Origin: an uncultured Desulfobacteraceae bacterium
Lineage (GTDB): Bacteria > Desulfobacterota > Desulfobacteria > Desulfobacterales > JAABSP01
DNA: 51,377 nucleotides
Reading direction: 5' to 3'
Assembly: GCA_964633575.1 (NCBI GenBank)
Contig: CAZWGY010000002.1
Location: 1-51,377 of the forward strand
The position numbers and the translations under genes are program-made. How positions within the stretch are numbered: position 1 is the first letter of the stretch; the number at the start of each line of letters is the position of its first letter. The notes below the pieces were generated by a model, which did no database searches, was not told where the DNA came from, and was given only the letters and a program-made list of their open reading frames with translations. This document shows positions 1 to 51,377 of the stretch, one piece after another.

Positions 1-20
1 AAAAAATTAGAATTTATTTA

Positions 21-85
21 ACCACGAATCACACGAATAACACGAATTAGAATTAAAAATTAGTGTGATTCGTGTTATTCGTGGT
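21..85. repeat. Imperfect palindrome built from CACGAAT heptamers, with an AT-rich spacer
   Basis: Read directly. 21-47 is ACCACGAAT-CACACGAAT-AACACGAAT (three 9-bp units). 63-85 is GTGTGATTCGTGTTATTCGTGGT, whose reverse complement matches 21-43 except for two swapped dinucleotides. The spacer 44-62 is AT-rich. Function unknown; it could be a hairpin, a terminator or a protein-binding array. Confidence 0.6.
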
Positions 86-119
86 TCCGGATTTTTCGAT
101 TGGAGCACCGGCGTCTCGG

Positions 120-266
120 ATTTTCACGATAAAATGGTTTTTAACCGTTCAGAGCCGCGACCGTCAGGGAGCGAATTTTCGACGTTCGATCGGCTCGCCG
201 AATCGCTCCCTAACGGTCGCGGCTCTGCATTGTAGAAGCACGGGCGTCACGTATTTTCACGATAAA
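120..266. repeat. Long hairpin flanked by perfect 14-bp direct repeats (REP/MITE-like element or structured 3' RNA)
   Basis: Arms CAGAGCCGCGACCGTCAGGGAGCGA (150-175) and TCGCTCCCTAACGGTCGCGGCTCTG (about 203-227) pair over about 25 bp with one mismatch. ATTTTCACGATAAA occurs identically at 120-133 and 253-266 on either side. The element lies 10 nt downstream of the stop codon of the minus-strand gene 276..1238. No T-tract follows the stem on either strand, so it is not a canonical intrinsic terminator. Confidence 0.6.
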
Positions 267-275
267 CCGAAAACC

Positions 276-1238
276 CTAACCGCGCACCGCGGTAACGATG
301 GAATCGACCACCCGGTTGGCCCGCTCCCAGACGACCTCGAAGGTGGTGGATGGAATGGCGTTCTGAAGCTGTGACCGCATAAAACTCGACCGGTTATCCG
401 ACTCGTCGGGGACCGGGTAGAAAAAGGCCCGGACCAGCCCTTCGCCGGCCATGGCCTGGACCCGGTCGATAAAGGCATTTTGCAAATCGAGTTTGGTGGG
501 ATGGGGGGTGGTGTAGAGGAAGATGAGCTGGCCCTCACGGTTCCGGCCGAACTCCCGGATGGCCGCTTCGGGAAAGGTGTACTGCTGGGGACAGTCGCTG
601 TCCTGGTTCAAAAGATCCGAAAAGATGATGACCCGCCCGCCGGCCCGCCGGGGGAGAACCTCCCGCATGAGCGCGTAAAGCGGGGTGGTCAGCGGCTGGG
701 TGGAGGTGGGGTCATTTTTGGGCACGGAGATATCCCGGATCGGGTTTTCCACCTCGTAGGTAAAGGTCACCTCGTCCTTCGGCGACCGGGTCGAGACCAC
801 CTCCTCGACCGAATCGAGCCCGCAACCCGGGTTTCCGAAGGAGACCACGTGGTAGGAGACCGCCGGGTCTCCCACGAAGGTCTTGAGCCGGGAGATCACG
901 TTGAACTTGAAGTCGGTCAGGGTCATGGGATCGACGGTGGCCGAGACATCGATGGCCACGTAAAACAGGTTCGGCTTGGGCTGTCGGATCTGGCGAAGCT
1001 CGGCGGCCACCCCCTGGTTGGTGAAATAGAGGACCGTGACGAAGATCACCAGGGCGAGAAACAGGCCGCCGATGATGAGAACGGGCTTGGATCGGAGAAA
1101 AGATCGTTTTTTCATCCAGAAATATCTCATGTTGCCACCGCATTTCGGACAAATGGTCGAGGCCGAAATGGTGGCGGACGACGTATAGCCGCAGTGGGCG
1201 CAGAAAACCCCTCTGCGGCGAACGGATCGTGAAGGCAT
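276..1238 (-). CDS. Zinc-ribbon / single-TM / vWA-like domain protein (last gene of the kinase-phosphatase-FHA operon)
   Basis: ORF track, 320 aa. It has an N-terminal CxxC...CxxC (CAHCG...CPKCGG), then the hydrophobic segment PVLIIGGLFLALVIFVTVLYF. A domain of about 230 aa follows, with MIDAS-like AIDVSAT and a later VIIFSDLL strand as in vWA folds. There is a 3-nt gap to the upstream FHA gene. The vWA call rests on motif recall only. Confidence 0.55.
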   Translation of the reverse strand: MPSRSVRRRGVFCAHCGYTSSATISASTICPKCGGNMRYFWMKKRSFLRSKPVLIIGGLFLALVIFVTVLYFTNQGVAAELRQIRQPKPNLFYVAIDVSATVDPMTLTDFKFNVISRLKTFVGDPAVSYHVVSFGNPGCGLDSVEEVVSTRSPKDEVTFTYEVENPIRDISVPKNDPTSTQPLTTPLYALMREVLPRRAGGRVIIFSDLLNQDSDCPQQYTFPEAAIREFGRNREGQLIFLYTTPHPTKLDLQNAFIDRVQAMAGEGLVRAFFYPVPDESDNRSSFMRSQLQNAIPSTTFEVVWERANRVVDSIVTAVRG

Positions 1239-1241
1239 TGG

Positions 1242-1955
1242 TTATTTGTGAATCAACTGCATCTTGGCCGAGCCGATCTCGACCACATCGAACTGTTTCA
1301 GGAGCACCGAGGTCTTCACCGTATCGCCGTTGACCTTGGGCTTGGAAAGGCCGCCGACGTAGCTCAGGTAGTAGCCGTCAGGCCGCTTGCTGATGGTCGC
1401 GGCGGTCTGTCCCACCGTGAGTCCGCTGACCACGATGTCGGAGGCCGGGTTCTTCCCGATCTTCGTCAGCTTCTTGGTCAGCTCCACCTCGCCATCGCCG
1501 CCGGAGAGATAGGAAAGTATCCCGACGTTTTCCGTGCCGGCCGACTGGCTGGACATGCTCGAGACGTTTTTGGCCAGCATGTTCCGGTACTTGCCCGTGT
1601 CCATGACCATGGTCTGATTCATGGCGTTGTCTCCGTCGGCCTCGGGCTGGGCCTCGCCCTTGGAGTAGGCAAAGAGGAGAACATGCTTGCCGATGGTGAT
1701 GACGTCGCCGTTCTGGAGCCAGTGGGAGATCACGAGCTGATCGTTGACAAAAGTCCCGTTCTTGCTCTTTAAGTCGGTGAGCAGAAAGCTATTTCCCGTC
1801 CAGTCGATCTTGGCGTGGTGACCGGAGACCGCAAGGTTTTCGATGACCACGTCGTTGCTCTCCAACCGGCCGATGGACATCGACTGACCGCGCTCCAGGC
1901 GGTACTCCTTGATTTTGGTGTCGTCCTTTTTGAATTTCAGCGTTAAAGTCGGCAT
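1242..1955 (-). CDS. Protein with two FHA (forkhead-associated, phosphothreonine-binding) domains
   Basis: ORF track, 237 aa. The N-terminal half has IGR...NDVVI...VSGHHAKI...LTDLKSKNGTFVN...L..GDVITIG, a classic FHA signature. The C-terminal half repeats the pattern (KIGKNPASDIVV...GQTAATI...NGDTV...L..FDVVEIG). It sits between the PP2C gene and the vWA-like gene. Confidence 0.85.
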   Translation of the reverse strand: MPTLTLKFKKDDTKIKEYRLERGQSMSIGRLESNDVVIENLAVSGHHAKIDWTGNSFLLTDLKSKNGTFVNDQLVISHWLQNGDVITIGKHVLLFAYSKGEAQPEADGDNAMNQTMVMDTGKYRNMLAKNVSSMSSQSAGTENVGILSYLSGGDGEVELTKKLTKIGKNPASDIVVSGLTVGQTAATISKRPDGYYLSYVGGLSKPKVNGDTVKTSVLLKQFDVVEIGSAKMQLIHK

Positions 1956-1988
1956 CCCAGTTCCCTCTCTCGTATCAAAAGTGCGCGG

Positions 1989-2807
1989 TTAAGTGGCGGG
2001 CTTGAAAAGCCTGGCGAGCCAGCCCGTGATCCCGCCGCCGGGTTGTCCCACTTGTTTGATTTTGAGCACGATGACGGTGATGTTGTCATCCCCCCCCCGC
2101 TCGTTGGCCATGTCCACCAGCTTCCGGCAGGCGACGGCCGGGCGGTGGGCTTGGACCACCCGCCGGACCTCCTCGGGCGCCAGCATGTCGCTCAGTCCGT
2201 CGGAAGCCAGCACAAGAATATCCCCGGGAAAACAGGGCAGCTCGCAAGCGTCCGGTTCCACGGTCCGCTCGATCCCCATGGCCCGGGTGAGCATGTGGCT
2301 GAATTTGCCCCCGAGCTGCTGTCCGCCTTCGGGGTGGAGCGCCATCTGCTCGGCGAGGACGGTGTGGGTTACGGCGAGGTTCTGGATGGAATCGTTCCGG
2401 ATCAGGTAGATGGGGCTGTCCCCGACGTTGGTGGCGATAACGGTGTCATCGGTGAAAAGCACCGCCGAGACGGTGGATCCCATCCCCTCGTAAGACGCCC
2501 GGTTGTTCGACATCTGGAAAACCACCCGGTTGGACAGGTGGATGCTGGAGACAAGCCGGTTGGCGTCCTTGGACAGGGTCTGGTCCACCTCGGCGAGCTC
2601 CTCGGCGTCCGCGTTGTTCCGGAACCGTTGCATGTAATCCTGCATGGTCTTGACCACCAGCCCGGATGCCACTTCTCCGGCCTGATGACCGCCCATGCCG
2701 TCCGCCACCACGTAAATCTTCAGCTCATCGTCGAAAAAGAGGGAATCCTCGTTGGATTTGCGCTTTTTCCCGACGTCGGTGAGGCCCGCCGATTCCACAA
2801 CTACCAT
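1989..2807 (-). CDS. PP2C-family Ser/Thr protein phosphatase
   Basis: ORF track, 272 aa. PPM motifs are present: NEDS, VVADGMGGHQAGEVAS, GMGST, LASDGL, GGDDNITVIV. Confidence 0.92.
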   Translation of the reverse strand: MVVVESAGLTDVGKKRKSNEDSLFFDDELKIYVVADGMGGHQAGEVASGLVVKTMQDYMQRFRNNADAEELAEVDQTLSKDANRLVSSIHLSNRVVFQMSNNRASYEGMGSTVSAVLFTDDTVIATNVGDSPIYLIRNDSIQNLAVTHTVLAEQMALHPEGGQQLGGKFSHMLTRAMGIERTVEPDACELPCFPGDILVLASDGLSDMLAPEEVRRVVQAHRPAVACRKLVDMANERGGDDNITVIVLKIKQVGQPGGGITGWLARLFKPAT

Positions 2808-2860
2808 GTCAATCCCTTCTTAGGTTCACAGGCCGTCAAATCCGGCTGACGCGACCCGGG

Positions 2861-5410
2861 TCAGCCGGCTGCCTGTTTTTTCTTTTTCTGGGCGGCATGG
2901 GCGTCGAGCTTCTTGCCCAGCATCCGGAGGTGGGCCGCCATCTGGCTCGCCTTCTGGTACCGCTTGGTCCGGTCTTTTTCCAATGCCTTGTCTATGATGG
3001 TCACCAGCGGCTTGATCACCCGGGGGTTGATATCACGGGGATTGGGGTGGGGCACGTTCATGATCTGGTGCATGAGCGCCGCCGGCGAATCCCCCTTGAA
3101 CGGCACGGCGCCGGTGAGCATCTGAAAGGCCATCGCCCCCAGGGAGAAGATATCCGACCGGCCGTCCACCTTTTCCCCGGAAATCTGCTCCGGAGACATA
3201 TAATGAGGGGTCCCCTTGACCACTCCGGTCTGGGTCTGGGAGCTGGCCGTGATCCGGGCGATCCCGAAGTCGGTGATCTTGATGATCCCCGTGCTCAGGA
3301 GCATGATATTGGCCGGCTTGACATCCCGGTGGACGATCCCCTTGTTGTGGGCGTAATCGAGGCCCTCGGCGATGTCGGCGACGTAGTCGATGACCTTCCG
3401 CATGGGCAGCAGATTGCTCTTTTTGGTGTACTTCTGAAGGTCTTCCCCCTCCAGGTACTCCATGGCGATGTAGGCGATGTCCCCCTCGTCCCCGGCATCA
3501 TAGATGGTCACGATGTTGGGGTGGGACAGGGTCCCGGCGCTTTCCGCCTCCCGGAAAAACTTCTGTTTGAGCTTTTCCGCCTCTTCGGGCTCGTAATCCT
3601 CGGTGAACCGGAAGGTCTTGATGGCGGTGGTCCGGTTGATCCGGGGGTCCTGACCCAGGTAAACCACGCCCATGGCGCCTTTGCCGAGCTGCTTGAGGAC
3701 TTCGTACCGGCCGAGGGTGGGGCGGGTCTCGCTCCCCTCGCTGATCAGCCCGTCCCCGCTGGAGGATGCCGACAGGAACCCGTCGCCGAAAATCATCGTG
3801 TCGCTGGCCTGGACGAGCTTTTTCTTCCGCCGGCTGACGTCCTTGTATTTCGGGTCGTGGTCCTCGATGTATTCGTAAACGGAAGCCGCTTTGTTGAGCT
3901 GCCGCTTCCGCTCGTAGTCCAGCCCCAGATTGTAGAGGAGGTCCTTGACCTCGTCGTCCACCGGAACCCGGCGGAACTTGTCAAAGGCCATGTCGAGCAT
4001 CCCCTGGCTCTGAAAGGATATCCCCAGCATCCGGTTGGTCTCCGCCGACTGCTCCTCAACCTTTTCCTTCCGGGCCTCGGTGACGAAGTAGTTGAGGGTC
4101 ATCACCCCGATATAGCCGATGATGAGCAAGAGCAGGGGATAGGCCACCTCGATCCAGAGCCCCGCTGAAACGAAGAGATAGAAGGATGCCCCCACCATCC
4201 CGGCCAGAAGACCCGCGAACAGGATCCCCGACAAAAGGGCCTTGAGCCGGGGCATCAGGACGGTCACGATCCCGCCCACCAGGAGGATCAGGGCGAAAAC
4301 AACGGTCCGGTTCCAGGACGGCTGGCGGATGAACTGGCGGTTGAGCATCGTCCAGATGGTGTGGGCCGACACCTCCCCCACCGACATCACCCCGGCGGTG
4401 GGGGTGGATATGGGGTTCATGATCCCCGCCGCGGTGGGGGTGATCATGACGATCTTGTCCTTGAAAAAAGACGCGGGAATGTTCCCGTTGATCACTTCCA
4501 CGAAAGATGCCCGCTTGAAGGCCCTTTGCCCCTCGGCTCTCTTGAAGGTGATCAGCATGTCCGTCCGCCGGGTCACCGGAATCGACAAGGGACCGACGGT
4601 CAACTCCTCGCCCACGGTCGCCTGGATTTCCCCGGCGGGGACATTGAGATAGAGGGCCACCAGCTTCAGGGAAAAGGCGGGGATGTGGAGGCCGCCGTAG
4701 CGGTAGAGCAGGGTCTCCCGCCGGACGACTCCATCGGAGTCATAGCTGATGTTCACGTGGCCCACCCCCCGGGCCGCCTCGAAAAACTCGGGGATCGGCA
4801 TGGAGATCCGGCCGCCCTCGGGTACCGGCAAGTCATCGGGGTTGCTGACGTTGCCCACCGCCTCCGGGCTCAGGATCTGGCTCTTGGCCCGGGTGTCCTC
4901 GGATACCAGGGCATCCTTGAAAAAGACCGGCAGGACCACCTCCTTGGCATCGGCGAGAGCCGCGGCCAGTATCCGGTCGTTGTCCAGGCGGGCTTGAGCC
5001 TGCTCCATGGCCTCTAAGACCTGCCGGCCGTCGGGCTGCTCCCCGATACTCCGGGCCAGCATCTCCGACAGGTACTGAAGCTCCTTTAACGCCGTGCTCT
5101 CGTCCGGCTCACTGTAGATGATATTGAGCCCGATGATGCGGGCGCCGGCCTCGCTCACCGCCTCGATTGCCGATGCGATCCGGGACCGGGGCCAGGGCCA
5201 CCGCCCCAGCTTGTCGATGGAGTCGTTGTCGATCTCCACCAGGACGATCGAATCGTCCCCCTCGGCATCGCCCCGCATTGCCATCCGGGCGTCGTAGAGC
5301 TTGAGCTCGATGGTGTCGATGAATGTCACCTGGAGCGCGGCAAAGGCCAGAAAAACCAGCGTAATGCCCACACCGAAGCTGATGGCGGGATATTTTTTCA
5401 AAAAGCCCAT
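2861..5410 (-). CDS. Membrane sensor Ser/Thr protein kinase with N-terminal CHASE2 domain
   Basis: ORF track, 849 aa. The N-terminus has a TM segment followed by about 330 aa with CHASE2-like motifs (IDTIELKLYDARM, VLVEIDNDSIDKLGRWPWPRS, GHVN...D.DGVVRR), then a cluster of TM helices (about aa 365-445). The C-terminus is a Hanks kinase: GKGAMGVV, AIK, HRDVKPANIML, DFGIA, GTPHYMSPE. Confidence 0.88.
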   Translation of the reverse strand: MGFLKKYPAISFGVGITLVFLAFAALQVTFIDTIELKLYDARMAMRGDAEGDDSIVLVEIDNDSIDKLGRWPWPRSRIASAIEAVSEAGARIIGLNIIYSEPDESTALKELQYLSEMLARSIGEQPDGRQVLEAMEQAQARLDNDRILAAALADAKEVVLPVFFKDALVSEDTRAKSQILSPEAVGNVSNPDDLPVPEGGRISMPIPEFFEAARGVGHVNISYDSDGVVRRETLLYRYGGLHIPAFSLKLVALYLNVPAGEIQATVGEELTVGPLSIPVTRRTDMLITFKRAEGQRAFKRASFVEVINGNIPASFFKDKIVMITPTAAGIMNPISTPTAGVMSVGEVSAHTIWTMLNRQFIRQPSWNRTVVFALILLVGGIVTVLMPRLKALLSGILFAGLLAGMVGASFYLFVSAGLWIEVAYPLLLLIIGYIGVMTLNYFVTEARKEKVEEQSAETNRMLGISFQSQGMLDMAFDKFRRVPVDDEVKDLLYNLGLDYERKRQLNKAASVYEYIEDHDPKYKDVSRRKKKLVQASDTMIFGDGFLSASSSGDGLISEGSETRPTLGRYEVLKQLGKGAMGVVYLGQDPRINRTTAIKTFRFTEDYEPEEAEKLKQKFFREAESAGTLSHPNIVTIYDAGDEGDIAYIAMEYLEGEDLQKYTKKSNLLPMRKVIDYVADIAEGLDYAHNKGIVHRDVKPANIMLLSTGIIKITDFGIARITASSQTQTGVVKGTPHYMSPEQISGEKVDGRSDIFSLGAMAFQMLTGAVPFKGDSPAALMHQIMNVPHPNPRDINPRVIKPLVTIIDKALEKDRTKRYQKASQMAAHLRMLGKKLDAHAAQKKKKQAAG

Positions 5411-5503
5411 GGGTCTATCGTCTCATTGGCGGTTTTGCGTATTCGGTAAGGCCGGGCGGCCATCGGGGCCGCGGAGGGTACACATCCTACGTAAATGTAC
5501 AGA

Positions 5504-5532
5504 CTTTTACCCAACTCGGGATGATCTGTCAA
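5504..5532 (-). promoter_or_regulatory. Candidate sigma70-type promoter for the kinase operon
   Basis: On the minus strand: TTGACA (5532..5527), a 17-nt spacer, then TAAAAG (5509..5504). It lies in the 143-bp gap between the nadK stop and the kinase start. Sequence match only. Confidence 0.35.
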
Positions 5533-5553
5533 ACAGAAAAGGGGCACCGGGCG

Positions 5554-6408
5554 TCAGACCCGGCCGCCGCTCCATCGGAGCTTGGCCTTGAGGACATCGA
5601 AATAGTGGCTCCCGGGCATGGTGATCATCTGCAGGGGATACCGCCCCTTCCGGATCACGATGGTATCGGCCTCGCTGATCTCCAGGCCCACCTGGCCGTC
5701 GAAAGTGATCATGATGTCGGAACAGGTTTCGGAGAGCCGGAGGGTAATGACCGCCGCGTCCGGAACGATCAGGGGCCGGTTGGTCAGAGTGAAGGGGCAG
5801 ATGGGGGTCATGATGATCCCGGGCACCGACGGGTGGATTACCGGTCCGCCGGCGGCCAGGGCGTAAGCGGTGGAACCGGTGGGAGTGGACAGGATCAGCC
5901 CGTCGGCCCGGTAAGTGGTCAGGTAGTGGCCGTCGATGAACGACTCGATGCTCGCCAGCCGGGCCAGGGTCCCCCGGTTGATCACCACGTCGTTTAAGAC
6001 CGTCTCCCGGGCCACCTCCCGGCGGTCCCGGTTGACCCGGACATCCAGCCGCATCCGGGCATCGAGGGTGAAGTCGTCGGCCAGCACGGCGGCGGCCGCG
6101 GTGAAAAGGTGCTCCTCGGCAATCTCCGCCAGAAATCCCACCTCACCGAACTTGACCCCCAGGATGGGCACCGTCCGGTCTCCGACCCAACGGGCCGCGC
6201 TCAGAAAGGTCCCGTCCCCGCCGAGGACCAGAACCCCGTCGAGCCCCTCCGGGGCATGGGACGGCTCGGCGGTCGAATGGCGGCGGTTGGGGGGCGGGCT
6301 CACCCGCCGGACGACATCGACCGACCGGTCGCGGAGCCACGCCTCGAGGGCGTCGGCCCGCTCAGCAGCCCGTGCATCGGCCTTAACGAACAATCCGATC
6401 TGCTTCAC
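5554..6408 (-). CDS. nadK: NAD(+) kinase
   Basis: The ORF track frame 5554..6618 contains the GGDGTFL motif ([16 protein letters not shown]), [23 protein letters not shown] and ICPF. I place the start at GTG 6408 (VKQIGLFVK...), which has GGAG 5 nt upstream and gives about 284 aa, typical for NadK. Alternative starts are ATG 6483 and the ORF maximum at 6618. Confidence 0.85.
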
Positions 6409-6639
6409 AGCGGCTCCAGGGGCTTGGGGAATGTCCGGGTACGCACCGGATCGCGGATTCCCCGCGACCCGTCGATCATACATGCCTCCGCCGACCCCGG
6501 CAAGGGCTTTTCCGGATCGGGACGGATTCTTTTGGCTTGACTCCGGGACGGGGTATCGATATAAAGGCGATTTCATGAGGATTTCGACTTTCAACCGGTA
6601 GCGACGCACCAAACCCAAAAACTTGAAGAGGAGGACACG

Positions 6640-7773
6640 ATGACGACACTGCGTATGAAAAGACTAATGGGTTTCACCCTGTTGGGACTGGCAACGATCC
6701 TGATGACGGCCGGAACCGCCATGGCGGCCGACACCATTCGGCTGGGCGTGGCCGGCGCCCACAGCGGGGACCTGGCATCCTATGGCATCCCCTCGATCCG
6801 GGCCGCCGAGCTGGTGGTCGAATCCGTCAACGCCGACGGCGGCATCCTGGGCAACGAAGTCACCATCCTCACCGAAGACGACGTCTGCAAGCCGGAAGTG
6901 GCGGCCAACACCGCCGCCAAGCTCGCCTCCGACGGCGTGCCCGTCGTCCTGGGCCACATCTGCAGCGGCGCCACCAAGGCGGCTTTGGGAATCTACAAGG
7001 CATCCAACATCATCGCCCTGTCCCCATCGGCCACCAACCCGGACCTCACCCAGAGCGGGGATTACCCCAACTTCTTCCGGACCATCGCATCCGATGACGC
7101 CCAGGCCCGGCTCCAGGTGGACTTCGCCCTCAACAAGCTCGGCCTGAAAAAGCTCGCCGTAATCCATGACAAGGGCGACTACGGCAAGGGCCTGGCCGAA
7201 TACGCCAAATTATTTCTCGAAGACGCCGAGGGCGCCGAAGTGGTCCTCTACGAGGGCGTAACGCCGGGCGCGGTGGACTATTCGGCCATCGTTCAGAAGA
7301 TCAAGCGATCCGGGGCCGAAGCGGTGATCTTCGGCGGCTACCACCCCGAAGCATCCAAGATCGTCATGCAGATGCGGAAAAAGCGGATGGGAACCACCTT
7401 CATCTCCGACGACGGCGTCAAGGACGACACCTTTATTAAGGTGGCCGGCGAGTACGCCGAGGGCGTTTACGCCACCGGTCCCCGGGACACCTCCAAAAAC
7501 CCCCTCGCCATCAAGGCCAACAAGTCCCACCAGGACAAGTTCGGAGCCGACCCCGGCGCATTCTTCCTCAACGCCTATGCCGGAACCCAGGCGCTGTTGA
7601 ACGCCATCGACAAGGCCGGTTCCACCGAATACGAAGCCGTCCGCAAGGCCCTCATGTCCGAATGGGTGGAAACCCCCCTGGGCAAGATCAGCTTTGACGA
7701 GCGGGGCGACGCCATCGGCGTGGGCTTCTCCATGTACCAGGTCAAGGAAGGCGTTTACGTCGAAGTGAAGTAG
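6640..7773 (+). CDS. livK: Branched-chain amino-acid ABC transporter substrate-binding protein (LivJ/LivK/BraC family)
   Basis: ORF track, 377 aa. It has a signal peptide ending TAMAADT. A type-I periplasmic binding fold pattern follows ([15 protein letters not shown], ...GHICSGAT..., [14 protein letters not shown]). GAGGAGGA lies upstream of the ATG. Confidence 0.9.
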
Positions 7774-7804
7774 CCGTCCCGGACCGTTTCCGGCCATTGT
7801 CACC

Positions 7805-7842
7805 GTCGGGGGGACGCTCGCCGTCCCCCGACCGGTCTTTTT
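7805..7842 (+). terminator. Intra-operon intrinsic terminator/attenuator after the binding-protein gene
   Basis: GTCGGGGGGACG (7805-7816) pairs with CGTCCCCCGAC (7822-7832) with one bulged G and loop CTCGC. It is followed by CGGTCTTTTT (T-run to 7842). Confidence 0.6.
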
Positions 7843-7878
7843 AAACCCCCAGCATCGAAAGCCGGCTGATACACCGCC

Positions 7879-8781
7879 ATGGACTATTTTCTTGAGCTGT
7901 TCCTCGGAGGGCTGACCCGAGGCTCCATCTACGCCCTCATCGCCCTCGGCTACACGATGGTTTACGGGATCATCGAGCTGATCAACTTCGCCCACGGCGA
8001 AATCTACATGATCGGGGCCTTCACCGCCCTGATCGTGGCTTCCGCCCTGACCGTCTTCGGATTCAACTCCCTGTCGATCCTGGTGCTGGCCTCGCTGGCG
8101 GCGGTGATCTGGTCGTCGGCCTACGGGTTTACCATCGAAAAGCTGGCCTACAAGCCGCTCCGGAAGGCCCAGCGCCTGTCGGCCCTGATCAGCGCCATCG
8201 GGATGTCCATTTTTCTCCAGAATTACGTCCTTCTGGCCCAGACCTCCGACTTCCTGCCGTTCCCGAGCCTGATTCCCGACTTCGCCTTCATGGAACCTTA
8301 CGCCCACATCATTTCCTCGGCCGAGGTGGTCATTGTTCTGACCACGGCCGCCGTCATGGTGGTCCTAACCGTCCTGATCAAGCTCACCCGGCTCGGCAAG
8401 GCCATGCGGGCCACGGCCCAGGACCGGGAAATGGCCATGCTCAGCGGAGTCAACGTCAACCGGGTCATCTCCTTCACCTTTATTATCGGTTCGGCCACGG
8501 CGGCGGTGGGCGGGGTTCTGATCGCCTCCCACATCGGGATGATCAACTTCTACATCGGCTTTATCGCCGGGATCAAGGCGTTTACCGCGGCGGTCCTCGG
8601 GGGGATCGGGAGCGTTCCCGGAGCGGTCCTCGGCGGGATGGTTCTCGGGTGGACCGAAAGTTTCGCCACCGGCTACGTCTCATCCGACTACGAGGACGTC
8701 TTCGCCTTCACGCTCCTGGTTTTCATCCTGATTTTCCGGCCCGAGGGCATCCTCGGCCGCTCCACCACCCAGAAGGTTTGA
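7879..8781 (+). CDS. livH: Branched-chain amino-acid ABC transporter permease LivH
   Basis: ORF track, 300 aa. Polytopic membrane protein with the typical LivH N-terminus (GLTRGSIYALIALGYTMVYGIIELINFAHGEIYMIGAF). Confidence 0.9.
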   Translation: MDYFLELFLGGLTRGSIYALIALGYTMVYGIIELINFAHGEIYMIGAFTALIVASALTVFGFNSLSILVLASLAAVIWSSAYGFTIEKLAYKPLRKAQRLSALISAIGMSIFLQNYVLLAQTSDFLPFPSLIPDFAFMEPYAHIISSAEVVIVLTTAAVMVVLTVLIKLTRLGKAMRATAQDREMAMLSGVNVNRVISFTFIIGSATAAVGGVLIASHIGMINFYIGFIAGIKAFTAAVLGGIGSVPGAVLGGMVLGWTESFATGYVSSDYEDVFAFTLLVFILIFRPEGILGRSTTQKV

Positions 8782-8863
8782 TGGTTCGTCCCGCGCCGGC
8801 GACCGGGGGCCGGCGCGGCGACCGCTTTACCGGATTTCCCCGCAAGAGCCCATAAGGGGGCGC

Positions 8864-10093
8864 ATGGTCTCCCTGACATCCATCAAAAAATCGGCCCTCG
8901 TCTCGATCTGGTTCATGTTTCTGACCTTTCCCATCATGGTCATCAAGGTGAACCCCATCGAGGACGTGGTGGTCTGGCGCTGGCAAAACCTGATCCTCGT
9001 CGGCGCCGGCAGCTTTATCCTTTCCTTTGTCTGGCGGTATCTCATCGAGCGGAAAGAGGCCGGGCGGAAGCAGGCCGAGGAAGACGAGAACCGGAAGGAT
9101 CCCCTGGTCCGGCGGCTCATGGCCCACCCCCGGATCTACGTTCCGGGCCTCTGCGTCCTGGCCGGGTTCGTCCTGATCTTTCCGTTTATCTTTTCCGCCT
9201 ACCAGACCAACATCCTGACCACCGCCCTCATCTACGTGATGCTCGGGCTGGGGCTCAACATCGTCATCGGCCTGGCCGGCCTTCTGGACCTCGGCTATGT
9301 GGCCTTCTACGCGGTTGGGGCTTACGCCTACGCTCTCCTCAACTACCATTTCGGCCTGGGGTTCTGGACCGTCCTGCCCATCGGCGCGCTCCTCGGGGCC
9401 ACCTTCGGCGTCATCCTGGGCTTTCCGGTGCTCCGGCTTCGAGGGGATTACCTGGCCATCGTCACCCTCGGCTTCGGGGAGATCATCCGGCTGATCCTCG
9501 AAAACTGGAACGATTTCTCCCACGGCCCGTCGGGGATCGCCAACATCCCCCGGCCCGGCTTTTTCGGGATCGAGATGTCCCTCCACGCCGCCACCATTTA
9601 TATCTACTACGTGATGATCGGGCTGGTCCTGATGACCATCTTCTTTGTCAACCGGCTTCAGAGCTCCCGGATCGGCCGGGCCTGGATGGCCCTCCGGGAG
9701 GACGAGATCGCCTGTCAGGCCATGGGGATCGACAAGACCCGGACGAAGCTCACCGCCTTCGCCCTCGGCGCCACCTGGGCCGGGATGGGCGGGGTGGTCT
9801 TCGCGGCCAAGACCACCTTCATCAACCCGGCATCCTTTACCTTCCTCGAATCGGCCATTATCCTCTGCATCGTGGTCCTCGGCGGGATGGGCTCGATTGT
9901 GGGGGTGATCGTCGGAGCCCTGGTCCTGATCCTCCTGCCCGAGTACCTCCGGGCCTTTTCCGACTACCGGATGATCCTCTTCGGAGCGACCCTCGTGATC
10001 ATGATGGTCTTCCGGCCCCAGGGCCTCATCAGCGACGTCCGCCGGGCCTACCAGTTCAAGGGCTCAAAGGCCGAAGGAGCTTCCGATGCCTGA
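8864..10093 (+). CDS. livM: Branched-chain amino-acid ABC transporter permease LivM
   Basis: ORF track, 409 aa. Polytopic, with LGLNIVIGLAGLLDLGYVAFYAVGAY and RLRGDYLAIVTLGFGEI motifs typical of LivM. The start codon is not verified. Confidence 0.88.
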   Translation: MVSLTSIKKSALVSIWFMFLTFPIMVIKVNPIEDVVVWRWQNLILVGAGSFILSFVWRYLIERKEAGRKQAEEDENRKDPLVRRLMAHPRIYVPGLCVLAGFVLIFPFIFSAYQTNILTTALIYVMLGLGLNIVIGLAGLLDLGYVAFYAVGAYAYALLNYHFGLGFWTVLPIGALLGATFGVILGFPVLRLRGDYLAIVTLGFGEIIRLILENWNDFSHGPSGIANIPRPGFFGIEMSLHAATIYIYYVMIGLVLMTIFFVNRLQSSRIGRAWMALREDEIACQAMGIDKTRTKLTAFALGATWAGMGGVVFAAKTTFINPASFTFLESAIILCIVVLGGMGSIVGVIVGALVLILLPEYLRAFSDYRMILFGATLVIMMVFRPQGLISDVRRAYQFKGSKAEGASDA

Positions 10094-10892
10094 TCCTCTC
10101 GAGACCCCGGAGATTCTCAAAGTCAACGGCCTGACCATGGACTTCGGCGGGCTCCGGGCTTTAGACCGCCTCGACCTCGAGGTCCGCAAAGGCGAGATCG
10201 TCGCCCTGATCGGCCCCAACGGCGCCGGAAAGACCACCTTTTTCAACTGCATCACCGGAATTTACGCCCCCACCGCCGGGGATATCCTCATCCGGCCCGA
10301 CGGGGGCTCCGAGGAACGGATCAACGGGATCAAGCCGAACCGGGTCACCGAACGGGGCCTCGCCCGGACCTTCCAGAACATCCGGCTCTTTCCCAGCATG
10401 ACCGTCCTCGAAAACGTGATGATCGGCCGCCACTGCCGGACGAAAACCGGGGTGGCCGGAGCCATGCTCCGGCTCCGGTCCACCGTCGAAGAAGAACAGC
10501 GGGTGGTGGACGACAGCTACGCCATCCTGGAAAAGATCGGTCTGGCCAGCTACGTCAACGACCTGGCCAGGAACCTCCCCTACGGGGCCCAGCGTCGGCT
10601 GGAGATCGCCCGGGCTTTGGCCACCGAACCCTTCCTCCTGCTCCTCGACGAACCGGCCGCCGGGATGAACCCCCAGGAAACCAGCCGGTTGGACCGGCTC
10701 ATCAACCGGCTCCGGGAACGGGAAGGCGTCTCCATTCTCCTCATCGAGCACGACATGAAGCTGGTCATGAGCCTGTCCGACCGGATTTTCGTCATGGACT
10801 ACGGCAAAAAGATCGCCCAGGGCACCCCCGACGAGATCAAAAACGATCCGGTGGTGATCCGGGCCTACCTGGGAGAGGACCCCGATGCTTGA
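10086..10892 (+). CDS. livG: Branched-chain amino-acid ABC transporter ATP-binding protein LivG
   Basis: ORF track, 268 aa. Walker A GPNGAGKTT, an LSYG-type signature (LPYGAQRRLEIARAL) and Walker B LLLLDEPAAG. It overlaps the end of livM by 8 nt. Confidence 0.92.
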   Translation: MPDPLETPEILKVNGLTMDFGGLRALDRLDLEVRKGEIVALIGPNGAGKTTFFNCITGIYAPTAGDILIRPDGGSEERINGIKPNRVTERGLARTFQNIRLFPSMTVLENVMIGRHCRTKTGVAGAMLRLRSTVEEEQRVVDDSYAILEKIGLASYVNDLARNLPYGAQRRLEIARALATEPFLLLLDEPAAGMNPQETSRLDRLINRLREREGVSILLIEHDMKLVMSLSDRIFVMDYGKKIAQGTPDEIKNDPVVIRAYLGEDPDA

Positions 10893-11592
10893 GCTGATCG
10901 ACGTTCACACCTATTACGGCAACATCCAGGCCCTCAAGGGGGTGAGCATCGAGGTCCGGGAAGGGGAGATCATCACCCTCATCGGGGCCAACGGCGCCGG
11001 GAAGACCACCACCCTCATGTCGGTCTGCGGGATCGCCCCGCCCCGAACCGGCGAGATCCGGTTCCTCGGGGAATCCATCGTCGGCATGAGCCCCGACGAG
11101 ATCGTGGCCCGGGGAATCTCCCAGGTTCCCGAGGGCCGGCGGATCTTCCCGTTTCTCACCGTTTCGGAAAACCTCGACATGGGCGCCTTTCTCCGGACCG
11201 ACAAGGCGGAAGTCAGGCGGGACCGGGACTACATCTACGAGCTCTTTCCCATCCTGGCCCAGCGCCGGCACCAGGCCGGCGGGACCCTCTCCGGCGGGGA
11301 ACAGCAGATGCTGGCCATCTCCCGGGCCCTCATGGCCCGGCCCCGGCTTCTCCTCATGGATGAGCCATCCCTCGGCCTGGCCCCCCTGGTGGTCCGGCAG
11401 ATCTTCTCGATCATCGAAAAGATCAACGCCGAAAACAGGACCACCATCTTTTTGGTCGAGCAGAACGCCAACCTGGCCCTCAAGGTCGCCCACCGGGGGT
11501 ATGTCATGGAAAACGGCCGGGTCACCCTGACCGACGAAGCCGCCGACCTCCTGGAAAACGAGGAGGTCAGGCGGGCCTACCTCGGGTTGTGA
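10885..11592 (+). CDS. livF: Branched-chain amino-acid ABC transporter ATP-binding protein LivF
   Basis: ORF track, 235 aa. Walker A GANGAGKTT, signature LSGGEQQML and Walker B LLLMDEPSLGL. It overlaps the end of livG by 8 nt. Confidence 0.92.
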   Translation: MLELIDVHTYYGNIQALKGVSIEVREGEIITLIGANGAGKTTTLMSVCGIAPPRTGEIRFLGESIVGMSPDEIVARGISQVPEGRRIFPFLTVSENLDMGAFLRTDKAEVRRDRDYIYELFPILAQRRHQAGGTLSGGEQQMLAISRALMARPRLLLMDEPSLGLAPLVVRQIFSIIEKINAENRTTIFLVEQNANLALKVAHRGYVMENGRVTLTDEAADLLENEEVRRAYLGL

Positions 11593-11642
11593 GGGCGGCC
11601 GCGGGCTTCGACACCCACCCGCCGTTGGTGTCTTAAGTCGTT

Positions 11643-14222
11643 ATGGAATCACGACGTCAACCGCTTCAGCCCCCCGCCGGCGCCGAGGACCCGTCCGAGA
11701 TTCTTCGCCGGGCCGTGGCCCGCCATCAGAGAGGGGATCTGACGGGAGCCGGTTCCCTCTATCAGCGGGTCCTTGACGCCGACCCGCGCCAGCCCGATGC
11801 CCTCCACCTCTCCGGAGTCCTCGCCTTTCAAACCGGGGATAGGGACGCCGCCATTGACGCCATCCAAGCCGCCATCCAGCGGCGTCCGAACGAGCCGATC
11901 TACCGCAAAAATCTCGGCACCGTGCTCCAGGCGGCCGGGCGGATACCCGAAGCCATCGCGGCCTTTCGGCGGAGCCTCGATCTCAAGCCCGATTTTTTCG
12001 ACGCCGAGATCGGCCTGGCGGGGGCCATGGAGCGGCTTGGCCAGCGGGAAGCGGCCCTCGATGGATATCAGCGGTGCTTGGCGCTGAGGCCGGATGCCCA
12101 CGGGGTCTATTTCCGGATGGCCGCTACCCTCAGAGCCCTGGGACGGATCGACGAGTCCGTTGCCGCCTGCCGGGAGGCGATCCGCCGCCGGCCCGACCAG
12201 CCCCGTTACTCCGAAACCCTGGGAGACCTCCTCGCCGCCCGGGGGGAGACCGACGCCGCCCTGGATGCCTATCGGGAAGCCCTGCGCCGAGGCGGCGACG
12301 CCGCCGGCATCCGGATCAAGATCGGCATCCAGTTGGGGGGCGCCGGGAATCCCCGGGCCGCCCTGACGGCCTTTCAGGAAGCACTCCGTCTGGCGCCCGA
12401 CAACCCGGTCGCCCACCACAACGCCGGAGTGGCCCTCCGGGAGCTGGGCCGATCCCGGGAAGCCGTGGGCAGATTTCAGTCGGCCCTGGCCGGCCGCCCC
12501 GATTATGCCGAAGCCCACAACAACCTGGGCAATGCCTTTCGGGACCTCGGCCGTGATGAAGAAGCCCTTGCCTGTTACACCCGAGCCATCGAGATCCGGC
12601 GGAACTATCCGGATGCCCATAATAACATCGGCAACCTGTTAAAGGACCGGGGCCGGATCTCCCAGGCCATCGCGTCCTATGAGCGGGCGTTGGCGATCCA
12701 GCCCGACTACCCCTTTGCCCTCTACAACCTCGGCAACATCCGGGAGGAGCAGGGCCAACTCGAGACGGCCATCGATTTTTATGAGCGGGCCCTGGCGGTC
12801 CGGCCCGATTTCGGGCTCGCCTTTGCCAGCCTCGTCTATTTGCTCCAGTACGCCTGTGACTGGGACCGGCTGGCCGAACTCGGACCCCGGCTCGATGACC
12901 TCAACGCGGCGGCCCTGGAAAAGGGCCAGCGGACGCCGGAAACTCCCCTGGCCAACCTTTCCCGGAAGATGGACCCGGCGGAAAATTTCCGGATCGCCCG
13001 ATCCTGGGCCGGGGAGATCGAGCGGAACGTCGCGGCCCGGGGCGAAACCTTTGAGCCGCGGCCGGACCGGGCGTTCACCGGCGGCCGGATTCGGGTGGGC
13101 TATCTCTCCAACGATTTCCGGAGCCACCCGGTGGGACAGCTCATGGCCGGACTCTTTGCGGCTCACGACCGAAAGGTCGTCGAGGTGATCGGCTATTCCT
13201 ACGGCCGAAACGACGGGAGCGTCACCCGAGACCGGATTGCCAAAGGGTGCGACCGGTTCGTGGATATCCGGCCCCTGAGTCCCGAAGACGCCGCCCGGAA
13301 AATCCACGATGATGGCGTGGACATCCTCGTCGATCTCATGGGCCACACCCAGAGCAACCGGATGGCCATCTGCGCCCACCGGCCGGCTCCGGTTCAGGTG
13401 AGCTACCTCGGCTTTCCGGGAACCACCGGCGCCGGATTTTTCGACTACGTCCTCACTGACCCGATCCTCACCCCGCCCGAGCAGGCGCCTTGCTACAGCG
13501 AGGCCCTCGCCTACCTTCCCCACTGTTACATGGTCACCGACGACCGCCAGCCCATCTCCCGGCCCTTTCCCCGGCGGGCCGACGAGGGCCTTCCCGACGA
13601 CGCCGTGGTCTTCTGCTCCTTCAATTCGGCTCACAAGATCGAACCGGTGATCTTCGACGCCTGGATGCGGATTCTCCGGGCCGTGCCGGGGAGTGTGCTC
13701 TGGCTGCCCCGACGCCACGACGTGGCGGTCCGGAACTTGAGGCGGGCGGCGGGCCAATGGGGGGTGTCGTCGGAACGGCTGATTTTTGCCGATAAGCTGC
13801 CGGACAAGGCGGACCATATAAGCAGAATCATGCTGGCCGATCTGGCGCTGGATACCCGGATTTACAATGGCCACGCCACCACCGCCGATCTGCTCTGGAT
13901 GGGGGTGCCGGTGATTACGCTGAAAGGGCGCCATTTTGCATCCCGGGTCGCGGCCGGCTTGCTGACGGGCGTCGGGTTGCCCGAACTGGTTGTTGACCGC
14001 CTGGAAGATTATGAAGCCGTGGCCCGATCCCTGGCAACCCATCCGGACCGGCTTCGGCGCATCCGGCAACGATTGGCCAAAAACCGTCTGACCACGCCGC
14101 TGTTTGATTTGCCCCGGTTTGTCCGGGGACTCGAGCGGGCCTATCAGGAGATGGCCCGTCACTATCGTAAGGGACAGGAATGCCGAATGATTCATATTCA
14201 GCCGTCCGGAGGACGGCCATGA
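11643..14222 (+). CDS. TPR-repeat protein with C-terminal GT41 O-GlcNAc-transferase-like domain (eukaryote-type OGT/SEC-like)
   Basis: ORF track, 859 aa. About 400 aa of 34-aa TPR units (A..Y..AL...PD...A..NLG pattern) are followed, from about nt 13085, by a GT41-type catalytic region. That region reads RIRVGYLSNDFRSHPVG, DLMGHTQSNRMAICAHRPAPVQVSYLGFPGTTGAGFFDYVLTD, YNGHATTADLLWMGVPVITLKGRHFASRVAAGLL, ...TTPLFDLPRFVRGLERAYQEMARHY. As I recall it, human OGT has [33 protein letters not shown]...[24 protein letters not shown]. Confidence 0.88.
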   Translation: MESRRQPLQPPAGAEDPSEILRRAVARHQRGDLTGAGSLYQRVLDADPRQPDALHLSGVLAFQTGDRDAAIDAIQAAIQRRPNEPIYRKNLGTVLQAAGRIPEAIAAFRRSLDLKPDFFDAEIGLAGAMERLGQREAALDGYQRCLALRPDAHGVYFRMAATLRALGRIDESVAACREAIRRRPDQPRYSETLGDLLAARGETDAALDAYREALRRGGDAAGIRIKIGIQLGGAGNPRAALTAFQEALRLAPDNPVAHHNAGVALRELGRSREAVGRFQSALAGRPDYAEAHNNLGNAFRDLGRDEEALACYTRAIEIRRNYPDAHNNIGNLLKDRGRISQAIASYERALAIQPDYPFALYNLGNIREEQGQLETAIDFYERALAVRPDFGLAFASLVYLLQYACDWDRLAELGPRLDDLNAAALEKGQRTPETPLANLSRKMDPAENFRIARSWAGEIERNVAARGETFEPRPDRAFTGGRIRVGYLSNDFRSHPVGQLMAGLFAAHDRKVVEVIGYSYGRNDGSVTRDRIAKGCDRFVDIRPLSPEDAARKIHDDGVDILVDLMGHTQSNRMAICAHRPAPVQVSYLGFPGTTGAGFFDYVLTDPILTPPEQAPCYSEALAYLPHCYMVTDDRQPISRPFPRRADEGLPDDAVVFCSFNSAHKIEPVIFDAWMRILRAVPGSVLWLPRRHDVAVRNLRRAAGQWGVSSERLIFADKLPDKADHISRIMLADLALDTRIYNGHATTADLLWMGVPVITLKGRHFASRVAAGLLTGVGLPELVVDRLEDYEAVARSLATHPDRLRRIRQRLAKNRLTTPLFDLPRFVRGLERAYQEMARHYRKGQECRMIHIQPSGGRP

Positions 14223-17200
14223 CGACGGACGAGACGAAACGGCTCAAAGGGGGGGACGTCGTCGCGGCCACCGCCTCCGGCTCTGACCGGGCCGACCGGT
14301 TTCAAACCGCCTTGAGCGCTCACCAGAAAGGTCACCTGGCCCAGGCCAGAGCACTGTATGAGGAGGTGCTGGCCGACGATCCGGACCACGCCGATGCCAT
14401 CCATCTATTAGGGGTGGTTGCCTTTCAGGAAGGTCGCCATCCGGAATCCATTGACGCTATCCGGCGGGCCATTTCCATGAATCCCAATAAGGCGGTGTTT
14501 TTCGGGAATCTGGGGAATGCGTTGAAGGAATCGGGCGATCTGGACGAGGCCCGGGATGCCTATGACCGGGCATTGGCCATAAATCCGGATTTCATCGATG
14601 CCCATTACAACCGTGTCGGCATGGTCCGCTTTGAGGCCGCCGATCCCGCCTTTGATCGGCTCCATGAGCTGTTGAAAGCCTCCGCCACCGGTCCGGCGGA
14701 CCGGATGAAGCTCCATTTCACCCTCGGCAAAATGTACGCGGACATCGGCGAGACCGATGCGGCCTTTGAACAATACCGCCTGGCCAACGAGGCCCGGAAG
14801 GCCCATAAGGACTCCGACTTCAGTATTGACGACGTGGAAAAGACGGTGGCTCTCCTGATCCGGACCTTTGACCGATCGTTTTTCGAGTCCCGGACCGGTT
14901 TCGGGCTGGAGACGGCCGTTCCCGTCTTTATTGTCGGCATGCCCCGGTCGGGAACAACCCTGGTCGAGCAGATCCTGGCCAGCCATCCCAAGGTTTATGG
15001 CGCCGGGGAGATCGATGACATCGAGCGGATCTTCCAAAGCCTCGGAGACCATCGGCTGTCCGGGGCGTTTGTCCGGATTGCCCGGGGGATCGAATCGGGC
15101 CGGTCCCGGGAGCTGGCCGGGCGATACCTCGATCGGTTGAAGGCCTTGGCTCCCCATGCGGAGCGGGTCACCGACAAGATGCCCCAGAACTTCCTCTATC
15201 TCTGGTTGATCGCCCTCCTCTTTCCCAATGCCACCATCTTTCACTGCCGACGCGACCCCATGGACACCTGCCTGTCCTGCTACTTCACGGATTTTCAGAC
15301 GGGCCACGGCTACAAAAACGATCTGACCACATTGGGGCGCTACTACCGGCAGTACATCCGGCTGATGGAGCACTGGGGATCGGTCCTGCCCGTTCCCGTC
15401 CGGGAGGTCCGGTACGAGGATCTGGTGGATGATCCGGAAGGGGGGACCCGGCGTCTGATCGAGGAATCCGGTCTGCCCTGGGATGAGCGTTGCTTGAGGT
15501 TTTACGACACCCAGCGGTCGGTGGGGACGGCCAGCGTGACCCAGGTCCGCCGACCCATTTATCGCTCCTCGGTGGGCCGGTGGCGCCAATACGCCCGGCA
15601 CCTGACCCCGCTTCAAACGGCACTCGGAAAGATGGCGGCGCCCCCTTTCGACGTTAATGCCGTTTTGAAAAGCGCCGTGGAAGATCATCAGAAAGGCCGG
15701 CTCCAGGAGGCCGAAGCGGGGTATCGGCGGATTCTGGAGGCGGCACCGGCCCATGGCGATGCCCTCCATCTGCTGGGGGTACTGTCCTGTCAGACCGGCC
15801 GTCATGACGAGGGGGAGCGGCTGATCCGGAGCGCCCTCAAGGGGAATCCGAACAACCCGGTTTATCTCGATAACCTCGGCAATGCGTTGAGAGCGGCGGG
15901 AAAGCCGGAGGATGCCCTGGCCGCCTACCGCCGGGCGGCCGCCGCGTCGCCAGGGACTCCCAATGCCGGCGCCATTCATCTGAAGATGGCCCGGTTCCTC
16001 AAATCCCAGGGGCGGTTGGATGAGGCGGCGGCAAGCTATGCGGCATCCCTGGCCGTCACCCCGAACCGGGACCGGGTCCGACTCGAGCGGGCTGAATGCC
16101 TGTCCGCTCAGGGAAAGACGGCCGAGGCGGTTTCGGAGTATGCGCGATACCTGGAGCGCCATCCGTCGGATAGTACGGTGTTGGGGGAAATGGGGGCCGC
16201 GCTCAACCGGCTCGGCCGGTATCCGGAATCCGTGGCGATCCTCGACCGGGCCATTGCCCAAAATCCCGAGGTGGCTCAGCACCATACCAATCGGGGGATC
16301 GCCCTGAGAAAGCTGGGCCGGGTTGACGAGGCGGTGGATGCCTATCAAACCGCCATCCAACTCGAGCCGAACGATATCGGGGCCTATTACAACCAGATGC
16401 ATCTGAAAATCTATGAGCCGGATGATCCCGCCTTCAAGACGCTCGAAACCCTCTATCGTCACGGGACGCTTTCCAGTGCCAATCGGATGTATCTCCATTT
16501 TACCCTGGGGAAGATGTACGCCGACATCGGCGAACATGACCGGGCGTTCCACCATTACCATCAGGCCAATGAGACCCGGAAATCCCACAAGGGTCAGGAC
16601 TTTGACATCCGGGAAATCCGGGGGGCGATCGTGCTTCTGATGGAGCTCTGCGATGCCGGCTACTTCCGCGACCGCCGGGAAAGCGGGATTGCCGCGGAGC
16701 TTCCGGTCTTCGTGGTGGGAATGCCCCGCTCGGGAACCACGCTGGTCGAGCAGATCCTGGCCAGTCATCCGGAAGTCCACGGCGCGGGGGAGCTCCATGA
16801 CATCGGAAAGATCTATCACACGGTGATGAACGCCGCCTCCCAGGATGCTTTTATCGCCGCCATTCGATCGCTGGACCTGGATAGGGTCCGGGCGTCGGCC
16901 GAGCAGTATCTGGCCCGGATCGAAGCCCTGGGAAAGGGAGCCCGGCGGGTGGTTGACAAAATGCCCCAGAACTTCCTCTACCTCTGGCTGATCGCGATCA
17001 TGTTTCCCGGCGCCCGGGTCATCCACATCCGGCGGGACCCCCTGGATACCTGCCTGTCCTGCTATTTTACCGATTTTAATACCGGCCACGGCTATAAAAA
17101 CGATCTTGGGGATCTGGGTTCCTACTATGCGCTGTATCAAGCGCTCATGGCCCACTGGGGGAACGTCCTGCCGATTCCCATTCTGAACGTGACCTACGAG

Positions 17201-19528
17201 GAGCTGATCTCCGATCCGGAGACGGCTTCCCGGGAGATGGTCGAATTCTGCGGCCTCGAGTGGAACGAGCGGTGCCTTGAGTTTCACCGGCACCAGCGGG
17301 CGGTTCAAACGGCGTCCGTCACCCAGGTCCGACGGCCCATCTATCATTCTTCCGTGGGAAAATGGCGTCACTATGAACGCCATATCGAGCCCCTGAAAGC
17401 GGCCATTGCGGCTGATCCCCTCGGTTTCGACGCGGATGGGGCCATGCGGCGGGCCGTGACCTATCACCAGCAGGGGATGCTTGAATCGGCCGAAGCCCTC
17501 TACCGGAAGGTTCTGGCGGAAGCGCCGGATAACCCGGATGCCAGCCACCTTTTGGGCGTGTTGTCGTTTCAGCGGGGGGAAGCGACCCAGGGGGTCGAGC
17601 TGATCCAGCAAGCGACCCGGATCGATCCGGACAACTGGGCCTATTTCAACAACCTCGGCACCGCGTTGAAAAACGCCGGCCGGGTGGAAGAGGCCATTGA
17701 CGCCTATCTCCGGGCCATCGACCTGAAACCGGATCACCATGAGCCGCACTATAACCTGGGGGTGGCCCTGGCCGACGCCGGCCGGACCGAGGAGGCCATC
17801 GAGCGATACCGTCACGCCACCACCTTGAAACCGGACTATTGCGAAGCCTTCAACAACATGGGCAACGCCCTCAAAAGCATGGGGCGGTTGGACGAGGCCA
17901 TCGATAGCTACCAACGGGCCATCAAGATTAACCCCGACTACGCCAAGGCATACAACAACCTGGGCAGCGCGCTTTCCGGCCGGTTCAAATTCAAGGATGC
18001 GGTGGCCGCTTTCCAGCGGGCCATTGCCTTGAATCCGGAGTACCACGAAGCCTACAATAACCTCGGGGCCGCACTCAAGGACCGGGGGCAATTGAGTGCC
18101 GCCATCCGGAATTACCGGAAGGCCATCGCCCTGAAGCCGGATTATTATGAGGCCCACAACAACCTTGCCAACGCACTCAACAACCAGGGAAAGCTCGAAG
18201 AAGCGGTGACGGCCTACCGTCATGCGCTCGATATCAAGCCGGAATGCCATGAGGCTCATGATAATCTCCTGCTGACCCTCCAATACCTTCCCGATCATGA
18301 CCCCGCCCAGCTCCGGGCGGAGCATGATCACTGGGATGTCCGCCATGCCCGGCATCTGGCCGAAGAGGCGCCGCCCCACGGAAACGACCGGTCACCGGAT
18401 CGGCGGATTCGGGTCGGGTTCGTCTCCCATGATTTCGGCCGGCATCCGGTGGGCTATTTCCTGGTGGCCTACCTCGCGGCCCATGATCCGGATGCGGTCG
18501 AAGTCGTCTGCTATTCCGATCGGGTTCAGGAGGACGACATGACGGAGACCATCCGGTCCCATAGCGCCCTCTGGCGCCGGACGGTGGGTGTGCGGGATGA
18601 GCCGATGGCCGATCAAATCCGGGAGGACGGCATCGATATCCTCGTGGACATGTCCGGCCACACCGCCAAGAATCGGCTGATGGTCTTCGCCCGTCGGCCG
18701 GCGCCGGTTCAGGTGACCTGGCTGGCCTACCCCGGGACCACCGGCATGGCGGCGATGGACTATCTCATCGCGGACCGATGGGTGGCCCCGCCGGGAATGG
18801 ACGACGCCTACGCCGAAAGTCTGCTCCGGCTGCCGGAATCCTATCTCTGCTACGAGCCGCCGGATTACGCGCCGGATGTCAACAGCCTCCCGGCCCTCGA
18901 GAACGGCCATCTCACCTTCGGCTGCTTCAACAACCTGGCCAAGGTCACCCCGGCGGTGATTTCTCTCTGGGGGCGGATCCTTCGGGCTGTACCGGATGCC
19001 CGCCTTCTTCTCAAGTACCGATCCTTCAATGATAAAGCCGTCCAGGACCGGTACCGGGAGCTGCTAGCCGGTGAGGGGATCGCCGAGGACCGGATCGATC
19101 TCATCGGGGCATCAGCCTCTCATGTCACCCACCTCTCCCATTTCAACCGGATTGACGTGGCCCTCGATCCGTTCCCCTATAACGGGACCACCACCACCTG
19201 CGAGACCCTTTACATGGGGGTGCCGGTGATCAGCCTGGCCGGCCAGACCTTTGTCAGCCGTCAGGGGTGCGGTATCCTGGAAAATGTCGGGCTTTCGGAC
19301 TGGATTCCCCGCTCCTATGATGCCTATGTGGAGCGGGCGGTCACCTGCGTTGATCAGCTCGACGCGCTCAATGCCCTGCGCGGGACGCTTCGGCAACGGG
19401 TGGCGGACTCGCCGTTATGCGATGCCGGGCGGTTTGCCCGGCACCTGGAAGCGGGTTTTCGGCAAATCTGGAGACGGTGGTGCGACGGAATGGACCCATG
19501 GGCCGTGACCGTTGAGAGGGACTCGTGA
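14219..19528 (+). CDS. Multidomain enzyme: TPR-sulfotransferase, TPR-sulfotransferase, TPR-GT41 glycosyltransferase
   Basis: ORF track frame 14180..19528. I prefer ATG 14219 because GGAGGA lies 5 nt upstream and it forms an ATGA overlap with the upstream stop at 14220-14222. There are two sulfotransferase modules with the 5'-PSB-type motif [18 protein letters not shown]. The GT41 module starts at about 18401 ([69 protein letters not shown]). Confidence 0.88.
   Translation: [1769 protein letters not shown]
14923..15610 (+). other. Sulfotransferase module 1 (PAPS-dependent, TPR-linked family) inside gene 14219..19528
   Basis: [29 protein letters not shown] ... [38 protein letters not shown] ... 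[16 protein letters not shown]. This matches my recollection of the bacterial family of TPR-containing sulfotransferase proteins. Confidence 0.8.
16700..17393 (+). other. Sulfotransferase module 2 (paralog of module 1) inside gene 14219..19528
   Basis: [29 protein letters not shown] ... [38 protein letters not shown] ... [16 protein letters not shown]. It is collinear with module 1, including the preceding [13 protein letters not shown] segment. Confidence 0.8.
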
Positions 19529-22368
19529 TCCGGACCTCGGAAGCAACAGTTTCGGCGGCCGGCCGGCGGCACCCCGCGCCAGCGGACCCGCGAATCCGGG
19601 AGGCGCTCCAGCTCCGCCGCCGGGGGGAAGGCGAGCGGGCGGTGGCATTGGCCCGGGAGATTCTCCGGGACCGGCCGGAACATCCGGACGCGCTCCATCT
19701 GGTCGGATTGGCGGCTTATGATAAAGGGGACCTCGAGACGGCGGTACGGTGGATCGAGCGGGCCATCGCCGCCGATGATGCCAATCCGGCCTACCACATC
19801 AATCTGGGCAACGCCCGAAAAGCGGCCGGCGATCTTGATGAGGCCGTCAAGAGCTACGAGGCGGCCCTGGCCCGGCGGCCGGACTTTCCCCCGGCCCGAA
19901 AGAACCTGGGCCTGGCCCTGACCGCCATGGGCCGGCACCAGGAAGCCCTGGCCCAGTTTCAGCGGGTCCTCGATGCCCATCCGGATGACCTGGAGGCCGC
20001 CGCCCATATCGTCCTTCCCCTCCGGGCCCTGGATCAACGGGATGCGGCCATCGAACATTGCCGACGGGCATTGGCGCGGCATCCTGAAAACGTCGGTCTC
20101 CTGAGCAACCTCGGTAACCTGCTCCGGGAAGTCGGTCGGCCGGACGAGGCCGAATCCTTCTACCGACGGGCCATCGAGCTCCAGCCGGCCCATCCCGGGA
20201 TCTGGAACAACCTGGGAAACGCGCTCGGGGACCTGAAACGGCCGGCCGAAGCCCTCGACGCCTATCGGCGGGCCACCGACCTCAAACCGGCGTACCATGA
20301 AGCCTGGATCAGCATGGGAGTCGTCCAGATGGCCATGGAACAGCCGGAGGCCGCGGCCGACAGCTTCCGTCGGGCCACTGAGATTCGGCCCGATTTCGCG
20401 GTCGCCCATCGAGGGCTTGGCGATGCCCTGGGAAAACGCTGGCTGCTCTCGGATGCCGCGGACAGCTACCGCCGGGCACTCGATCTGGACCCCAACGCCG
20501 AAACCCTCAACAACCTGGGCAATGTCTTAAAAGACGGGGGAGAGGTCGAGGAGGCCCTGAATTGCTACCGAAAGGCCCTGGCGCTTCAGCCCGATTACGT
20601 CGTGGCTCACGACAATATCCTCATGACGCTCCATTACGTGGCCGACGGGGACTTCCAATCCATCGCCGAGGCCCACGCCCGATGGGATGACCGGCATGGC
20701 CGCCCGCTGACCGAAGCGGCATCCCGGCCCTCACGGGACGGCGATACCGACCGGCAACTCGCCGTCGGGGTGGTCTCCAAAGATTTCGGCCTCCACCCGG
20801 TGGGATACATTCTGGCCCCCTGGCTGGAGGCCCATGATCGGGACCGGCTCCGGATCGTCTGCTACTCGGACCGGACCCGGGAGGACCGGATGACCCGCCG
20901 GCTCCGGGAGTACGCTGACGCCTGGCGGGATACCGCCGAGATGGACGACGAGGCCCTGGCCCGCCGAATCCGCGAGGACCGGATCGACGTCCTCATGGAC
21001 CTATCCGGCCACACGGCGGGAAACCGGCTCCTGGTTTTCGCCCGGACCCCGGCTCCGGTCCAGGTGACTTGGGCGGCCTATCCCGACACATCCGGGCTCG
21101 ACGCCATGGATTACCTCCTCTGCGACGGCCGGGCCGTCCCCGAGGAAACCCGGCAGTGGTTTTCCGAGATCCCGTGGCGGCTGCCGTCGAGCTATCTCTG
21201 CTATGCCCCGCCCGAGGCCGCCCCCTCGCCTTCGCCATTGCCGGCGGCGGAGGCCGGTCACCTCACCTTCGGAAGCTTCAACAATCTGGCCAAGATCACT
21301 CCGGCGGTGATCCGGCTCTGGGCGGAGATCCTCCGGCGCCGACCCGACGCTCGGATGATGCTCAAGTACCGGGCCTTCGAGGACCCGGAAACCCGGCGGC
21401 GGTACGCCGAGTGGTTTAGCGCCGAGGGGATCGGGGCCGACCGATTTGAATTGCTGGGCAGCTCCCCATCCCACCCCGAGCATCTGGCCGCTTACCAACG
21501 GGTGGACGTGGCTCTAGACCCGTTTCCCTACAACGGGACCACGACCACTTTAGAAGCGATCTACATGGGCGTGCCGGTTATCAGCCTGGCGGGGGAGTCC
21601 TTTATCTCCCGGCAGGGGTGCTCGATGTTGACGGCCCTCGGGATGGCGGACTGGATCGCCGACTCGACCGAGGCCTATGTGACGCGGGCCGTTGAGGCGG
21701 GGCGGGATCTGGATGCCCTGGCGGCGGTGAGACGGGGGCTCCGGGAACGGCTCCTCGGTTCCCCCCTCTGTGATGGGCCGGGGTTTGCCCGAGAGATGGA
21801 GACCGCATTGCGGTCGATCTGGAAAGCGGGGAAAAGCGGTCGGGCTTCCGATCCGGTGACTGATGCCGGACCGGATAGCCAACTGCTCCTGATCAGCCGA
21901 CGGGACGGTTCCGTTGACGATCTCCCCCCGCCGTTTGCCGGATGGAACGGGCGGATTCGGCGGGTGGCCGGGGCCGGGCCGGCAACCGAGGACTTGCTGG
22001 CCGGGATTCCGCCGGCGTCGATGGATGGGCTCTACTGCCCCGGCGAGCTGGTCCGGTGGGAAACCCACGCGGTGGCCAGGGTGCTGTCCGCCTTCGGCCG
22101 GGTCATTCGCCCTGGCGGTGCCCTGGTGGTCGAGGTGCCCGATCTCCAATGGGCGGGAGCGGCCATTGCCAACGGAACGAATGTCAAAACGGCTCTGAAG
22201 ATGGTTTACGGCCCATCCGACGGGAAAGGTGGTTATCGAACCGGATTCACATCCAGCCGTCTGCGCGGCCTGCTGGACGAGGCGGGCTTTCGGGACATTG
22301 AGCTGATCGGGATGGAAGGGCGGTTGCGGGCGGTTGCCCGTAACGGCGCCGAACGGGAGGACCGATGA
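19525..22368 (+). CDS. TPR - GT41 glycosyltransferase - degenerate methyltransferase-like C-terminal domain
   Basis: ORF track, 947 aa. GTG 19525 forms a GTGA overlap with the upstream stop. The TPR array is followed by a GT41 module from about 20752 ([66 protein letters not shown]). The tail from about 21875 aligns by eye with the methyltransferase module of gene 28607..32986 ([16 protein letters not shown]) but lacks the VLHVGCG motif I. Confidence 0.85.
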   Translation: [947 protein letters not shown]

Positions 22369-25300
22369 CCTCGCCTTCTCCATCGAGCGAATCACTCACA
22401 CCGGCCGCCGCGTTTCGCCGGGCCGCCGCCCTCAGAGCCCAGGGGGATCTCCCCCACGCGGCCGAGGTCTGCCGACGGATTCTGGATCGGGACCCGGACC
22501 ATGCCGACGCGCTTCATCTCCTCGGGGTCATCGACTTTCAGGCCGGACGACTCACCGAGGCCGTCCGGCGGATTGGCCGGGCCATTCGTCTCCGGCCGAA
22601 GCGTTCCGATTTCTACAGCAACCTGGGCAATGTCCTGAAAAAGCGGGGGAGGCTGAAGGCATCGCTGGCGGCCTTCAAGCGGGCCAAGACCCTCAACCCC
22701 GAATCGCCGGACATCCTGAATAATATGGGGGTGACCCTCTATGAGCTCGGCCGGCTGGACGAGGCCATTGCCGCTTACGAGGCGGCGATCTCGCTGCGTC
22801 CCGACTACGCCGAGGCCTACAACAACCTCTGCGTCCCCCTGAAGGACAAGGGGCGGCACGGGGCGGTCCTGTCCTGCTGCCGAAAGGCGGTGGAGTTGTC
22901 TCCCCGGAACGCCGGGGCCCACAGCAACCTTGGCAACGCTCTGAGCAACCTCGGGCGGATTTCCGAGGCCGTGTCGGCCTACGAGCGGGCGATCGACCTG
23001 AATCCCCGATTCGCCGGCGCGTACAATAATCTGGGCAATGCCCTGAAGGACCGGGGGCGGGTCGATGAGGCCATTGACGCCTACCGGCGGGCCCTTTCGG
23101 TGAACCCCGATGACCGCAACGCCCACGACAACCTTATCTTGACCATGCACTACAGCCCCAACGAGTCGGCGGGGACCCTGCGGGCGGAGCGGCAACGGTG
23201 GAACGCCCGGTTTGCCGAGCCACACCGGGCGGGCATCCGGCCCCACCAAAACGACCGGCGGCCGGATCGGCGGCTCCGGATCGGCTTCGTGTCCAGCGAC
23301 TTCGGCCGGCATCCCGTGGGCTATTTTCTGGCCCCTTATCTGGCCTGCCACCGTCGCGAGGCGGTCGAGGTGATCTGCTACTCGGACCGGAAACAGGACG
23401 ATTCCCTGACCGTTCAGCTCCGGCGGATGGCCGATGGATGGCGCCAGACCGTGGGGTTGAGTGATGATCGGCTGGCCCGGGCCATCCGGGAGGACCGGAT
23501 CGACATCCTGGTGGATCTTTCCGGGCACACCGCGGGAAATCGTCTCCTCACGTTCGCCCGAAAGCCGGCCCCCGTCCAGGCCGTCTGGATCGCCTATCCG
23601 GACACCACCGGGATGGCGGTCATGGATTACCTGATCACCGACGGTCGGGTGACGCCACCGGGAGCGGAAAAAGACTTCTCCGAGCGGTTGGCCCGGCTGC
23701 CCGAGACCTACGTCTGCTACGCGCCGCCGGACCGGGCTCCGGCGGTCACTCCGCTGCCCGCGCTGGACGCCGGAGGGATCACCTTCGGGTGTCTCAACAA
23801 CATCGCCAAGATGACCCCGGAGATGGTCTCGATCTGGTCCCGGATTCTCCGCCGGGTGCCGGAGAGCCGTCTCATCCTGAAGTACAAGTCCTTCGGGGAC
23901 GACTCGGTCCGTCAACGCTACCGCCGCCTCTTTGCCGACGCGGGAATCGATCCGGCTCGGGTGGTCATGCGGGGGTTTTCCCCCACCCACCGCGAGCACC
24001 TGGAGACCTACCAGGAGATCGATATCGCCCTTGATCCGTTTCCCTACAACGGCACCACCTCCACCTGTGAGGCCCTCTACATGGGGGTTCCCGTGGTGGG
24101 ATCGGCCGGGACGACCTTTGTGGGCCGGCAGGGGGTAAGTTTGCTCCATACCGTTGGGTTGTCCGACTGGATCGCCGGAGATGAGGAAGGATATGTCGGG
24201 ATGGCGGTCCGCCGGGCTGGTGACCTCGAAGCCCTGGCCGCACTCCGGCGGTCCCTCCGGGAGCGGATGCGCCAATCGCCCCTCTGCAATGCCGCCCGGT
24301 TTTCCCGGTTTCTGGAAACGGCCTTCCGCCGGATGTGGGGACAATACCTGGGACGGACCGATCCCAACCGTCTGATCAAAGCCGCGGTGACCGCCCACCG
24401 GAGCGGCGATCCCGACCGGGCCGAGCGGCTCTATCGGCGAATTCTCGAGACAACGCCCGACCATCCGGACGCCCTCCACCTCCTGGGCGTCGTCTGCTGC
24501 CAGTCAGACCGCCTGGAGGAGGGCGCCGAGCTCATCGAGCGGGCCATCGCCGTCCAGCCGAATCAGGCGGCGTTCCACTCCAGCCTGGGCAATGCCCGGA
24601 AAGGGCTGGGGCAGCTCAATGCGGCCCGGGCCGGCTACGAGCGGGCCATCGCCCTTAATCCGGACTTCTCCGAAGGGCATTACAACCTGGCCAACCTCTT
24701 AAAAGCCGACGGCCGGATGGACGAGGCCATCGACCATTTCCGGGCCGCGTTGAAGATCAATCCCGACTCGGTTGCCGTCTGGAACAACCTGGCCAATGCG
24801 CTTCGGGAAAAGGGGGAGATGGCCGAGGCGATCCGCTGCTACCGGGAGGCGGTCCACCGGAAGCCGGATTACGCGGAGGCCCTGGCCAACCTCGGCTCCG
24901 CGCTCAAGACGAACGGCGAGGTGGAGGCGGCCGAAAGGTGCCTCCGGGATGCCCTGACCCGCCTTCCGGAGGTTCCCCGCCTCCACCACCACCTGGGGAA
25001 TCTCCTCCGGGAGCGGGGGGACCTCGACGGCGCGGCCGGCCATCTCGAAAAGGCCCTCTCGCTGGCCCCCGATGACAGCCTCATCCACTCCGGACTGGGC
25101 TTTCTCCGGTCGGATCAGGGACGGCGGGATGAGTCCCTGGCCGCTTTTCGGCGGGCGGTCGAGCTCAAACCGGACGATCACGCGGCCCACATGAACCTGG
25201 GCAACGCCCTGATGGAGCGCCGATCCGCCGGCGAGGCCATGGCCTGCTTTAATCAGGCCCTGGACCTCAAGCCCCATTCCCATGAAACCCTGACCAACCG

Positions 25301-26675
25301 GGGCAACCTCTTCAAGGAGCTTGGGGAGGCCGAAAAGGCGGTGGACAGCTACCAGCAGGCCCTGGCTCTGAATCCCGAATTCCGTGCCGCGTTTGAAAAC
25401 CAGCTTCTGGCCATGCACTGCCTGCCGGACCTTTCCCCCGAGGCGATCCGCCGGGCCCATGACGAGTGGAACTCGCGGTTCGCGGCTCCCCTGGCTGATC
25501 CGGCGGCCCAGCACGACAACGATCCGAGCCCCGACCGGCGCCTCCGGGTGGGGATCGTCTCCATGGACTTCGGTCAACATCCGGTCGGGTATATTCTCCT
25601 GCCCTTTTTCGAGGCCCATGATCCCGAGGCCATCTCCCTGTTCTGCTATACGGACCGCCGGCGGGAAGACCCGGTGACCGGTCGGCTCAAAGCCCGCGCC
25701 GCCGCCTGGCGCCCCATTGCCGGCCTGTCGGATCGGAGGGTGGCCGAGATGGTCCGGTCGGACCGGATCGATATCCTGGTGGACATGTCCGGCCACACCG
25801 CCGGCAACCGGCTTCTGGTTTTCGCCCGGAAGCCGGCCCCCATTGAGGTGAGCTGGGCCGCCTATCCCGACACCACCGGAATGACGGCGGTGGATTACAT
25901 CATTGCCGACCGGTGGGTGATTCCCGACGGCGCGGAGGCGGGATTCGCCGAGACCCCCCGCCGGCTGCCGGTGAGCTACCTCTGCTGGGAGCCGCCGGCC
26001 CATGCGCCCCCCGTCGGGCCGTTGCCGGCTCTGGAACGGGGATATCTCACCTTCGGCTGCACCAACAATCTGGCCAAGGTCACGAAAACGGTGATCGCCC
26101 TCTGGGCGGAGATTCTGAAGGCGGTGCCCGACGCCCACCTGTTGATGAAAAACCGGTATCTGGAAGACCCGGAAGTCGCGGACCGGTTCCGGAGCCGGTT
26201 TGTCGATGCCGGGGTCGATCCGGACCGGATTGAGCTGATGGGATATACCCCGAATCACACGGCTCACCTGTCGGCTTACGGACGGATCGACGTGGGGCTC
26301 GACCCTTTTCCCTACAATGGCACCACCACCACCTGCGAAACCCTGTATATGGGGGTTCCGGTGATCAGTCTGGCCGGGCGGACCTTCGTGGCCCGGCAGG
26401 GGGTCAGTATCCTCAACACCGTCGGTCTCCCCGACTGGGTGGCGGCATCGGAGTCGGACTACGTGGAGCGGGCGGTGGCCAGCGGGGCGGACCTCGATGC
26501 ATTGGCAAAGCTGCGGGCCGGATTGCGGGACCGGATGGCCACGTCGCCCCTCTGTAACGGCCCCCGGTTCGCCCGGGATATCGAGCGGGCGTTTCGAGAG
26601 ATGTGGCGCCGGTGGTGCGCCTCCCAGACAACGGAAAGGCAAGGCCATGGCGAAAAAACGTCGGCGGAAAGCTAA
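22365..26675 (+). CDS. Double-module enzyme: TPR-GT41-TPR-GT41
   Basis: ORF track, 1436 aa. There is an ATGA overlap with the upstream stop. GT41 module 1 spans about 23269-24355 ([17 protein letters not shown] ... [19 protein letters not shown]). GT41 module 2 runs from about 25537 to the end ([17 protein letters not shown] ... [19 protein letters not shown]). Each module is preceded by its own TPR array. Confidence 0.88.
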   Translation: [1436 protein letters not shown]

Positions 26676-28617
26676 ACGGAAGCAGAGGCGCGCCCCCAAC
26701 CGCGGCGTCCCGGCCCAGGGTCCCCCGACAGGCGGGCCGGCGGCGGTGGATGACCTGTTGAAGACGGCGGTAGCCCGTCACCAGGCCGGGGATGGAGCCG
26801 CGGCGGCCGCTTTGTACGAAAAGGTTCTGGAGATCGATCCGGATCAGCCGGACGCTCTTCATCTACTGGGGGTCCTCGCCTGCCAGGATGATGATCCGGG
26901 CCGGGGGGCCGAGTTGATCGAGCGGGCTGTCCGGCTCTCCCCGGACCAGGCCCTCTACAACAGCAACCTGGGGGCCGCCCTCCGGGGCGCCGGCCGGCTC
27001 GATGACGCCCTGGCGGCCTGCGACCGGGCGATTGCCCTGGACTCCGGCCATCCGGACGCCCATGCCAACCGGGCCACCGTCCTTCGGGAGCGGGGAGCCG
27101 CCGCCGATGCCGAGGCCGCCTGCCGCCGGGCGCTGACTCTGAGCCCCAATCATCCCGGCGCCTGGAACACCCTCGGGCTGGCCTTGCGGGATGGGGGGAA
27201 GCTCACCGAAGCCATCGATGCCTACCACCGGGCCATCGAGGCCCGGCCGGACCACGCCGAAGCCCTGAACAACCTCGGCCGGGTCCTCCAGGACGCGGGG
27301 GATGTCTCCGAAGCCATCGACTCTTTCCGCGGAGCCCTGGCCCATCGGCCCGATTACCGGCAGGCCCACGGCAATCTTCTCCTGGCCCGCCATTACGAGC
27401 CGGGGATCGACCCGGGAACCCTCAAAGCGGCCCATATCGAGTGGGGCCGGCAATTCGCCGATCCGCTGACGGGGTCGGCGCCCGTGCCGATCCGGGACCG
27501 GGACCCTGACCGGCGGCTCCGGGTGGGATTCATCTCGGCCGATCTGGCCAGACATCCGGTGGGGTTTTTTCTGGCGCCCTATCTCGCCCATCGGGATGCG
27601 GCTTCGACCGAGGTCTTCGCGTATGCCAACCGGCTGGGGGCCGACCGGATGACCGAATGGCTCAAAGCCCATGTGGACCACTGGGAGACGGTGGTGGGAA
27701 TGACCGACGAGACCCTGGCGGACCGGATTCGGTCGGACGGGATCGACATCCTGGTGGACCTCTCCGGACACACCGCCCGGAACCGGCTGCTGGTCTTTGC
27801 CCGAAAGCCGGCCCCGGTCCAGGCCACCTGGATCGGCTATCCCGACACCACGGGGCTGACGGCCATGGACTACCTCATCGCCGACCGCTGGGTGATTCCG
27901 GAGGGGGCCGAGGACGAAATCCTTGAAACACCGGTCCGGCTTCCGGCCGGCAACCTCTGCTATGCCCCGCCCCCGTCGGCGCCGGCAATCGGTCCTCCGC
28001 CCGCGGCAAGCCGGGGCCACCTCACCTTCGGCTCCTTCAACAACTTGGCCAAGGTCACCGACGAAACGGTGGATGTCTGGGCGAAGGTGCTCCGTGCCAT
28101 CCCCGACGCCGCCCTGATCATGAAGGCCCGGGTGTTTGACGACGAAGCGGTCCGCGACCGCTATCGAACTCGTTTCGCCGGGGCCGGGATCGCCGCCGAC
28201 CGCCTGACCCTGATCGGCGCCTCGCCGACCCATGCCGAGCATCTGGCCCATTTCAACCAGGTGGACGTGGCCCTCGACCCGTTTCCCTATAACGGAGCCA
28301 CCACCACCTGCGAAGCCCTCTACATGGGCGTCCCCGTGATCAATCGGCGGGGACGGACCATCGCGGGCCGTCAGGGGGAGAGCATCCTGACCCGGATCGG
28401 TTTGGCCGACTGGGTGGCGGACAGCGACGCCGGGTACGTGGACCGGGCGGTCCGGTGCGACCGGGAGCGGGAGTCCCTGGCCGGGCTCCGCCGGGGAATG
28501 CGAAAGCGGATGCTCGCCTCCGCCCTCTGTGACGGGCCCCGGTTTGCCCGGAGCCTCGATGCGGCTTTTCGCGGGATGTGGAAAAACTGGTGTGAGGGGG
28601 GAGCTCATGGACGGTGA
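26647..28617 (+). CDS. TPR-GT41 glycosyltransferase with highly basic N-terminal tail
   Basis: ORF track frame 26497..28617. The first plausible start is ATG 26647 (MAKKRRRKAKRKQRRAPNRG...), which overlaps the upstream gene end by 29 nt. An alternative start is GTG near 26743. The GT41 module starts at about 27511 (RLRVGFISADLARHPVG, DLSGHTARNRLLVFARKPAPVQATWIGYPDTTG, FPYNGATTTCEALYMGVPV). Confidence 0.82.
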   Translation: MAKKRRRKAKRKQRRAPNRGVPAQGPPTGGPAAVDDLLKTAVARHQAGDGAAAAALYEKVLEIDPDQPDALHLLGVLACQDDDPGRGAELIERAVRLSPDQALYNSNLGAALRGAGRLDDALAACDRAIALDSGHPDAHANRATVLRERGAAADAEAACRRALTLSPNHPGAWNTLGLALRDGGKLTEAIDAYHRAIEARPDHAEALNNLGRVLQDAGDVSEAIDSFRGALAHRPDYRQAHGNLLLARHYEPGIDPGTLKAAHIEWGRQFADPLTGSAPVPIRDRDPDRRLRVGFISADLARHPVGFFLAPYLAHRDAASTEVFAYANRLGADRMTEWLKAHVDHWETVVGMTDETLADRIRSDGIDILVDLSGHTARNRLLVFARKPAPVQATWIGYPDTTGLTAMDYLIADRWVIPEGAEDEILETPVRLPAGNLCYAPPPSAPAIGPPPAASRGHLTFGSFNNLAKVTDETVDVWAKVLRAIPDAALIMKARVFDDEAVRDRYRTRFAGAGIAADRLTLIGASPTHAEHLAHFNQVDVALDPFPYNGATTTCEALYMGVPVINRRGRTIAGRQGESILTRIGLADWVADSDAGYVDRAVRCDRERESLAGLRRGMRKRMLASALCDGPRFARSLDAAFRGMWKNWCEGGAHGR

Positions 28618-31600
28618 AGGCGGCGCCACGCTGGCGGAAAAGCGGCGACGGCTTAAGGAAGGGGTCGCCCACCATCAGGCCGGTCGGCTCAGGGAAGCCG
28701 AAGCGGTTTACCGGGGGATTCTCGACCTCGACCCACAATACCCGGACGCCCATCATCTCCTCGGCGTGATCGCCTATCAGCGGGGGAATTACGACGAGGC
28801 GGAACGCCGAATCCGTCGGGCCATCGAGACAGGCGGCGACAATCACATCTTTTACAGCAATTTGGGCAACGCCCTCTTTGAAGCGGGCCGGCTGGCCGAT
28901 GGGCTCGAAGCCTACGACACGGCGGTCCGGCTGAAGCCCGACTTTGCCATGGGCCATTACAACCGGGGCAATGTCTTAAAGGAGCAGGGAGAACTCGACG
29001 CGGCGGTGGCGGCCTACCAGGAGGCCATCCGGCTCCAGCCCGATTACGCCGAAGCCTATAACAACATGGGCAACACCCTGAAAGATCTGGTCCGGGTGGA
29101 AGAGACCCTCGACTGCTACCGCCGGGCCCTGGAAATCCGGCCCGGTTACGCCCGGGCTCACACCAACATGCTCCTGACGCTCCACTACCTCCCGGATGTC
29201 TCCCCGTCGGAGCTTAAAGCCGAGCACGACCGGTATGAAGCACACCATGCCCGGCCCCTGGCGTCCCGGATTCGGCCCCACGGAAACCCGCCCGACCCCG
29301 AAAAGAGGCTTCGGGTGGGGTTCGTCTCGGCCGACTTTTGCCGTCACCCGGTGAGCTACTTTCTGCTCCCCTACCTGATGGCCCATGACCCCTCGGCGGT
29401 GGAAATCTTCTGCTACGACCAGCGGGAGCAGTCGGACGCGGTCACCGAAACCCTCAAGGAGAAGGCGGACGCCTGGCGGGTCATCCAGCGGATGAGCGAC
29501 GAGGCCGCCGCCGAACGGATTCGGGCCGACGGGATCGACATCCTGGTGGACCTCTCCGGGCACACCGCCCGGAACCGGCTTCTGGTCTTCGCCCGGAAGC
29601 CGGCTCCGGTTCAGGCCACCTGGCTCGGATATCCCGACACCACCGGAATGTCCGCGATGGACTACCTGATCTGCGACCGATGGGTGGCCCCTCCCGGGGC
29701 CGAGGGATGGTTTTCCGAGACCCTCCTTCGCCTGCCCGGCGGGTACCTCTGCTACGCCCCTCTGGAATGCGCCCCGGATGTGGGGCCGCTTCCCGCCCGG
29801 GAAGCCGGACACCTGACCTTCGGCTGCCTCAACAACCTCCCCAAGGTGACGACGGCCACGATCAACGTCTGGGCGGAGCTGCTCCGGGCGATCCCCGACG
29901 CCCGGCTGATTCTCAAAAGCCGGCCCCTCGAATACGAGTCGGTCCGGCGCCGATACCGGGATTTGCTCGAAGGGGCGGGGATTTCAGCCGATCGGGTCGA
30001 AATGATCGGCTACACCCCCTCCACCGCCGATCACCTCGCGATCTACAACCGGATCGACATCGCCCTCGACCCACTCGGCTACAACGGGACCACCACCACC
30101 TGCGAGGCCCTGTACATGGGCGTCCCGGTGGTCTCCCTGGCCGGGCCGAATTTCGCCGCCCGGCAGGGGGTGAGCATCCTGTCGGCGGCTGGGCTGACCG
30201 ACTGGATCGCCGAATCGGAGACCGATTATCTGAATAAGGCACTCCGCTGGGAGCGGAACCTCGACGACCTGGCCGACCTCCGCCGGTCCCTCCGCCAACG
30301 GATGATCCGATCCCCGCTCTGCAACGGCAAACGGCTCGCCCGGGAGCTCGAGACCGCGTTCCGGGAGATCTGGCGAACCTGGTGCGGCGGGCGGAAGGCG
30401 GCCGTACCGGCGGGAAAACGGCGGCGGAAGGTCCTCCATGTGGGTTGCGGCCCGGCCGGCCGGCTTCATCCGACCTTTGCCGGAAAGAACTGGGAGGAGG
30501 TCCGGCTGGACATCGACCCGGCGGCCAGGCCGGACATCACCGCCTCGATCACCGACATGGCCCCCGTGGCCGACGGCTCGGTGGACGCGGTTTACTCGGC
30601 TCACAACCTGGAGCACCTCACCGCCGACGAGGTGCCGGTCGCCTTAAGGGAGTTTTTCCGGGTCATACGGCCCGACGGCTTCGTCCTGGTCACCGTGCCC
30701 GATCTTGCCGCCATTGCCCCATTCATTGCCGGGGACCGGCTGGATGAGGTCCTCTACACCTCGCCGGCCGGACCCATCACCCCGCTGGATGTCCTTTACG
30801 GTTTCGGTCCCGCCCTGGCCCAGGGCAAGACCCAGATGGCCCACCGGACCGGCTTTACCGCCGAAACCCTGGAAGCGGCATTCCGGACGGCCGGCTTTCC
30901 CGGCGTGGACGTGGAAACCGAGCCGAAACAATTTGCCCTCGTGGCCCTGGCCCGGAAACAGGCCGATGTCGGCCCCCGGCTCTCCAAGGCAACGCCGCCC
31001 CCGGCGCCCACGCCCGACCTGGACGGAAAGCTCGCCGAAGCCATGGCCCACCAGAAAGCGGGCCGGCACGCCGAGGCCCAAAAGATATATAAGGCGATCC
31101 TGGCCGACCATCCCGATCATCCCGACGCCCTCCACCTCTACGGGCTCACCCGTCATCAGTTGGGCGACCATGAAACGGCCCGGAAGAGCATCGAGCGGGC
31201 CATCCGGCTCAAGCCGGACGCGGCCTTTTTCCACGTCAACCTGGGCAATGTCCAGATGGCGGCGGGGGACCTGGACGGGGCGGTTAAAACCTATCGCCGG
31301 GCCCTCTCTCTCAAGCCGGAGTCGGTCTCCGCTCAGGTGAACCTGGCCTCGGTTCTCCGGCGGCGGGGCCGGATGGCCGAGGCGGCCGAAGCCTACCAGG
31401 CGGCTCTCAAGCTCCAGCCCGACCGGGCCTCCCTCCATCACAGCCTCGGCGACGTCCTCCGGGACCTCGGCCGGCAGTCCGGGGCCATCAAGTGCTACCA
31501 GAAGGCCCTCTCCATCAAGCCCGACTATCCCGAAGTTTACAACAACCTCGGAAACGTTTACAAAGACCTCCGGCGGTTCGGCCGGGCCGTGGCCGCCTAC

Positions 31601-32986
31601 CGGAAAGCCCTGGAAATCCGTCCCGACCACCCGGACGTCCACACCAACCTCGGCTCCGCCTTGAAGGACCGGGGCGACTCGGCCGGAGCGGTCGCCGCCT
31701 ATGAGCGGGCCCTGACCCTCAAGCCCGAATGCCACATGGCCCGGACCAACCTCCTCCTGTCCATGCTCTACGACCCCGCTCAGGACGTCGATGCCCTCTA
31801 CGCGGCTCACCGCCGCTGGAACGATTTCCACGGCCGGCCCGTTGCCGGCCGGCCCGCCTACTCGAATTCGCCGGACCCGGACCGCCGGCTCCGGGTGGGC
31901 TACGTCTCCCCGGATTTCCGGCACCATTCCTGCGCCTGGTTCATCGAGCCGCTGCTGGCACATCACGACCCGGATGCGGTGGAAGTCCACTGCTACGCCG
32001 AAGTCATCCGGGAGGACGCCATAACCGAACGGATCAGGGGCCATGCCGAGGGCTGGTTCCGAACCGTGGGACTCTCGGACGCCGCCGTGGCCCGGCGGGT
32101 GATGGAAGACGGGATCGATATCCTGGTGGACCTGGCCGGCCACACCTCCTACAACCGGCTCCGGGTCTTCGCCGAAGCCCCGGCGCCGGTCCAGATTTCC
32201 TGGCTCGGGTACGGGACCACCACCGGCCTCGACGTGATGGACTACAAGCTCTCCGACCCCTGGATCACCCCGCCGGACATCGCCGAACGGTTCAGCGAGA
32301 CCCTCTGGCGTCTGAACCGCTGCTTTCTGGCCTACCGGCCGGAGACGACCCCGGACGCCGAAACGGTATCCCCGTTCGAGAAAAACGGGTACATCACCTT
32401 CGCTTCCTTTAACAACATGAGCAAAATCCAGCCGGTCACCCTCGAATACTGGGCCGAGCTCCTGAAATCCGTGCCGGATTCCCGCCTGCTCATCAAGGCC
32501 AAGCAGAGCCGGGACGACTATTCGACCCGCCGGGTCCGGGATGGGCTGGCCGCATTCGGCGTTGATCCCGACCGGCTCGTCTTCCAGCCCTATGCCGCCA
32601 AAGCCGCCGACCATCTGGCGACCTACGCCCTGGCCGACATCTGCATCGACACCTTTCCCTATAACGGCTGCACCACCACCTGCGAGGCCCTCTGGATGGG
32701 GGTCCCGGTGGTCTCCCCGGCCGGGGACCGGACCGTCGCCCGATACGGCGCCACCCTTCTCCCCGCCGCCGCCCTCCCCGATCTGGTGGCGGAGACTCCG
32801 GCGGATTTCGTCCGGATTGCCGCCGGGCTGGCCGAGGACACCGACCGGCTGCGCCGGCTCCGGCGGACCATGCGGGACCGGCTCCTGGCCTCGGCGCTCT
32901 GTGACGCGGCCGGGTTTGCCCGGGCCGTCGAGGGGGCCTACCGGGAGATCTGGCGCCGCTGGTGCGAGGGTTCAAACCGATCATGA
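28607..32986 (+). CDS. Multidomain enzyme: TPR-GT41 - SAM methyltransferase - TPR-GT41
   Basis: ORF track frame 28529..32986. I prefer ATG 28607 because a GGGGGGAG Shine-Dalgarno lies just upstream; it overlaps the upstream gene by 11 nt. GT41 module 1 spans about 29305-30390. The methyltransferase module spans 30428-30960. A second TPR array follows, then a more divergent GT41 module from about 31883 (RLRVGYVSPDFRHHSCAW, DLAGHTSYNRLRVFAEAPAPVQISWLGYGTTTG, FPYNGCTTTCEALWMGVPV). Confidence 0.88.
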   Translation: MDGEGGATLAEKRRRLKEGVAHHQAGRLREAEAVYRGILDLDPQYPDAHHLLGVIAYQRGNYDEAERRIRRAIETGGDNHIFYSNLGNALFEAGRLADGLEAYDTAVRLKPDFAMGHYNRGNVLKEQGELDAAVAAYQEAIRLQPDYAEAYNNMGNTLKDLVRVEETLDCYRRALEIRPGYARAHTNMLLTLHYLPDVSPSELKAEHDRYEAHHARPLASRIRPHGNPPDPEKRLRVGFVSADFCRHPVSYFLLPYLMAHDPSAVEIFCYDQREQSDAVTETLKEKADAWRVIQRMSDEAAAERIRADGIDILVDLSGHTARNRLLVFARKPAPVQATWLGYPDTTGMSAMDYLICDRWVAPPGAEGWFSETLLRLPGGYLCYAPLECAPDVGPLPAREAGHLTFGCLNNLPKVTTATINVWAELLRAIPDARLILKSRPLEYESVRRRYRDLLEGAGISADRVEMIGYTPSTADHLAIYNRIDIALDPLGYNGTTTTCEALYMGVPVVSLAGPNFAARQGVSILSAAGLTDWIAESETDYLNKALRWERNLDDLADLRRSLRQRMIRSPLCNGKRLARELETAFREIWRTWCGGRKAAVPAGKRRRKVLHVGCGPAGRLHPTFAGKNWEEVRLDIDPAARPDITASITDMAPVADGSVDAVYSAHNLEHLTADEVPVALREFFRVIRPDGFVLVTVPDLAAIAPFIAGDRLDEVLYTSPAGPITPLDVLYGFGPALAQGKTQMAHRTGFTAETLEAAFRTAGFPGVDVETEPKQFALVALARKQADVGPRLSKATPPPAPTPDLDGKLAEAMAHQKAGRHAEAQKIYKAILADHPDHPDALHLYGLTRHQLGDHETARKSIERAIRLKPDAAFFHVNLGNVQMAAGDLDGAVKTYRRALSLKPESVSAQVNLASVLRRRGRMAEAAEAYQAALKLQPDRASLHHSLGDVLRDLGRQSGAIKCYQKALSIKPDYPEVYNNLGNVYKDLRRFGRAVAAYRKALEIRPDHPDVHTNLGSALKDRGDSAGAVAAYERALTLKPECHMARTNLLLSMLYDPAQDVDALYAAHRRWNDFHGRPVAGRPAYSNSPDPDRRLRVGYVSPDFRHHSCAWFIEPLLAHHDPDAVEVHCYAEVIREDAITERIRGHAEGWFRTVGLSDAAVARRVMEDGIDILVDLAGHTSYNRLRVFAEAPAPVQISWLGYGTTTGLDVMDYKLSDPWITPPDIAERFSETLWRLNRCFLAYRPETTPDAETVSPFEKNGYITFASFNNMSKIQPVTLEYWAELLKSVPDSRLLIKAKQSRDDYSTRRVRDGLAAFGVDPDRLVFQPYAAKAADHLATYALADICIDTFPYNGCTTTCEALWMGVPVVSPAGDRTVARYGATLLPAAALPDLVAETPADFVRIAAGLAEDTDRLRRLRRTMRDRLLASALCDAAGFARAVEGAYREIWRRWCEGSNRS
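30428..30960 (+). other. Class-I SAM-dependent methyltransferase module (apparently intact) inside gene 28607..32986
   Basis: KVLHVGCGPAG (motif I), VRLDIDP (acidic motif II), GSVDAVYSAHNLEHL, and FRVIRPDGFVLVTVPDL (post-III). This is a typical Methyltransf_11/23-like pattern. Confidence 0.75.
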
Positions 32987-35274
32987 CGGCAACGGACACG
33001 AAAGCGGTGCTCCGGCGGGCCATCGCCGACCATCAGGCCGGGCGGGCCGACCGGGCCGAAAGCGGTTACCGGGAGGTCCTGGCGGCCGACCCGGACCAGC
33101 CCGATGCCCGCCATCTCATCGGCGTTTTGGCCTACCAGCGAGGGGAGCTGGACCAGGCCATGGCGGAGATCACCCGGGCCATCGAATTGGATCCAAATCG
33201 GGCCGTCTTTCACGGCAACCTGGGCAACGTCTATCGGGACCGGGGGGAGCCCCGGCGGGCCGTGGAGACCTTCCGCCGGGCTCTCCGGCTGAAACCCGAC
33301 TTCGCCGACGCCCTCTCCAACCTGGGCAACACCTGGATCGACCTGAAACAGACCGGGCGCGCCCTCTCCGCCTACCGCCAAGCCCTGAAACGGGAGCCGG
33401 AACGCCCGGAAGCCCGGTTCGGCATGGCCAATGTCTTCAAGCACCAGGGCCGGGCAAAGGAGGCGGCCGATGCCTTTGCAAAGGCTCTGGCGGCCCGGCC
33501 GGACAGCGTCCGGATGCACGACAACCACCTCCTCGCCCTCCACTACCTCCCCGGCATCACCCCGACGGCCCTGCGCGAGGCCCACGACGCCTGGTACCGC
33601 CGGCACGGGGCGCCGCTGACCCGTCAGGCCCGGACTCCGGAAACCGATCCCGACCCCGACCGGCCCATCCGGCTGGGGCTGGTCTCCCGGGACTTCGGCC
33701 GTCACCCGGTGGGCTTTTTCCTGACCCCCTTTGTGGCGGCCCGGGACCGGGGTGAGCTGACCCTCTGCTGCTACGCCGACCGCCGGGCCGAGGGCGAAAT
33801 GACCCGATGGTTCCGGGACCGGGTGGACCTCTGGCGGACGGTGGTCGGGATGGATGACGAGGCACTGGCCCGGCGGATTCGCGAGGACCGGATCGATATC
33901 CTGGCGGACCTCTCCGGCCACACCGCCGGAAACCGCCTGGGGGTCTTCGCCCGGAAGCCGGCCCCCATTCAGGTGGCCTGGATCGCCTACCCGGACACCA
34001 CCGGCCTGCCCGCCGTGGATTATATCGTCTGCGACCGCCAGGTCCTGCCCGAAGGTGATGAGCCGTGGTATGTGGAGCGGCCGCTCCGGCTGCCCGACGG
34101 CTACCTCTGCTATGGCCCTCCGGCGACGGCCCCGCCGGTTTCGCCCCCGCCGGCGGTCCGGCGAGGGTTTGTAACCTTCGGCTGTTTCAACAACACCGCC
34201 AAGGTGAGCCGGGAGGTGGTGGAGTGCTGGGCCGCGATTCTCCGGGCCGTGCCCGGCTCCCGCCTGGCCCTCCGGAGCATCCCCCTTGACGACCGCTATA
34301 TCCGGCGGCTATACCGGCGGCTGTTCGCCGACAACGGGGTGACCCCGGACCGGGTGGATATGGACGGCACGGTCTCCCATTACGACTACCTGGCCGGCTA
34401 CGGCGGGATCGACATCGCCCTCGACCCCTTCCCCTTTCCCGGCGGGCTGACCACCTGCGAGGCCCTCTACATGGGGGTCCCGGTGGTGAGCCTGGCCGGG
34501 GAGACATTCGTGAGCCGGCAGGGGCGCTCCATCCTCTCGGCCGCCGGGCTCGGCGACTGGGTGGCCGCCACGGAATCAGATTACCAGCACCTGGCCATCT
34601 CCCGGGCCAACCGGATCGACGATCTGGCCCGGCTCCGGGCCGGGCTTCGGGATCAAATCCTCGCTTCGCCCCTTTGCGACGGGCCCCGGTACGCCCGGGC
34701 GGTGACGACGGCCTTCCGGCGGATCTGGCGGGAGCATTGCGAAACGATGGCGGCCCCGAGCCGACTCCGCCTTGGCGGCGGGCTGGAGATTCCCGACGGC
34801 GAAGGCCCGGAACCAGAAGGCGATGGGCCAATCCGGTGGATGCCGGACGGGGACGCCCCGGCCATCTTGGACCTCTCGGGGGTAAGGTCGGACTCGGTGG
34901 CCGAGATCCGGTCGGTCCTCTGCCTGGCCCGGCTTCTCCCCGGCGACCACGACCGGGCCCTGGCCGAATCCATCCGGGTCCTGGCGCCGGGCGGCCGGGC
35001 GGTCTTTTTTGTTCCGGACCTGGCCGCCATCGCCGCTCATCTCAGAGGGGACGGCCCCGTCCGCCCACTCTTTCGGGACGGTGACGGCTCGGTGACCCCC
35101 ATGGACCTTTTATTCGGGCGGAGCCCGTCCCATCCGCCCATCCGCACTGGAATGACCGGGGACCGGATCGTTCAAATCCTCCGGAAAGCCGGGCTCGAAC
35201 GGGTCCGGGGCGGTCGAATCCGGAGCCGGTATCTTCTATGGGCGGTCGGCCACAAGCCCCAACAAAGGGGTTGA
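32983..35274 (+). CDS. TPR - GT41 glycosyltransferase - degenerate methyltransferase-like C-terminal domain
   Basis: ORF track frame 32962..35274. I prefer ATG 32983, which forms an ATGA overlap with the upstream stop at 32984-32986. The GT41 module starts at about 33664 (IRLGLVSRDFGRHPVG, DLSGHTAGNRLGVFARKPAPIQVAWIAYPDTTG, FPFPGGLTTCEALYMGVPV). The tail from about 34760 has RVLAPGGRAVFFVPDL but carries LRLGGGLE in place of motif I. Confidence 0.85.
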   Translation: MTATDTKAVLRRAIADHQAGRADRAESGYREVLAADPDQPDARHLIGVLAYQRGELDQAMAEITRAIELDPNRAVFHGNLGNVYRDRGEPRRAVETFRRALRLKPDFADALSNLGNTWIDLKQTGRALSAYRQALKREPERPEARFGMANVFKHQGRAKEAADAFAKALAARPDSVRMHDNHLLALHYLPGITPTALREAHDAWYRRHGAPLTRQARTPETDPDPDRPIRLGLVSRDFGRHPVGFFLTPFVAARDRGELTLCCYADRRAEGEMTRWFRDRVDLWRTVVGMDDEALARRIREDRIDILADLSGHTAGNRLGVFARKPAPIQVAWIAYPDTTGLPAVDYIVCDRQVLPEGDEPWYVERPLRLPDGYLCYGPPATAPPVSPPPAVRRGFVTFGCFNNTAKVSREVVECWAAILRAVPGSRLALRSIPLDDRYIRRLYRRLFADNGVTPDRVDMDGTVSHYDYLAGYGGIDIALDPFPFPGGLTTCEALYMGVPVVSLAGETFVSRQGRSILSAAGLGDWVAATESDYQHLAISRANRIDDLARLRAGLRDQILASPLCDGPRYARAVTTAFRRIWREHCETMAAPSRLRLGGGLEIPDGEGPEPEGDGPIRWMPDGDAPAILDLSGVRSDSVAEIRSVLCLARLLPGDHDRALAESIRVLAPGGRAVFFVPDLAAIAAHLRGDGPVRPLFRDGDGSVTPMDLLFGRSPSHPPIRTGMTGDRIVQILRKAGLERVRGGRIRSRYLLWAVGHKPQQRG

Positions 35275-35299
35275 CAAGGGAAGCAAACCGGTGATAAAT
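35271..35299 (+). promoter_or_regulatory. Candidate sigma70-type promoter for the TolC-like / giant-adhesin unit
   Basis: A perfect TTGACA (35271-35276, overlapping the upstream stop) is followed by a 16-17-nt spacer and then GATAAAT (35293-35299). It marks the start of a 273-bp AT-rich gap. Sequence match only. Confidence 0.35.
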
Positions 35300-35367
35300 G
35301 AAGCTCAGATCCATGTAGTGGCATTTTCACGCATGTTTAAAGTTTTTAAAGGGGCTTAAAAAAAATT

Positions 35368-35384
35368 GATAAACAGGGTTTATC
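35368..35384. promoter_or_regulatory. Palindrome GATAAAC-AGG-GTTTATC (candidate operator)
   Basis: Perfect 7-bp inverted repeat with a 3-nt spacer, in the AT-rich region upstream of the TolC-like gene. Confidence 0.3.
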
Positions 35385-35547
35385 GACAACGAGACGAGGC
35401 GCCATGGCGTGGTTGCCGGAAAATGCTTTAATTGACTGATATGATTTGGCGCATAGAGGCATATCGCCACGAGGTGAATAGCATTCAGCGGCTAATGGAA
35501 TGGATATTGCATAAATCAGCCTCAACTTCGACGTATGCACATCCAAT

Positions 35548-37101
35548 ATGAGGGGTGGGGGCGGATATGACGTGTATAACCGGATTTTCATTCTGATGAC
35601 GGCGACGGTAATCAGCCTGATGATCGGGAGCGGGTGTACCACCCGTTATACCGTTGACCTGGCGGCGGATCGTGAGATCAACGCGGCCGATGACCTGGAA
35701 CTCCTCAAGCCCCAGGAGTCGGTGACCGTGCCCGAGCCGTTGACCCTGGAAGCGGCCGTTCGGTTCAGCTTCGAGCACAACCTCGAAATGCGGATCAACC
35801 GGATCATGGCCCGGATCGATGACGACAAGGCCCTGGCCAAGAACCTCGAAATGCTTCCCGATTTCACCTTGCAGGCGGCGATAGAGGACAAAAGCGATTA
35901 CCTCCGGGCCTCGATCTCCGAGGAGCGCACTCAGAAGACCGCCGACCTCACCCTTGCCTGGAACCTCCTCGATTTCGGGATTTCCTATATTCGGGCCCGG
36001 CAGGCCGCGCTTCAGAACGAAGTCCGGCGGATGGAGCGGCTCCGACAGGCCCAGACCCTCGCGCTCGACATCGCCGGCACCTTTTTTAAGGCGGCCATGG
36101 CCGAGCGGGATCTCGAACGGGTCCGAACCGTCGAGGAGCAGATGCGCCGCTACCTCGAGAAGGCCTCCGAGATGGTCGCCCAGAACCGCCTCGACCCCAT
36201 CGTGGCCAAGGACATCGAAAAGAAGCTCACCGAGATGGCCATCACCGTCGGAACCCTCCAGGCCGATCTTTCCGGAGCCAAATACGAGCTTGCCAAGCTG
36301 ATGGGCCTGCCCGCCGGGACCGACCTCGTTCTGGCCGACGGCCGGGCCGAAAACTGGATCGAAGATCTCCCCGAGCTGGACGCCCTCGACCCGATGGCCC
36401 TCGAACGGATCTCCCTCCACAACCGCCCGGAGTTCTTTGCCGCCGATCTCAACAGCCGGATTCAGCATGACGAGGCCCGTGCCGCACTTGTCCAGATGTT
36501 CCCGAGCATCCGGTTCGACCTGGCCGGCCATTACAACGGCAACGATTCCTATGTCACCAACGAATGGGCCACCGTCGGCGCCGGGCTCATGTACAATTTC
36601 CTGGCCCTGCCCGCCCGGTACATGGAATGGAACGCCCAGGTGAAGGCCGAAACCAAGGTCCGGCTCGAACGGCTGCTCCTCACCGGGAGCGTCATCGCCC
36701 AGACCCACCTGGCCCTTCATGAATACACCGTTAAAACCCGTCATTTCAAACTCAATGACGAGGCATTCCGGGTTTCCGCGGAGCTGCTCGACATGACCGC
36801 CGAGCGCCACGCCCTCGGAACCCTGTCCGATACGGAGATAACCGAGCGGATGCAGGAGCATATCGTCACCACGCTCAAGCGGAACCAGAGCCTGATCGAC
36901 CTGATCCATGCCTACCACACGCTCCTGGTCACCCTCGGACTCGATTATTATCGGTGGGAGACGCCCCTGGCCGATCAGGACCCGGACGCGGCTCCCATGG
37001 ACATCGGCACCCGGAATATCATGGTGCCGGACGGCGTTGTCATCCGGCCCGCTCAAACAGAGCCCGCGGCACCGCTCCCGGCGGCGGCCGCCGCACGGTA
37101 G
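35548..37101 (+). CDS. TolC-like outer-membrane efflux/secretion factor (OEP family), possible lipoprotein
   Basis: ORF track, 517 aa. The N-terminal hydrophobic segment ends in IGSGC (weak lipobox). LTLEAAVRFSFEHNLEMR is a typical OEP opening. Two long alpha-helical/coiled repeats carry L..A...L..A patterns. The start is uncertain (ATG 35548, GTG 35572 or ATG 35596). Confidence 0.8.
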   Translation: MRGGGGYDVYNRIFILMTATVISLMIGSGCTTRYTVDLAADREINAADDLELLKPQESVTVPEPLTLEAAVRFSFEHNLEMRINRIMARIDDDKALAKNLEMLPDFTLQAAIEDKSDYLRASISEERTQKTADLTLAWNLLDFGISYIRARQAALQNEVRRMERLRQAQTLALDIAGTFFKAAMAERDLERVRTVEEQMRRYLEKASEMVAQNRLDPIVAKDIEKKLTEMAITVGTLQADLSGAKYELAKLMGLPAGTDLVLADGRAENWIEDLPELDALDPMALERISLHNRPEFFAADLNSRIQHDEARAALVQMFPSIRFDLAGHYNGNDSYVTNEWATVGAGLMYNFLALPARYMEWNAQVKAETKVRLERLLLTGSVIAQTHLALHEYTVKTRHFKLNDEAFRVSAELLDMTAERHALGTLSDTEITERMQEHIVTTLKRNQSLIDLIHAYHTLLVTLGLDYYRWETPLADQDPDAAPMDIGTRNIMVPDGVVIRPAQTEPAAPLPAAAAAR

Positions 37102-37184
37102 AACCGGACGAAAAACAGGGGGGAGTCATGTAACTCTTAAAAAGGTGAACGGCGGGATTCACGACCGAAACGAAAAGGAAGCGT

Positions 37185-37190
37185 TATAAT
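37185..37190 (+). promoter_or_regulatory. Perfect TATAAT -10 box 80 nt upstream of the giant gene (no good -35)
   Basis: TATAAT at 37185-37190 lies in the AT-rich 169-bp gap. The best -35-like hexamer, TTCACG, is 21 nt away, which is too far. AAGGAGG (37258-37264) precedes ATG 37271. Confidence 0.25.
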
Positions 37191-37270
37191 CAATTGGATA
37201 TTCAATTTTATGAGATTTAGACAATATTTCCGGTTTCAATGTATTTCAGGACCTAATAAGGAGGCGACCC

Positions 37271-40200
37271 ATGGCAATGTTTAAAATCAGAAGGCTGGAA
37301 GACAGAATCGTTCTGGACGGTGCCGGTATGCTGGACCTGGTGGATGAGCTGGATGACCAGGATTTCACCGGTGCAATGGACGGCGCGGATGGCGACGCCC
37401 CCGATGACGCGGACGCCGGCGCGGATGATTCGGGGATTGACGGTACCGAGCCCCTGTTTCTGGCTGACGGCGAGGATGTCGGGGCGGACGAGGGGGTCCA
37501 TGTCCTGGTGATCTCTTCCGACTTGCAGCAGGCCGATGACCTGGCCGCGGCGGCCAAGGACGGCGTTATCGTTGTCGAGTACGACCCGGCCGAGACCGAC
37601 GTCGAGGGACTGGCCAACCTGATCCATGAGTCCCTGGGCGGCCAGGAAGCCGACAGCATTGCCTTTGCCACTCACAATGAGGGCGCCAGCCTGCCGCTGG
37701 CCGAAGGCGCGGTCACCAATCTGGATTCGTTGGAAACCGACACCGAGGTTCAGAGCTTCTGGAAGGCCGTGGGCGGTGAGCTCTCCGACGGAGGCCGGAT
37801 CGACCTGCTGGCCTGTAACGTCGTGGAAGACGAGAGCGGCGAGGCCTTCGTGGCCAAGCTCGAAGATATTTCCGGCGCCAACGTGGCCGCTTCCGTGGAC
37901 GCCACCGGAAACGAAGCCTACGGCGGGGACTGGGTCCTGGAAACCGATGACATTGACCTTCAGAAAACCTATTTCGACGCCGACGCGCTAGATGATGTCG
38001 AGGGGACGTTGGCCGTTCCCGTCCTGCAAAACCCCATGGATGATCGGACATACAATGTCGGCGCCGTAAACGAATCATTTAAAATTGTCGGGGCCGGGTT
38101 TCCCTCAACGGTTAATCATACCTTCTATGATTCTGACGCGGATACCCTGTTCTACTACGTCGGGTACTCGACGACCGCATCCTGGCTGACGTTTGACAGC
38201 CAGGGGACAACCACGGGGACATTCAATGTCGGCACCATCCCCACAGGTGATCTGGGAAAGACCATTACGGTCACGGTTGAAGCCTGGTCGCCGGACTGGA
38301 GTGGATATGCCCGGGACTATTTCGACGTCAGCGTGGTGGCGGATAACGCCATTTTGATCGATCCGGTGGGCGGCGACAACCAGACCGGTGAAGATGGAGA
38401 TACGGCGGAATTCAACGTCAGCCTCCAGAATAATCCGGGCGCTGAGGTGACGGTCACCCTGGGGACCAATGATGCCGGGGAAGGCACGGTGACCGCGGGA
38501 GGGACCCTGACGTTTTCATCGACCAACTATGGGACCCCTCAGACGGTAACCGTCACCGGCGTGGACGATAGCATAGTGGATGGCAACCAGAACTACCAGT
38601 TGACGGCATCAGCATCTTCCAGCGGGTATTACAATGGTGCCACCGCCACCGAAAATGTGGTCAATGTGGACGACGACACATTTAGTGTGCTTATCGGTAC
38701 TACCGGCGACGAGCTGACGAGTGAGAATCTGGATACGGCGTCGTTTACCGTCAGCCTGGGAGCCCAGCCCACCGCTCAGGTTCAGGTTAACCTCTCTTCC
38801 AATGACGCCTCGGAAGGCAAGGTGATCTCCACCAAGCCCATCTATTTCTCAGCCGCCAACTGGGATGATCCCCAGACCGTGACGGTCCAGGGCGTAAACG
38901 ACGCTTCCCTGGACGGAGACGTCGTTTACAGGGTAGCGGCCCAGGCCTATGGTGGCGGGTATAACGGACAGATCGGTCGGGCTACCTTCACCAACATCGA
39001 TAATGATCAGGCCGGATTCGTGGTAACCCCGTCGGACATGGAGACCACTGAGGATGGGGGCCTTGGCAAATTCTATGTCCATCTGAAGGTCAAGCCGAAT
39101 ACGAGCATCACTGTGAATACTGCCTCGGATGACACGGGAGAGGGAGACGTCACCGGAGGTGGCACCCTAACATTTGACTCTAGCAACTGGGACCAGCCTC
39201 GGCTGGTCACCATCACCGGTCAGGATGACGCGGTGGTGGACGGAGATCAAACCTACACGGTGACCCTCCAGGGCACCGGCGGCGCTTATGATGGCTTAAC
39301 GAAGACCGCCCTGTTGACCAATGTCGATAACGACTCCGTGGGAATTGCCATTTCCGGGTCTGCTGACCTGGAAACCAGTGAAGCCGGCGGCACCGCGGAA
39401 TTTGATGTTGTTCTCCTGTCCCAGCCCACCGGATCGGAGAACGTGACCGTCTCCTTTACCTCATCGGATACGGGTGAAGGCCAGGAGCCTGCATCAGTCG
39501 AATTTACCTCGGCCAACTGGGACACCGCCCAGACCATCACCGTCACCGGTGCCGATGACGGACTGGTGGATGGGGACCAGCCGTTCACCATCACCGCCAC
39601 CGCCAACGGCGCCAATTACAGCGGGCAGAACGACTCCATCGGCATGACCAACGTCGATGACGACACTTTTGGGATTACGGTCACGCCGGGCACGGACACG
39701 GATACCGACGAGACGGGGGATACGGCGTCCTTTAGTGTGGTCCTGAAGGCTCAGCCCACGGCCGATGTTACCGTGACCCTGAATTCCAGCGACACTGAAG
39801 AAGGCACGGTCCCGGCGTCGATTACCTTCTCATCGACAAACTGGGACACCGCCCGGACCGTCACGGTCACCGGCGCGGATGACGATATCGTGGACGGCGA
39901 CCAGCCGTTCACCGTGACCGCTACCGCCAACAACGGCGGGTACAGCGGAGAGACCGGCACCGCGACCTTCACTAACGTCGATGACGACACCATCGCCATC
40001 AACATCACTCAGGCGGCCGATACCACCACCGACGAGGACGGTGACACGGCAACCTTTGACGTGGCGTTGAACAGCCAGCCCACCGCCCAGGTAACCATAG
40101 ATTTCAGCTCCAGCAAACCGGCCGAGGGAGATGTATCATCCGGTAGCTTGACCTTCACCACGGGCAATTGGGACACCCCGCAGACCGTGACGGTCACCGG

Positions 40201-43200
40201 CGAGGACGACCCTGTCATTGATGGGAGCCAGAAATATACCATCATCGCAACGGGATCGGGGGCGGAATACACGGGAGTGAACGCTACCGCGAACTTTACC
40301 AACCTTGATAACGACACTGCGGGGTTGATTTTTGACACGGCTGGACCTCTTGTTACCTCGGAAGATGGCGATACGGTGTCCTTTACGGTTCGTTTGGCCA
40401 CTCAGCCGACCTACGAGGTTACCGTCACCATGGCCTCTCAGAATACGGCCGAAGGCAAGGTCACCACGGGTGGCTCCCTGACTTTCACCACCGGCGACTG
40501 GGATGTTACCCAAACGGTCGTCGTGACCGGGCAGGATGACTCCCCCGCCGCCCTTGATGGTGATGTGGCCTACTTCGTGAAAGCCACGGCCAACTCCCTG
40601 GTTGATACGAGCTATCAATTCACTGACGGCCTTGATTTTACCAATTTAGACAACGACGGCCCGTCGATTTCGGTGAATACGGTGGTTTGGGACACCAGTG
40701 AAGACGGGGAAACCGGTTCGTTCACGGTGGTCCTCAACGCGGCGCCAACCGACACCGTCACCGTAACGGTGACCTCCCAGGACACCACCGAAGGAACGGT
40801 TGGAGCTTCAACACTATCTTTCACCACCGAGAACTGGAGCCAGGCCCAGACCGTTATCGTGACCGGTGTCGATGACATCCTCGTCGATCCGGATGTCACC
40901 TATACCGTGGAAGCGGTGGCCAACGGCGGCGGTTACAGTGGGCAGAGCGGGGCGGCGGAATTTACCAACGCCGATAACGATACCCCTCAGATCCTGGCCA
41001 ATCTGCTCAACAACGTCACCACCGAGGCCGGTGCGACCGCCGAAATCGAGGTGGTCTTGAGCAATCAGCCCACGGGTGAGGTTGAGGTCTCCGTGATTTC
41101 GGGTGATCCGCTGGAAGGCAGTCCATCGACTTCAACATTGACGTTCGACCCCTCCAATTTCAACTCTGCTCAATACGTCACCATAACCGGCCAAGATGAC
41201 CTGGTTGTCGATGGCGATACCACCTATCCCATCAACTTCACGGCAACCGGTGGCGGCTATGACGGTGCTTCGCTGGAAACCATCGGGGCCTACGGCGGCG
41301 TTACCGACAGTGCCGTGTTGTTGAACGAGGACAATGACGAGCCGACCATCGTCGTCACCGTTACCGATCCAACATCCACGGAAGATGGCGGCACCGGGAC
41401 CATCCAGGCCAAGCTGGGGGCCAAGCCGACCGGGCCGGTCACGGTAACCGTCAGCATTGATGATACGACCGAGGGCACTAATCTGTCCGCTACGACGCTG
41501 ACGTTCACCGCGACGAACTGGAATCAGAATCAGCCGGTCACCGTCGAAGGAAAAGATGACACCATCCTGGACGGAGACGTCACCTACAGCGTCAGCTTTT
41601 CCGCGGCCGACAACGGCTATGATGGCATAACGGCTTCCGGAGTCCTGACCAATACCGACAATGACACCCCGAAGATTGGTTTTACTTTGGATGATACAAT
41701 TACTTCCGAAGATCTTGACACGGGTGGCTTTAGTATTGTCCTGAAAACCCAGCCAACCGGCGATGTCCTGCTCACCGCGAATGTGGACGACACGACGGAG
41801 GGCTTTGTATCATCGAGCCTCCCCATTACCTTCAGCTCCACCACCTGGGATCAGCCCCAGCTCGTGACGGTAACGGGCCAGGGTGACGGCGTCGGCGACG
41901 GCGATATTGCCTACAATGTCATCTACGAGCTGTCCGGGTCCGGCTATGACGGCATCACCGGCTCCGTGGGAATGACCAACATCGACGAAGATAACCCCGG
42001 CATTACCTTCGTGGCTCTGGATGCTGAAACCAGCGAGGCCGGCGATACGGGCAATTTCTGGGTCAAGCTGGATGCCATGCCAACGGACGATGTGGTCGTG
42101 ACCGTCTCATCCGATGAGCCGGGAGAAGGATCGGTGACCGGTGGCGCGGTTCTGACCTTCACCACGTCCAATTTCGACACCTATCAAACCGTCACGGTCG
42201 AAGGCGTCGATGATGACGTGGATGACGGAGACGTTACCTACACCATCACGGCGGTCCCCGCAGGAGGCGGATACCATGCGGGATTCTCCGAAAGCCAGAC
42301 CCTGACCAACGTCGATGATGACACGGCGGAAATCCTGGTCTCCCAGGGAGCCGATATCTCAACCGGAGAGGGCGGTGACCAGGCGACGTTTACGGTGAGC
42401 TTGGCCTCACAGCCAACCCAGGCGGTGGACGTGACGGTTACCTCCGATGATACCGGAGAGGGGTCGGTCACCACTGGCGGTGCGTTGCGGTTTTCCATTT
42501 CCAACTGGAGCGCGCCACAGACGGTAGTCGTTACGGGGCAGGAAGATACCGTCATCGATGGGGATGCAACCTATTCCGTCTCCGTTGAAGCCACTGCCGG
42601 AGATCCGAATTACGTCGGCCTGACCGGAGAGGCAACACTGACTAACGTCGACAATGATGTGCCTTCCCTGGTGGTCACCACCACTGACAATTTGACCCGT
42701 GAGGATGGGGAGACGGGAGAGGTCGAAGTCAAACTCGGAGCTCAGCCCATCGGTCAGGTTACGGTAACGATCTCAAGTGATGACACCTCAGAGGGATTGG
42801 TAACCGCCGGCGGGTCGCTGACATTCGAATCCACTAACTGGAACGTCGGCCAGACGGCGACTATTACCGGCCAGGATGACAATATGGTCGACGGTGATAT
42901 CACTTACACCGTTACGTTCGAGGCGTCCGGGAGCGGCTATGCTAATGTGACGGCCTCCGAAACGCTGACCAACGTTGATAGCGGCGAGGCCGTGGGATTC
43001 ATTACCTCGGCGGGCGATTTCAGCACCGGCGAGGATGGGGCCACGGGCGGATTTGATATCAAGCTGAGCTCCCAGCCAACCGGCACGGGGACGGTGACCC
43101 TGACCGTCAGCTCCGGCGATTCGGGCGAAGGGTCGGTCACCGCCGGCTCAACCCTGTCGTTCTCGTCGACCAACTGGGATGTGACTCAGCATGTCACCGT

Positions 43201-46200
43201 TACCGGCCAGGATGATCCAAGCCTGGATGGGAATCAGACCTATGAGATTTCCGTCACCGCATCCGGAGCCGATTATGACGGAGAGACATGGACCACCGTG
43301 ATGACCAACGCGGACGATGACGTTGCCGAGCTGGCGGTTACGCGGACGGACGGGATAACCGACGAGGACGGCGATACCGGCGCCATTGATGTGGCCCTGA
43401 AAGCCCAGCCGACGGGCAATGTCTATGTCTCCCTGAGCTCGGATACCCCGACCGAAGGCTCCGTCGCCGGTACCGGCATTCTTACTTTTAGCACTGGGAA
43501 CTGGAGCGTTCCGCAGACCGCCACGGTAAACGGCGTCGATGACGATGCGCTGGACGGGGACGCGACCTACACGGTGACGTTGACGCCTTCCAGTGGCGGG
43601 TATGGTTCCGCCCCCACCGAAGGCGTCGTGATGACCAACGAGGACACCGACCAGCCATCCCTCGTTGTGGTCGGCGTCGATACCGACACCGATGAGGACA
43701 ACGACACCGGTGAGATTCAGGTATCCCTCGCGGTCGAGCCGACCGGTGCGGTTACGGTGACGGCCGACATTACGGATACCACGGAAGGCTCCGTGAATGC
43801 GCCGGTTACCCTCTCATTCAGCCCCACGAACTGGGACGAGACCCAGGCCATTACGGTGGAGGGAGTTGATGATACTGCTCTGGACGGCGATGTCACCTAT
43901 GATGTGAGCTTCACCGCCGCCGGCGGCGGATATGATACGGCAACGGCTACCCAGATCATGACCAACGCGGACAATGATTCGCCGCAACTGGTCATCGACG
44001 GCGTAACCGATTACACAACATTGAGCTATACAACCAGTGAGACCGGCGACACGGACGGGTTCGATATCGAGCTGAACGTCCAGCCGACCGCGCAGGTCAC
44101 CGTAACCGTCGGGACGAGCGATAGCTCCGAGGGCCTGATTTCCAGTGCGGAGACCTTCAAATTCAGTACCACCAACTGGAATGTCGCCCAGACCGCGAAG
44201 GTACTCGGAGCAGACGATAACGCCGTTGATGGGGATGTTCCCTACGATATAACCGTTACGGCTGCCGGCGGCGGTTTTGGCGGGAGCAGCGCGGTCCTTG
44301 ACTTCACCAATACCGACGATGATGAGGGAAGCGTAATCCTGACGGACATCTCCCCCGTGGATCGGCTGACCGGAGAGGATGGCGACACCGCGGCATTCGA
44401 GGTCACCCTGGCGGCACAGCCCGTGGGCGGCGATGTCACGGTAACCCTGGCGTCCGACGACACGGGAGAAGGAACCGTGGACCCGGCTTCCCAGACATTG
44501 ACCTTTACGTCGTCCAACTGGAATCAACCCCAGGTGGTAACCGTGAACGGGGTTGATGATCAGGTCGATGACGGGGATCAAGCCTACAATGTGACCGCGA
44601 CGGCCAACGGCGGCGGATACGTCGATGAATCCGCGAGCATCACCCTGGACAACGTCGATGACGATGAGGCCGGCTATGTGGTCACGCGCTTTGATGAACT
44701 GACCGGTGAAGACGGAGATACCGGCGGGTTCCAGTTGTGGCTGAAGACGGAGCCGACGGCAGGCCTTAGCGTTAATATTTCGGTGATTGGAGATGAGGGA
44801 ACAACGGTTGTCTCCTATGACAGCTTAGCCTTTTCACCTTTGAATTGGTCGGACCCTCAGACGGTCATAATCGAAGGTGTAGACGACGATCTCGTCGATG
44901 GGGATCAAACCTATACGGTGTCCTTGACTGGCTACCAGGCAGGCGGTCTCACAAAATATGATGGTCTTACTGACGGTGTTACACTCACCAATGAAGACGA
45001 CGACAGCTACGGCGTCACCGTCATCCAGGGGACTGACCCGGCGGACGTCACCACGACTGAAGACGGCGGCGACAACAACATTAGGATACACCTAAATGCG
45101 GAGCCCACGGGCACGGTCCAGGTCTCGGTGACCGTCGATGATACCACCGAGGGACTGATTGGCTCAACCACGGGCGACCAGGAGATTACCATTGACTTCG
45201 ATTCCAGCAATTGGAGTCAAGCTCAGACGGTTACCATTTATGGCCAGGACGATGCCGCGGTTGACGGCGATGTCACCTACACCGTGTCCGTTGTGGCCAA
45301 TGGCGGCGGCTACACCGGCGAGACCGGCATGGCAACGCTGACCAACGTGGACAATGATGAATATGGCATGACCGTCATTACCGCCGGCATGGATTTGGTG
45401 ACCGGTGAGGATGGCGATACCGGATCATTCAAAGTGGTCCTCGACGCCAAGCCGACCGGAGATGTCACGGTTTCCTTTACATCATCGGACACCGAAGAGG
45501 GCGTGGCACCGGCCGACATCACATTCAGCACGACTAACTGGAATGTTGCTCGAACGGTAACGGTCGTCGGCGGCGATGATGATGTGGCGGATGGAAGCGC
45601 GACATTCTCCATCACGGCAACGGCCAACGGCGGCGGCTACACCGGAATTGAAACCGGTGTCGTCACAATGGACAATCTGGACGACGACGCGCCCGGGATT
45701 GTCACGTCGCTGCTGGATGCAACCACTGACGAGGACGGGGCCACGGGCGCCTTCCAGGTGGCATTGAAGTCCCAGCCCACGGCAACCGTCTCCGTGCTGG
45801 TCAGCTCCGATACCCCGACTGAAGGCCAGGTTACCGACGGGGCGTCGCTCAGCTTCGGCACGGCCAACTGGAGCGCACCCCAGACGGTCACCGTGACCGG
45901 ACAGCCGGACGACGTATTGGACGGCGATGTGACCTACAAGGTGACGGCGGAAGCTCAAGCCGGTGGGGGATATGATACAACTCACCAAGCCGTGATGATC
46001 ATGACCAACGTCGACACCGATGAGCCAAGCCTGGTGGTGAATGTCGTGGATGGCACCTCGGGTGAGGACGGCGATACGGCCGAGGTCGAGGTCAGCCTGG
46101 GTATCCAGCCGGCGGGGGCCGTTACCGTAACGGCGGATATCGTTGACACCACTGAAGGAGCCATCACCGGATCTGCAACCCTCAATTTTGACAGTGGAAA

Positions 46201-49200
46201 CTGGAGCCAGCCGCAGTCGTTTGTGATAGAAGGTGTTGATGATGATTACGCCGACGGCGACACCACCTACACCATCGGGCTGAGCGCAACGGGCAGCGAC
46301 TTTGACGGAATCACCGATGAACGTACGCTGACCAACGCCGAGGACGGTGACTCTGTCGGTTTCTTCATTACCGAAACCGATACGAGTACCGGTGAGGATT
46401 TGGATACGGCTACTTTCGACATCCGCTTGGCGACCAAGCCGACGGAGGATGTGACGGTAACGCTGTCGTCATCGGATACAAGCGAGGGCAAGGTCACTTC
46501 AACCAAGACCCTGATTTTTACAACGGGGAATTGGACTGAAGTGCAATCGGTTACGGTAACCGGCCAGGACGATGATATCCTGGATGGAAGCCAGACATAC
46601 ACCATCAACATAAGCGCGGCCGGCGGTGACTATGACGGATACACCGACGGCGTTGACATGACCAATACCGATTATGATACTCCGGACATTGGCCTGACCG
46701 CCGTGGATAAACTGACCGGTGAAGATGGAGATACCGGGTCCGTCCAGGTGGTACTGAAAGCACAGCCGACCAGCACCACGTTTGTGAAGCTCACCTCGGA
46801 CGACACCGGGGAGGGCGCTAACCCGGGCACCATCGAATTTTCGACGGCCAACTGGTCACAAATCCAAACCGTGACAATCAACGGGGTGGATGACGACGTC
46901 GATGATGGAGATGCTACCTACAACATCACCGCCGAAGCCCAGGGCGGCGGATATACCGGTGAAAACAAGACGGTTGTCATGACAAACGTCGATGACGATA
47001 CCGCCGCTGTTTTCATGACGGCTACCGACGCCCTGACCGGAGAAGACGGTGCCACCGGCGCCGTGGATATCCGGCTGGGATCCGATCCGGGGACGAATAC
47101 CGTAACCATTTCCATCAGCTCATCGGATACCGAAGAAGGCACCGTGACGGGCGGCAACACGATTGATTTTACAAGCGCCAATTGGAGTACCATCCAGACG
47201 GTGGTCATTGACGGTGTCGATGACGATGTGGATGACGGAAATCAAACCTATACCATCACGGCGACGGCAGGTGCCAATTACGGAAACCTGACGGATACCG
47301 GTGATTTCACCAACGTTGATGATGACGAAGCCGGAATCAATATCGTCGTGAATACCAATACCGGAAATGTTACTGATGAAGATGGGGCTACAATCGAGCT
47401 CCTGGTGACTTTGAATTCAGAGCCCACGGCTAATGTAACCGTGACAGTGGCAAGCGATGATGCAACTGAAGGTAAGGCTGAAACTGGAACCAGTCCTGGT
47501 GACGATGAATTGACCTTCTCCCCTACGAATTGGAGTGACGGTCAAACCGTGCTAGTGACTGGTCAGAATGATGATCTCCTGGATGGCGATGTTACCTACT
47601 CGATTATCGCCACTGGCTCGGGATCGGCGGAATACGTCGGTGTCACGGCCTCCGCGGAAGCGACAAACCTGGACAATGACGTGGCTGCCATCTACATGAC
47701 GGCAACGACTGCAACAACCAATGAGGATGGCACAACCGGAGAGGTTCAAATCGCATTGAGTGCAAAGCCAAATGCGAATGTGACCGTGACTTTGGCTTCC
47801 AGCGACACCAGCGAAGGCGAGCCAAACCGGACCAGCCTGACCTTCAGCGCGTCTAACTGGAATGTTGCAAGAGCCGTACAGATCAATCCCGTTGACGACG
47901 ACGTGGTGGATGGGGACATTACCTATAACATCACGGCATCCGCAACCGGAGGCGGCTTCAACGGTGCCACCGGCAGCGCATTGATGACCAACGGGGATGA
48001 CGACACGGCTGCGCTAATCCTGATCACGGACCTTGACAACGTAACGGGTGAAGACGGAGATACCGGCGCCATCCAGATCCGGCTTGGGTCCGAGCCCACG
48101 AAGACGGTGAATGTGAGCATTGCTTCCGATGATACGTCAGAAGGCAGACCGGATAGCGGTAGCATTCAATTCACAACGGGCAACTGGGATGTCACACAAT
48201 TAGTGACCTTCACGGGAGTTGACGACTCACCGCCGGCCTTTGACGACGATCAAAGCTACAAGTACACCGTCACGGCTGCCAGCTTCGATCCTGTCTATGA
48301 CGGCCTTTGTGAGACCGGGATTATGACCAACGTCGATGACGACGAGCTGGAGCTGATCATCACCCCGACGGGCGATAGCGAAACCGGTGAGGATGGCGAT
48401 ACAGCGACGTTCAGCGTCAGACTGAACGGTCAGCCGACCGTAGCCCATCAAGTAACCGTTGGTTTTATTAATAATTATCCGGATGAAGGAACAGTAGCAA
48501 CCGGAACCACTTTGACGTTTGATTCGTCAAACTGGAGTGTCGGTCAGACGGTGGAAGTAACGGGAATTGACGATTCGGCGTTAGACGGTGATGTGACTTA
48601 CACGGTAACGGCCTCAGGAACGGCTACATGGGATGGCACACTAAATCCCACGGCAAATGCTGTGCTTACCAACGTAGACGATGATTTGCCAACGCTGATC
48701 ATTTCAGGGGCAGAAGACTTTTCAACGGGTGAAGATGGTGCGACGGGCGGCTTTACTATCAAACTCGCAAGCGAACCGACCGCCCCAGTACAAGTGACCA
48801 TTGCCTCACAAGATACCAGTGAGGGTAAGGTTACCATTGCGACGCAAACCCTTAACTTTCCTGTGGCTGATTGGGATGTAACACAGGCCGTGGTGATAAA
48901 TGGCCAGGATGACCAGGCGCTTGACGGCAATCAAACGTATTCTCTGTTGATTACCGCCACCGGCGATGGTTACGCGGGTGTTACCCAAGAAGTTGTGATG
49001 ACTAACGTAGACGATGATTCCGCGGAGATCGTGATCACCATGATCGATTCAACCACCTCCGAGGCGGGGGATACGGGAGCGTTTACAGTGGCCCTGTCAA
49101 GCCAGCCCACGGCAACCGTGGAGGTGACGGTGGCATCGGAAGATACTGCTGAAGGCTCAGTGACCGCGGGATCAACGCTGTATTTCAGCACCGCCAACTG

Positions 49201-50302
49201 GGATGTTACCCAGGCGGTGACGGTGACGGGGCTTAACGATGCTGACGGTGACGGCGATATCGCTTACCGGGTGACCGCCACTGCGGATCTGGGTGGTTTC
49301 ACCGGCGCAACCGCTGCGGCGGATATGACCAACGTGGATCTCAACGTCGAGCCCGAGGCGCCCTTCTATGTCTTTTACATCAAGGATGATGCGGCCATTG
49401 ACGATGAGCCCATGCTCGACCCGAACGGTGTGTTCAGCGATCCGGCCGACGGAAAGGTGATATTTACCGATCCGGATACCGGAACCACGCCGGTTTACTC
49501 GATTACGGACGGTAACGATGACAATATCTTCGCCATCGATACCGACACCGGTCTGATCACAGTGGCAGATCCCACCGACCTGCAGTACGAGCTCCAGACA
49601 ACCTATACCCTGACGGTAGAGTACAGCGACGATAACACCGCCGAAGGAGGACCTGCAACCGGAGAGACTCTGGTCCAGATCAATGTCATTGATGCCGGCG
49701 TGAACGACTATACCCCGCCGGGGACCATTGACGACCAGCTCATCGAGTCCGACAGCCTCTGGATCTACCAGATCGAGGATGGGACGTTCCTCGATGCCGA
49801 GGTCGTCCTCTTCGAGGCCAGCGGTACGCCGATCACCGAGGGATGGCTCTCCTTCGAGATGGAAACCCAGACCTTCCTGTATATGCCCGACGCCGGGTCG
49901 GATGCAGGTTACTTGGCTGACGACACCTTCGTCATCGAGGTCACGGCCCATTACTGGGGTGGCAACTACCAGGAGCTGGGAACCGCAACTCTGAACTTTA
50001 ACCTCGAGTACGACTACATCGCGATGATGGATACGGATCTCCTTGACGCGGTCCGGTCACTCGATGAAACCGACGGAGACTACGAGATTCCCGTTGAGGG
50101 TGATGGGGTCTTGATCCAGGATGTCATGGTGGCCCGAGCCTTTACCGGCGCGCCCACCGCCGCACCGGCACCTGAGATGGTGGACGCGGAAACCCTGGAA
50201 GCTCTGGCCCTCCTCGAGGGAGCCGAGTTTGCCGCCGCCGCTCCGGCTGACGCGGCCCAGGCCGTTGACCGGCAGGTCGGAGACAATGTAGCTAACGCAT
50301 AA
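37271..50302 (+). CDS. Giant (4343 aa) repeat adhesin-like protein: DUF4347-like head, CADG/Ig-like domain, 33 Calx-beta/Ig-like repeats, cadherin repeat, CADG-like domain, acidic Ala-rich tail
   Basis: ORF track, with a strong Shine-Dalgarno.
- The N-terminus MAMFKIRRLEDRIVLDGAG plus an acidic stretch has no Sec signal.
- VLVISSDL...IAFATHNEG...GRIDLLACNV...GDWVLE matches my recollection of DUF4347.
- The repeat consensus is (T/S)xEDGDTAxFxVxLxxQPTxxVTVTxxSxDTxEGxV....LTFxxxNWxxxQTVTVxGxDDxxxDGDxTY.
- The cadherin signature is VYSITDGNDDNIFAIDTDTGLITV...YTLTVEYSDD...INVIDAGVNDYTP (about nt 49360-49720). Confidence 0.9.
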   Translation: MAMFKIRRLEDRIVLDGAGMLDLVDELDDQDFTGAMDGADGDAPDDADAGADDSGIDGTEPLFLADGEDVGADEGVHVLVISSDLQQADDLAAAAKDGVIVVEYDPAETDVEGLANLIHESLGGQEADSIAFATHNEGASLPLAEGAVTNLDSLETDTEVQSFWKAVGGELSDGGRIDLLACNVVEDESGEAFVAKLEDISGANVAASVDATGNEAYGGDWVLETDDIDLQKTYFDADALDDVEGTLAVPVLQNPMDDRTYNVGAVNESFKIVGAGFPSTVNHTFYDSDADTLFYYVGYSTTASWLTFDSQGTTTGTFNVGTIPTGDLGKTITVTVEAWSPDWSGYARDYFDVSVVADNAILIDPVGGDNQTGEDGDTAEFNVSLQNNPGAEVTVTLGTNDAGEGTVTAGGTLTFSSTNYGTPQTVTVTGVDDSIVDGNQNYQLTASASSSGYYNGATATENVVNVDDDTFSVLIGTTGDELTSENLDTASFTVSLGAQPTAQVQVNLSSNDASEGKVISTKPIYFSAANWDDPQTVTVQGVNDASLDGDVVYRVAAQAYGGGYNGQIGRATFTNIDNDQAGFVVTPSDMETTEDGGLGKFYVHLKVKPNTSITVNTASDDTGEGDVTGGGTLTFDSSNWDQPRLVTITGQDDAVVDGDQTYTVTLQGTGGAYDGLTKTALLTNVDNDSVGIAISGSADLETSEAGGTAEFDVVLLSQPTGSENVTVSFTSSDTGEGQEPASVEFTSANWDTAQTITVTGADDGLVDGDQPFTITATANGANYSGQNDSIGMTNVDDDTFGITVTPGTDTDTDETGDTASFSVVLKAQPTADVTVTLNSSDTEEGTVPASITFSSTNWDTARTVTVTGADDDIVDGDQPFTVTATANNGGYSGETGTATFTNVDDDTIAINITQAADTTTDEDGDTATFDVALNSQPTAQVTIDFSSSKPAEGDVSSGSLTFTTGNWDTPQTVTVTGEDDPVIDGSQKYTIIATGSGAEYTGVNATANFTNLDNDTAGLIFDTAGPLVTSEDGDTVSFTVRLATQPTYEVTVTMASQNTAEGKVTTGGSLTFTTGDWDVTQTVVVTGQDDSPAALDGDVAYFVKATANSLVDTSYQFTDGLDFTNLDNDGPSISVNTVVWDTSEDGETGSFTVVLNAAPTDTVTVTVTSQDTTEGTVGASTLSFTTENWSQAQTVIVTGVDDILVDPDVTYTVEAVANGGGYSGQSGAAEFTNADNDTPQILANLLNNVTTEAGATAEIEVVLSNQPTGEVEVSVISGDPLEGSPSTSTLTFDPSNFNSAQYVTITGQDDLVVDGDTTYPINFTATGGGYDGASLETIGAYGGVTDSAVLLNEDNDEPTIVVTVTDPTSTEDGGTGTIQAKLGAKPTGPVTVTVSIDDTTEGTNLSATTLTFTATNWNQNQPVTVEGKDDTILDGDVTYSVSFSAADNGYDGITASGVLTNTDNDTPKIGFTLDDTITSEDLDTGGFSIVLKTQPTGDVLLTANVDDTTEGFVSSSLPITFSSTTWDQPQLVTVTGQGDGVGDGDIAYNVIYELSGSGYDGITGSVGMTNIDEDNPGITFVALDAETSEAGDTGNFWVKLDAMPTDDVVVTVSSDEPGEGSVTGGAVLTFTTSNFDTYQTVTVEGVDDDVDDGDVTYTITAVPAGGGYHAGFSESQTLTNVDDDTAEILVSQGADISTGEGGDQATFTVSLASQPTQAVDVTVTSDDTGEGSVTTGGALRFSISNWSAPQTVVVTGQEDTVIDGDATYSVSVEATAGDPNYVGLTGEATLTNVDNDVPSLVVTTTDNLTREDGETGEVEVKLGAQPIGQVTVTISSDDTSEGLVTAGGSLTFESTNWNVGQTATITGQDDNMVDGDITYTVTFEASGSGYANVTASETLTNVDSGEAVGFITSAGDFSTGEDGATGGFDIKLSSQPTGTGTVTLTVSSGDSGEGSVTAGSTLSFSSTNWDVTQHVTVTGQDDPSLDGNQTYEISVTASGADYDGETWTTVMTNADDDVAELAVTRTDGITDEDGDTGAIDVALKAQPTGNVYVSLSSDTPTEGSVAGTGILTFSTGNWSVPQTATVNGVDDDALDGDATYTVTLTPSSGGYGSAPTEGVVMTNEDTDQPSLVVVGVDTDTDEDNDTGEIQVSLAVEPTGAVTVTADITDTTEGSVNAPVTLSFSPTNWDETQAITVEGVDDTALDGDVTYDVSFTAAGGGYDTATATQIMTNADNDSPQLVIDGVTDYTTLSYTTSETGDTDGFDIELNVQPTAQVTVTVGTSDSSEGLISSAETFKFSTTNWNVAQTAKVLGADDNAVDGDVPYDITVTAAGGGFGGSSAVLDFTNTDDDEGSVILTDISPVDRLTGEDGDTAAFEVTLAAQPVGGDVTVTLASDDTGEGTVDPASQTLTFTSSNWNQPQVVTVNGVDDQVDDGDQAYNVTATANGGGYVDESASITLDNVDDDEAGYVVTRFDELTGEDGDTGGFQLWLKTEPTAGLSVNISVIGDEGTTVVSYDSLAFSPLNWSDPQTVIIEGVDDDLVDGDQTYTVSLTGYQAGGLTKYDGLTDGVTLTNEDDDSYGVTVIQGTDPADVTTTEDGGDNNIRIHLNAEPTGTVQVSVTVDDTTEGLIGSTTGDQEITIDFDSSNWSQAQTVTIYGQDDAAVDGDVTYTVSVVANGGGYTGETGMATLTNVDNDEYGMTVITAGMDLVTGEDGDTGSFKVVLDAKPTGDVTVSFTSSDTEEGVAPADITFSTTNWNVARTVTVVGGDDDVADGSATFSITATANGGGYTGIETGVVTMDNLDDDAPGIVTSLLDATTDEDGATGAFQVALKSQPTATVSVLVSSDTPTEGQVTDGASLSFGTANWSAPQTVTVTGQPDDVLDGDVTYKVTAEAQAGGGYDTTHQAVMIMTNVDTDEPSLVVNVVDGTSGEDGDTAEVEVSLGIQPAGAVTVTADIVDTTEGAITGSATLNFDSGNWSQPQSFVIEGVDDDYADGDTTYTIGLSATGSDFDGITDERTLTNAEDGDSVGFFITETDTSTGEDLDTATFDIRLATKPTEDVTVTLSSSDTSEGKVTSTKTLIFTTGNWTEVQSVTVTGQDDDILDGSQTYTINISAAGGDYDGYTDGVDMTNTDYDTPDIGLTAVDKLTGEDGDTGSVQVVLKAQPTSTTFVKLTSDDTGEGANPGTIEFSTANWSQIQTVTINGVDDDVDDGDATYNITAEAQGGGYTGENKTVVMTNVDDDTAAVFMTATDALTGEDGATGAVDIRLGSDPGTNTVTISISSSDTEEGTVTGGNTIDFTSANWSTIQTVVIDGVDDDVDDGNQTYTITATAGANYGNLTDTGDFTNVDDDEAGINIVVNTNTGNVTDEDGATIELLVTLNSEPTANVTVTVASDDATEGKAETGTSPGDDELTFSPTNWSDGQTVLVTGQNDDLLDGDVTYSIIATGSGSAEYVGVTASAEATNLDNDVAAIYMTATTATTNEDGTTGEVQIALSAKPNANVTVTLASSDTSEGEPNRTSLTFSASNWNVARAVQINPVDDDVVDGDITYNITASATGGGFNGATGSALMTNGDDDTAALILITDLDNVTGEDGDTGAIQIRLGSEPTKTVNVSIASDDTSEGRPDSGSIQFTTGNWDVTQLVTFTGVDDSPPAFDDDQSYKYTVTAASFDPVYDGLCETGIMTNVDDDELELIITPTGDSETGEDGDTATFSVRLNGQPTVAHQVTVGFINNYPDEGTVATGTTLTFDSSNWSVGQTVEVTGIDDSALDGDVTYTVTASGTATWDGTLNPTANAVLTNVDDDLPTLIISGAEDFSTGEDGATGGFTIKLASEPTAPVQVTIASQDTSEGKVTIATQTLNFPVADWDVTQAVVINGQDDQALDGNQTYSLLITATGDGYAGVTQEVVMTNVDDDSAEIVITMIDSTTSEAGDTGAFTVALSSQPTATVEVTVASEDTAEGSVTAGSTLYFSTANWDVTQAVTVTGLNDADGDGDIAYRVTATADLGGFTGATAAADMTNVDLNVEPEAPFYVFYIKDDAAIDDEPMLDPNGVFSDPADGKVIFTDPDTGTTPVYSITDGNDDNIFAIDTDTGLITVADPTDLQYELQTTYTLTVEYSDDNTAEGGPATGETLVQINVIDAGVNDYTPPGTIDDQLIESDSLWIYQIEDGTFLDAEVVLFEASGTPITEGWLSFEMETQTFLYMPDAGSDAGYLADDTFVIEVTAHYWGGNYQELGTATLNFNLEYDYIAMMDTDLLDAVRSLDETDGDYEIPVEGDGVLIQDVMVARAFTGAPTAAPAPEMVDAETLEALALLEGAEFAAAAPADAAQAVDRQVGDNVANA
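38341..49345 (+). repeat. Coding tandem array of 33 divergent ~105-115-aa beta-sandwich (Calx-beta/Ig-like) repeats
   Basis: Hand count of the conserved N(W/Y/F)xxxQ(T)V(T)V.G.DD...DGD..Y block: 33 occurrences. Repeat junctions carry acidic N(V/A/T/L)D(D/N)D linkers. The copies are clearly diverged at the DNA level, and no long identical stretches were noticed. Confidence 0.85.
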
Positions 50303-50341
50303 CCGAAAACCCGACCTCATCAACTGAGGGAGGCGGATATC

Positions 50342-50376
50342 CAGGGGCACGCCGTCGGGTGTGCCCCTGCTTTTTG
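50342..50376 (+). terminator. Rho-independent terminator of the giant gene
   Basis: CAGGGGCAC (50342-50350) pairs perfectly with GTGCCCCTG (50361-50369) across a 10-nt loop. C + TTTTT (50370-50375) follows, 40 nt after the stop codon. Confidence 0.85.
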
Positions 50377-50411
50377 AGGGGGCCATGATCATTGTTTGTG
50401 GGCTACCCTCA

Positions 50412-50902
50412 GCTTGGGTGGAAATTTAATCCCAGGCGTGACCGGCATGTTTAACCCGGCATTGATAAATGGTTGTGCCGGCCTTGCGCGTGGGGATGAA
50501 TCCCCACGCTATTTCCCAAATGTCCCTACAGGACAAGGTGTTGCATGGGGTCCTTTTGGGGCTGATTTCATGTAATGGCCATATTGGGGCACGGGCGTCA
50601 GCGTCCTGGAGGGACGCCGTGTAATAGCGCGGGAATTTATTCCCGCGCGGGGCTCAACCGGCTAAAGCCGGTTCGATATGATGGGCTCAATCGGCTGTCC
50701 GCCAATCACGTTTTCAGCGCGGTGATGAACCGGTTTCATGGCTTTTGAACCAGAGGCTCATCCTTTCCCAACGCGCTTTAGTGCGTTTTGTGGGATCAGC
50801 CTGGGAATTTATTCCCAGGCGATGCTACGGTCATAAAGATTTGTATAAAGACGAGGGCGCAGCCCCCGGTGGCGGTCGCAAAGATGCGGGCGAGACGCCC
50901 GC
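50412..50902. repeat. Cluster of at least eight short GC-stem hairpins (REP-like), several sharing a GGGAA-TTTA-TTCCC core
   Basis: Hairpins read directly:
- 50412-50437: GCTTGGG...TCCCAGGC.
- 50488-50509: GCGTGGGGA-TGAA-TCCCCACGC.
- 50601-50617: GCGTCC-TGGAG-GGACGC.
- 50627-50648: GCGCGGGAA-TTTA-TTCCCGCGC.
- 50656-50673: AACCGGC-TAAA-GCCGGTT.
- 50770-50787: AACGCGC-TTTA-GTGCGTT.
- 50799-50820: GCCTGGGAA-TTTA-TTCCCAGGC.
- 50886-50902: GCGGGCG-AGA-CGCCCGC.
In addition, the 14-nt direct repeats GGGCTCAA(C/T)CGGCT occur at 50650-50663 and 50683-50696. Confidence 0.7.
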
Positions 50903-50971
50903 GCTCCCAGGGATTGTCGCTCAGAAGATCAAATCGGATCGTAGAGAATATAACAGAGAGGATACGGATAT

Positions 50972-51377
50972 ATGGAATCCAATATCGTGCCGCTGTCGCG
51001 GGAGCGGCATGGCAACAAGCGGGTCATTCGGCCGGAAAGCTACCGATACGCGAAAACCACTCACATGGCACCGATTCTGGTCAACGAGTTTACCCGGGCG
51101 GCAGCCAATTACCCCATCGTCTTTTTGAAAACCGGCGATGAGTATATGTCTTATGTTATGCTCGGTCTGACGAACGATGAAAACCTATTTGTGGACGAAG
51201 AGGGGCGGTGGGATTCAGCCTATGTTCCCGCGGTGATTCGGAGGGCTCCGTTTGCGTCGGGTAAGCGACCGGGGAGCGACGACTTGATGGTCTGCATCGA
51301 TGAGCGCAGCGAGTTTCTGTCAGAGACCGAAGGCGAGCCGCTTTTCGACGAATCCGGCCAGCCGGGCGCGGTGGTCA
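50972..51377 (+). CDS. SapC-family protein (5' partial, runs off the window)
   Basis: Not in the ORF track because it has no stop in the window. My own translation from ATG 50972 (an in-frame TAA lies at 50951-50953 and GAGAGGA sits 9 nt upstream) gives MESNIVPLSRERHGNKRVIRPESYRYAKTTHMAPILVNEFTRAAANYPIVFLKTGDEYMSYVMLGLTNDENLFVDEEGRWDSAYVPAVIRRAPFA...VCIDERSEFL...EPLFDESG. This matches the SapC pattern as I recall it (H..l......a..h..P....Ef..aa..yPivF.k.......p.allGl...eNlfv...G.W...YiPa..RryPF). Confidence 0.8.
   Translation, partial: MESNIVPLSRERHGNKRVIRPESYRYAKTTHMAPILVNEFTRAAANYPIVFLKTGDEYMSYVMLGLTNDENLFVDEEGRWDSAYVPAVIRRAPFASGKRPGSDDLMVCIDERSEFLSETEGEPLFDESGQPGAVV

Follow-up and report, generated by a model that had tools for sequence, protein, structure and literature searches.

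An accessory array of eleven TPR-headed glycosyltransferase and sulfotransferase modules as a candidate cytoplasmic toolbox for exported-protein modification in an uncultured Desulfobacteraceae bacterium

Introduction

Why would a bacterium chain nine GT41 glycosyltransferase domains, two sulfotransferases and a methyltransferase into a single run of genes, and what would such a set of enzymes decorate? The question is raised by a stretch of DNA of 51,377 nucleotides from an uncultured Desulfobacteraceae bacterium (GCA_964633575.1, CAZWGY010000002.1:1-51377), analysed here at its full length and referred to as the window. The reading that we favour, at a probability of roughly 45%, is that the array is a cytoplasmic toolbox of eleven TPR-guided modifiers, probably acting on an exported surface protein such as the adhesin encoded next to it. 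The array is also a large example of a widespread, little-studied bacterial enzyme family.

Results

Organisation of the array

The array extends over 23.6 kb (positions 11643-35274) as seven plus-strand open reading frames, all intact, in which neighbouring genes overlap successively by 4, 4, 4, 29, 11 and 4 nt, confirming the seven abutting same-strand genes described in an initial annotation of this DNA. It encodes eleven TPR-headed modules, nine of them GT41 and two Sulfotransfer_3, together with three methyltransferase-like domains, one an intact class I enzyme and two degenerate. Coordinates refer to the most plausible starts, which for g6 and g7 are assigned by inference and for g2 and g5 match independent gene calls; the g2 ATG at 14219 is preceded by GGAGG and overlaps the g1 stop by 4 nt. 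Judged by these overlaps of 4-29 nt, the seven genes form a translationally coupled operon. Promoter and terminator scans at both array ends gave results at or below shuffle expectation and are uninformative.

11643-14222, plus strand: g1, about 9-11 TPRs and an OGT/SEC-clan GT41 domain (nt 13047-14183)
14219-19528, plus strand: g2, TPR-sulfotransferase (14885-15643), TPR-sulfotransferase (16667-17419) and TPR-GT41 (18362-19498)
19525-22368, plus strand: g3, TPR-GT41 (20713-21852) with a degenerate methyltransferase-like tail (21865-22365)
22365-26675, plus strand: g4, TPR-GT41 (23232-24359), then TPR-GT41 (25497-26639)
26647-28617, plus strand: g5, TPR-GT41 (27472-28614)
28607-32986, plus strand: g6, TPR-GT41 (29273-30403), class I methyltransferase (30428-30979) and TPR-GT41 (31844-32983)
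32983-35274, plus strand: g7, TPR-GT41 (33622-34761) with a deviant donor pocket, and a degenerate methyltransferase-like tail (34822-35265)
TPR heads (HMM): nt 11706, 14306, 15668, 17447, 19597, 22416, 24378, 26761, 28655, 31034 and 33013
GT41 domain starts: nt 13047, 18362, 20713, 23232, 25497, 27472, 29273, 31844 and 33622

The TPR heads were located with an HMM built from five of them, which returns exactly 11 strong matches (40-87 bits), every other TPR scoring at most 16 bits, and so reproduces an earlier count made by hand. The nine GT41 start points proposed at the same time mark the RxRVGxVS motif and lie within about 10 nt of the present positions, while the closing FRxIWRRWC motif, which had been attributed to all nine domains, is strict in five and variant in the others. 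Approximately 71 TPRs are detected across the array, many with an NLG-type Asn motif, and 5-11 of them precede each of the nine GT41 domains. The TPR regions span 213-468 aa and are 28-45% identical to one another, compared with 52-60% for the catalytic cores. The array proteins have neither a signal peptide nor a membrane segment and on this basis are predicted to be cytoplasmic.

At the nucleotide level the modules are 60-80% identical and long near-identical repeats are absent. Independent assemblies reproduce window positions 11301-27765 (99.9%), 17141-22543 (91%) and 33097-37414 (97.8%), leaving 27765-33097 as the sole segment resting on the present assembly alone. Because the modules are only 60-80% identical in DNA, assembly collapse or chimerism is unlikely.

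GT41 domains of two clans

Pfam Glyco_transf_41 matches all seven genes (E 2e-38 to 3e-110; 132-369 bits for the seven proteins against a cut-off of 25) and nine separate domains are resolved, with E-values of 2e-98 for g1, 6e-54 for g2, 3.5e-106 in four stretches for g4 and 3e-110 for g6. The Pfam searches bear out the GT41, sulfotransferase, methyltransferase and TPR assignments of the initial annotation; its nine OGT/SPY-like domains stand as GT41 domains but split into one OGT-clan member (g1) and eight members of the SPINDLY (SPY) clan. The NCBIfam equivalog model for HMW1C-type NGTs reaches only 26-47 bits against its cut-off of 1000, and no curated NCBIfam family scores above cut-off for any module.

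The best solved relatives of g1 are Drosophila OGT (1e-93), human OGT (2e-86), XcOGT (2e-65) and SPY (3e-55), so that it is not closer to SPY than to OGT, and its nearest relative is in an Azospirillum locus (49%) rather than another module of the array. It keeps the catalytic Lys and His, carries Arg at the uridine-reading hOGT R904 position and Tyr at the C917/Y744 position, and lacks T748. Seven of the eight SPY-clan domains form a lineage-specific expansion; the second GT41 domain of g6 falls outside it, with external nearest relatives (about 51%) and a SPY match of E 4e-93. The best solved relative of g5 is Arabidopsis SPINDLY (E 2e-92), and for both g5 and the second g6 domain the SPY match (E about 1e-92) contrasts with that to hOGT (1e-41 to 1e-53). 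SPY-clan residues are also present in the g4 domains. In all, three or more GT41 lineages and two predicted nucleotide classes are represented in the array. An AlphaFold model of g5 (pLDDT 80.9, pTM 0.79) consists of 14 paired helices followed by a GT-B fold, aligns to SPY across some 640 columns (TM-score 0.73-0.81), and returns SPY at the top of a fold search.

Equivalents of SPY D491, H495, N661 and K665 are present in all nine GT41 domains. These include the essential Lys (SPY K665, hOGT K842) and His (SPY H495, hOGT H558), mutation of which inactivates SPY (PMC9715652). Because all nine domains keep both residues, the array is not one of pseudo-enzymes, the outcome that the initial annotation had named as contradicting its reading. 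Additional donor-pocket positions, with roles described in PMC9715652 and PMC10027727, are kept less uniformly: the guanine-contacting K689 in 7/9 domains, Y744 in 8/9 and T748 in 7/9. The SPY signature consists of K689, A731 and Y744 (PMC10027727); among the eight SPY-clan modules K689 is found in seven (Arg in g7), Y744 in seven (Phe in g7) and A731 in only two, the others having H, H, T, I, T and G. The g7 pocket departs furthest, carrying K689R, H728Y, Y744F and T748L at the SPY positions. The residues of the SPY clan would thus fit a GDP-sugar with a small sugar, not specifically fucose; GDP-fucose itself is not predicted because A731 varies among the modules.

Sulfotransferase and methyltransferase domains

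Both g2 sulfotransferases match Pfam Sulfotransfer_3 strongly (E 6e-96, 321 bits against a cut-off of 27) and contain PRSGTT, the 5'-phosphosulfate loop, and RRDPxDTxxS, the 3'-PB motif. Their best solved relatives are the protein-tyrosine sulfotransferases TPST1/2, at weak similarity (E 1e-9 to 5e-8), and the predicted acceptor is Tyr or a sugar. The methyltransferase insert of g6 matches Methyltransf_11 (44.8 bits against a cut-off of 21.2, E 2e-11) and has motif I as VLHVGCG. The g3 and g7 tails are homologous to it (E 6e-8 and 2e-13), yet they lack motif I, with SRRDG replacing GCG in the g3 tail, and have no Pfam or NCBIfam match. Three methyltransferase-like inserts are therefore present, as first described, but only that of g6 reaches Pfam and keeps motif I.

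An accessory island beside a giant surface-protein gene

The array begins at a sharp boundary and is followed on the same strand by two further genes, the second of which starts 2 kb downstream of the array, behind the TolC-like gene.

11593-11642, no strand: left edge of the variable island, from the livF stop to the g1 start
35548-37101, plus strand: TolC-like outer-membrane protein (Pfam OEP, E 4e-23), a candidate export partner
37271-50302, plus strand: giant surface-protein candidate of 4,343 aa, with DUF4347 at its N-terminal end and a cadherin domain close to the C-terminus

A contig from a relative (L092) is 91.7% identical over window positions 276-11592. The match breaks off precisely at the livF stop, and L092 contains neither GT41, sulfotransferase nor methyltransferase sequence, nor a TPR head. 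At the array start similarity falls from 92% in nucleotides to 50% in amino acids and stays low through the OEP gene and the start of the giant gene. The array, which two other assemblies carry with 91% and 98% identity, is thus an accessory island, absent at the same site from a relative with a 92%-identical left flank. The array has a GC content of 66% (GC3 76-85%) and the left flank one of 62% (GC3 84-89%), a difference too weak to call horizontal transfer from composition. A cluster of Ser/Thr kinase, PP2C and FHA genes lies 6 kb upstream of the array on the opposite strand and is conserved in L092. The best named matches of LivK, at about 75%, come from Desulfonema, Desulfosarcina and Syntrophobacterales and indirectly suggest Desulfobacterota.

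The OEP protein is 50% identical to the L092 copy and matches TIGR01844 (type_I_sec_TolC) weakly (E 1e-6, below cut-off); a search for synteny of its gene in GTDB genomes returned no relative. The giant protein contains 33 tandem Calx-beta-like repeats of about 108 aa (aa 376-4037), is acidic, has no Cys, and consists of 15.6% Thr and 7.2% Ser (23% Ser/Thr). Two Tyr are conserved per repeat. A proposed match between nine conserved Ser/Thr columns and the nine GT41 domains was rejected, as the count runs from 23 to 1 with the threshold; the two Tyr columns alone are robust. An orthologue search with the giant protein gave repeat-level Calx-beta matches alone and no orthologue. It contains no RTX nonapeptides or GGxGxD motif, so its export route is itself putative. 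No type I ABC or membrane-fusion genes occur in the window, which ends 1 kb past the giant gene, and none for nucleotide-sugar or PAPS synthesis. Likewise, no flagellin-like ORF was found in any frame of the 51-kb window, and no flagellar genes in the flanks.

Related loci

Among 160 related GT41 loci, nine have at least four GT41 domains, with up to 12 in 21 kb and single ORFs carrying six, so that the organisation is neither unique nor exceptional. Arrays elsewhere range freely from 2 to 12 modules, a library scan yields at least 150 protein clusters whose polypeptides each carry two to six GT41 domains, and fusions of GT41 with a sulfotransferase are common. SPY-like GT41 proteins in bacteria amount to 28,326 clusters at 50% identity (E 1e-30 or better). 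The TPR-GT41-tail architecture of g7 recurs in four metagenome loci (L110, L125, L126 and L144); the best match in a metagenome scan with g7 is 43% identical, so that the scan widened the survey without adding close relatives.

Flagellin genes adjoin related GT41 genes in 17 of the 160 loci, often directly, including Burkholderia, Paraburkholderia and Trinickia isolates and alphaproteobacterial loci with three flagellins. A few of the loci adjoin large repeat surface proteins: in L052 a cadherin/Big_9 adhesin lies directly upstream of a TPR-MT/GT41/ST cluster, and in L079 an FG-GAP/PKD/RTX protein lies directly downstream. Some related loci sit amid housekeeping genes. A homologue of the OEP or giant protein lies beside none of the 160 loci, and none of three other DUF4347 giant proteins has a GT41 neighbour. 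A literature search on multi-GT41 arrays, COG3914 and TPR-sulfotransferases found no published characterisation of such arrays, and almost no experimental work on SPY-like bacterial GT41 enzymes; with no curated NCBIfam family naming such an array either, the initial statement that no characterised system has this organisation is supported.

Discussion

Proposed function

In the proposed mechanism, the TPR superhelix of each module would hold an extended stretch of substrate and feed Ser/Thr (or Tyr) to the attached catalytic domain. For the eight SPY-clan GT41 domains, the probable reaction is transfer of a small sugar, either a hexose or a deoxyhexose, with a GDP-sugar as donor; the OGT-clan domain of g1 probably uses a UDP-sugar. 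Additionally, the two TPST-like sulfotransferases would place sulfate from PAPS onto Tyr or sugars, and the intact g6 methyltransferase may add methyl groups. Because divergence is far greater among the TPR arms than among the catalytic cores, the modules most likely work in parallel on different sites or sequence contexts rather than processively. Their target would most likely be a Ser/Thr-rich surface protein that is destined for export and modified in the cytoplasm before it folds; the likeliest, though unproven, candidate is the adjacent 4,343-aa Calx-beta-repeat adhesin. In favour of this link, the array, OEP and giant genes adjoin on one strand, similarity to L092 drops where the array starts and remains low into the giant gene, the adhesin is 23% Ser/Thr, related enzymes elsewhere lie beside flagellins or surface proteins, and FlmG and RaxST set precedents for cytoplasmic modification of exported proteins. 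Against it, an OEP gene and a DUF4347-type gene occur in L092 with no array present, so the adhesin is not dependent on these enzymes. Also against it are the three other DUF4347 giant proteins with no GT41 neighbour, the lack of an OEP or giant-protein homologue beside any of the 160 loci, a window with no genes for nucleotide-sugar or PAPS synthesis, type I ABC or membrane-fusion proteins, and the missing RTX repeats. The solved bacterial GT41 enzymes TtOGT and XcOGT, moreover, showed little or no activity in vitro (PMC9715652).

A more far-reaching version, which we consider distinctly unlikely, joins the array, the TolC-like gene and the 33-repeat protein into one mobile, strain-variable module making a mucin- or proteoglycan-like surface fibre, the eleven enzymes patterning the unfolded adhesin combinatorially before type I export. 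Each enzyme would then read a different repeat context and lay down deoxyhexose or hexose, sulfate or methyl groups, the sulfate perhaps going to the Tyr pair conserved in each repeat.

Alternative readings

The array may instead glycosylate flagellin in the manner of FlmQ and FlmG, with flagellin genes elsewhere in the genome and the modules serving several paralogues or many sites. This is unlikely, although flagellin-linked loci recur in the survey; FlmQ itself may be a GT41 enzyme. In B. cenocepacia, flmQ is the predicted flagellin glycosyltransferase gene, and its deletion leaves flagellin unglycosylated and causes motility defects (PMC4462625); the TPR domain of FlmG, moreover, binds six flagellins (PMC7591256). 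The 51-kb contig, however, has neither a flagellin-like ORF nor flanking flagellar genes, and the array shares its variable region with the OEP and giant adhesin genes instead. The known flagellin island that the initial annotation had set against its own reading is thus matched by the company of the relatives but not by the window itself. The assembly line suggested at the outset, in which the modules act in fixed order on one acceptor to initiate, extend and cap a defined oligosaccharide with sulfate or methyl groups, is improbable. Translational coupling, the fusion of modules, the diversity of lineages and nucleotide classes, and a methyltransferase fused straight after a GT41 domain all suit it, as does the GT41 enzyme HMW1C, which can start a hexose chain and also lengthen it (summarised in PMC9715652). 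Yet each module has a full peptide-binding TPR arm, needless for a glycan-extending enzyme, seven catalytic cores are near-equivalent paralogues with differing arms, no docking or carrier elements are indicated in the sequence, and module number varies freely in other arrays. Ordered action is not evidenced, and arms of 28-45% identity against cores of 52-60% fit a parallel toolbox better.

There is equally little chance that the enzymes are broad regulatory modifiers of many cytosolic proteins, unrelated to the adjoining adhesin. Such a role would follow SPY and OGT, the closest characterised homologues, which modify hundreds of intracellular proteins (PMC10027727), and would suit both the related loci among housekeeping genes and the kinase, PP2C and FHA cluster upstream. 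That cluster, however, runs on the opposite strand and is retained by the array-less relative, whose very existence would be odd for a core regulator, and nine paralogues with diversified arms and sulfotransferases resemble surface-structure diversification. Least credible, and by a long way the least probable, is a decaying paralogue array, a mostly pseudo-enzymatic TPR scaffold or a repeat assembly artefact: the four donor-pocket substitutions of g7, the missing T748 of g1, the SAM motif lost in two of three methyltransferase-like domains and the segment without an independent assembly speak for it, but seven intact ORFs over 23.6 kb, the essential Lys and His in 9/9 domains and three stretches reproduced by independent assemblies speak against it.

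Significance

This locus could make the function of SPY-like GT41 enzymes testable, as it offers a rich module set (three GT41 lineages, TPST-like sulfotransferases and a methyltransferase), an adjoining candidate substrate and natural presence/absence variants. If the adhesin link is true, cytoplasmic glycosylation and tyrosine or sugar sulfation would extend to giant type I-type adhesins, and the modules would supply glyco-engineering with a set of TPR-guided enzymes that differ in specificity. If the surface fibre is real, a type I-secreted adhesin would for the first time be seen to receive O-linked sugars and sulfate from a multi-enzyme cytoplasmic pathway, and the bacterial SPY-like GT41 family, which is very large, would gain its first assigned function. 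Were the target flagellin, the array would be large but would follow a known theme in a conventional way.

Comparison with known systems

The closest structural counterpart is SPY (PDB 7Y4I, 8DTF-8DTI), the Arabidopsis GT41 protein O-fucosyltransferase, which like the array modules combines a TPR arm with a GT-B domain. It is 40-44% identical to eight of the modules over the whole catalytic domain (E about 1e-92), and D491, H495, N661, K665, K689, H728, Y744 are largely kept. SPY, however, is a single-module eukaryotic nucleocytoplasmic regulator, whereas the array chains eight copies with other enzymes in a bacterial accessory operon. With Pro replacing S496 in seven of these eight copies and A731 variable, the donor may be a sugar nucleotide other than GDP-fucose. 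OGT and XcOGT (XCC0866) are closest to g1, which shares their Lys, the uridine-reading Arg and a His at the H920 position. In place of human OGT C917, g1 has a Tyr, as does XcOGT, and a Tyr here has been argued to exclude GlcNAc (PMC9715652). It further differs from OGT in an Ala at the T921 position and, at a length of 379 aa, in lacking the metazoan intervening domain.

HMW1C and other NGTs offer a parallel in gene arrangement, being cytoplasmic GT41 enzymes encoded beside the large secreted HMW1 adhesin, which is glycosylated at many sites; the array is similarly adhesin-adjacent. Their sequences are distant from it (E 1e-12 to 1e-13; NCBIfam NGTferase 47 bits against 1000) and, unlike the array modules, NGTs have no canonical TPRs, transfer an N-linked hexose and serve an adhesin exported by two-partner secretion. 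For the sulfotransferases, the counterpart is RaxST of Xanthomonas, likewise a cytoplasmic TPST-like enzyme, which sulfates RaxX before type I secretion with a TolC-like outer-membrane protein (PMC4646787, PMC11554876). RaxST has no TPR arm and a 60-residue peptide substrate, whereas the array sulfotransferases are TPR-armed and only weakly similar to TPSTs (E 1e-9). The logic of the proposed toolbox is shared by Caulobacter FlmG and Burkholderia FlmQ, in which a soluble cytoplasmic enzyme uses its TPR domain to pick an exported protein before secretion; in FlmG, the TPR domain binds flagellins and the GT domain glycosylates them in the cytoplasm (PMC7591256). FlmG, however, is one module that transfers pseudaminic acid through a GT domain described only as GT-B, whereas the array brings together eleven modules and three chemistries.

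Architecture of the module array

The 51,377-bp window is an entire contig of an NCBI assembly. The array consists of seven genes, g1 to g7, arranged head to tail on the + strand between a Liv-type ABC transporter and a TolC-like gene (OEP):

6640–11592: Liv-type ABC transporter, left neighbour of the array
11643–35274 (+): the 23.6-kb array, g1 to g7
35548–37101: TolC-like gene (OEP), right neighbour of the array
37271–50302 (+): gene of a giant protein, on the same strand as the array and 2 kb downstream

The genes leave no intergenic space, as the initial annotation had described, and, taking the most plausible start codon of each, neighbours overlap successively by 4, 4, 4, 29, 11 and 4 nt. 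GGAGG-like sequences precede several of these start codons, an arrangement typical of translational coupling. Pfam assigns Glyco_transf_41 to all seven proteins, Sulfotransfer_3 twice to g2 and Methyltransf_11 to g6 on a TPR background throughout, in line with the domain families named in the initial annotation. Using a single domain as the probe resolves nine GT41 domains of ~380 aa (g4a/g4b and g6a/g6b denote the first and second domains of g4 and g6), together with two sulfotransferase domains and three methyltransferase-like segments homologous to one another. An HMM of the head, the near-invariant TPR sequence that opens each module, yields exactly eleven strong matches, one ahead of each catalytic module, while the remaining TPRs score far below them; ~71 TPRs are detectable across the whole array. 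The eleven-module composition first read from the sequence is thus confirmed. None of the seven proteins carries a signal peptide or membrane segment. Because the head motif also occurs in 46 of the 84 first-surveyed related loci of other genomes, it is a family hallmark and not a peculiarity of this locus.

As to the assembly, the modules share only 60–80% nucleotide identity, and no long near-identical repeats occur within the array. Specifically, livF-g1-g2-g3-g4-g5 is reproduced at 99.9% by four independent Logan assemblies, g2-g3-g4 is carried at 91% by a second NCBI genome, and g7-OEP-start of the giant gene is carried at 97.8% by a third, leaving 27765–33097 as the sole segment supported by this contig alone.

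Catalytic domains and active-site residues

For eight of the GT41 domains the closest match is Arabidopsis SPINDLY (SPY; E ~1e-92, 40–44% identity), a protein O-fucosyltransferase, followed by Thermobaculum OGT, with metazoan OGTs much more distant. The g1 domain is nearest to Drosophila and human OGT and XcOGT, and to SPY only after these. A full-length model of g5 (pLDDT 80.9) superposes on SPY through its TPRs and catalytic domain together (TM 0.73–0.81).

Residues given importance in the two structural papers (PMC9715652, PMC10027727) were mapped in SPY numbering. Since 9/9 domains retain the essential K665 together with D491, H495 and N661, the array is not composed of pseudo-enzymes; the pseudo-enzyme reading raised in the initial annotation fails on the domain-by-domain residue check, with K665 and H495 present throughout. 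The guanine residue K689 is kept in 7/9, Y744, which fills the pocket used by OGT for the N-acetyl group (PMC9715652, PMC10027727), in 8/9, and T748 in 7/9. In addition, g1 has Arg at the position of human OGT R904 (uridine), and g7 deviates at four donor-pocket positions. On these residues, at least two nucleotide classes are most likely in use across the array, and GlcNAc is unlikely as the transferred sugar; fucose is not specifically predicted, because the A731 position varies among modules.

In the sulfotransferase domains both PAPS-binding motifs are retained; the nearest solved relatives of these domains, at a weak match (E 1e-9), are protein-tyrosine sulfotransferases. Motif I is kept in the g6 methyltransferase and lost in the methyltransferase-like tails of g3 and g7, which are probably inactive remnants.

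Expansion and accessory status

The catalytic domains of g2, g3, g4a, g4b, g5, g6a and g7 are mutual nearest relatives at 52–60% identity, which indicates an old expansion inside this lineage, while for g1 and g6b the nearest relatives lie in other genomes. In the same modules the TPR arms share only 28–45% identity, with lengths between 213 and 468 aa; the recognition arms have thus diversified as the chemistry stayed unchanged.

A 330-kb contig of another sample (L092) is 91.7% identical to window positions 276–11592, a flank encoding FHA, PP2C, kinase, NAD kinase and livKHMGF genes. Indirect evidence, from the best named LivK matches (about 75%; Desulfonema, Desulfosarcina and Syntrophobacterales), makes the host probably a member of the Desulfobacterota. 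The flank includes a signalling cluster (1242–5410, − strand) in which an 849-aa CHASE2-Ser/Thr kinase is encoded along with a PP2C phosphatase and a double-FHA protein. This cluster has 92% nucleotide identity in L092, where the kinase appears as two gene calls of 476 and 389 aa, perhaps through a frameshift in a long-read assembly. A 320-aa ORF (276–1238, − strand) is also conserved there; it belongs to no Pfam family, and its N-terminus gives only a weak zinc-ribbon or rubrerythrin-like match.

Similarity to L092 ends exactly at the livF stop codon, and the 23.6-kb array of the window is replaced in L092 by an unrelated 2-kb stretch, in which neither GT41, sulfotransferase or methyltransferase sequence nor a TPR head can be traced. 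Beyond this stretch lie a TolC-like gene, its product just 50% identical to that of the window, and a DUF4347-type gene whose start has 73% nucleotide identity. Everything to the right of livF is thus fast-diverging or replaced. Some relatives carry the array (copies at 91% and 98%) and another does not, which makes it an accessory island. The livF-OEP filler of L092 (14956–17020) has a lower GC content (55.5%) and contains a 163-nt tandem repeat (15030–15337; 1.9 copies, 95% matches), possibly a scar, or a small repeat element, left where the island joins its flank.

Candidate substrate

For the protein target of the array we infer an exported surface protein, decorated by a parallel toolbox of TPR-guided enzymes (probability about 0.45), with the adjacent giant adhesin as the leading candidate. 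This protein has 4,343 aa, is acidic and lacks Cys, and combines a DUF4347 N-terminus and, towards the C-terminal end, a cadherin domain with 33 tandem Calx-beta-like repeats of ~108 aa each (aa 376–4037; consensus GDTgxFxVxLxxQPTxxVTVTxxSxDTxEGxV...LTFsxxNWxxxQTVTVTGxDDxxxDGDxTY...GGGYxG...TNvDdD). Ser/Thr make up 23% of its residues, Thr alone 15.6%, and each repeat contains two conserved Tyr in acidic contexts. Searches for a close orthologue found none. Just downstream of its gene, a SapC-family ORF (50972–51376, + strand; Pfam PF07277, E 3e-42) is truncated by the contig edge.

Proteins of this type are expected to be unfolded before export, a state that would be suitable for enzymes binding extended peptides in a TPR groove. 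HMW1C with HMW1 is a precedent for such cytoplasmic modification before export. Further precedents are FlmG with flagellin (PMC7591256) and RaxST with RaxX (PMC4646787, PMC11554876). Against the adhesin link, L092 has its own OEP and adhesin genes although it lacks the array, and three other DUF4347 proteins are encoded with no GT41 gene beside them. In addition, an RTX motif is absent from the giant protein, and the 51-kb window shows neither ABC nor MFP genes.

The main rival, a flagellin glycosylation system of the kind the initial annotation named as an alternative, draws on the 17 of 160 surveyed related loci that have a flagellin gene nearby, often directly adjoining, far more than the one or two of a rough chance expectation and in keeping with known TPR-guided flagellin glycosyltransferases (PMC7591256, PMC4462625); the window itself, however, holds no flagellin, and we rate this rival as unlikely. 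A few other related loci adjoin large secreted repeat proteins:

L052 (gammaproteobacterial MAG), 2–12571: cadherin/Big_9 repeat protein (C-terminal part), with the enzyme cluster 68 nt downstream
L079: FG-GAP/PKD/RTX protein directly downstream of GT41-related genes
L040: PA14 protein nearby
L087/L088 (soil metagenome), 20–17177: TPR-sulfotransferase-GT41 protein, with FG-GAP and PKD proteins after the cluster

L052 is a second, independent adhesin-plus-toolbox neighbourhood; its cadherin/Big_9 gene is followed by a TPR-methyltransferase, a TPR-GT41, a TPR-sulfotransferase on the opposite strand and a further two TPR-GT41 genes. The L087/L088 cluster also encodes a GT2, four TylF/Methyltransf_24 methyltransferases, two further sulfotransferases and a TPR-2OG-Fe(II) oxygenase, so that TPR-guided modules of yet another chemistry may exist. 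Of the proposed multi-module decoration system, the enzyme families and kept residues stand; its organisation is not exceptional, and a parallel toolbox is preferred over an assembly line.

Comparison with related arrays

Scanning one genome per species returned at least 591 relatives, and 33 of the 80 loci kept have at least two GT41 domains in the 10 kb to either side, several loci combining GT41 with TPR-sulfotransferases. The largest examples are as follows:

L029 (Sedimentisphaerales MAG), 159–19636: 12 GT41 domains in 21 kb, back to back
L056 (Pelobacter MAG), 1916–15629: 3,750-aa ORF with six GT41 domains, then radical-SAM/methyltransferase and PMT_2 genes
L012 (cyanobacterial MAG), 2566–17238: 4,890-aa ORF with six GT41 domains

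A further 80 metagenome loci, bringing the total to 160, include arrays of 4 and 7 GT41 domains. An exhaustive profile search gives 28,326 clusters with E-values of 1e-30 or better; in all of the best 150, a single polypeptide holds two to six GT41 domains. Homologues of g2 (the best 38–45% identical) include many multi-module TPR-sulfotransferases of 1,100–3,000 aa and TPR-sulfotransferase-GT41 fusions in Bradyrhizobium, Acidisphaera, Thauera, Thiorhodovibrio, Magnetococcales and others. The suggestion that this organisation resembles no characterised system holds in that the literature searched yielded no paper describing such arrays, and no curated NCBIfam model was found; as far as found there, the family is without experimental characterisation. 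In sequence space the organisation is not very unusual. The array belongs to a widespread bacterial family of modular TPR-GT41/sulfotransferase enzymes, of which it is a large member, well preserved and rich in composition.

Follow-up and report, generated by a model that had tools for sequence, protein, structure and literature searches.

Organization of the locus

The window, a stretch of 51,377 nt on contig CAZWGY010000002.1 (GCA_964633575.1) from an uncultured Desulfobacteraceae bacterium, holds two separable modules side by side: an array of seven enzyme genes, and a type-I-secretion-style locus with a TolC-family gene, a gene for a giant adhesin-like protein and a SapC-family gene (Table 1). 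The array genes follow one another with zero intergenic gaps, the start of A3 overlapping the stop of A2 by 4 nt. A first-pass annotation had placed the end of the array at 35274, followed by a 273-bp AT-rich gap and then the TolC-like and giant genes on the same strand, and all of these coordinates were confirmed. An FHA / PP2C / CHASE2 Ser/Thr kinase gene set is located 6-10 kb upstream of the array. The 51-kb contig carries neither type I secretion components (ABC, HlyD) nor genes for flagellin, pilin or an ALTTAQ protein; flagellar genes are absent from the window, and its Pfam annotation contains no polysaccharide polymerase, flippase or sugar-nucleotide synthesis genes.

Table 1. Coordinates of genes, domains and intergenic features in the window
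Feature	Position (nt)	Strand	Residues (aa)	Description
Conserved flank	3654..11592			CHASE2 Ser/Thr kinase (partial), NAD kinase, five-gene liv-type ABC transporter (Pfam)
Module 1 (array)	11643-35274	+		Operon-like, 7 genes, soluble cytoplasmic multidomain enzymes
A1	11643..14222	+		TPR, GT41
A1 GT41	12828-14207		396-855	OGT-type
A2	14180..19528	+		TPR, sulfotransferase, TPR, sulfotransferase, TPR, GT41
A2 sulfotransferase domain 1	14903-15622		242-481	
A2 sulfotransferase domain 2	16685-17404		836-1075	
A2 GT41	18332-19516		1385-1779	SPINDLY-type
A3	19525..22368	+		TPR, GT41, ~170-aa C-terminal tail
A3 GT41	20746-21852		408-776	SPINDLY-type
A4	22365..26675	+		Two successive TPR-GT41 units
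A4 GT41, first	23244-24374		294-670	SPINDLY-type
A4 GT41, second	25509-26633		1049-1423	SPINDLY-type
A5	26497..28617	+		TPR, GT41
A5 GT41	27502-28602		336-702	SPINDLY-type
A6	28529..32986	+		TPR, GT41, SAM methyltransferase, TPR, GT41 (A6b)
A6 GT41, first			258-623	
A6 SAM methyltransferase	30359-30913		611-795	PF08241, E 2e-11
A6b			1117-1482	Divergent GT41 module
A7	32962..35274	+		TPR, GT41, weakly methyltransferase-like tail
A7 GT41	33661-34743		234-594	SPINDLY-type
Array-TolC intergenic region	35275..35547			273 bp, 42.9% GC
Module 2	35548 to contig end			TolC-family, 4343-aa adhesin and SapC-family genes
TolC-family outer-membrane factor	35548..37101	+		PF02321 OEP, E 3.6e-23
TolC-giant intergenic region	37102..37270			AT-rich, 40.8% GC, AAGGAGG ribosome-binding site
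Giant adhesin-like gene	37271..50302	+		4343 aa
Giant N-terminus				Disordered, acidic
Giant DUF4347	37502-38008		78-246	Pfam
Giant repeats	38318-49309		350-4013	33 Calx-beta-like repeats, ~110 aa each (self-built HMM)
Giant cadherin domain	49457-49687		4063-4139	Pfam
Giant C-terminal tail				Acidic
Intrinsic-terminator-like hairpin	50342..50376	+		Strong, 3' of giant gene; 12-bp stem, 9 G-C pairs, then CTTTTT
SapC-family gene, 5' part	50972..51377	+		PF07277, E 3.4e-42; runs off contig end

Enzymes of the array

Pfam analysis recovered TPRs and a Glyco_transf_41 domain (PF13844) far above threshold in all seven array ORFs, with E values of 1.9e-98 for A1, 6e-54 for A2, 3.5e-106 for A4 (in four stretches) and 3e-110 for A6. 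A domain scan resolved nine GT41 modules, two sulfotransferase domains (both in A2; PF13469, E 6e-96), one clear methyltransferase domain and two weak methyltransferase-like tails in A3 and A7; neither tail has a Pfam match, and that of A3 is weakly similar to the A6 methyltransferase domain. The genes have a GC content of ~62-70%, and no signal peptide or TM segment was found in any of the encoded proteins.

Only the A1 module is of the OGT type, and the other eight are SPINDLY-type. Among solved structures, A1 is closest to Drosophila and human OGT (E 1e-93 to 1e-89), and it retains the equivalents of H498, H558, K842, H901, H920 and D925. Equivalents of H498 and K842 are present in all nine modules and that of H901 in eight, the active site of A7 being partly degenerate, with Tyr at the H901 equivalent and PGGLTT in place of the NG[HT]TT motif. 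When A4 was compared with solved structures, Arabidopsis SPY (7y4i) matched at E 5e-107, T. terrenum OGT (5djs) at 2e-91 and HMW1C at 1e-12. Directly upstream of the catalytic modules are asparagine-ladder-style N[LMI][GA] motifs at 34-aa spacing, including six immediately 5' of the GT41 module in A2, and asparagine-ladder motifs likewise occur in the TPRs of OGT and SPINDLY (PMC9715652). These protein O-GlcNAc and O-fucose transferases of eukaryotes and plants also share with the array a TPR superhelix fused to a GT-B catalytic domain and conserved His and Lys residues, but they are single-module regulatory enzymes with many nucleocytoplasmic targets, whereas the seven tandem genes of the array encode nine modules, with sulfotransferase and methyltransferase domains fused to them. 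No O-GlcNAcase partner for the array was seen.

The precedent originally invoked for the locus was HMW1C, which modifies the HMW1 adhesin of Haemophilus influenzae. There, as in the related ApHMW1C and EtpC/EtpA systems, a GT41 enzyme works in the cytoplasm on a large adhesin that has yet to be exported, modifying it at many sites, and the two genes are linked. HMW1C differs in having an all-alpha domain instead of TPRs, in N-glucosylating Asn within NX(S/T) sequons, and in serving an adhesin exported by two-partner (type Vb) secretion via Sec; the window, for its part, has nine modules plus sulfotransferase and methyltransferase domains. Because HMW1C lacks TPRs, is an N-glycosyltransferase, and is matched by the window modules only at E about 1e-12, compared with 1e-89 to 1e-107 for OGT/SPY, it makes a poor precedent.

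Among solved structures, the A2 sulfotransferase domain comes closest to protein-tyrosine sulfotransferases (E 1e-9 to 1e-8), and its GMPRSGTTL stretch aligns with the corresponding stretch in a protein-tyrosine sulfotransferase. This likeness makes action on protein possible, so the sulfotransferase domains may modify protein rather than cap a glycan, and the earlier picture of sulfation as a terminal decoration needs revising. The A6 methyltransferase domain is 56% identical (E 2e-57) to a free-standing methyltransferase from a Cereibacter sphaeroides GT41/type I secretion cluster, and its identity to the methyltransferases that five other genera encode in type I secretion loci is 45-58%.

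The TolC-family gene and the giant adhesin-like protein

The region between the array and the TolC-family gene is probably a separate regulatory region. It holds an imperfect inverted repeat, TTGATAAACAGGGTTTATCGACAA; a simple consensus scan of it found no promoter or terminator, and blastn found no counterpart in L001 (ENA ERZ1757541 contig_1964), the closest relative. The TolC-family protein has a lipoprotein-like N-terminus (..LMIGSGC), and homologues with 40-52% identity are found in Desulfobacteraceae and Desulfococcaceae MAGs. In seven other loci the homologue lies directly upstream of a DUF4347 giant.

The giant protein has no signal peptide, hydrophobic N-terminus or TM-like segment, in agreement with the first-pass annotation, which had described it as lacking a Sec signal peptide and as built of 33 repeats dominated by T, D, G, V and S. 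Our HMM found exactly 33 repeats, and the composition of the protein is T 15.6, D 12.4, G 10.8, V 10.0, A 8.7 and S 7.2%. The match of the repeats to Calx-beta stays below threshold, at 25.8 bits against a cut-off of 27. The protein contains 758 acidic versus 80 basic residues and two Cys, and it lacks a GGxGxD motif or RTX nonapeptides. Since DUF4347 giants in array-free loci are likewise rich in Thr, Asp, Gly and Val (T 9-17%), this richness is a feature of the class and not evidence of glycosylation.

In having no signal peptide, a very acidic and nearly Cys-free sequence, tandem beta-sandwich repeats and an adjacent TolC-family gene, the giant resembles LapA/SiiE/MpIBP-type adhesins, and the SapC-family gene downstream of it recalls the sapCDEF S-layer secretion operon of Campylobacter fetus. 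It differs from LapA-type adhesins in its N-terminal DUF4347 and in lacking RTX nonapeptides or a recognisable LapA-type retention module, and the locus differs from type-I-secreted adhesin systems in that its contig carries neither an ABC nor a membrane-fusion gene. We know of no glycosylated member among the LapA/SiiE/MpIBP-type and sapCDEF adhesins, and none was found in the literature either.

The giant gene has a GC3 of 0.68, compared with 0.76-0.89 elsewhere in the window, and its codon usage correlates with that of the array at an RSCU r of 0.77, versus 0.97 between the array and core genes. The 273-bp AT-rich gap and this divergent codon usage argue against the array and the giant being a co-inherited unit.

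Loci with the array or the giant alone

L001 is 91.6% identical to the flank of the window over 7945 nt (blastn), with flank proteins 85-99% identical, and the alignment ends exactly at the livF stop codon, placing the synteny breakpoint at 11592, the right edge of the flank. The kinase module is kept in L001, the entire array is missing, and a diverged TolC-adhesin cassette, whose TolC is only 49% identical to that of the window, occupies the same spot. The array is an insertion or deletion relative to this closest relative.

Co-occurrence of GT41 arrays with DUF4347/Calx-beta giants, suggested earlier as a check on the pairing, was not observed in its narrow sense. None of eight DUF4347-giant loci with readable flanks had GT41, sulfotransferase or methyltransferase genes nearby, and the window's TolC subfamily, DUF4347 or repeat was found in none of 82 GT41-anchored metagenome loci, which are mostly short contigs and were searched with narrow probes. 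Tandem GT41 arrays elsewhere (L091, L092, L093, L016, L008/L014) are flanked by unrelated housekeeping genes, and about six of 12 plasmid GT41 contexts have no secreted-protein neighbour. Across the loci compared, the coupling of array and giant appears accessory and not obligatory, with the TolC-adhesin cassette widespread without the array.

Recurrence of the enzyme set in secretion loci

In a broader sense co-occurrence did hold: the same set of enzymes turns up again in type I secretion loci with genes for repeat proteins. An OGT-like GT41 together with a methyltransferase 45-58% identical to that of the array is found inside plasmid type I secretion loci of unrelated genera, whose repeat proteins are of the Calx-beta/RTX or ALTTAQ-repeat kind, and all three components (GT41, methyltransferase and type I secretion genes) are present in Cereibacter, Pseudoroseomonas and Pseudomonas. 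One ~17-kb stretch of plasmid b in Cereibacter sphaeroides 2.4.1 encodes a Calx-beta+RTX protein, an ALTTAQ-repeat giant, GT41, a peptidase-domain ABC transporter, HlyD, the methyltransferase and two PF13469 sulfotransferases. Pseudoroseomonas cervicalis pL11-A carries GT41, HlyD, ABC, three ALTTAQ proteins and the methyltransferase, and Pseudomonas asturiensis pCC1524 carries a type I secretion ABC, HlyD, TolC, GT41, three ALTTAQ proteins and the methyltransferase. Plasmid pAB510f of Azospirillum sp. B510 encodes four GT41 genes (OGT-like and SPY-like), GDP-fucose synthase, ABC, HlyD, a 2751-aa Thr-rich calcium-binding protein and a TPR-methyltransferase that differs from the array's close homologue. 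In Bradyrhizobium and Aureimonas the methyltransferase sits beside an ABC/HlyD pair for type I secretion, accompanied by genes for an RTX protein or SapC but by no GT41, the SapC genes being beside the orthologous methyltransferase and ABC/HlyD pair on Aureimonas pAU20a. GT41 directly adjoins ALTTAQ giants on two Rhizobium plasmids and in metagenome locus L094.

Within the window, A1 is the best match (37-44% identity) to the plasmid GT41s linked to type I secretion genes and/or ALTTAQ proteins. The Cereibacter, Pseudoroseomonas and Pseudomonas clusters share with the window a methyltransferase about 52-58% identical to the A6 domain and, together with the Azospirillum cluster, an A1-like GT41, type I secretion genes and Thr/Ser-rich, Cys-free repeat proteins. 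They differ in having one to four GT41 genes and free-standing methyltransferases and sulfotransferases, whereas the window has a nine-module fused array; ABC and HlyD genes are present in them and none was seen on the window contig. Their repeat proteins are mostly ALTTAQ or RTX, and the substrate candidates of the best comparators are these proteins, not DUF4347 giants. The clusters are uncharacterised: literature searches turned up no work on ALTTAQ, and none of relevance that connects GT41 to type I secretion.

Other array homologues adjoin flagellin, FHA-type adhesin, autotransporter or pilin genes. GT41 adjoins FHA-type adhesin fragments in Methylosinus, TPR-sulfotransferase, GT8 and autotransporter genes form a run in Enterobacter, and in the Burkholderia glumae flagellin island a SPY-like GT41, 37-42% identical to window modules, follows flagellin, fliD and fliT. 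Given the plasmid loci and these contexts, the placing of an enzyme gene next to a secreted-substrate gene is a genuine and repeated arrangement in these families, and one with which the window agrees. In Caulobacter FlmG, flagellin is bound by the TPR N-terminal domain and, while still in the cytoplasm, is glycosylated by the C-terminal GT-B domain (PMC7591256). Flagellin islands differ from the window, which has no flagellar genes, in that flagellin is exported by the flagellar type III system. An experimentally supported bacterial TPR-GT41 with a defined substrate is Ogt/OgtA with PilA in the cyanobacteria Synechococcus elongatus and Nostoc punctiforme, and in S. elongatus ogt adjoins pilA (PMC9306852). 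Ogt shares with the proposed system a cytoplasmic enzyme and an exported surface-protein substrate, but it is a single enzyme that uses a GlcNAc donor on a small pilin, and its system does not involve type I secretion.

Possible roles of the array

About half of our confidence goes to the reading that the array acts in the cytoplasm, decorating a repeat protein that is still unfolded and bound for type I secretion, and the giant next to the array is the foremost candidate for this substrate. The enzyme-substrate pairing first proposed for the locus is thus partly supported: a recurrent pattern elsewhere backs it, but DUF4347 giants are not linked to GT41 in the eight loci with readable flanks, and L001 lacks the array.

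Coincidence is the most serious alternative, possible though less probable. The array would be an independent accessory island that arrived or was kept at a variable spot after livF, acting on flagellin, pilin, an ALTTAQ-type repeat protein or an S-layer protein encoded elsewhere, and the TolC-adhesin cassette would be unmodified. A breakpoint exactly at the livF stop, the missing array in a relative with 91.6% nucleotide identity, the separate upstream regions of the TolC and giant genes, and a codon usage of the giant that differs from the array's all fit such an island, as do the conservation of the TolC-giant cassette without GT41 in all other loci examined, the tandem arrays among housekeeping genes, and the inclusion of pilin and flagellin among known or inferred homologue substrates. 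However, five or more unrelated genera combine the enzyme set with type I secretion genes and repeat proteins, so that its arrival next to a type-I-secretion-style locus is less readily put down to chance, and the contig offers no flagellin, pilin or ALTTAQ gene.

It is improbable that the array, whether as a whole or in its methyltransferase and sulfotransferase parts only, acts on glycan in an exopolysaccharide or glycoconjugate pathway with a type-I-secretion-like ABC/HlyD pair and a small calcium-binding protein, as in the galactoglucan cluster of Sinorhizobium meliloti, which includes ExpD1/ExpD2/ExpE1. Polysaccharide pyruvyl transferases, GT2/GT4, rfb, GH99-like and SEL1-like proteins do occur around the orthologous methyltransferase in several contexts, but all characterised GT41 enzymes known to us (OGT, SPY, HMW1C) glycosylate proteins, as does cyanobacterial Ogt, and each module is fused to TPRs with the peptide-binding asparagine-ladder motif. 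The likeness of the sulfotransferase domains to protein-tyrosine sulfotransferases and the lack of polymerase, flippase and sugar-nucleotide synthesis genes in the window point the same way.

Equally doubtful is a regulatory, OGT/SPY-like O-glycosylation of many cytoplasmic proteins, unrelated to secretion and possibly in cross-talk with the FHA / PP2C / CHASE2 Ser/Thr kinase module: strong likeness to OGT and SPY, cytoplasmic enzymes and nearby kinase, phosphatase and FHA genes are consistent with it, but nine catalytic modules with sulfotransferase and methyltransferase domains suggest elaborate decoration and not a switch, L001 keeps the kinase module but has no array, and homologues cluster with surface or secreted protein genes, not regulators.

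Decoration of an exported repeat protein is therefore the reading we prefer. The TPR domains would capture extended Thr/Ser-rich stretches of the still unfolded protein in the cytoplasm, and the GT41 modules would attach O-linked sugars that possibly differ, GlcNAc-type in the case of A1, and fucose-type or another kind where the modules are SPY-like. Further groups would be put on these sugars, or directly on the protein, by the methyltransferase and sulfotransferase domains, and the decorated chain would leave by a type I system through the TolC-like channel. From gene content across the compared bacteria, the recurrence of such enzyme sets in secretion loci suggests that they may decorate large repeat proteins before export.

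Gene content of the window

The window is the complete 51,377-bp contig of an NCBI metagenome-assembled genome (MAG), and the array, AT-rich gap, TolC-family gene and giant adhesin-like gene described in the first-pass annotation were all recovered at the same positions. Simple promoter and terminator scans of the gap between the array and the TolC-family gene gave nothing informative. The FHA, PP2C phosphatase and CHASE2-sensor kinase genes are grouped together in a signalling module independent of the array, since the kinase is kept at 85-95% in the closest relative's locus (L001, ENA ERZ1757541 contig_1964).

Features of the window and domain order of the array proteins A1-A7 (ST, sulfotransferase; MT, methyltransferase)
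Feature	Coordinates	Strand	Remarks
Unknown gene, FHA protein, PP2C phosphatase, CHASE2 Ser/Thr kinase, NAD kinase	left part of window	-	
FHA, PP2C and CHASE2-sensor kinase group	1242-5410	-	
Five-gene liv-type ABC transporter	ends 11592	+	
Array	11643-35274	+	seven ORFs without intergenic gaps; starts 50 bases past liv end
A1			TPR-GT41
A2			TPR-ST-TPR-ST-TPR-GT41
A3			TPR-GT41 + tail
A3 tail	21835-22365		
A4			TPR-GT41-TPR-GT41
A5			TPR-GT41
A6			TPR-GT41-MT-TPR-GT41
A7			TPR-GT41 + tail
A7 tail	34732-35271		
AT-rich gap, array to TolC-family gene			273 bp, 42.9% GC
TolC-family gene	35548-37101		followed by a 169-bp gap
Giant gene	37271-50302	+	13 kb
DUF4347 domain of giant	37502-38008		
Strong terminator-like hairpin	50342-50369		3' of giant gene
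Hairpin-rich spacer			~600 bp, between the hairpin and the SapC-family gene
Three GGGAATTTATTCCC-like palindromes	~50417-50440, 50628-50648, 50801-50820		in spacer 50400-50870
Acido-Lenti-1 sRNA match to one palindrome	50602-50647	-	Rfam, 40.2 bits, above gathering score
SapC-family gene, 5' part	50972-51377	+	PF07277, E 3e-42; runs off contig end

The array encodes OGT-like and SPINDLY-like proteins

PF13844 matched all seven array proteins at 132-369 bits against a cut-off of 25, as did TPR families (E 1e-25 to 1e-109), and a domain scan resolved nine separate GT41 catalytic modules together with two domains of sulfotransferase type and a single clear methyltransferase domain. All nine modules keep the residues equivalent to human OGT H498 and K842, eight keep the one equivalent to H901, and the NG[HT]TT...D/E motif is intact in eight, with A7 carrying a degraded nucleotide-binding motif. 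Judged by sequence, A1 is an OGT-like GT41 (Drosophila OGT, E 1e-93, and human OGT, 2e-89, among solved relatives), and the remaining eight modules are SPINDLY-like, as illustrated by the first module of A4 (A4a; Arabidopsis SPY, E 5e-107; Thermobaculum terrenum OGT, 2e-91). Seven of these eight are 50-58% identical to each other, and the second module of A6 (A6b) is more divergent at 41-45%.

OGT holds extended peptides through an asparagine ladder. Just ahead of the GT41 modules, N[LMI][GA] motifs recur at a spacing of 34 residues (for example A2 1158-1328 and A1 294-362), a pattern that reads as an asparagine-ladder signature, and SPY likewise grips extended peptides by this means (PMC9715652). 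None of the array proteins has a signal peptide or transmembrane-like segment; together with the domain matches, this suggests that they are soluble cytoplasmic enzymes that would act on proteins by homology, with putative sugar transfer to protein by the GT41 modules.

HMW1C, which the first-pass annotation had offered as a precedent, turned out to be a distant one. The HMW1C-like N-glycosyltransferases 3q3e, 8j30 and 8p0o matched the array at E 1e-12 to 1e-6, and over part of the C-terminal lobe only, and that family is defined by an all-alpha N-terminal domain instead of the TPRs that all of the window modules carry. With the A1 catalytic domain as query, more than 6000 relatives were retrieved, all at 56% identity or below, in a list from which the query's own cluster was missing, so this search alone cannot show an absence of close orthologues. 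In an exact-sequence look-up, A1, A4 and the giant were singletons at 90% identity.

The two PF13469 (Sulfotransfer_3) domains of A2 (321 bits against a cut-off of 27) are 60% identical to each other. Their closest solved relatives are protein-tyrosine sulfotransferases, a weak match at E 1e-9 to 1e-8 in which GMPRSGTTL of A2 aligns with GMPRSGTTL of 8w5z (E 1.5e-9); we take this GxPRSGTT-type N-terminal motif to be the PAPS-binding site. The domains are described here as TPST-like, and their acceptor may be tyrosine or a sugar. The methyltransferase domain of A6 belongs to PF08241. The C-terminal tails of A3 and A7, each of ~175 residues, have no Pfam match and weakly resemble the A6 methyltransferase domain (18 and 37 bits, respectively), and they may be degenerate methyltransferase domains.

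The giant has features of a type I secretion substrate

The 4343-residue giant consists of a DUF4347 domain (residues 78-246), exactly 33 repeats of ~110 residues and a cadherin domain (residues 4063-4139). Its composition (T 15.6, D 12.4, G 10.8, V 10.0, A 8.7 and S 7.2%) and repeat count bear out the earlier description of 33 repeats rich in T, D, G, V and S, and the proposed lack of a Sec signal peptide agrees with the absence of any signal peptide or hydrophobic segment, N-terminal or otherwise. The protein is thus without an N-terminal Sec signal, acidic, Cys-poor and repetitive, all features of type I substrates. It contains zero GG.G.D motifs and no HemolysinCabind match, and was not filed as an RTX protein because it lacks GGxGxD nonapeptide repeats. 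The repeats are Calx-beta-like (PF03160; 25.8 bits for a three-repeat fragment against a cut-off of 27, E 1e-5), and a homologous giant in another locus (L002) bears precomputed Calx-beta matches. A complete giant C-terminus is absent from all other loci, and L011 is masked with N.

The TolC-family gene matches PF02321 in two stretches (82.8 bits against a cut-off of 22), and its homologues are annotated as TolC family. The contig ends 1 kb past the giant, and the only secretion-type genes on it are this outer-membrane factor and the SapC-family gene. The SapC family takes its name from Campylobacter fetus, where sapC opens the sapCDEF type I secretion operon, so genes for an ABC transporter and membrane-fusion protein may lie just past the contig end. 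It is from this gene context that we infer type I secretion of the giant.

The DUF4347 domain was predicted with high confidence to adopt a flavodoxin/Rossmann-like alpha/beta fold (pLDDT 80-97), and the only specific structural match of the model was chain G of the Pseudomonas aeruginosa Hcp3-Tce1 type VI complex (9qpe; E 3.5e-5, TM 0.57). PA0256, a candidate type VI effector, has been described as a DUF4347 protein (PMC8262886). In the family alignment Cys182 is invariant and His135 nearly so; a clan-CD-like Cys/His peptidase was considered and is unsupported, given the predicted fold and the lack of a peptidase-like structural match.

The array is not linked to DUF4347 giants in eight other loci

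Homologues of the TolC protein at 40-52% identity were found in Desulfobacteraceae and Desulfococcaceae MAGs, and a scan of genome contigs with the TolC protein found no relative. For scanning with DUF4347, the first alignment was too divergent, and a tighter alignment returned only four loci. A TolC gene lies directly 5' of a DUF4347 giant in seven other loci (L001, L002, L005/L012, L011, L095, L096 and L097), indicating that the pair is a conserved two-gene cassette, and four of the seven share upstream synteny (RecJ, DUF4911, a radical-SAM gene, BFN, an epimerase and a hydrolase).

None of these seven loci contains a GT41, sulfotransferase or methyltransferase match at E<1e-3, and the same holds for a Hyphomicrobiaceae locus and a Dolichospermum plasmid giant. 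Counting loci with readable flanks, such enzymes were linked to DUF4347 giants in zero of eight. The expectation that TPR-GT41 arrays would co-occur with DUF4347/Calx-beta giants was therefore disappointed in this narrow test, and no hmw1ABC-like linkage of the enzymes to the substrate gene's orthologues was found in the other genomes. DUF4347 giants whose loci have no array share the Thr/Asp/Gly/Val richness, and for this reason the Thr/Asp-rich composition was rejected as evidence of glycosylation.

L001 DNA is 91.6% identical to the window over the stretch that begins with the kinase gene and closes with the final base of livF, where homology stops, and 2.1 kb of unrelated sequence stands where the window has its 23.6-kb array. 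The L001 TolC is only 49% identical to that of the window. At L001 11694-12369 the adhesin gene has its DUF4347 N-terminus broken up over three reading frames, with separate cadherin-like ORFs after it, reflecting either a decaying gene or an assembly error in the repeats. By this comparison the array was inserted or deleted at a locus that varies, and the adjoining cassette is itself a diverged allele. Since the closest relative does without the array, the cassette does not have it as an obligate partner. Codon usage in the array is indistinguishable from that of core genes (RSCU r 0.97), which led us to reject its recent horizontal gain from a compositionally foreign donor; the outlier is the giant gene (RSCU r 0.75-0.77, 0.75 against core genes; GC3 0.68 versus 0.76-0.89).

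GT41 genes recur beside type I secretion and repeat-protein genes

We assembled 82 GT41-anchored loci, 80 of them from a metagenome scan and most on short contigs, and probed them with HMMs for this TolC subfamily, DUF4347, the window's own repeat and the flagellin N-terminus; none of the four was found. Other tandem GT41 arrays were present (five genes in L091, four in L092, three modules each in L093, L031, L023 and L016, and a large TPR-glycosyltransferase island in L008/L014), so the nine-module fused array is unusual and not unique. The flanks of these other tandem arrays are unrelated housekeeping genes. Because the probe set held no ABC, HlyD, RTX or ALTTAQ models, and was blind to other repeat proteins, and the contigs were short, annotated plasmid and chromid records were examined.

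The A4a query retrieved 118 such records, from which 12 independent contexts were inspected. On pAB510f of Azospirillum sp. B510, a TPR-methyltransferase and four GT41-bearing genes, one of them OGT-like (44% identical to A1), adjoin a peptidase-domain ABC transporter, HlyD and a 2751-residue Thr-rich calcium-binding protein. Plasmid b of Cereibacter sphaeroides 2.4.1 (L101) carries seven relevant elements within ~17 kb: a six-domain Calx-beta protein with RTX repeats, a 1561-residue ALTTAQ-repeat protein, one GT41, a peptidase-domain ABC transporter, HlyD, a methyltransferase 56% identical to the A6 domain (residues 611-795; E 2e-57) and two PF13469 sulfotransferases. Accessions are WP_011836190 for the Calx-beta/RTX protein, WP_011836189 for the ALTTAQ protein, WP_011836188 for the GT41 and WP_011836185 for the methyltransferase. 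GT41 genes directly adjoin ALTTAQ giants of 2303 and 1687 residues on two Rhizobium plasmids (L105 and L108), as in the metagenome locus L094; a GT41 lies beside FHA-type adhesin fragments in Methylosinus, and in Burkholderia glumae a SPY-like GT41 follows flagellin, fliD and fliT. The other six contexts (Nostoc, Ralstonia, Ruegeria, Haematospirillum, Methylocystis and A. argentinense) held nothing comparable. Wherever a GT41 is linked to type I secretion genes, ALTTAQ proteins or both, its best match among the window modules is A1, at 37-44%.

Also on pAB510f (L098, 13274-16284), a GDP-L-fucose synthase gene lies directly upstream of a SPINDLY-like TPR-GT41, an arrangement that fits a putative O-fucosyltransferase activity of the bacterial SPY-like clade.

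ALTTAQ-repeat proteins (PF20080; 250-2300 residues, Ala/Thr/Ser-rich and Cys-free where checked) repeatedly adjoin OGT-like GT41 genes, as seen in L101, L105, L108, L094, Pseudoroseomonas (L111) and Pseudomonas asturiensis (L114). In three genera their neighbourhood also includes an ABC/HlyD pair for type I secretion and a methyltransferase of one clade. Two copies carry erroneous annotations, one as 'ICE nucleation protein' and the other as 'heme utilization protein'. Our literature search found no paper on ALTTAQ repeats or the ALTTAQ/GT41 neighbourhood, nor a relevant one linking GT41 to type I secretion.

The A6 methyltransferase domain, used alone as query, matched 47 records (45-58% identity), and seven genera were inspected. 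A type I ABC/HlyD pair lies within 14 kb of the methyltransferase in five (Cereibacter, Aureimonas, Pseudoroseomonas, Pseudomonas asturiensis and Bradyrhizobium), and an RTX protein and serralysin-type protease lie near it in a sixth (Azospirillum TSH58); only Vitreoscilla had neither the pair nor an RTX protein. The Pseudoroseomonas and Pseudomonas clusters each also contain an OGT-like GT41 and three ALTTAQ-repeat proteins, and on Aureimonas pAU20a (L110) two SapC genes accompany the orthologous methyltransferase and secretion pair.

Among sulfotransferase contexts, the conjugative IncFIB plasmid pENTE01 of Enterobacter sp. 638 (L116, 8684-14897) has TPR-sulfotransferase (46% identical to a window domain), GT8 and autotransporter genes in a row, which by gene content looks like another adhesin-modification operon; two other contexts showed nothing comparable. 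The same sulfotransferase is also found on Lelliottia and Kluyvera plasmids.

Across unrelated lineages, then, the same enzyme families are recurrently linked to type I secretion genes and repeat proteins, counting GT41 with type I secretion genes in Cereibacter, Pseudoroseomonas, Pseudomonas and Azospirillum, the methyltransferase with such genes in Bradyrhizobium and Aureimonas, and GT41 with an ALTTAQ giant in Rhizobium (two plasmids) and L094. Co-occurrence failed for DUF4347 giants and held for the broader class of type I loci with repeat proteins.

Does the array modify the neighbouring giant?

An OGT-like GT41 and this methyltransferase clade, sometimes with a PF13469 sulfotransferase, recur inside type I loci for Cys-free Thr/Ser-rich repeat proteins, one of which is a Calx-beta protein, and the window repeats the combination beside a TolC-family gene, a Calx-beta-like giant and a SapC gene. 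The first-pass annotation had proposed that the array modifies the giant before export. Recurrence of the enzyme families next to exported surface-protein genes speaks for this proposal, and the non-conserved linkage to the DUF4347 adhesin family speaks against it; weighing the two, we regard action of the array on the neighbouring giant as the single most likely explanation, with about an even chance of being correct. The gene content, domain identities, conserved residues, synteny and recurrent neighbourhood behind it are observed.

The main rival, which we consider rather unlikely, is that array and giant stand together by chance and the substrate is encoded elsewhere; the array-free cassettes and L001 agree with this, and the recurrent neighbourhoods in other lineages do not. 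In a smaller rival the array enzymes would have a glycan as their acceptor, in the manner of exopolysaccharide clusters with ExpD1/D2-like exporters. Pyruvyl transferases and rfb genes in several methyltransferase contexts favour it; extended polypeptides are the expected targets of the array enzyme families. The other smaller rival, a regulatory glycosylation of cytoplasmic proteins like that by OGT, is to be set against the recurrent neighbours, which encode exported proteins.

Several classes of exported protein are known to be glycosylated in the cytoplasm first, namely two-partner-secreted adhesins, autotransporters, serine-rich repeat proteins, flagellins and pilins; examples are HMW1C/HMW1, the autotransporter heptosyltransferases and the Gtf enzymes of serine-rich repeat proteins. 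To our knowledge no such step has been established for type I substrates, and the giant adhesins among them are generally regarded as carrying no modification. Flagellin is glycosylated before export by FlmG and Maf (PMC7591256), and PilA by a cyanobacterial Ogt (PMC9306852). We liken the array and giant to all of these systems and propose that they work alike, with differences in the export route, which would be type I secretion, in the multi-module OGT/SPY-type GT41 and in the fused sulfotransferase and methyltransferase domains.

Taking the array and the other loci jointly, we tentatively suggest, at somewhat less than an even chance, that TPR-GT41 proteins, a dedicated SAM methyltransferase clade and TPST-like sulfotransferases make up an undescribed maturation system for type I substrates, with the nine-module array as its extreme fused form. 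Unfolded Thr/Ser-rich repeat proteins (ALTTAQ-repeat proteins, Calx-beta/RTX proteins and here the DUF4347 giant) would be O-glycosylated, methylated and possibly sulfated in the cytoplasm before export, and in the window different TPR-GT modules would write a composite glycan code on one 4343-residue adhesin. Enzyme activity, donor sugars, acceptor, export route and order of events are what we infer in this scheme.

Plasmid b of Cereibacter sphaeroides 2.4.1, with its GT41, methyltransferase, two sulfotransferases, ABC/HlyD, Calx-beta/RTX protein and ALTTAQ giant, would be a minimal version of such a system, making the hypothesis testable in a cultured, genetically tractable organism beyond the uncultured MAG. 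If true, it would place a layer of sugar, methyl and perhaps sulfate on a very widespread class of biofilm and surface proteins, and would give a role to the OGT/SPINDLY homologues and TPR-sulfotransferases of bacteria, which are abundant and so far unexplained.

Follow-up and report, generated by a model that had tools for sequence, protein, structure and literature searches.

A 1769-residue TPR-sulfotransferase/TPR-GT41 fusion protein of an uncultured Desulfobacteraceae bacterium and its possible role in decorating a giant surface protein

The stretch of DNA analysed here (the window) comprises 51,377 nucleotides of contig CAZWGY010000002.1 (assembly GCA_964633575.1) and carries an operon of seven TPR-GT41 genes, g1–g7, which are translationally coupled by ATGA or GTGA overlaps; all genes described below lie on the + strand. 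According to Pfam and an HMM domain map, the first gene, g1 (11643..14222), codes for a TPR-GT41 protein of 859 aa. The second gene, g2 (14219..19528, stop codon included), encodes the 1769-aa TPR-ST/TPR-ST/TPR-GT41 fusion protein considered here (ST, sulfotransferase). Its stop codon is overlapped by the GTG start (GTGA) of g3 (19525..22368), which codes for a TPR-GT41 protein of 947 aa with a C-terminal extension of about 165 aa. The g4 gene (22365..26675; ATGA overlap with g3) encodes a TPR-GT41-TPR-GT41 protein of 1436 aa, and the TPR-GT41 gene g5 (26647..28617) probably starts at ATG 26647, overlapping the end of g4. In g6 (28607..32986, likely start ATG 28607), two TPR-GT41 modules flank a methyltransferase domain (Pfam Glyco_transf_41, Methyltransf_11 and Methyltransf_23). 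The last gene, g7 (32983..35274; ATGA overlap with g6), codes for a TPR-GT41 protein with a C-terminal extension and divergent donor-pocket residues. In total, the operon encodes nine GT41 domains, two sulfotransferases and one methyltransferase. Neither signal peptides nor transmembrane segments were detected in the products of g1–g7, which are predicted to be cytoplasmic.

Two further genes follow 0.3–2 kb downstream of the operon. The first (35548..37101) encodes an outer-membrane efflux protein resembling TolC, which was identified by Pfam OEP and a weak NCBIfam TolC match and whose N-terminus carries a signal of the lipoprotein type (..LMIGSGC). The second (37271..50302) encodes a 4343-aa Calx-beta surface protein, the candidate substrate, which has a DUF4347 at its N-terminus, a cadherin-like domain at its C-terminus and about 38 repeats of the Calx-beta type, each of about 109 aa; it contains 15.6% Thr and 12.4% Asp, no Cys, and no Sec signal. 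A partial gene of the SapC family (50972..51377; Pfam SapC, 3.4e-42) runs off the end of the window. Since a SapC gene also occurs inside an ST/GT41 locus of Thiorhodovibrio (L004), it possibly belongs with the operon system. The window also contains an FHA/PP2C/Ser-Thr kinase signalling cluster. PAPS-synthesis genes and genes of a type I secretion system (T1SS) ABC transporter or membrane-fusion protein were not found in the 51-kb window.

The reading frame of g2 is open without a break from 14180/14219 to 19528. ATG 14219, which overlaps the stop codon of g1 as ATGA and is located downstream of GGAGGA, is the likely start, giving 1769 aa. Pfam assigned two stretches to Sulfotransfer_3 (6.4e-96) and one to Glyco_transf_41 (6e-54), besides many TPRs. 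Thus, the single polypeptide with three complete TPR-plus-enzyme modules that had been proposed from the sequence-only reading was borne out. Module 1 consists of TPRs (aa 25–150; 14291..14668), with Asn-containing motifs at aa 94 (FFGNLGNAL) and aa 128 (AHYNRVGMV), and of sulfotransferase domain 1 (aa 151–481; 14669..15661), supported by HMM limits, TPST alignments and AF2/Foldseek, in which a helical cap is combined with a TPST-like core. The TPRs of module 2 (aa 482–744; 15662..16450) open with a repeat of the type HQxGxLxxAE..P.H.DALHLLGV, as in stand-alone proteins, contain Asn motifs at aa 549 and 688, and precede sulfotransferase domain 2 (aa 745–1074; 16451..17440; HMM limits, BLASTP, alignment). 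The motif scan placed an Asn-containing TPR motif of the OGT/SPY type before all three catalytic domains of g2.

The two sulfotransferase copies are collinear, as had been suggested: PRSGTT is found at aa 242 and 836, DKMPQN at 319 and 913, RRDP at 344 and 938, VRRPIY at 443 and 1037, and HFTLGKMYADIGE at 166 and 760, corresponding to a constant offset of 594 aa without indels. In BLASTP, the two halves of the sulfotransferase region share 50% identity over 476 aa (E = 2e-169); ungapped identity amounts to 62% for the cores (aa 235–464 versus 829–1058) and 55% for the 331-aa domains, so that the earlier by-eye estimate of 55–60% was fair for the cores. The module length of about 590 aa given before agrees with the repeat period of 594 aa and with module 2 (about 594 aa), but not with module 1, which is shorter (about 480 aa) because module 2 contains more TPRs.

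Both copies contain the 5'-PSB sequence GMPRSGTT (aa 240–247 and 834–841), which aligns with GVPRSGTT of the tyrosylprotein sulfotransferases (TPSTs); GM.RSG is invariant across 21 diverse family members. The PRSGTT motifs are encoded at 14942–14959 (R243) and 16724–16741 (R837). R243, E264 (15008–15010) and K320 (15176–15178) of copy 1, like R837, E858 and K914 of copy 2, align with R78, E99 and K158 of TPST2 and are likewise invariant in the 21 family members. R345...S353 (15251–15277) and R939...S947 align with the 3'-PB residues R183...S191 of TPST2; both columns are invariant in the family. All PAPS-binding and catalytic residues were hence recovered in both modules, so that the refuting condition set in the sequence-only reading, loss of these residues from both, does not hold. 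The catalytic roles of Arg78, Glu99 and Lys158 of TPST2 have been described (PMC10951654).

In searches with a family profile, TPSTs were matched at about 1e-23, sulfotransferase domains of polyketide synthases at 1e-11 and cytosolic SULTs at 1e-5. An AF2 model of copy 1 (pLDDT 88.2, pTM 0.88) retrieved TPSTs at ranks 1–13 of a Foldseek search of the PDB (TMt 0.60–0.68), and all 25 matches with E ≤ 0.001 were sulfotransferases or the sulfotransferase-fold retinol dehydratase. Next-best structural relatives were sulfotransferase domains of polyketide/olefin synthases and mycobacterial Stf enzymes, while carbohydrate sulfotransferases such as 3-OST matched weakly (E 1e-4 to 1e-3, TM below 0.5). 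By alignment and model, both modules are assigned to the alpha/beta-fold PAPS-dependent sulfotransferase superfamily, copy 2 through its 55% identity to copy 1, and are closest to TPST1/2. The animal TPST1/TPST2 (PDB 3AP1, 5WRI; tick 8W5Z) are the best match by both profile and fold, albeit at only 21–24% identity. TPSTs are type II membrane proteins of the Golgi lumen and lack TPRs, whereas the g2 domains are predicted to be cytoplasmic and are located behind TPR arrays and a helical cap. Orthology to animal TPSTs was rejected, as signal peptide and transmembrane segment are missing; since there is no Golgi-type topology, the modules are best described as TPST-like at the predicted active site. 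The TPR-TPST-like family comprises about 19,000 cluster representatives, and a literature search retrieved no experimental characterisation of any member.

Module 3 likewise matches the full TPR-GT41 unit proposed before. Its TPRs (aa 1075–1355; 17441..18283; Pfam, motif scan) include five consecutive Asn-containing repeats of the type (A/Y)(F/Y/H)NN(L/M)(G/A) (aa 1142–1312), and directly precede the SPINDLY-like catalytic domain (aa 1356–1769; 18284..19525), identified by solved-structure search and alignment (PF13844, 183.7 bits at a cut-off of 25). The module aligns contiguously to residues 455–850 of Arabidopsis SPINDLY (SPY; E = 4.9e-99) without the intervening domain of OGT, and to bacterial TtOGT (5DJS) with 3.6e-89. 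Equivalents of SPY H495, N661, K665, H728, Y744 and T747–749 are conserved as H1409, N1571, K1575, H1638, Y1654 and T1657–T1659. H495 is the active-site His (H498 in human OGT), Y744 a donor-size position, H728 the purine-stacking His, and Ser496 orients the acceptor serine (PMC9715652). K1575 corresponds to the essential Lys K665 of SPY, which matches the catalytic Lys of human OGT; every one of the nine GT41 domains encoded by the operon retains the residues of K1575 and H1409. S496 is replaced by Pro1410; human OGT also has Pro at this position. Due to this replacement, assignment as a SPY orthologue was discarded, and the module is termed SPY-like. SPY, a plant protein O-fucosyltransferase (PDB 7Y4I), shares N-terminal TPRs with module 3; however, it is a stand-alone nucleocytoplasmic regulator, whereas module 3 is fused to sulfotransferases and accompanied by eight further GT41 domains. 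An HMW1C-like N-glycosyltransferase was also considered and rejected: HMW1C has an all-alpha N-terminal domain in place of TPRs, whereas g2 has canonical TPRs, and no HMW1C/NGT chain occurred among the PDB matches with E ≤ 1e-20. For TtOGT and XcOGT, which are nearest to module 3 among solved GT41 enzymes of bacteria, no activity towards bacterial proteins was observed (PMC9715652).

The sequence-only reading had regarded the covalent linkage of sulfotransferase and GT41 domains as special. This appears less so, as TPR-ST and TPR-GT41 units of other bacteria are fused in many orders or encoded by separate neighbouring genes, and at least 13 other protein clusters contain ST/GT41 fusions in other module orders. 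Since each module of g2 opens with an N-terminal TPR typical of stand-alone proteins, the fusion looks as if operon genes had merged through loss of the intervening stop codons, and not like a mechanistically new principle.

Relatives with ST or TPR-ST domains are often encoded next to autotransporters or giant repeat proteins. In Thauera, an ST-ST gene directly follows two autotransporter genes, and at four further genome loci autotransporters are located beside TPR-ST genes. The ST-ST gene of Bradyrhizobium is preceded by genes for a T1SS fusion protein, a TibC-like adhesin heptosyltransferase and two T/N/G-rich proteins. Among proteins with three GT41 domains, P0004 begins 14 nt downstream of an RTX-like repeat protein of 2401 aa, and P0017 has rml genes and a repeat protein of 6413 aa as neighbours. 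Neighbourhoods are heterogeneous, with TonB-dependent receptors at 7 of 80 genome loci and no giant protein within 10 kb of several fusion homologues.

Taken together, the intact sulfotransferase motifs, the TPST-like fold, the conserved His and Lys of the GT41 domain, the TPRs and the giant protein encoded downstream make a protein-directed role plausible. We propose that g2 is a soluble cytoplasmic tri-modular protein-modifying enzyme, in each module of which a TPR array would grip an extended stretch of the polypeptide substrate, as in OGT, SPINDLY and FlmG, ahead of the catalytic domain. Two modules would be active PAPS-dependent sulfotransferases of the tyrosylprotein sulfotransferase type, and the third an active SPINDLY-like O-glycosyltransferase whose donor pocket, with Tyr and His at the positions of SPY Y744 and H728, may favour a small, possibly GDP-linked sugar over GlcNAc. 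The remaining six TPR-GT41 proteins of the operon, among them the one with the methyltransferase, would be partners of g2 in the cytoplasmic decoration of a protein rich in Ser, Thr and Tyr, prior to its export. The most likely target would be the 4343-aa Calx-beta protein encoded next to the TolC-like gene. Addition of both sugar and sulfate to this secreted protein by g2 and its operon partners is, in our judgement, about evenly balanced between right and wrong. Domain composition, intact catalytic motifs, fold class, operon structure, predicted cytoplasmic location and the recurrence of such enzymes beside giant secreted proteins are shown by the analysis, while a protein acceptor, its identity, the site of the sulfate (Tyr, Ser/Thr or an attached sugar) and the kind of sugar are inferred. 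Adjacency of the genes is the only link between the giant protein and the operon, and could equally reflect chance co-location. Further points against the proposal are the lack of PAPS-synthesis, T1SS ABC-transporter and membrane-fusion genes in the window, the mixed neighbourhoods of relatives, the low Tyr content of the Bradyrhizobium neighbour proteins and the missing activity of TtOGT and XcOGT on bacterial proteins; related enzymes encoded beside giant secreted proteins in other genomes speak in its favour. Of the earlier idea of combined protein sulfation and glycosylation, the part resting on intact enzymes, TPRs and the downstream surface protein stands, while the weight given to covalent fusion was overstated.

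Known bacterial systems resemble parts of this proposal. RaxST of Xanthomonas oryzae is a small single-domain enzyme, and its substrate RaxX is a short peptide with one Tyr. RaxST is described as bacterial, cytoplasmic and PAPS-dependent, with a TPST-like PAPS motif, all of which apply to the predicted g2 sulfotransferases; it sulfates RaxX, and its gene shows genetic linkage both to the T1SS with which RaxX is associated and to the gene of this secreted substrate (PMC4646787). Near g2, a TolC-like protein and a protein without Sec signal are encoded, but no T1SS ABC transporter or membrane-fusion protein in the window. RaxST is the product of one gene of the raxSTAB operon, and no TPR or GT41 domain is mentioned for it (PMC4646787), in contrast to g2. 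The HMW1C/NGT and TibC/Aah systems share the arrangement of a cytoplasmic glycosyltransferase beside a giant adhesin gene and many-fold decoration before secretion; HMW1C, a GT41 enzyme, N-glycosylates Asn residues of HMW1, an adhesin of the two-partner (type Vb) pathway (PMC3012730, PMC3983070). In contrast to g2, these systems do not involve sulfation. FlmG of Caulobacter crescentus combines an N-terminal TPR domain, which binds the flagellin substrates, with a C-terminal GT-B glycosyltransferase that modifies them in the cytoplasm before export (PMC7591256). However, it is a single module without sulfotransferase and transfers pseudaminic acid to flagellin, whereas the window around g2 lacks flagellar genes.

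Other explanations have to be weighed against the proposed decoration of the giant protein. The fusion might be an artefact of assembly or of a frameshift, or the gene a pseudogene in decay with inactive sulfotransferase copies, because adjacent operon genes overlap by only 4 nt, so that one sequencing error could merge ORFs, and no other ST-ST-GT protein occurs among the best 120 database matches. However, the database contains a further entry, P0249, present on three contigs of independent assemblies, whose 1769-aa protein differs from that of g2 by a single substitution, A892G; the codon-position GC pattern of g2 is that of ordinary coding sequence, whereas the long antisense ORFs have no Pfam match and a GC pattern of the shadow-ORF type; both sulfotransferase copies retain every invariant family residue, and the GT41 catalytic residues are kept as well. 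ST/GT41 fusions in the other clusters point in the same direction. The g2 fusion is not an artefact, and this explanation, already largely refuted, is scarcely credible. It is conceivable, though somewhat unlikely, that the GT41 domains attach O-linked sugars to a protein and that the sulfotransferases then act on these partly methylated sugars instead of side chains. Such a role would be consistent with the many genomes in which sulfotransferases occur in fusions or clusters with GT41 domains and methyltransferases, and with the P0016 locus, where genes for nonulosonic-acid-type sugars, an APS kinase and a further sulfotransferase accompany a gene for a GT-ST fusion. The neighbour proteins in Bradyrhizobium, moreover, are Thr-rich with 0.8% Tyr, so that tyrosine fits poorly as universal acceptor. 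On the other hand, profile and fold are clearly nearest to protein-tyrosine sulfotransferases, with weak matches for 3-OST-type enzymes, and GT41 genes occur within 10 kb at only 6 of 80 loci of the family (single, double and quadruple ST proteins), indicating that a glycan made by GT41 is not a general requirement of the sulfotransferase.

The operon could also target other proteins, such as flagellins or pilins or, in a regulatory role like that of OGT and SPY, many cytoplasmic proteins, its position beside the adhesin gene being coincidental. FlmG acts on flagellin (PMC7591256), a Synechococcus Ogt on pilin, according to a preprint, and SPY and OGT modify many nucleocytoplasmic proteins; several homologous loci are not accompanied by a giant protein, and the signalling cluster mentioned above shares the window. 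This appears unlikely in view of the absence of flagellar and pilus genes from the 51-kb window, and of the giant secreted-type proteins adjoining three of the multi-GT41 loci examined and at least six TPR-ST loci; besides, a substrate with many repeats and dense decoration would account for nine GT41 domains and two sulfotransferases better than a regulatory switch would. Even less probable are polysaccharide, lipid or small-metabolite acceptors (such as sulfated exopolysaccharides or secondary metabolites), with the TPRs serving only to assemble a multi-enzyme complex. This idea draws on the polyketide/olefin synthase domains and Stf enzymes as second-best structural relatives, and on some relatives that adjoin TonB-dependent receptors or cluster with methyltransferases, radical-SAM enzymes and dioxygenases; clusters of this kind have been tied partly to peptide-derived metabolites by Iyer et al. 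in 2010 (PMC2938197). However, the GT41 enzymes characterised in the cited literature all act on proteins, TPSTs are the best match by sequence as well as by fold, and the window contains neither Wzx/Wzy/Wza-type polysaccharide export or polymerase genes nor PKS/NRPS genes.

If the proposed decoration of the 4343-aa protein by g2 and its partners is true, the host bacterium may both sulfate and glycosylate a giant surface protein before its export.

The gene under study (g2) had been described in a sequence-only reading as coding for a single polypeptide of 1769 aa. ORF and translation analysis bore this out, the frame being uninterrupted at 14180/14219–19528 (+), with a probable ATG start at 14219 that follows GGAGGA and shares an ATGA with the stop of the gene before it. 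Pfam searches detected two Sulfotransfer_3 stretches (6.4e-96), many TPR families and a Glyco_transf_41 domain (6e-54). From the Pfam and HMM limits, the protein comprises the TPRs of module 1 (aa 25–150), sulfotransferase 1 (aa 151–481), the TPRs of module 2 (aa 482–744), sulfotransferase 2 (aa 745–1074), the TPRs of module 3 (aa 1075–1355) and the GT41 catalytic domain (aa 1356–1769). The motifs that had been quoted for two collinear sulfotransferase (ST) copies are each present in both, always 594 residues apart, namely HFTLGKMYADIGE (aa 166/760), PRSGTT (aa 242/836), DKMPQN (aa 319/913), RRDP (aa 344/938) and VRRPIY (aa 443/1037). BLASTP of the halves of g2 against each other gave 50% identity over 476 residues (E = 2e-169); the 55–60% identity of the copies estimated by eye compares well with ungapped values of 62% for the cores as then delimited and 55% for the 331-residue domains. 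The full TPR-GT41 module described as following both copies is likewise present, its C-terminal 414 residues matching residues 455–850 of Arabidopsis SPINDLY (SPY) in one piece (4.9e-99; 3.6e-89 towards Thermobaculum TtOGT). NCBIfam yielded generic, TPR-driven matches only. One of these, to the "MamA" equivalog (aa 1182–1340; 252.6 bits, as compared to a cut-off of 200), is a spurious false positive, which could mislead automated annotation.

All three modules of g2 share an opening repeat, ..HQxGxLxxAExxYRxxLxxxPxHxDALHLLGV.., with which stand-alone proteins of the TPR-GT41 and TPR-sulfotransferase kinds likewise begin (e.g., the database entries P0003 and P0005). Because each module begins in this way, g2 looks like three formerly separate operon genes merged via stop-codon loss, an event easy to imagine where operon genes overlap by four bases. 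In an alignment of 21 family cores, copy 2 is the nearest known relative of copy 1 (56% identity, versus ≤48% for other aligned family members), indicating that the duplication is lineage-specific. That the fusion is an artefact or a pseudogene is essentially excluded: the entry P0249, found on three contigs of independent assemblies, is the same 1769-aa protein with one substitution (A892G), and the sense frame of g2 shows the GC3-rich pattern of a real gene. Minus-strand antisense ORFs under g2 and the preceding gene g1 were rejected as genes, having no Pfam match and the GC pattern of shadow ORFs.

Columns fixed across the 21 diverse family cores include GM.RSG (5'-PSB), the Glu of GAGE, the Lys of DKMP, and Arg..Asp..Ser in the 3'-PB region. 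Alignments with human tyrosylprotein sulfotransferases (TPST1 and TPST2) identified these columns as Arg78, Glu99, Lys158, Arg183 and Ser191 of TPST2. The first three residues are catalytic in TPST, and their alanine mutants are inactive (PMC10951654). The equivalents are R243/E264/K320/R345/S353 in copy 1 and R837/E858/K914/R939/S947 in copy 2; PAPS-binding and catalytic residues, on which the sequence-only reading had made its case depend, are kept in both copies. TPSTs were the sole top matches of the family profile (~1e-23), followed by sulfotransferase domains of olefin/curacin synthases (1e-11 to 1e-7) and cytosolic SULTs (~1e-5). An AlphaFold2 model of copy 1 (pLDDT 88.2, pTM 0.88) retrieved TPSTs as all of its best 13 Foldseek PDB matches (TMt 0.60–0.68), carbohydrate sulfotransferases being far weaker. 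Judged by their residues, both copies look active.

Mutagenesis of SPY has identified H495, K665 (essential), Y744 (a gate for donor size), T748, S496 and the purine-stacking H728 as important (PMC9715652). In g2, these positions are occupied by H1409, K1575, Y1654, T1658, P1410 and H1638, respectively, and SPY N661 corresponds to N1571. The sole change is at S496, where g2 has Pro, as does human OGT. Tyr at the Y744 position speaks against GlcNAc as donor (PMC9715652), and the conserved His in place of H728 may point to a purine nucleotide (GDP). The His and the Lys are kept in all nine GT41 domains of the operon; since the donor-pocket positions deviate in g1 and g7, the paralogs may use different sugars, as their sequences suggest. 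All three catalytic domains of g2 are very probably active enzymes of these classes.

The g2 gene is the second of seven consecutive genes (g1–g7; 11643–35274, +), each coding for a TPR-GT41 protein. As the gene junctions overlap (ATGA/GTGA, or overlaps of 11–29 nt), g1–g7 form a translationally coupled operon encoding nine GT41 domains, two sulfotransferases and one methyltransferase. Both g4 and g6 contain two GT41 domains, and in g6 (28607–32986, +) the order is GT41, SAM-methyltransferase, TPR and GT41. Relatives which join GT41 or ST modules to FkbM-type methyltransferases are P0021 and one gene of the Thiorhodovibrio locus L004; with g6, these fusions indicate that the modular toolkit includes methylation. 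The C-terminal extensions of g3 (21865–22365, +) and g7 (34765–35271, +), about 165 aa each, had no Pfam match and could be unrecognised domains. Neither a signal peptide nor a transmembrane segment was detected in any of the seven proteins; g2 itself is predicted to be cytoplasmic, and its three modules hold two TPST-like sulfotransferases and one SPY-like GT41 domain, all of them intact.

Upstream of the operon are genes of a Liv-type ABC transporter, whose binding protein is 74–76% identical to those of Desulfonema magnum, other Desulfobacterales and Syntrophobacterales; a member of the Desulfobacterota is the probable source of the contig. A 94% identical binding protein (P0121), encoded on a 330-kb contig, probably derives from a close relative. 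Further upstream is a signalling cluster (1242–5410, -) that comprises an FHA-domain protein, a PP2C phosphatase and a Ser/Thr kinase with a CHASE2 sensor and has no evident link to the operon. A TolC-like outer-membrane protein, which carries a lipoprotein signal, is encoded 274 nt downstream of the operon; no relatives of it turned up when the genome collection was scanned. The next gene (37271–50302, +), which makes a giant surface protein the neighbour of this coupled operon of g2 and six more TPR-GT41 genes, codes for 4343 aa that include DUF4347 at the N-terminus, some 38 repeats of the Calx-beta type (about 109 aa each) and a cadherin-like domain. The protein is rich in Thr (15.6%) and Asp (12.4%) and lacks Cys and a Sec signal; these predicted features are the profile of a type-I-secreted giant adhesin. 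The window contains no PAPS-synthesis gene, no T1SS ABC transporter gene and no membrane-fusion gene, and a scan of the gap between operon and adhesin gene for promoters and terminators gave counts at chance level.

A periodic motif, G-G-G-Y-(S/D/T)-G, occurs once per ~109-aa repeat of the giant protein and holds 23 of its 109 Tyr residues (7.0 ± 2.6 in shuffled sequences). It resembles the context of the sulfated Tyr of RaxX (GGGDsYPPPG), and it may simply have a structural place in the Calx-beta fold. Over the GT41 operon, the GC content is 62–69%; in the TolC/adhesin region, as in the first 2 kb, it is 55–60%. This contrast may point to different histories of operon and adhesin gene, or it may reflect composition bias from the Thr/Asp-rich repeats. 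Just after the giant protein gene, a partial SapC-family gene (50972–51377, +; Pfam 3.4e-42) runs off the window end. A SapC gene is also present in the TPR-ST/GT41/methyltransferase cluster of Thiorhodovibrio (L004, 3456–4253). SapC has been seen beside peptide-modifying dioxygenases, halogenases and TonB-like receptors, and sulfotransferases occur in related neighbourhoods (Iyer et al. 2010, PMC2938197). Of 90 loci searched with the SapC HMM, only the window and L004 matched, so the linkage is anecdotal.

The closest relatives of g2 among 5.8 billion proteins searched were just 38–45% identical. Architectures were mapped with HMMs built from the window's own modules for the best 120 clusters, about 80 of which are ST-ST; several contain three and several four ST modules. 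Mixed orders are ST-GT (P0013, P0014, P0028, P0041, P0071, P0072), GT-ST (P0016, P0021), GT-GT-ST (P0018, P0026, P0030, P0033) and three GT modules followed by ST (P0008). Chains of TPR-enzyme modules (sulfotransferase, GT41, methyltransferase) recur among the relatives, and the order ST-ST-GT, found in the query only, is so far unique among these 120 clusters. P0010 (3039 aa) combines four TPR-sulfotransferase modules with a C-terminal 2OG-Fe(II) oxygenase domain (PF13640), which agrees with the idea of hydroxylation followed by sulfation put forward by Iyer et al. 2010 (PMC2938197). An exhaustive profile search placed 19,130 cluster representatives (50% identity clusters, E ≤ 1e-30) in the ST family, with at least 594 confirmed matches in species-representative genomes; the matches listed include Alpha-, Beta- and Gammaproteobacteria, Planctomycetota, Desulfobacterota, Gemmatimonadota and Fibrobacterota. 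Public annotation of these proteins reads merely "tetratricopeptide repeat protein" or "sulfotransferase". Stand-alone TPR-sulfotransferase genes also occur in arrays, seven in 21 kb with an adjoining TonB-dependent receptor gene in a gammaproteobacterial MAG (L047) and four in a row in a Phycisphaerales MAG (L075); the family expands locally much like the GT41 genes of the window.

Homologs of the fusion cluster with more TPR-GT41 and TPR-ST genes, several methyltransferases, other sulfotransferases, a TPR-2OG-oxygenase, nucleotide-sugar genes, SapC (Thiorhodovibrio) and, in one case, an APS-kinase gene. A stand-alone ST-ST gene of Thauera lies 70 nt after two genes of 1440-aa autotransporters, and one of Bradyrhizobium is preceded by genes for a T1SS membrane-fusion protein, a TibC-like adhesin heptosyltransferase and two Thr/Asn/Gly-rich proteins without known domains. 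Among the closest multi-GT41 relatives, the triple-GT gene P0004 starts 14 nt past that of a Thr/Gly-rich repeat protein (2401 aa) whose C-terminus bears an RTX-like motif, and it is followed by nucleotide-sugar genes. P0017, a triple-GT gene of Magnetococcales, follows an rmlACDB-like set beside a 6413-aa Ser/Thr/Asp-rich repeat protein. P0053 is surrounded by sugar-modification genes, with no giant protein nearby. Across 80 genome loci, an autotransporter was found within a few kb in four more (L026, L076, L077, L087), a cadherin-like protein in L020, domain-less giant T/S/G-rich proteins in several (L025, L032, L071) and TonB-dependent receptors as large neighbours in 7/80; a GT41 gene was ≤10 kb away in only 6/80. 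BLASTP revealed no homology between the window adhesin and the giant proteins of L090 and L092, so what is shared is a class rather than a family. The tie to giant secreted proteins recurs over unrelated secretion types, but is not universal. Two heuristics were abandoned: the Tyr content of neighbours, considered as a test of tyrosine sulfation, ranged from 0.2% to 5% with no clean pattern, and some "adhesin-like" ORFs picked by composition proved to be TonB-dependent receptors.

Motif scanning located an Asn-containing TPR motif, which lines the substrate groove of OGT and SPY, in the arrays ahead of each catalytic domain of g2. The active sites of its sulfotransferases would work like those of TPST and RaxST, and that of its GT41 domain like those of SPY and OGT; the proteins are not orthologs, as the g2 sulfotransferases bear TPRs and lack the Golgi membrane topology of TPST, and the GT41 domain has Pro for SPY S496. 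HMW1C, a GT41 enzyme, glycosylates the HMW1 adhesin (PMC3012730); g2 does not belong to this type, because TPRs replace the all-alpha N-terminal domain of that family. RaxST, the only bacterial protein sulfotransferase named in the literature searched, sulfates RaxX, and raxST shares one operon with the T1SS genes raxA and raxB (PMC4646787). The same search returned nothing on TPR-sulfotransferases, ST/GT41 fusions, or sulfated autotransporter or T1SS adhesins, nor on the glycosylated cadherin-like flagellar-sheath protein of magnetotactic MO-1, which is not enlisted as evidence here. The chemistry classes of g2 are known; their coupling within a single chain is unstudied, as is the TPR-TPST-like family in its entirety.

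We propose that the TPR arrays would grip extended stretches of the newly made giant protein, that the GT41 domains would put small sugars on its abundant Thr and Ser residues, and that the methyltransferase would modify these sugars. The sulfotransferases would attach sulfate to the installed sugars or to Tyr, the latter being favoured by the TPST-like active site, and the decorated, still-unfolded chain would leave via a type I system whose last component is the TolC-like protein. Each half of this scheme has a precedent, in RaxST and HMW1C as described above and in FlmG, whose TPR domain binds its flagellin substrates (PMC7591256). The acceptor of g2 is rather probably a protein; that it is the neighbouring 4343-aa protein is possible rather than probable. 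We consider the composite explanation, a protein-modifying g2 and decoration of the giant protein before export, to be evenly balanced. The more detailed proposal, that the seven-gene operon is a cytoplasmic decoration line which places O-linked sugars, methyl groups and sulfate (as sulfotyrosine and/or sulfated glycans) on a giant type-I-secreted Calx-beta protein before export, is tentative and somewhat unlikely.

Placement of the sulfate on the glycan instead of an amino acid would agree with the frequent fusion of sulfotransferases with GT41 domains and with the Tyr-poor Bradyrhizobium neighbour proteins, but since the ST fold is TPST-like and most family members have no GT41 nearby, we regard it as unlikely. 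It appears quite unlikely that g2 acts on proteins other than the giant one, for example on flagellin, on pilin or on a large number of cytoplasmic proteins, and non-protein acceptors are more improbable still.

The two intact TPST-like sulfotransferases, the SPINDLY-like glycosyltransferase and the giant protein, a plausible substrate, are all encoded within 36 kb; co-expression and direct testing are therefore feasible, making the locus an unusually direct route to testing sulfation of bacterial surface proteins. A negative outcome would turn attention to non-protein acceptors for the TPR-TPST-like family. A positive one would assign a function to a very large family (~19,000 cluster representatives), extend cytoplasmic adhesin decoration, so far represented by HMW1C and TibC/Aah, to sulfation, and provide modular enzymes to engineer sulfated glycoproteins. 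If the decoration line exists, g2 would be the first enzyme known in which a single polypeptide couples the glycosylation of proteins to PAPS-dependent protein sulfation, and the ~19,000 TPR-TPST-like clusters would imply that sulfation of surface proteins is widespread in bacteria rather than a peculiarity of Xanthomonas RaxST.
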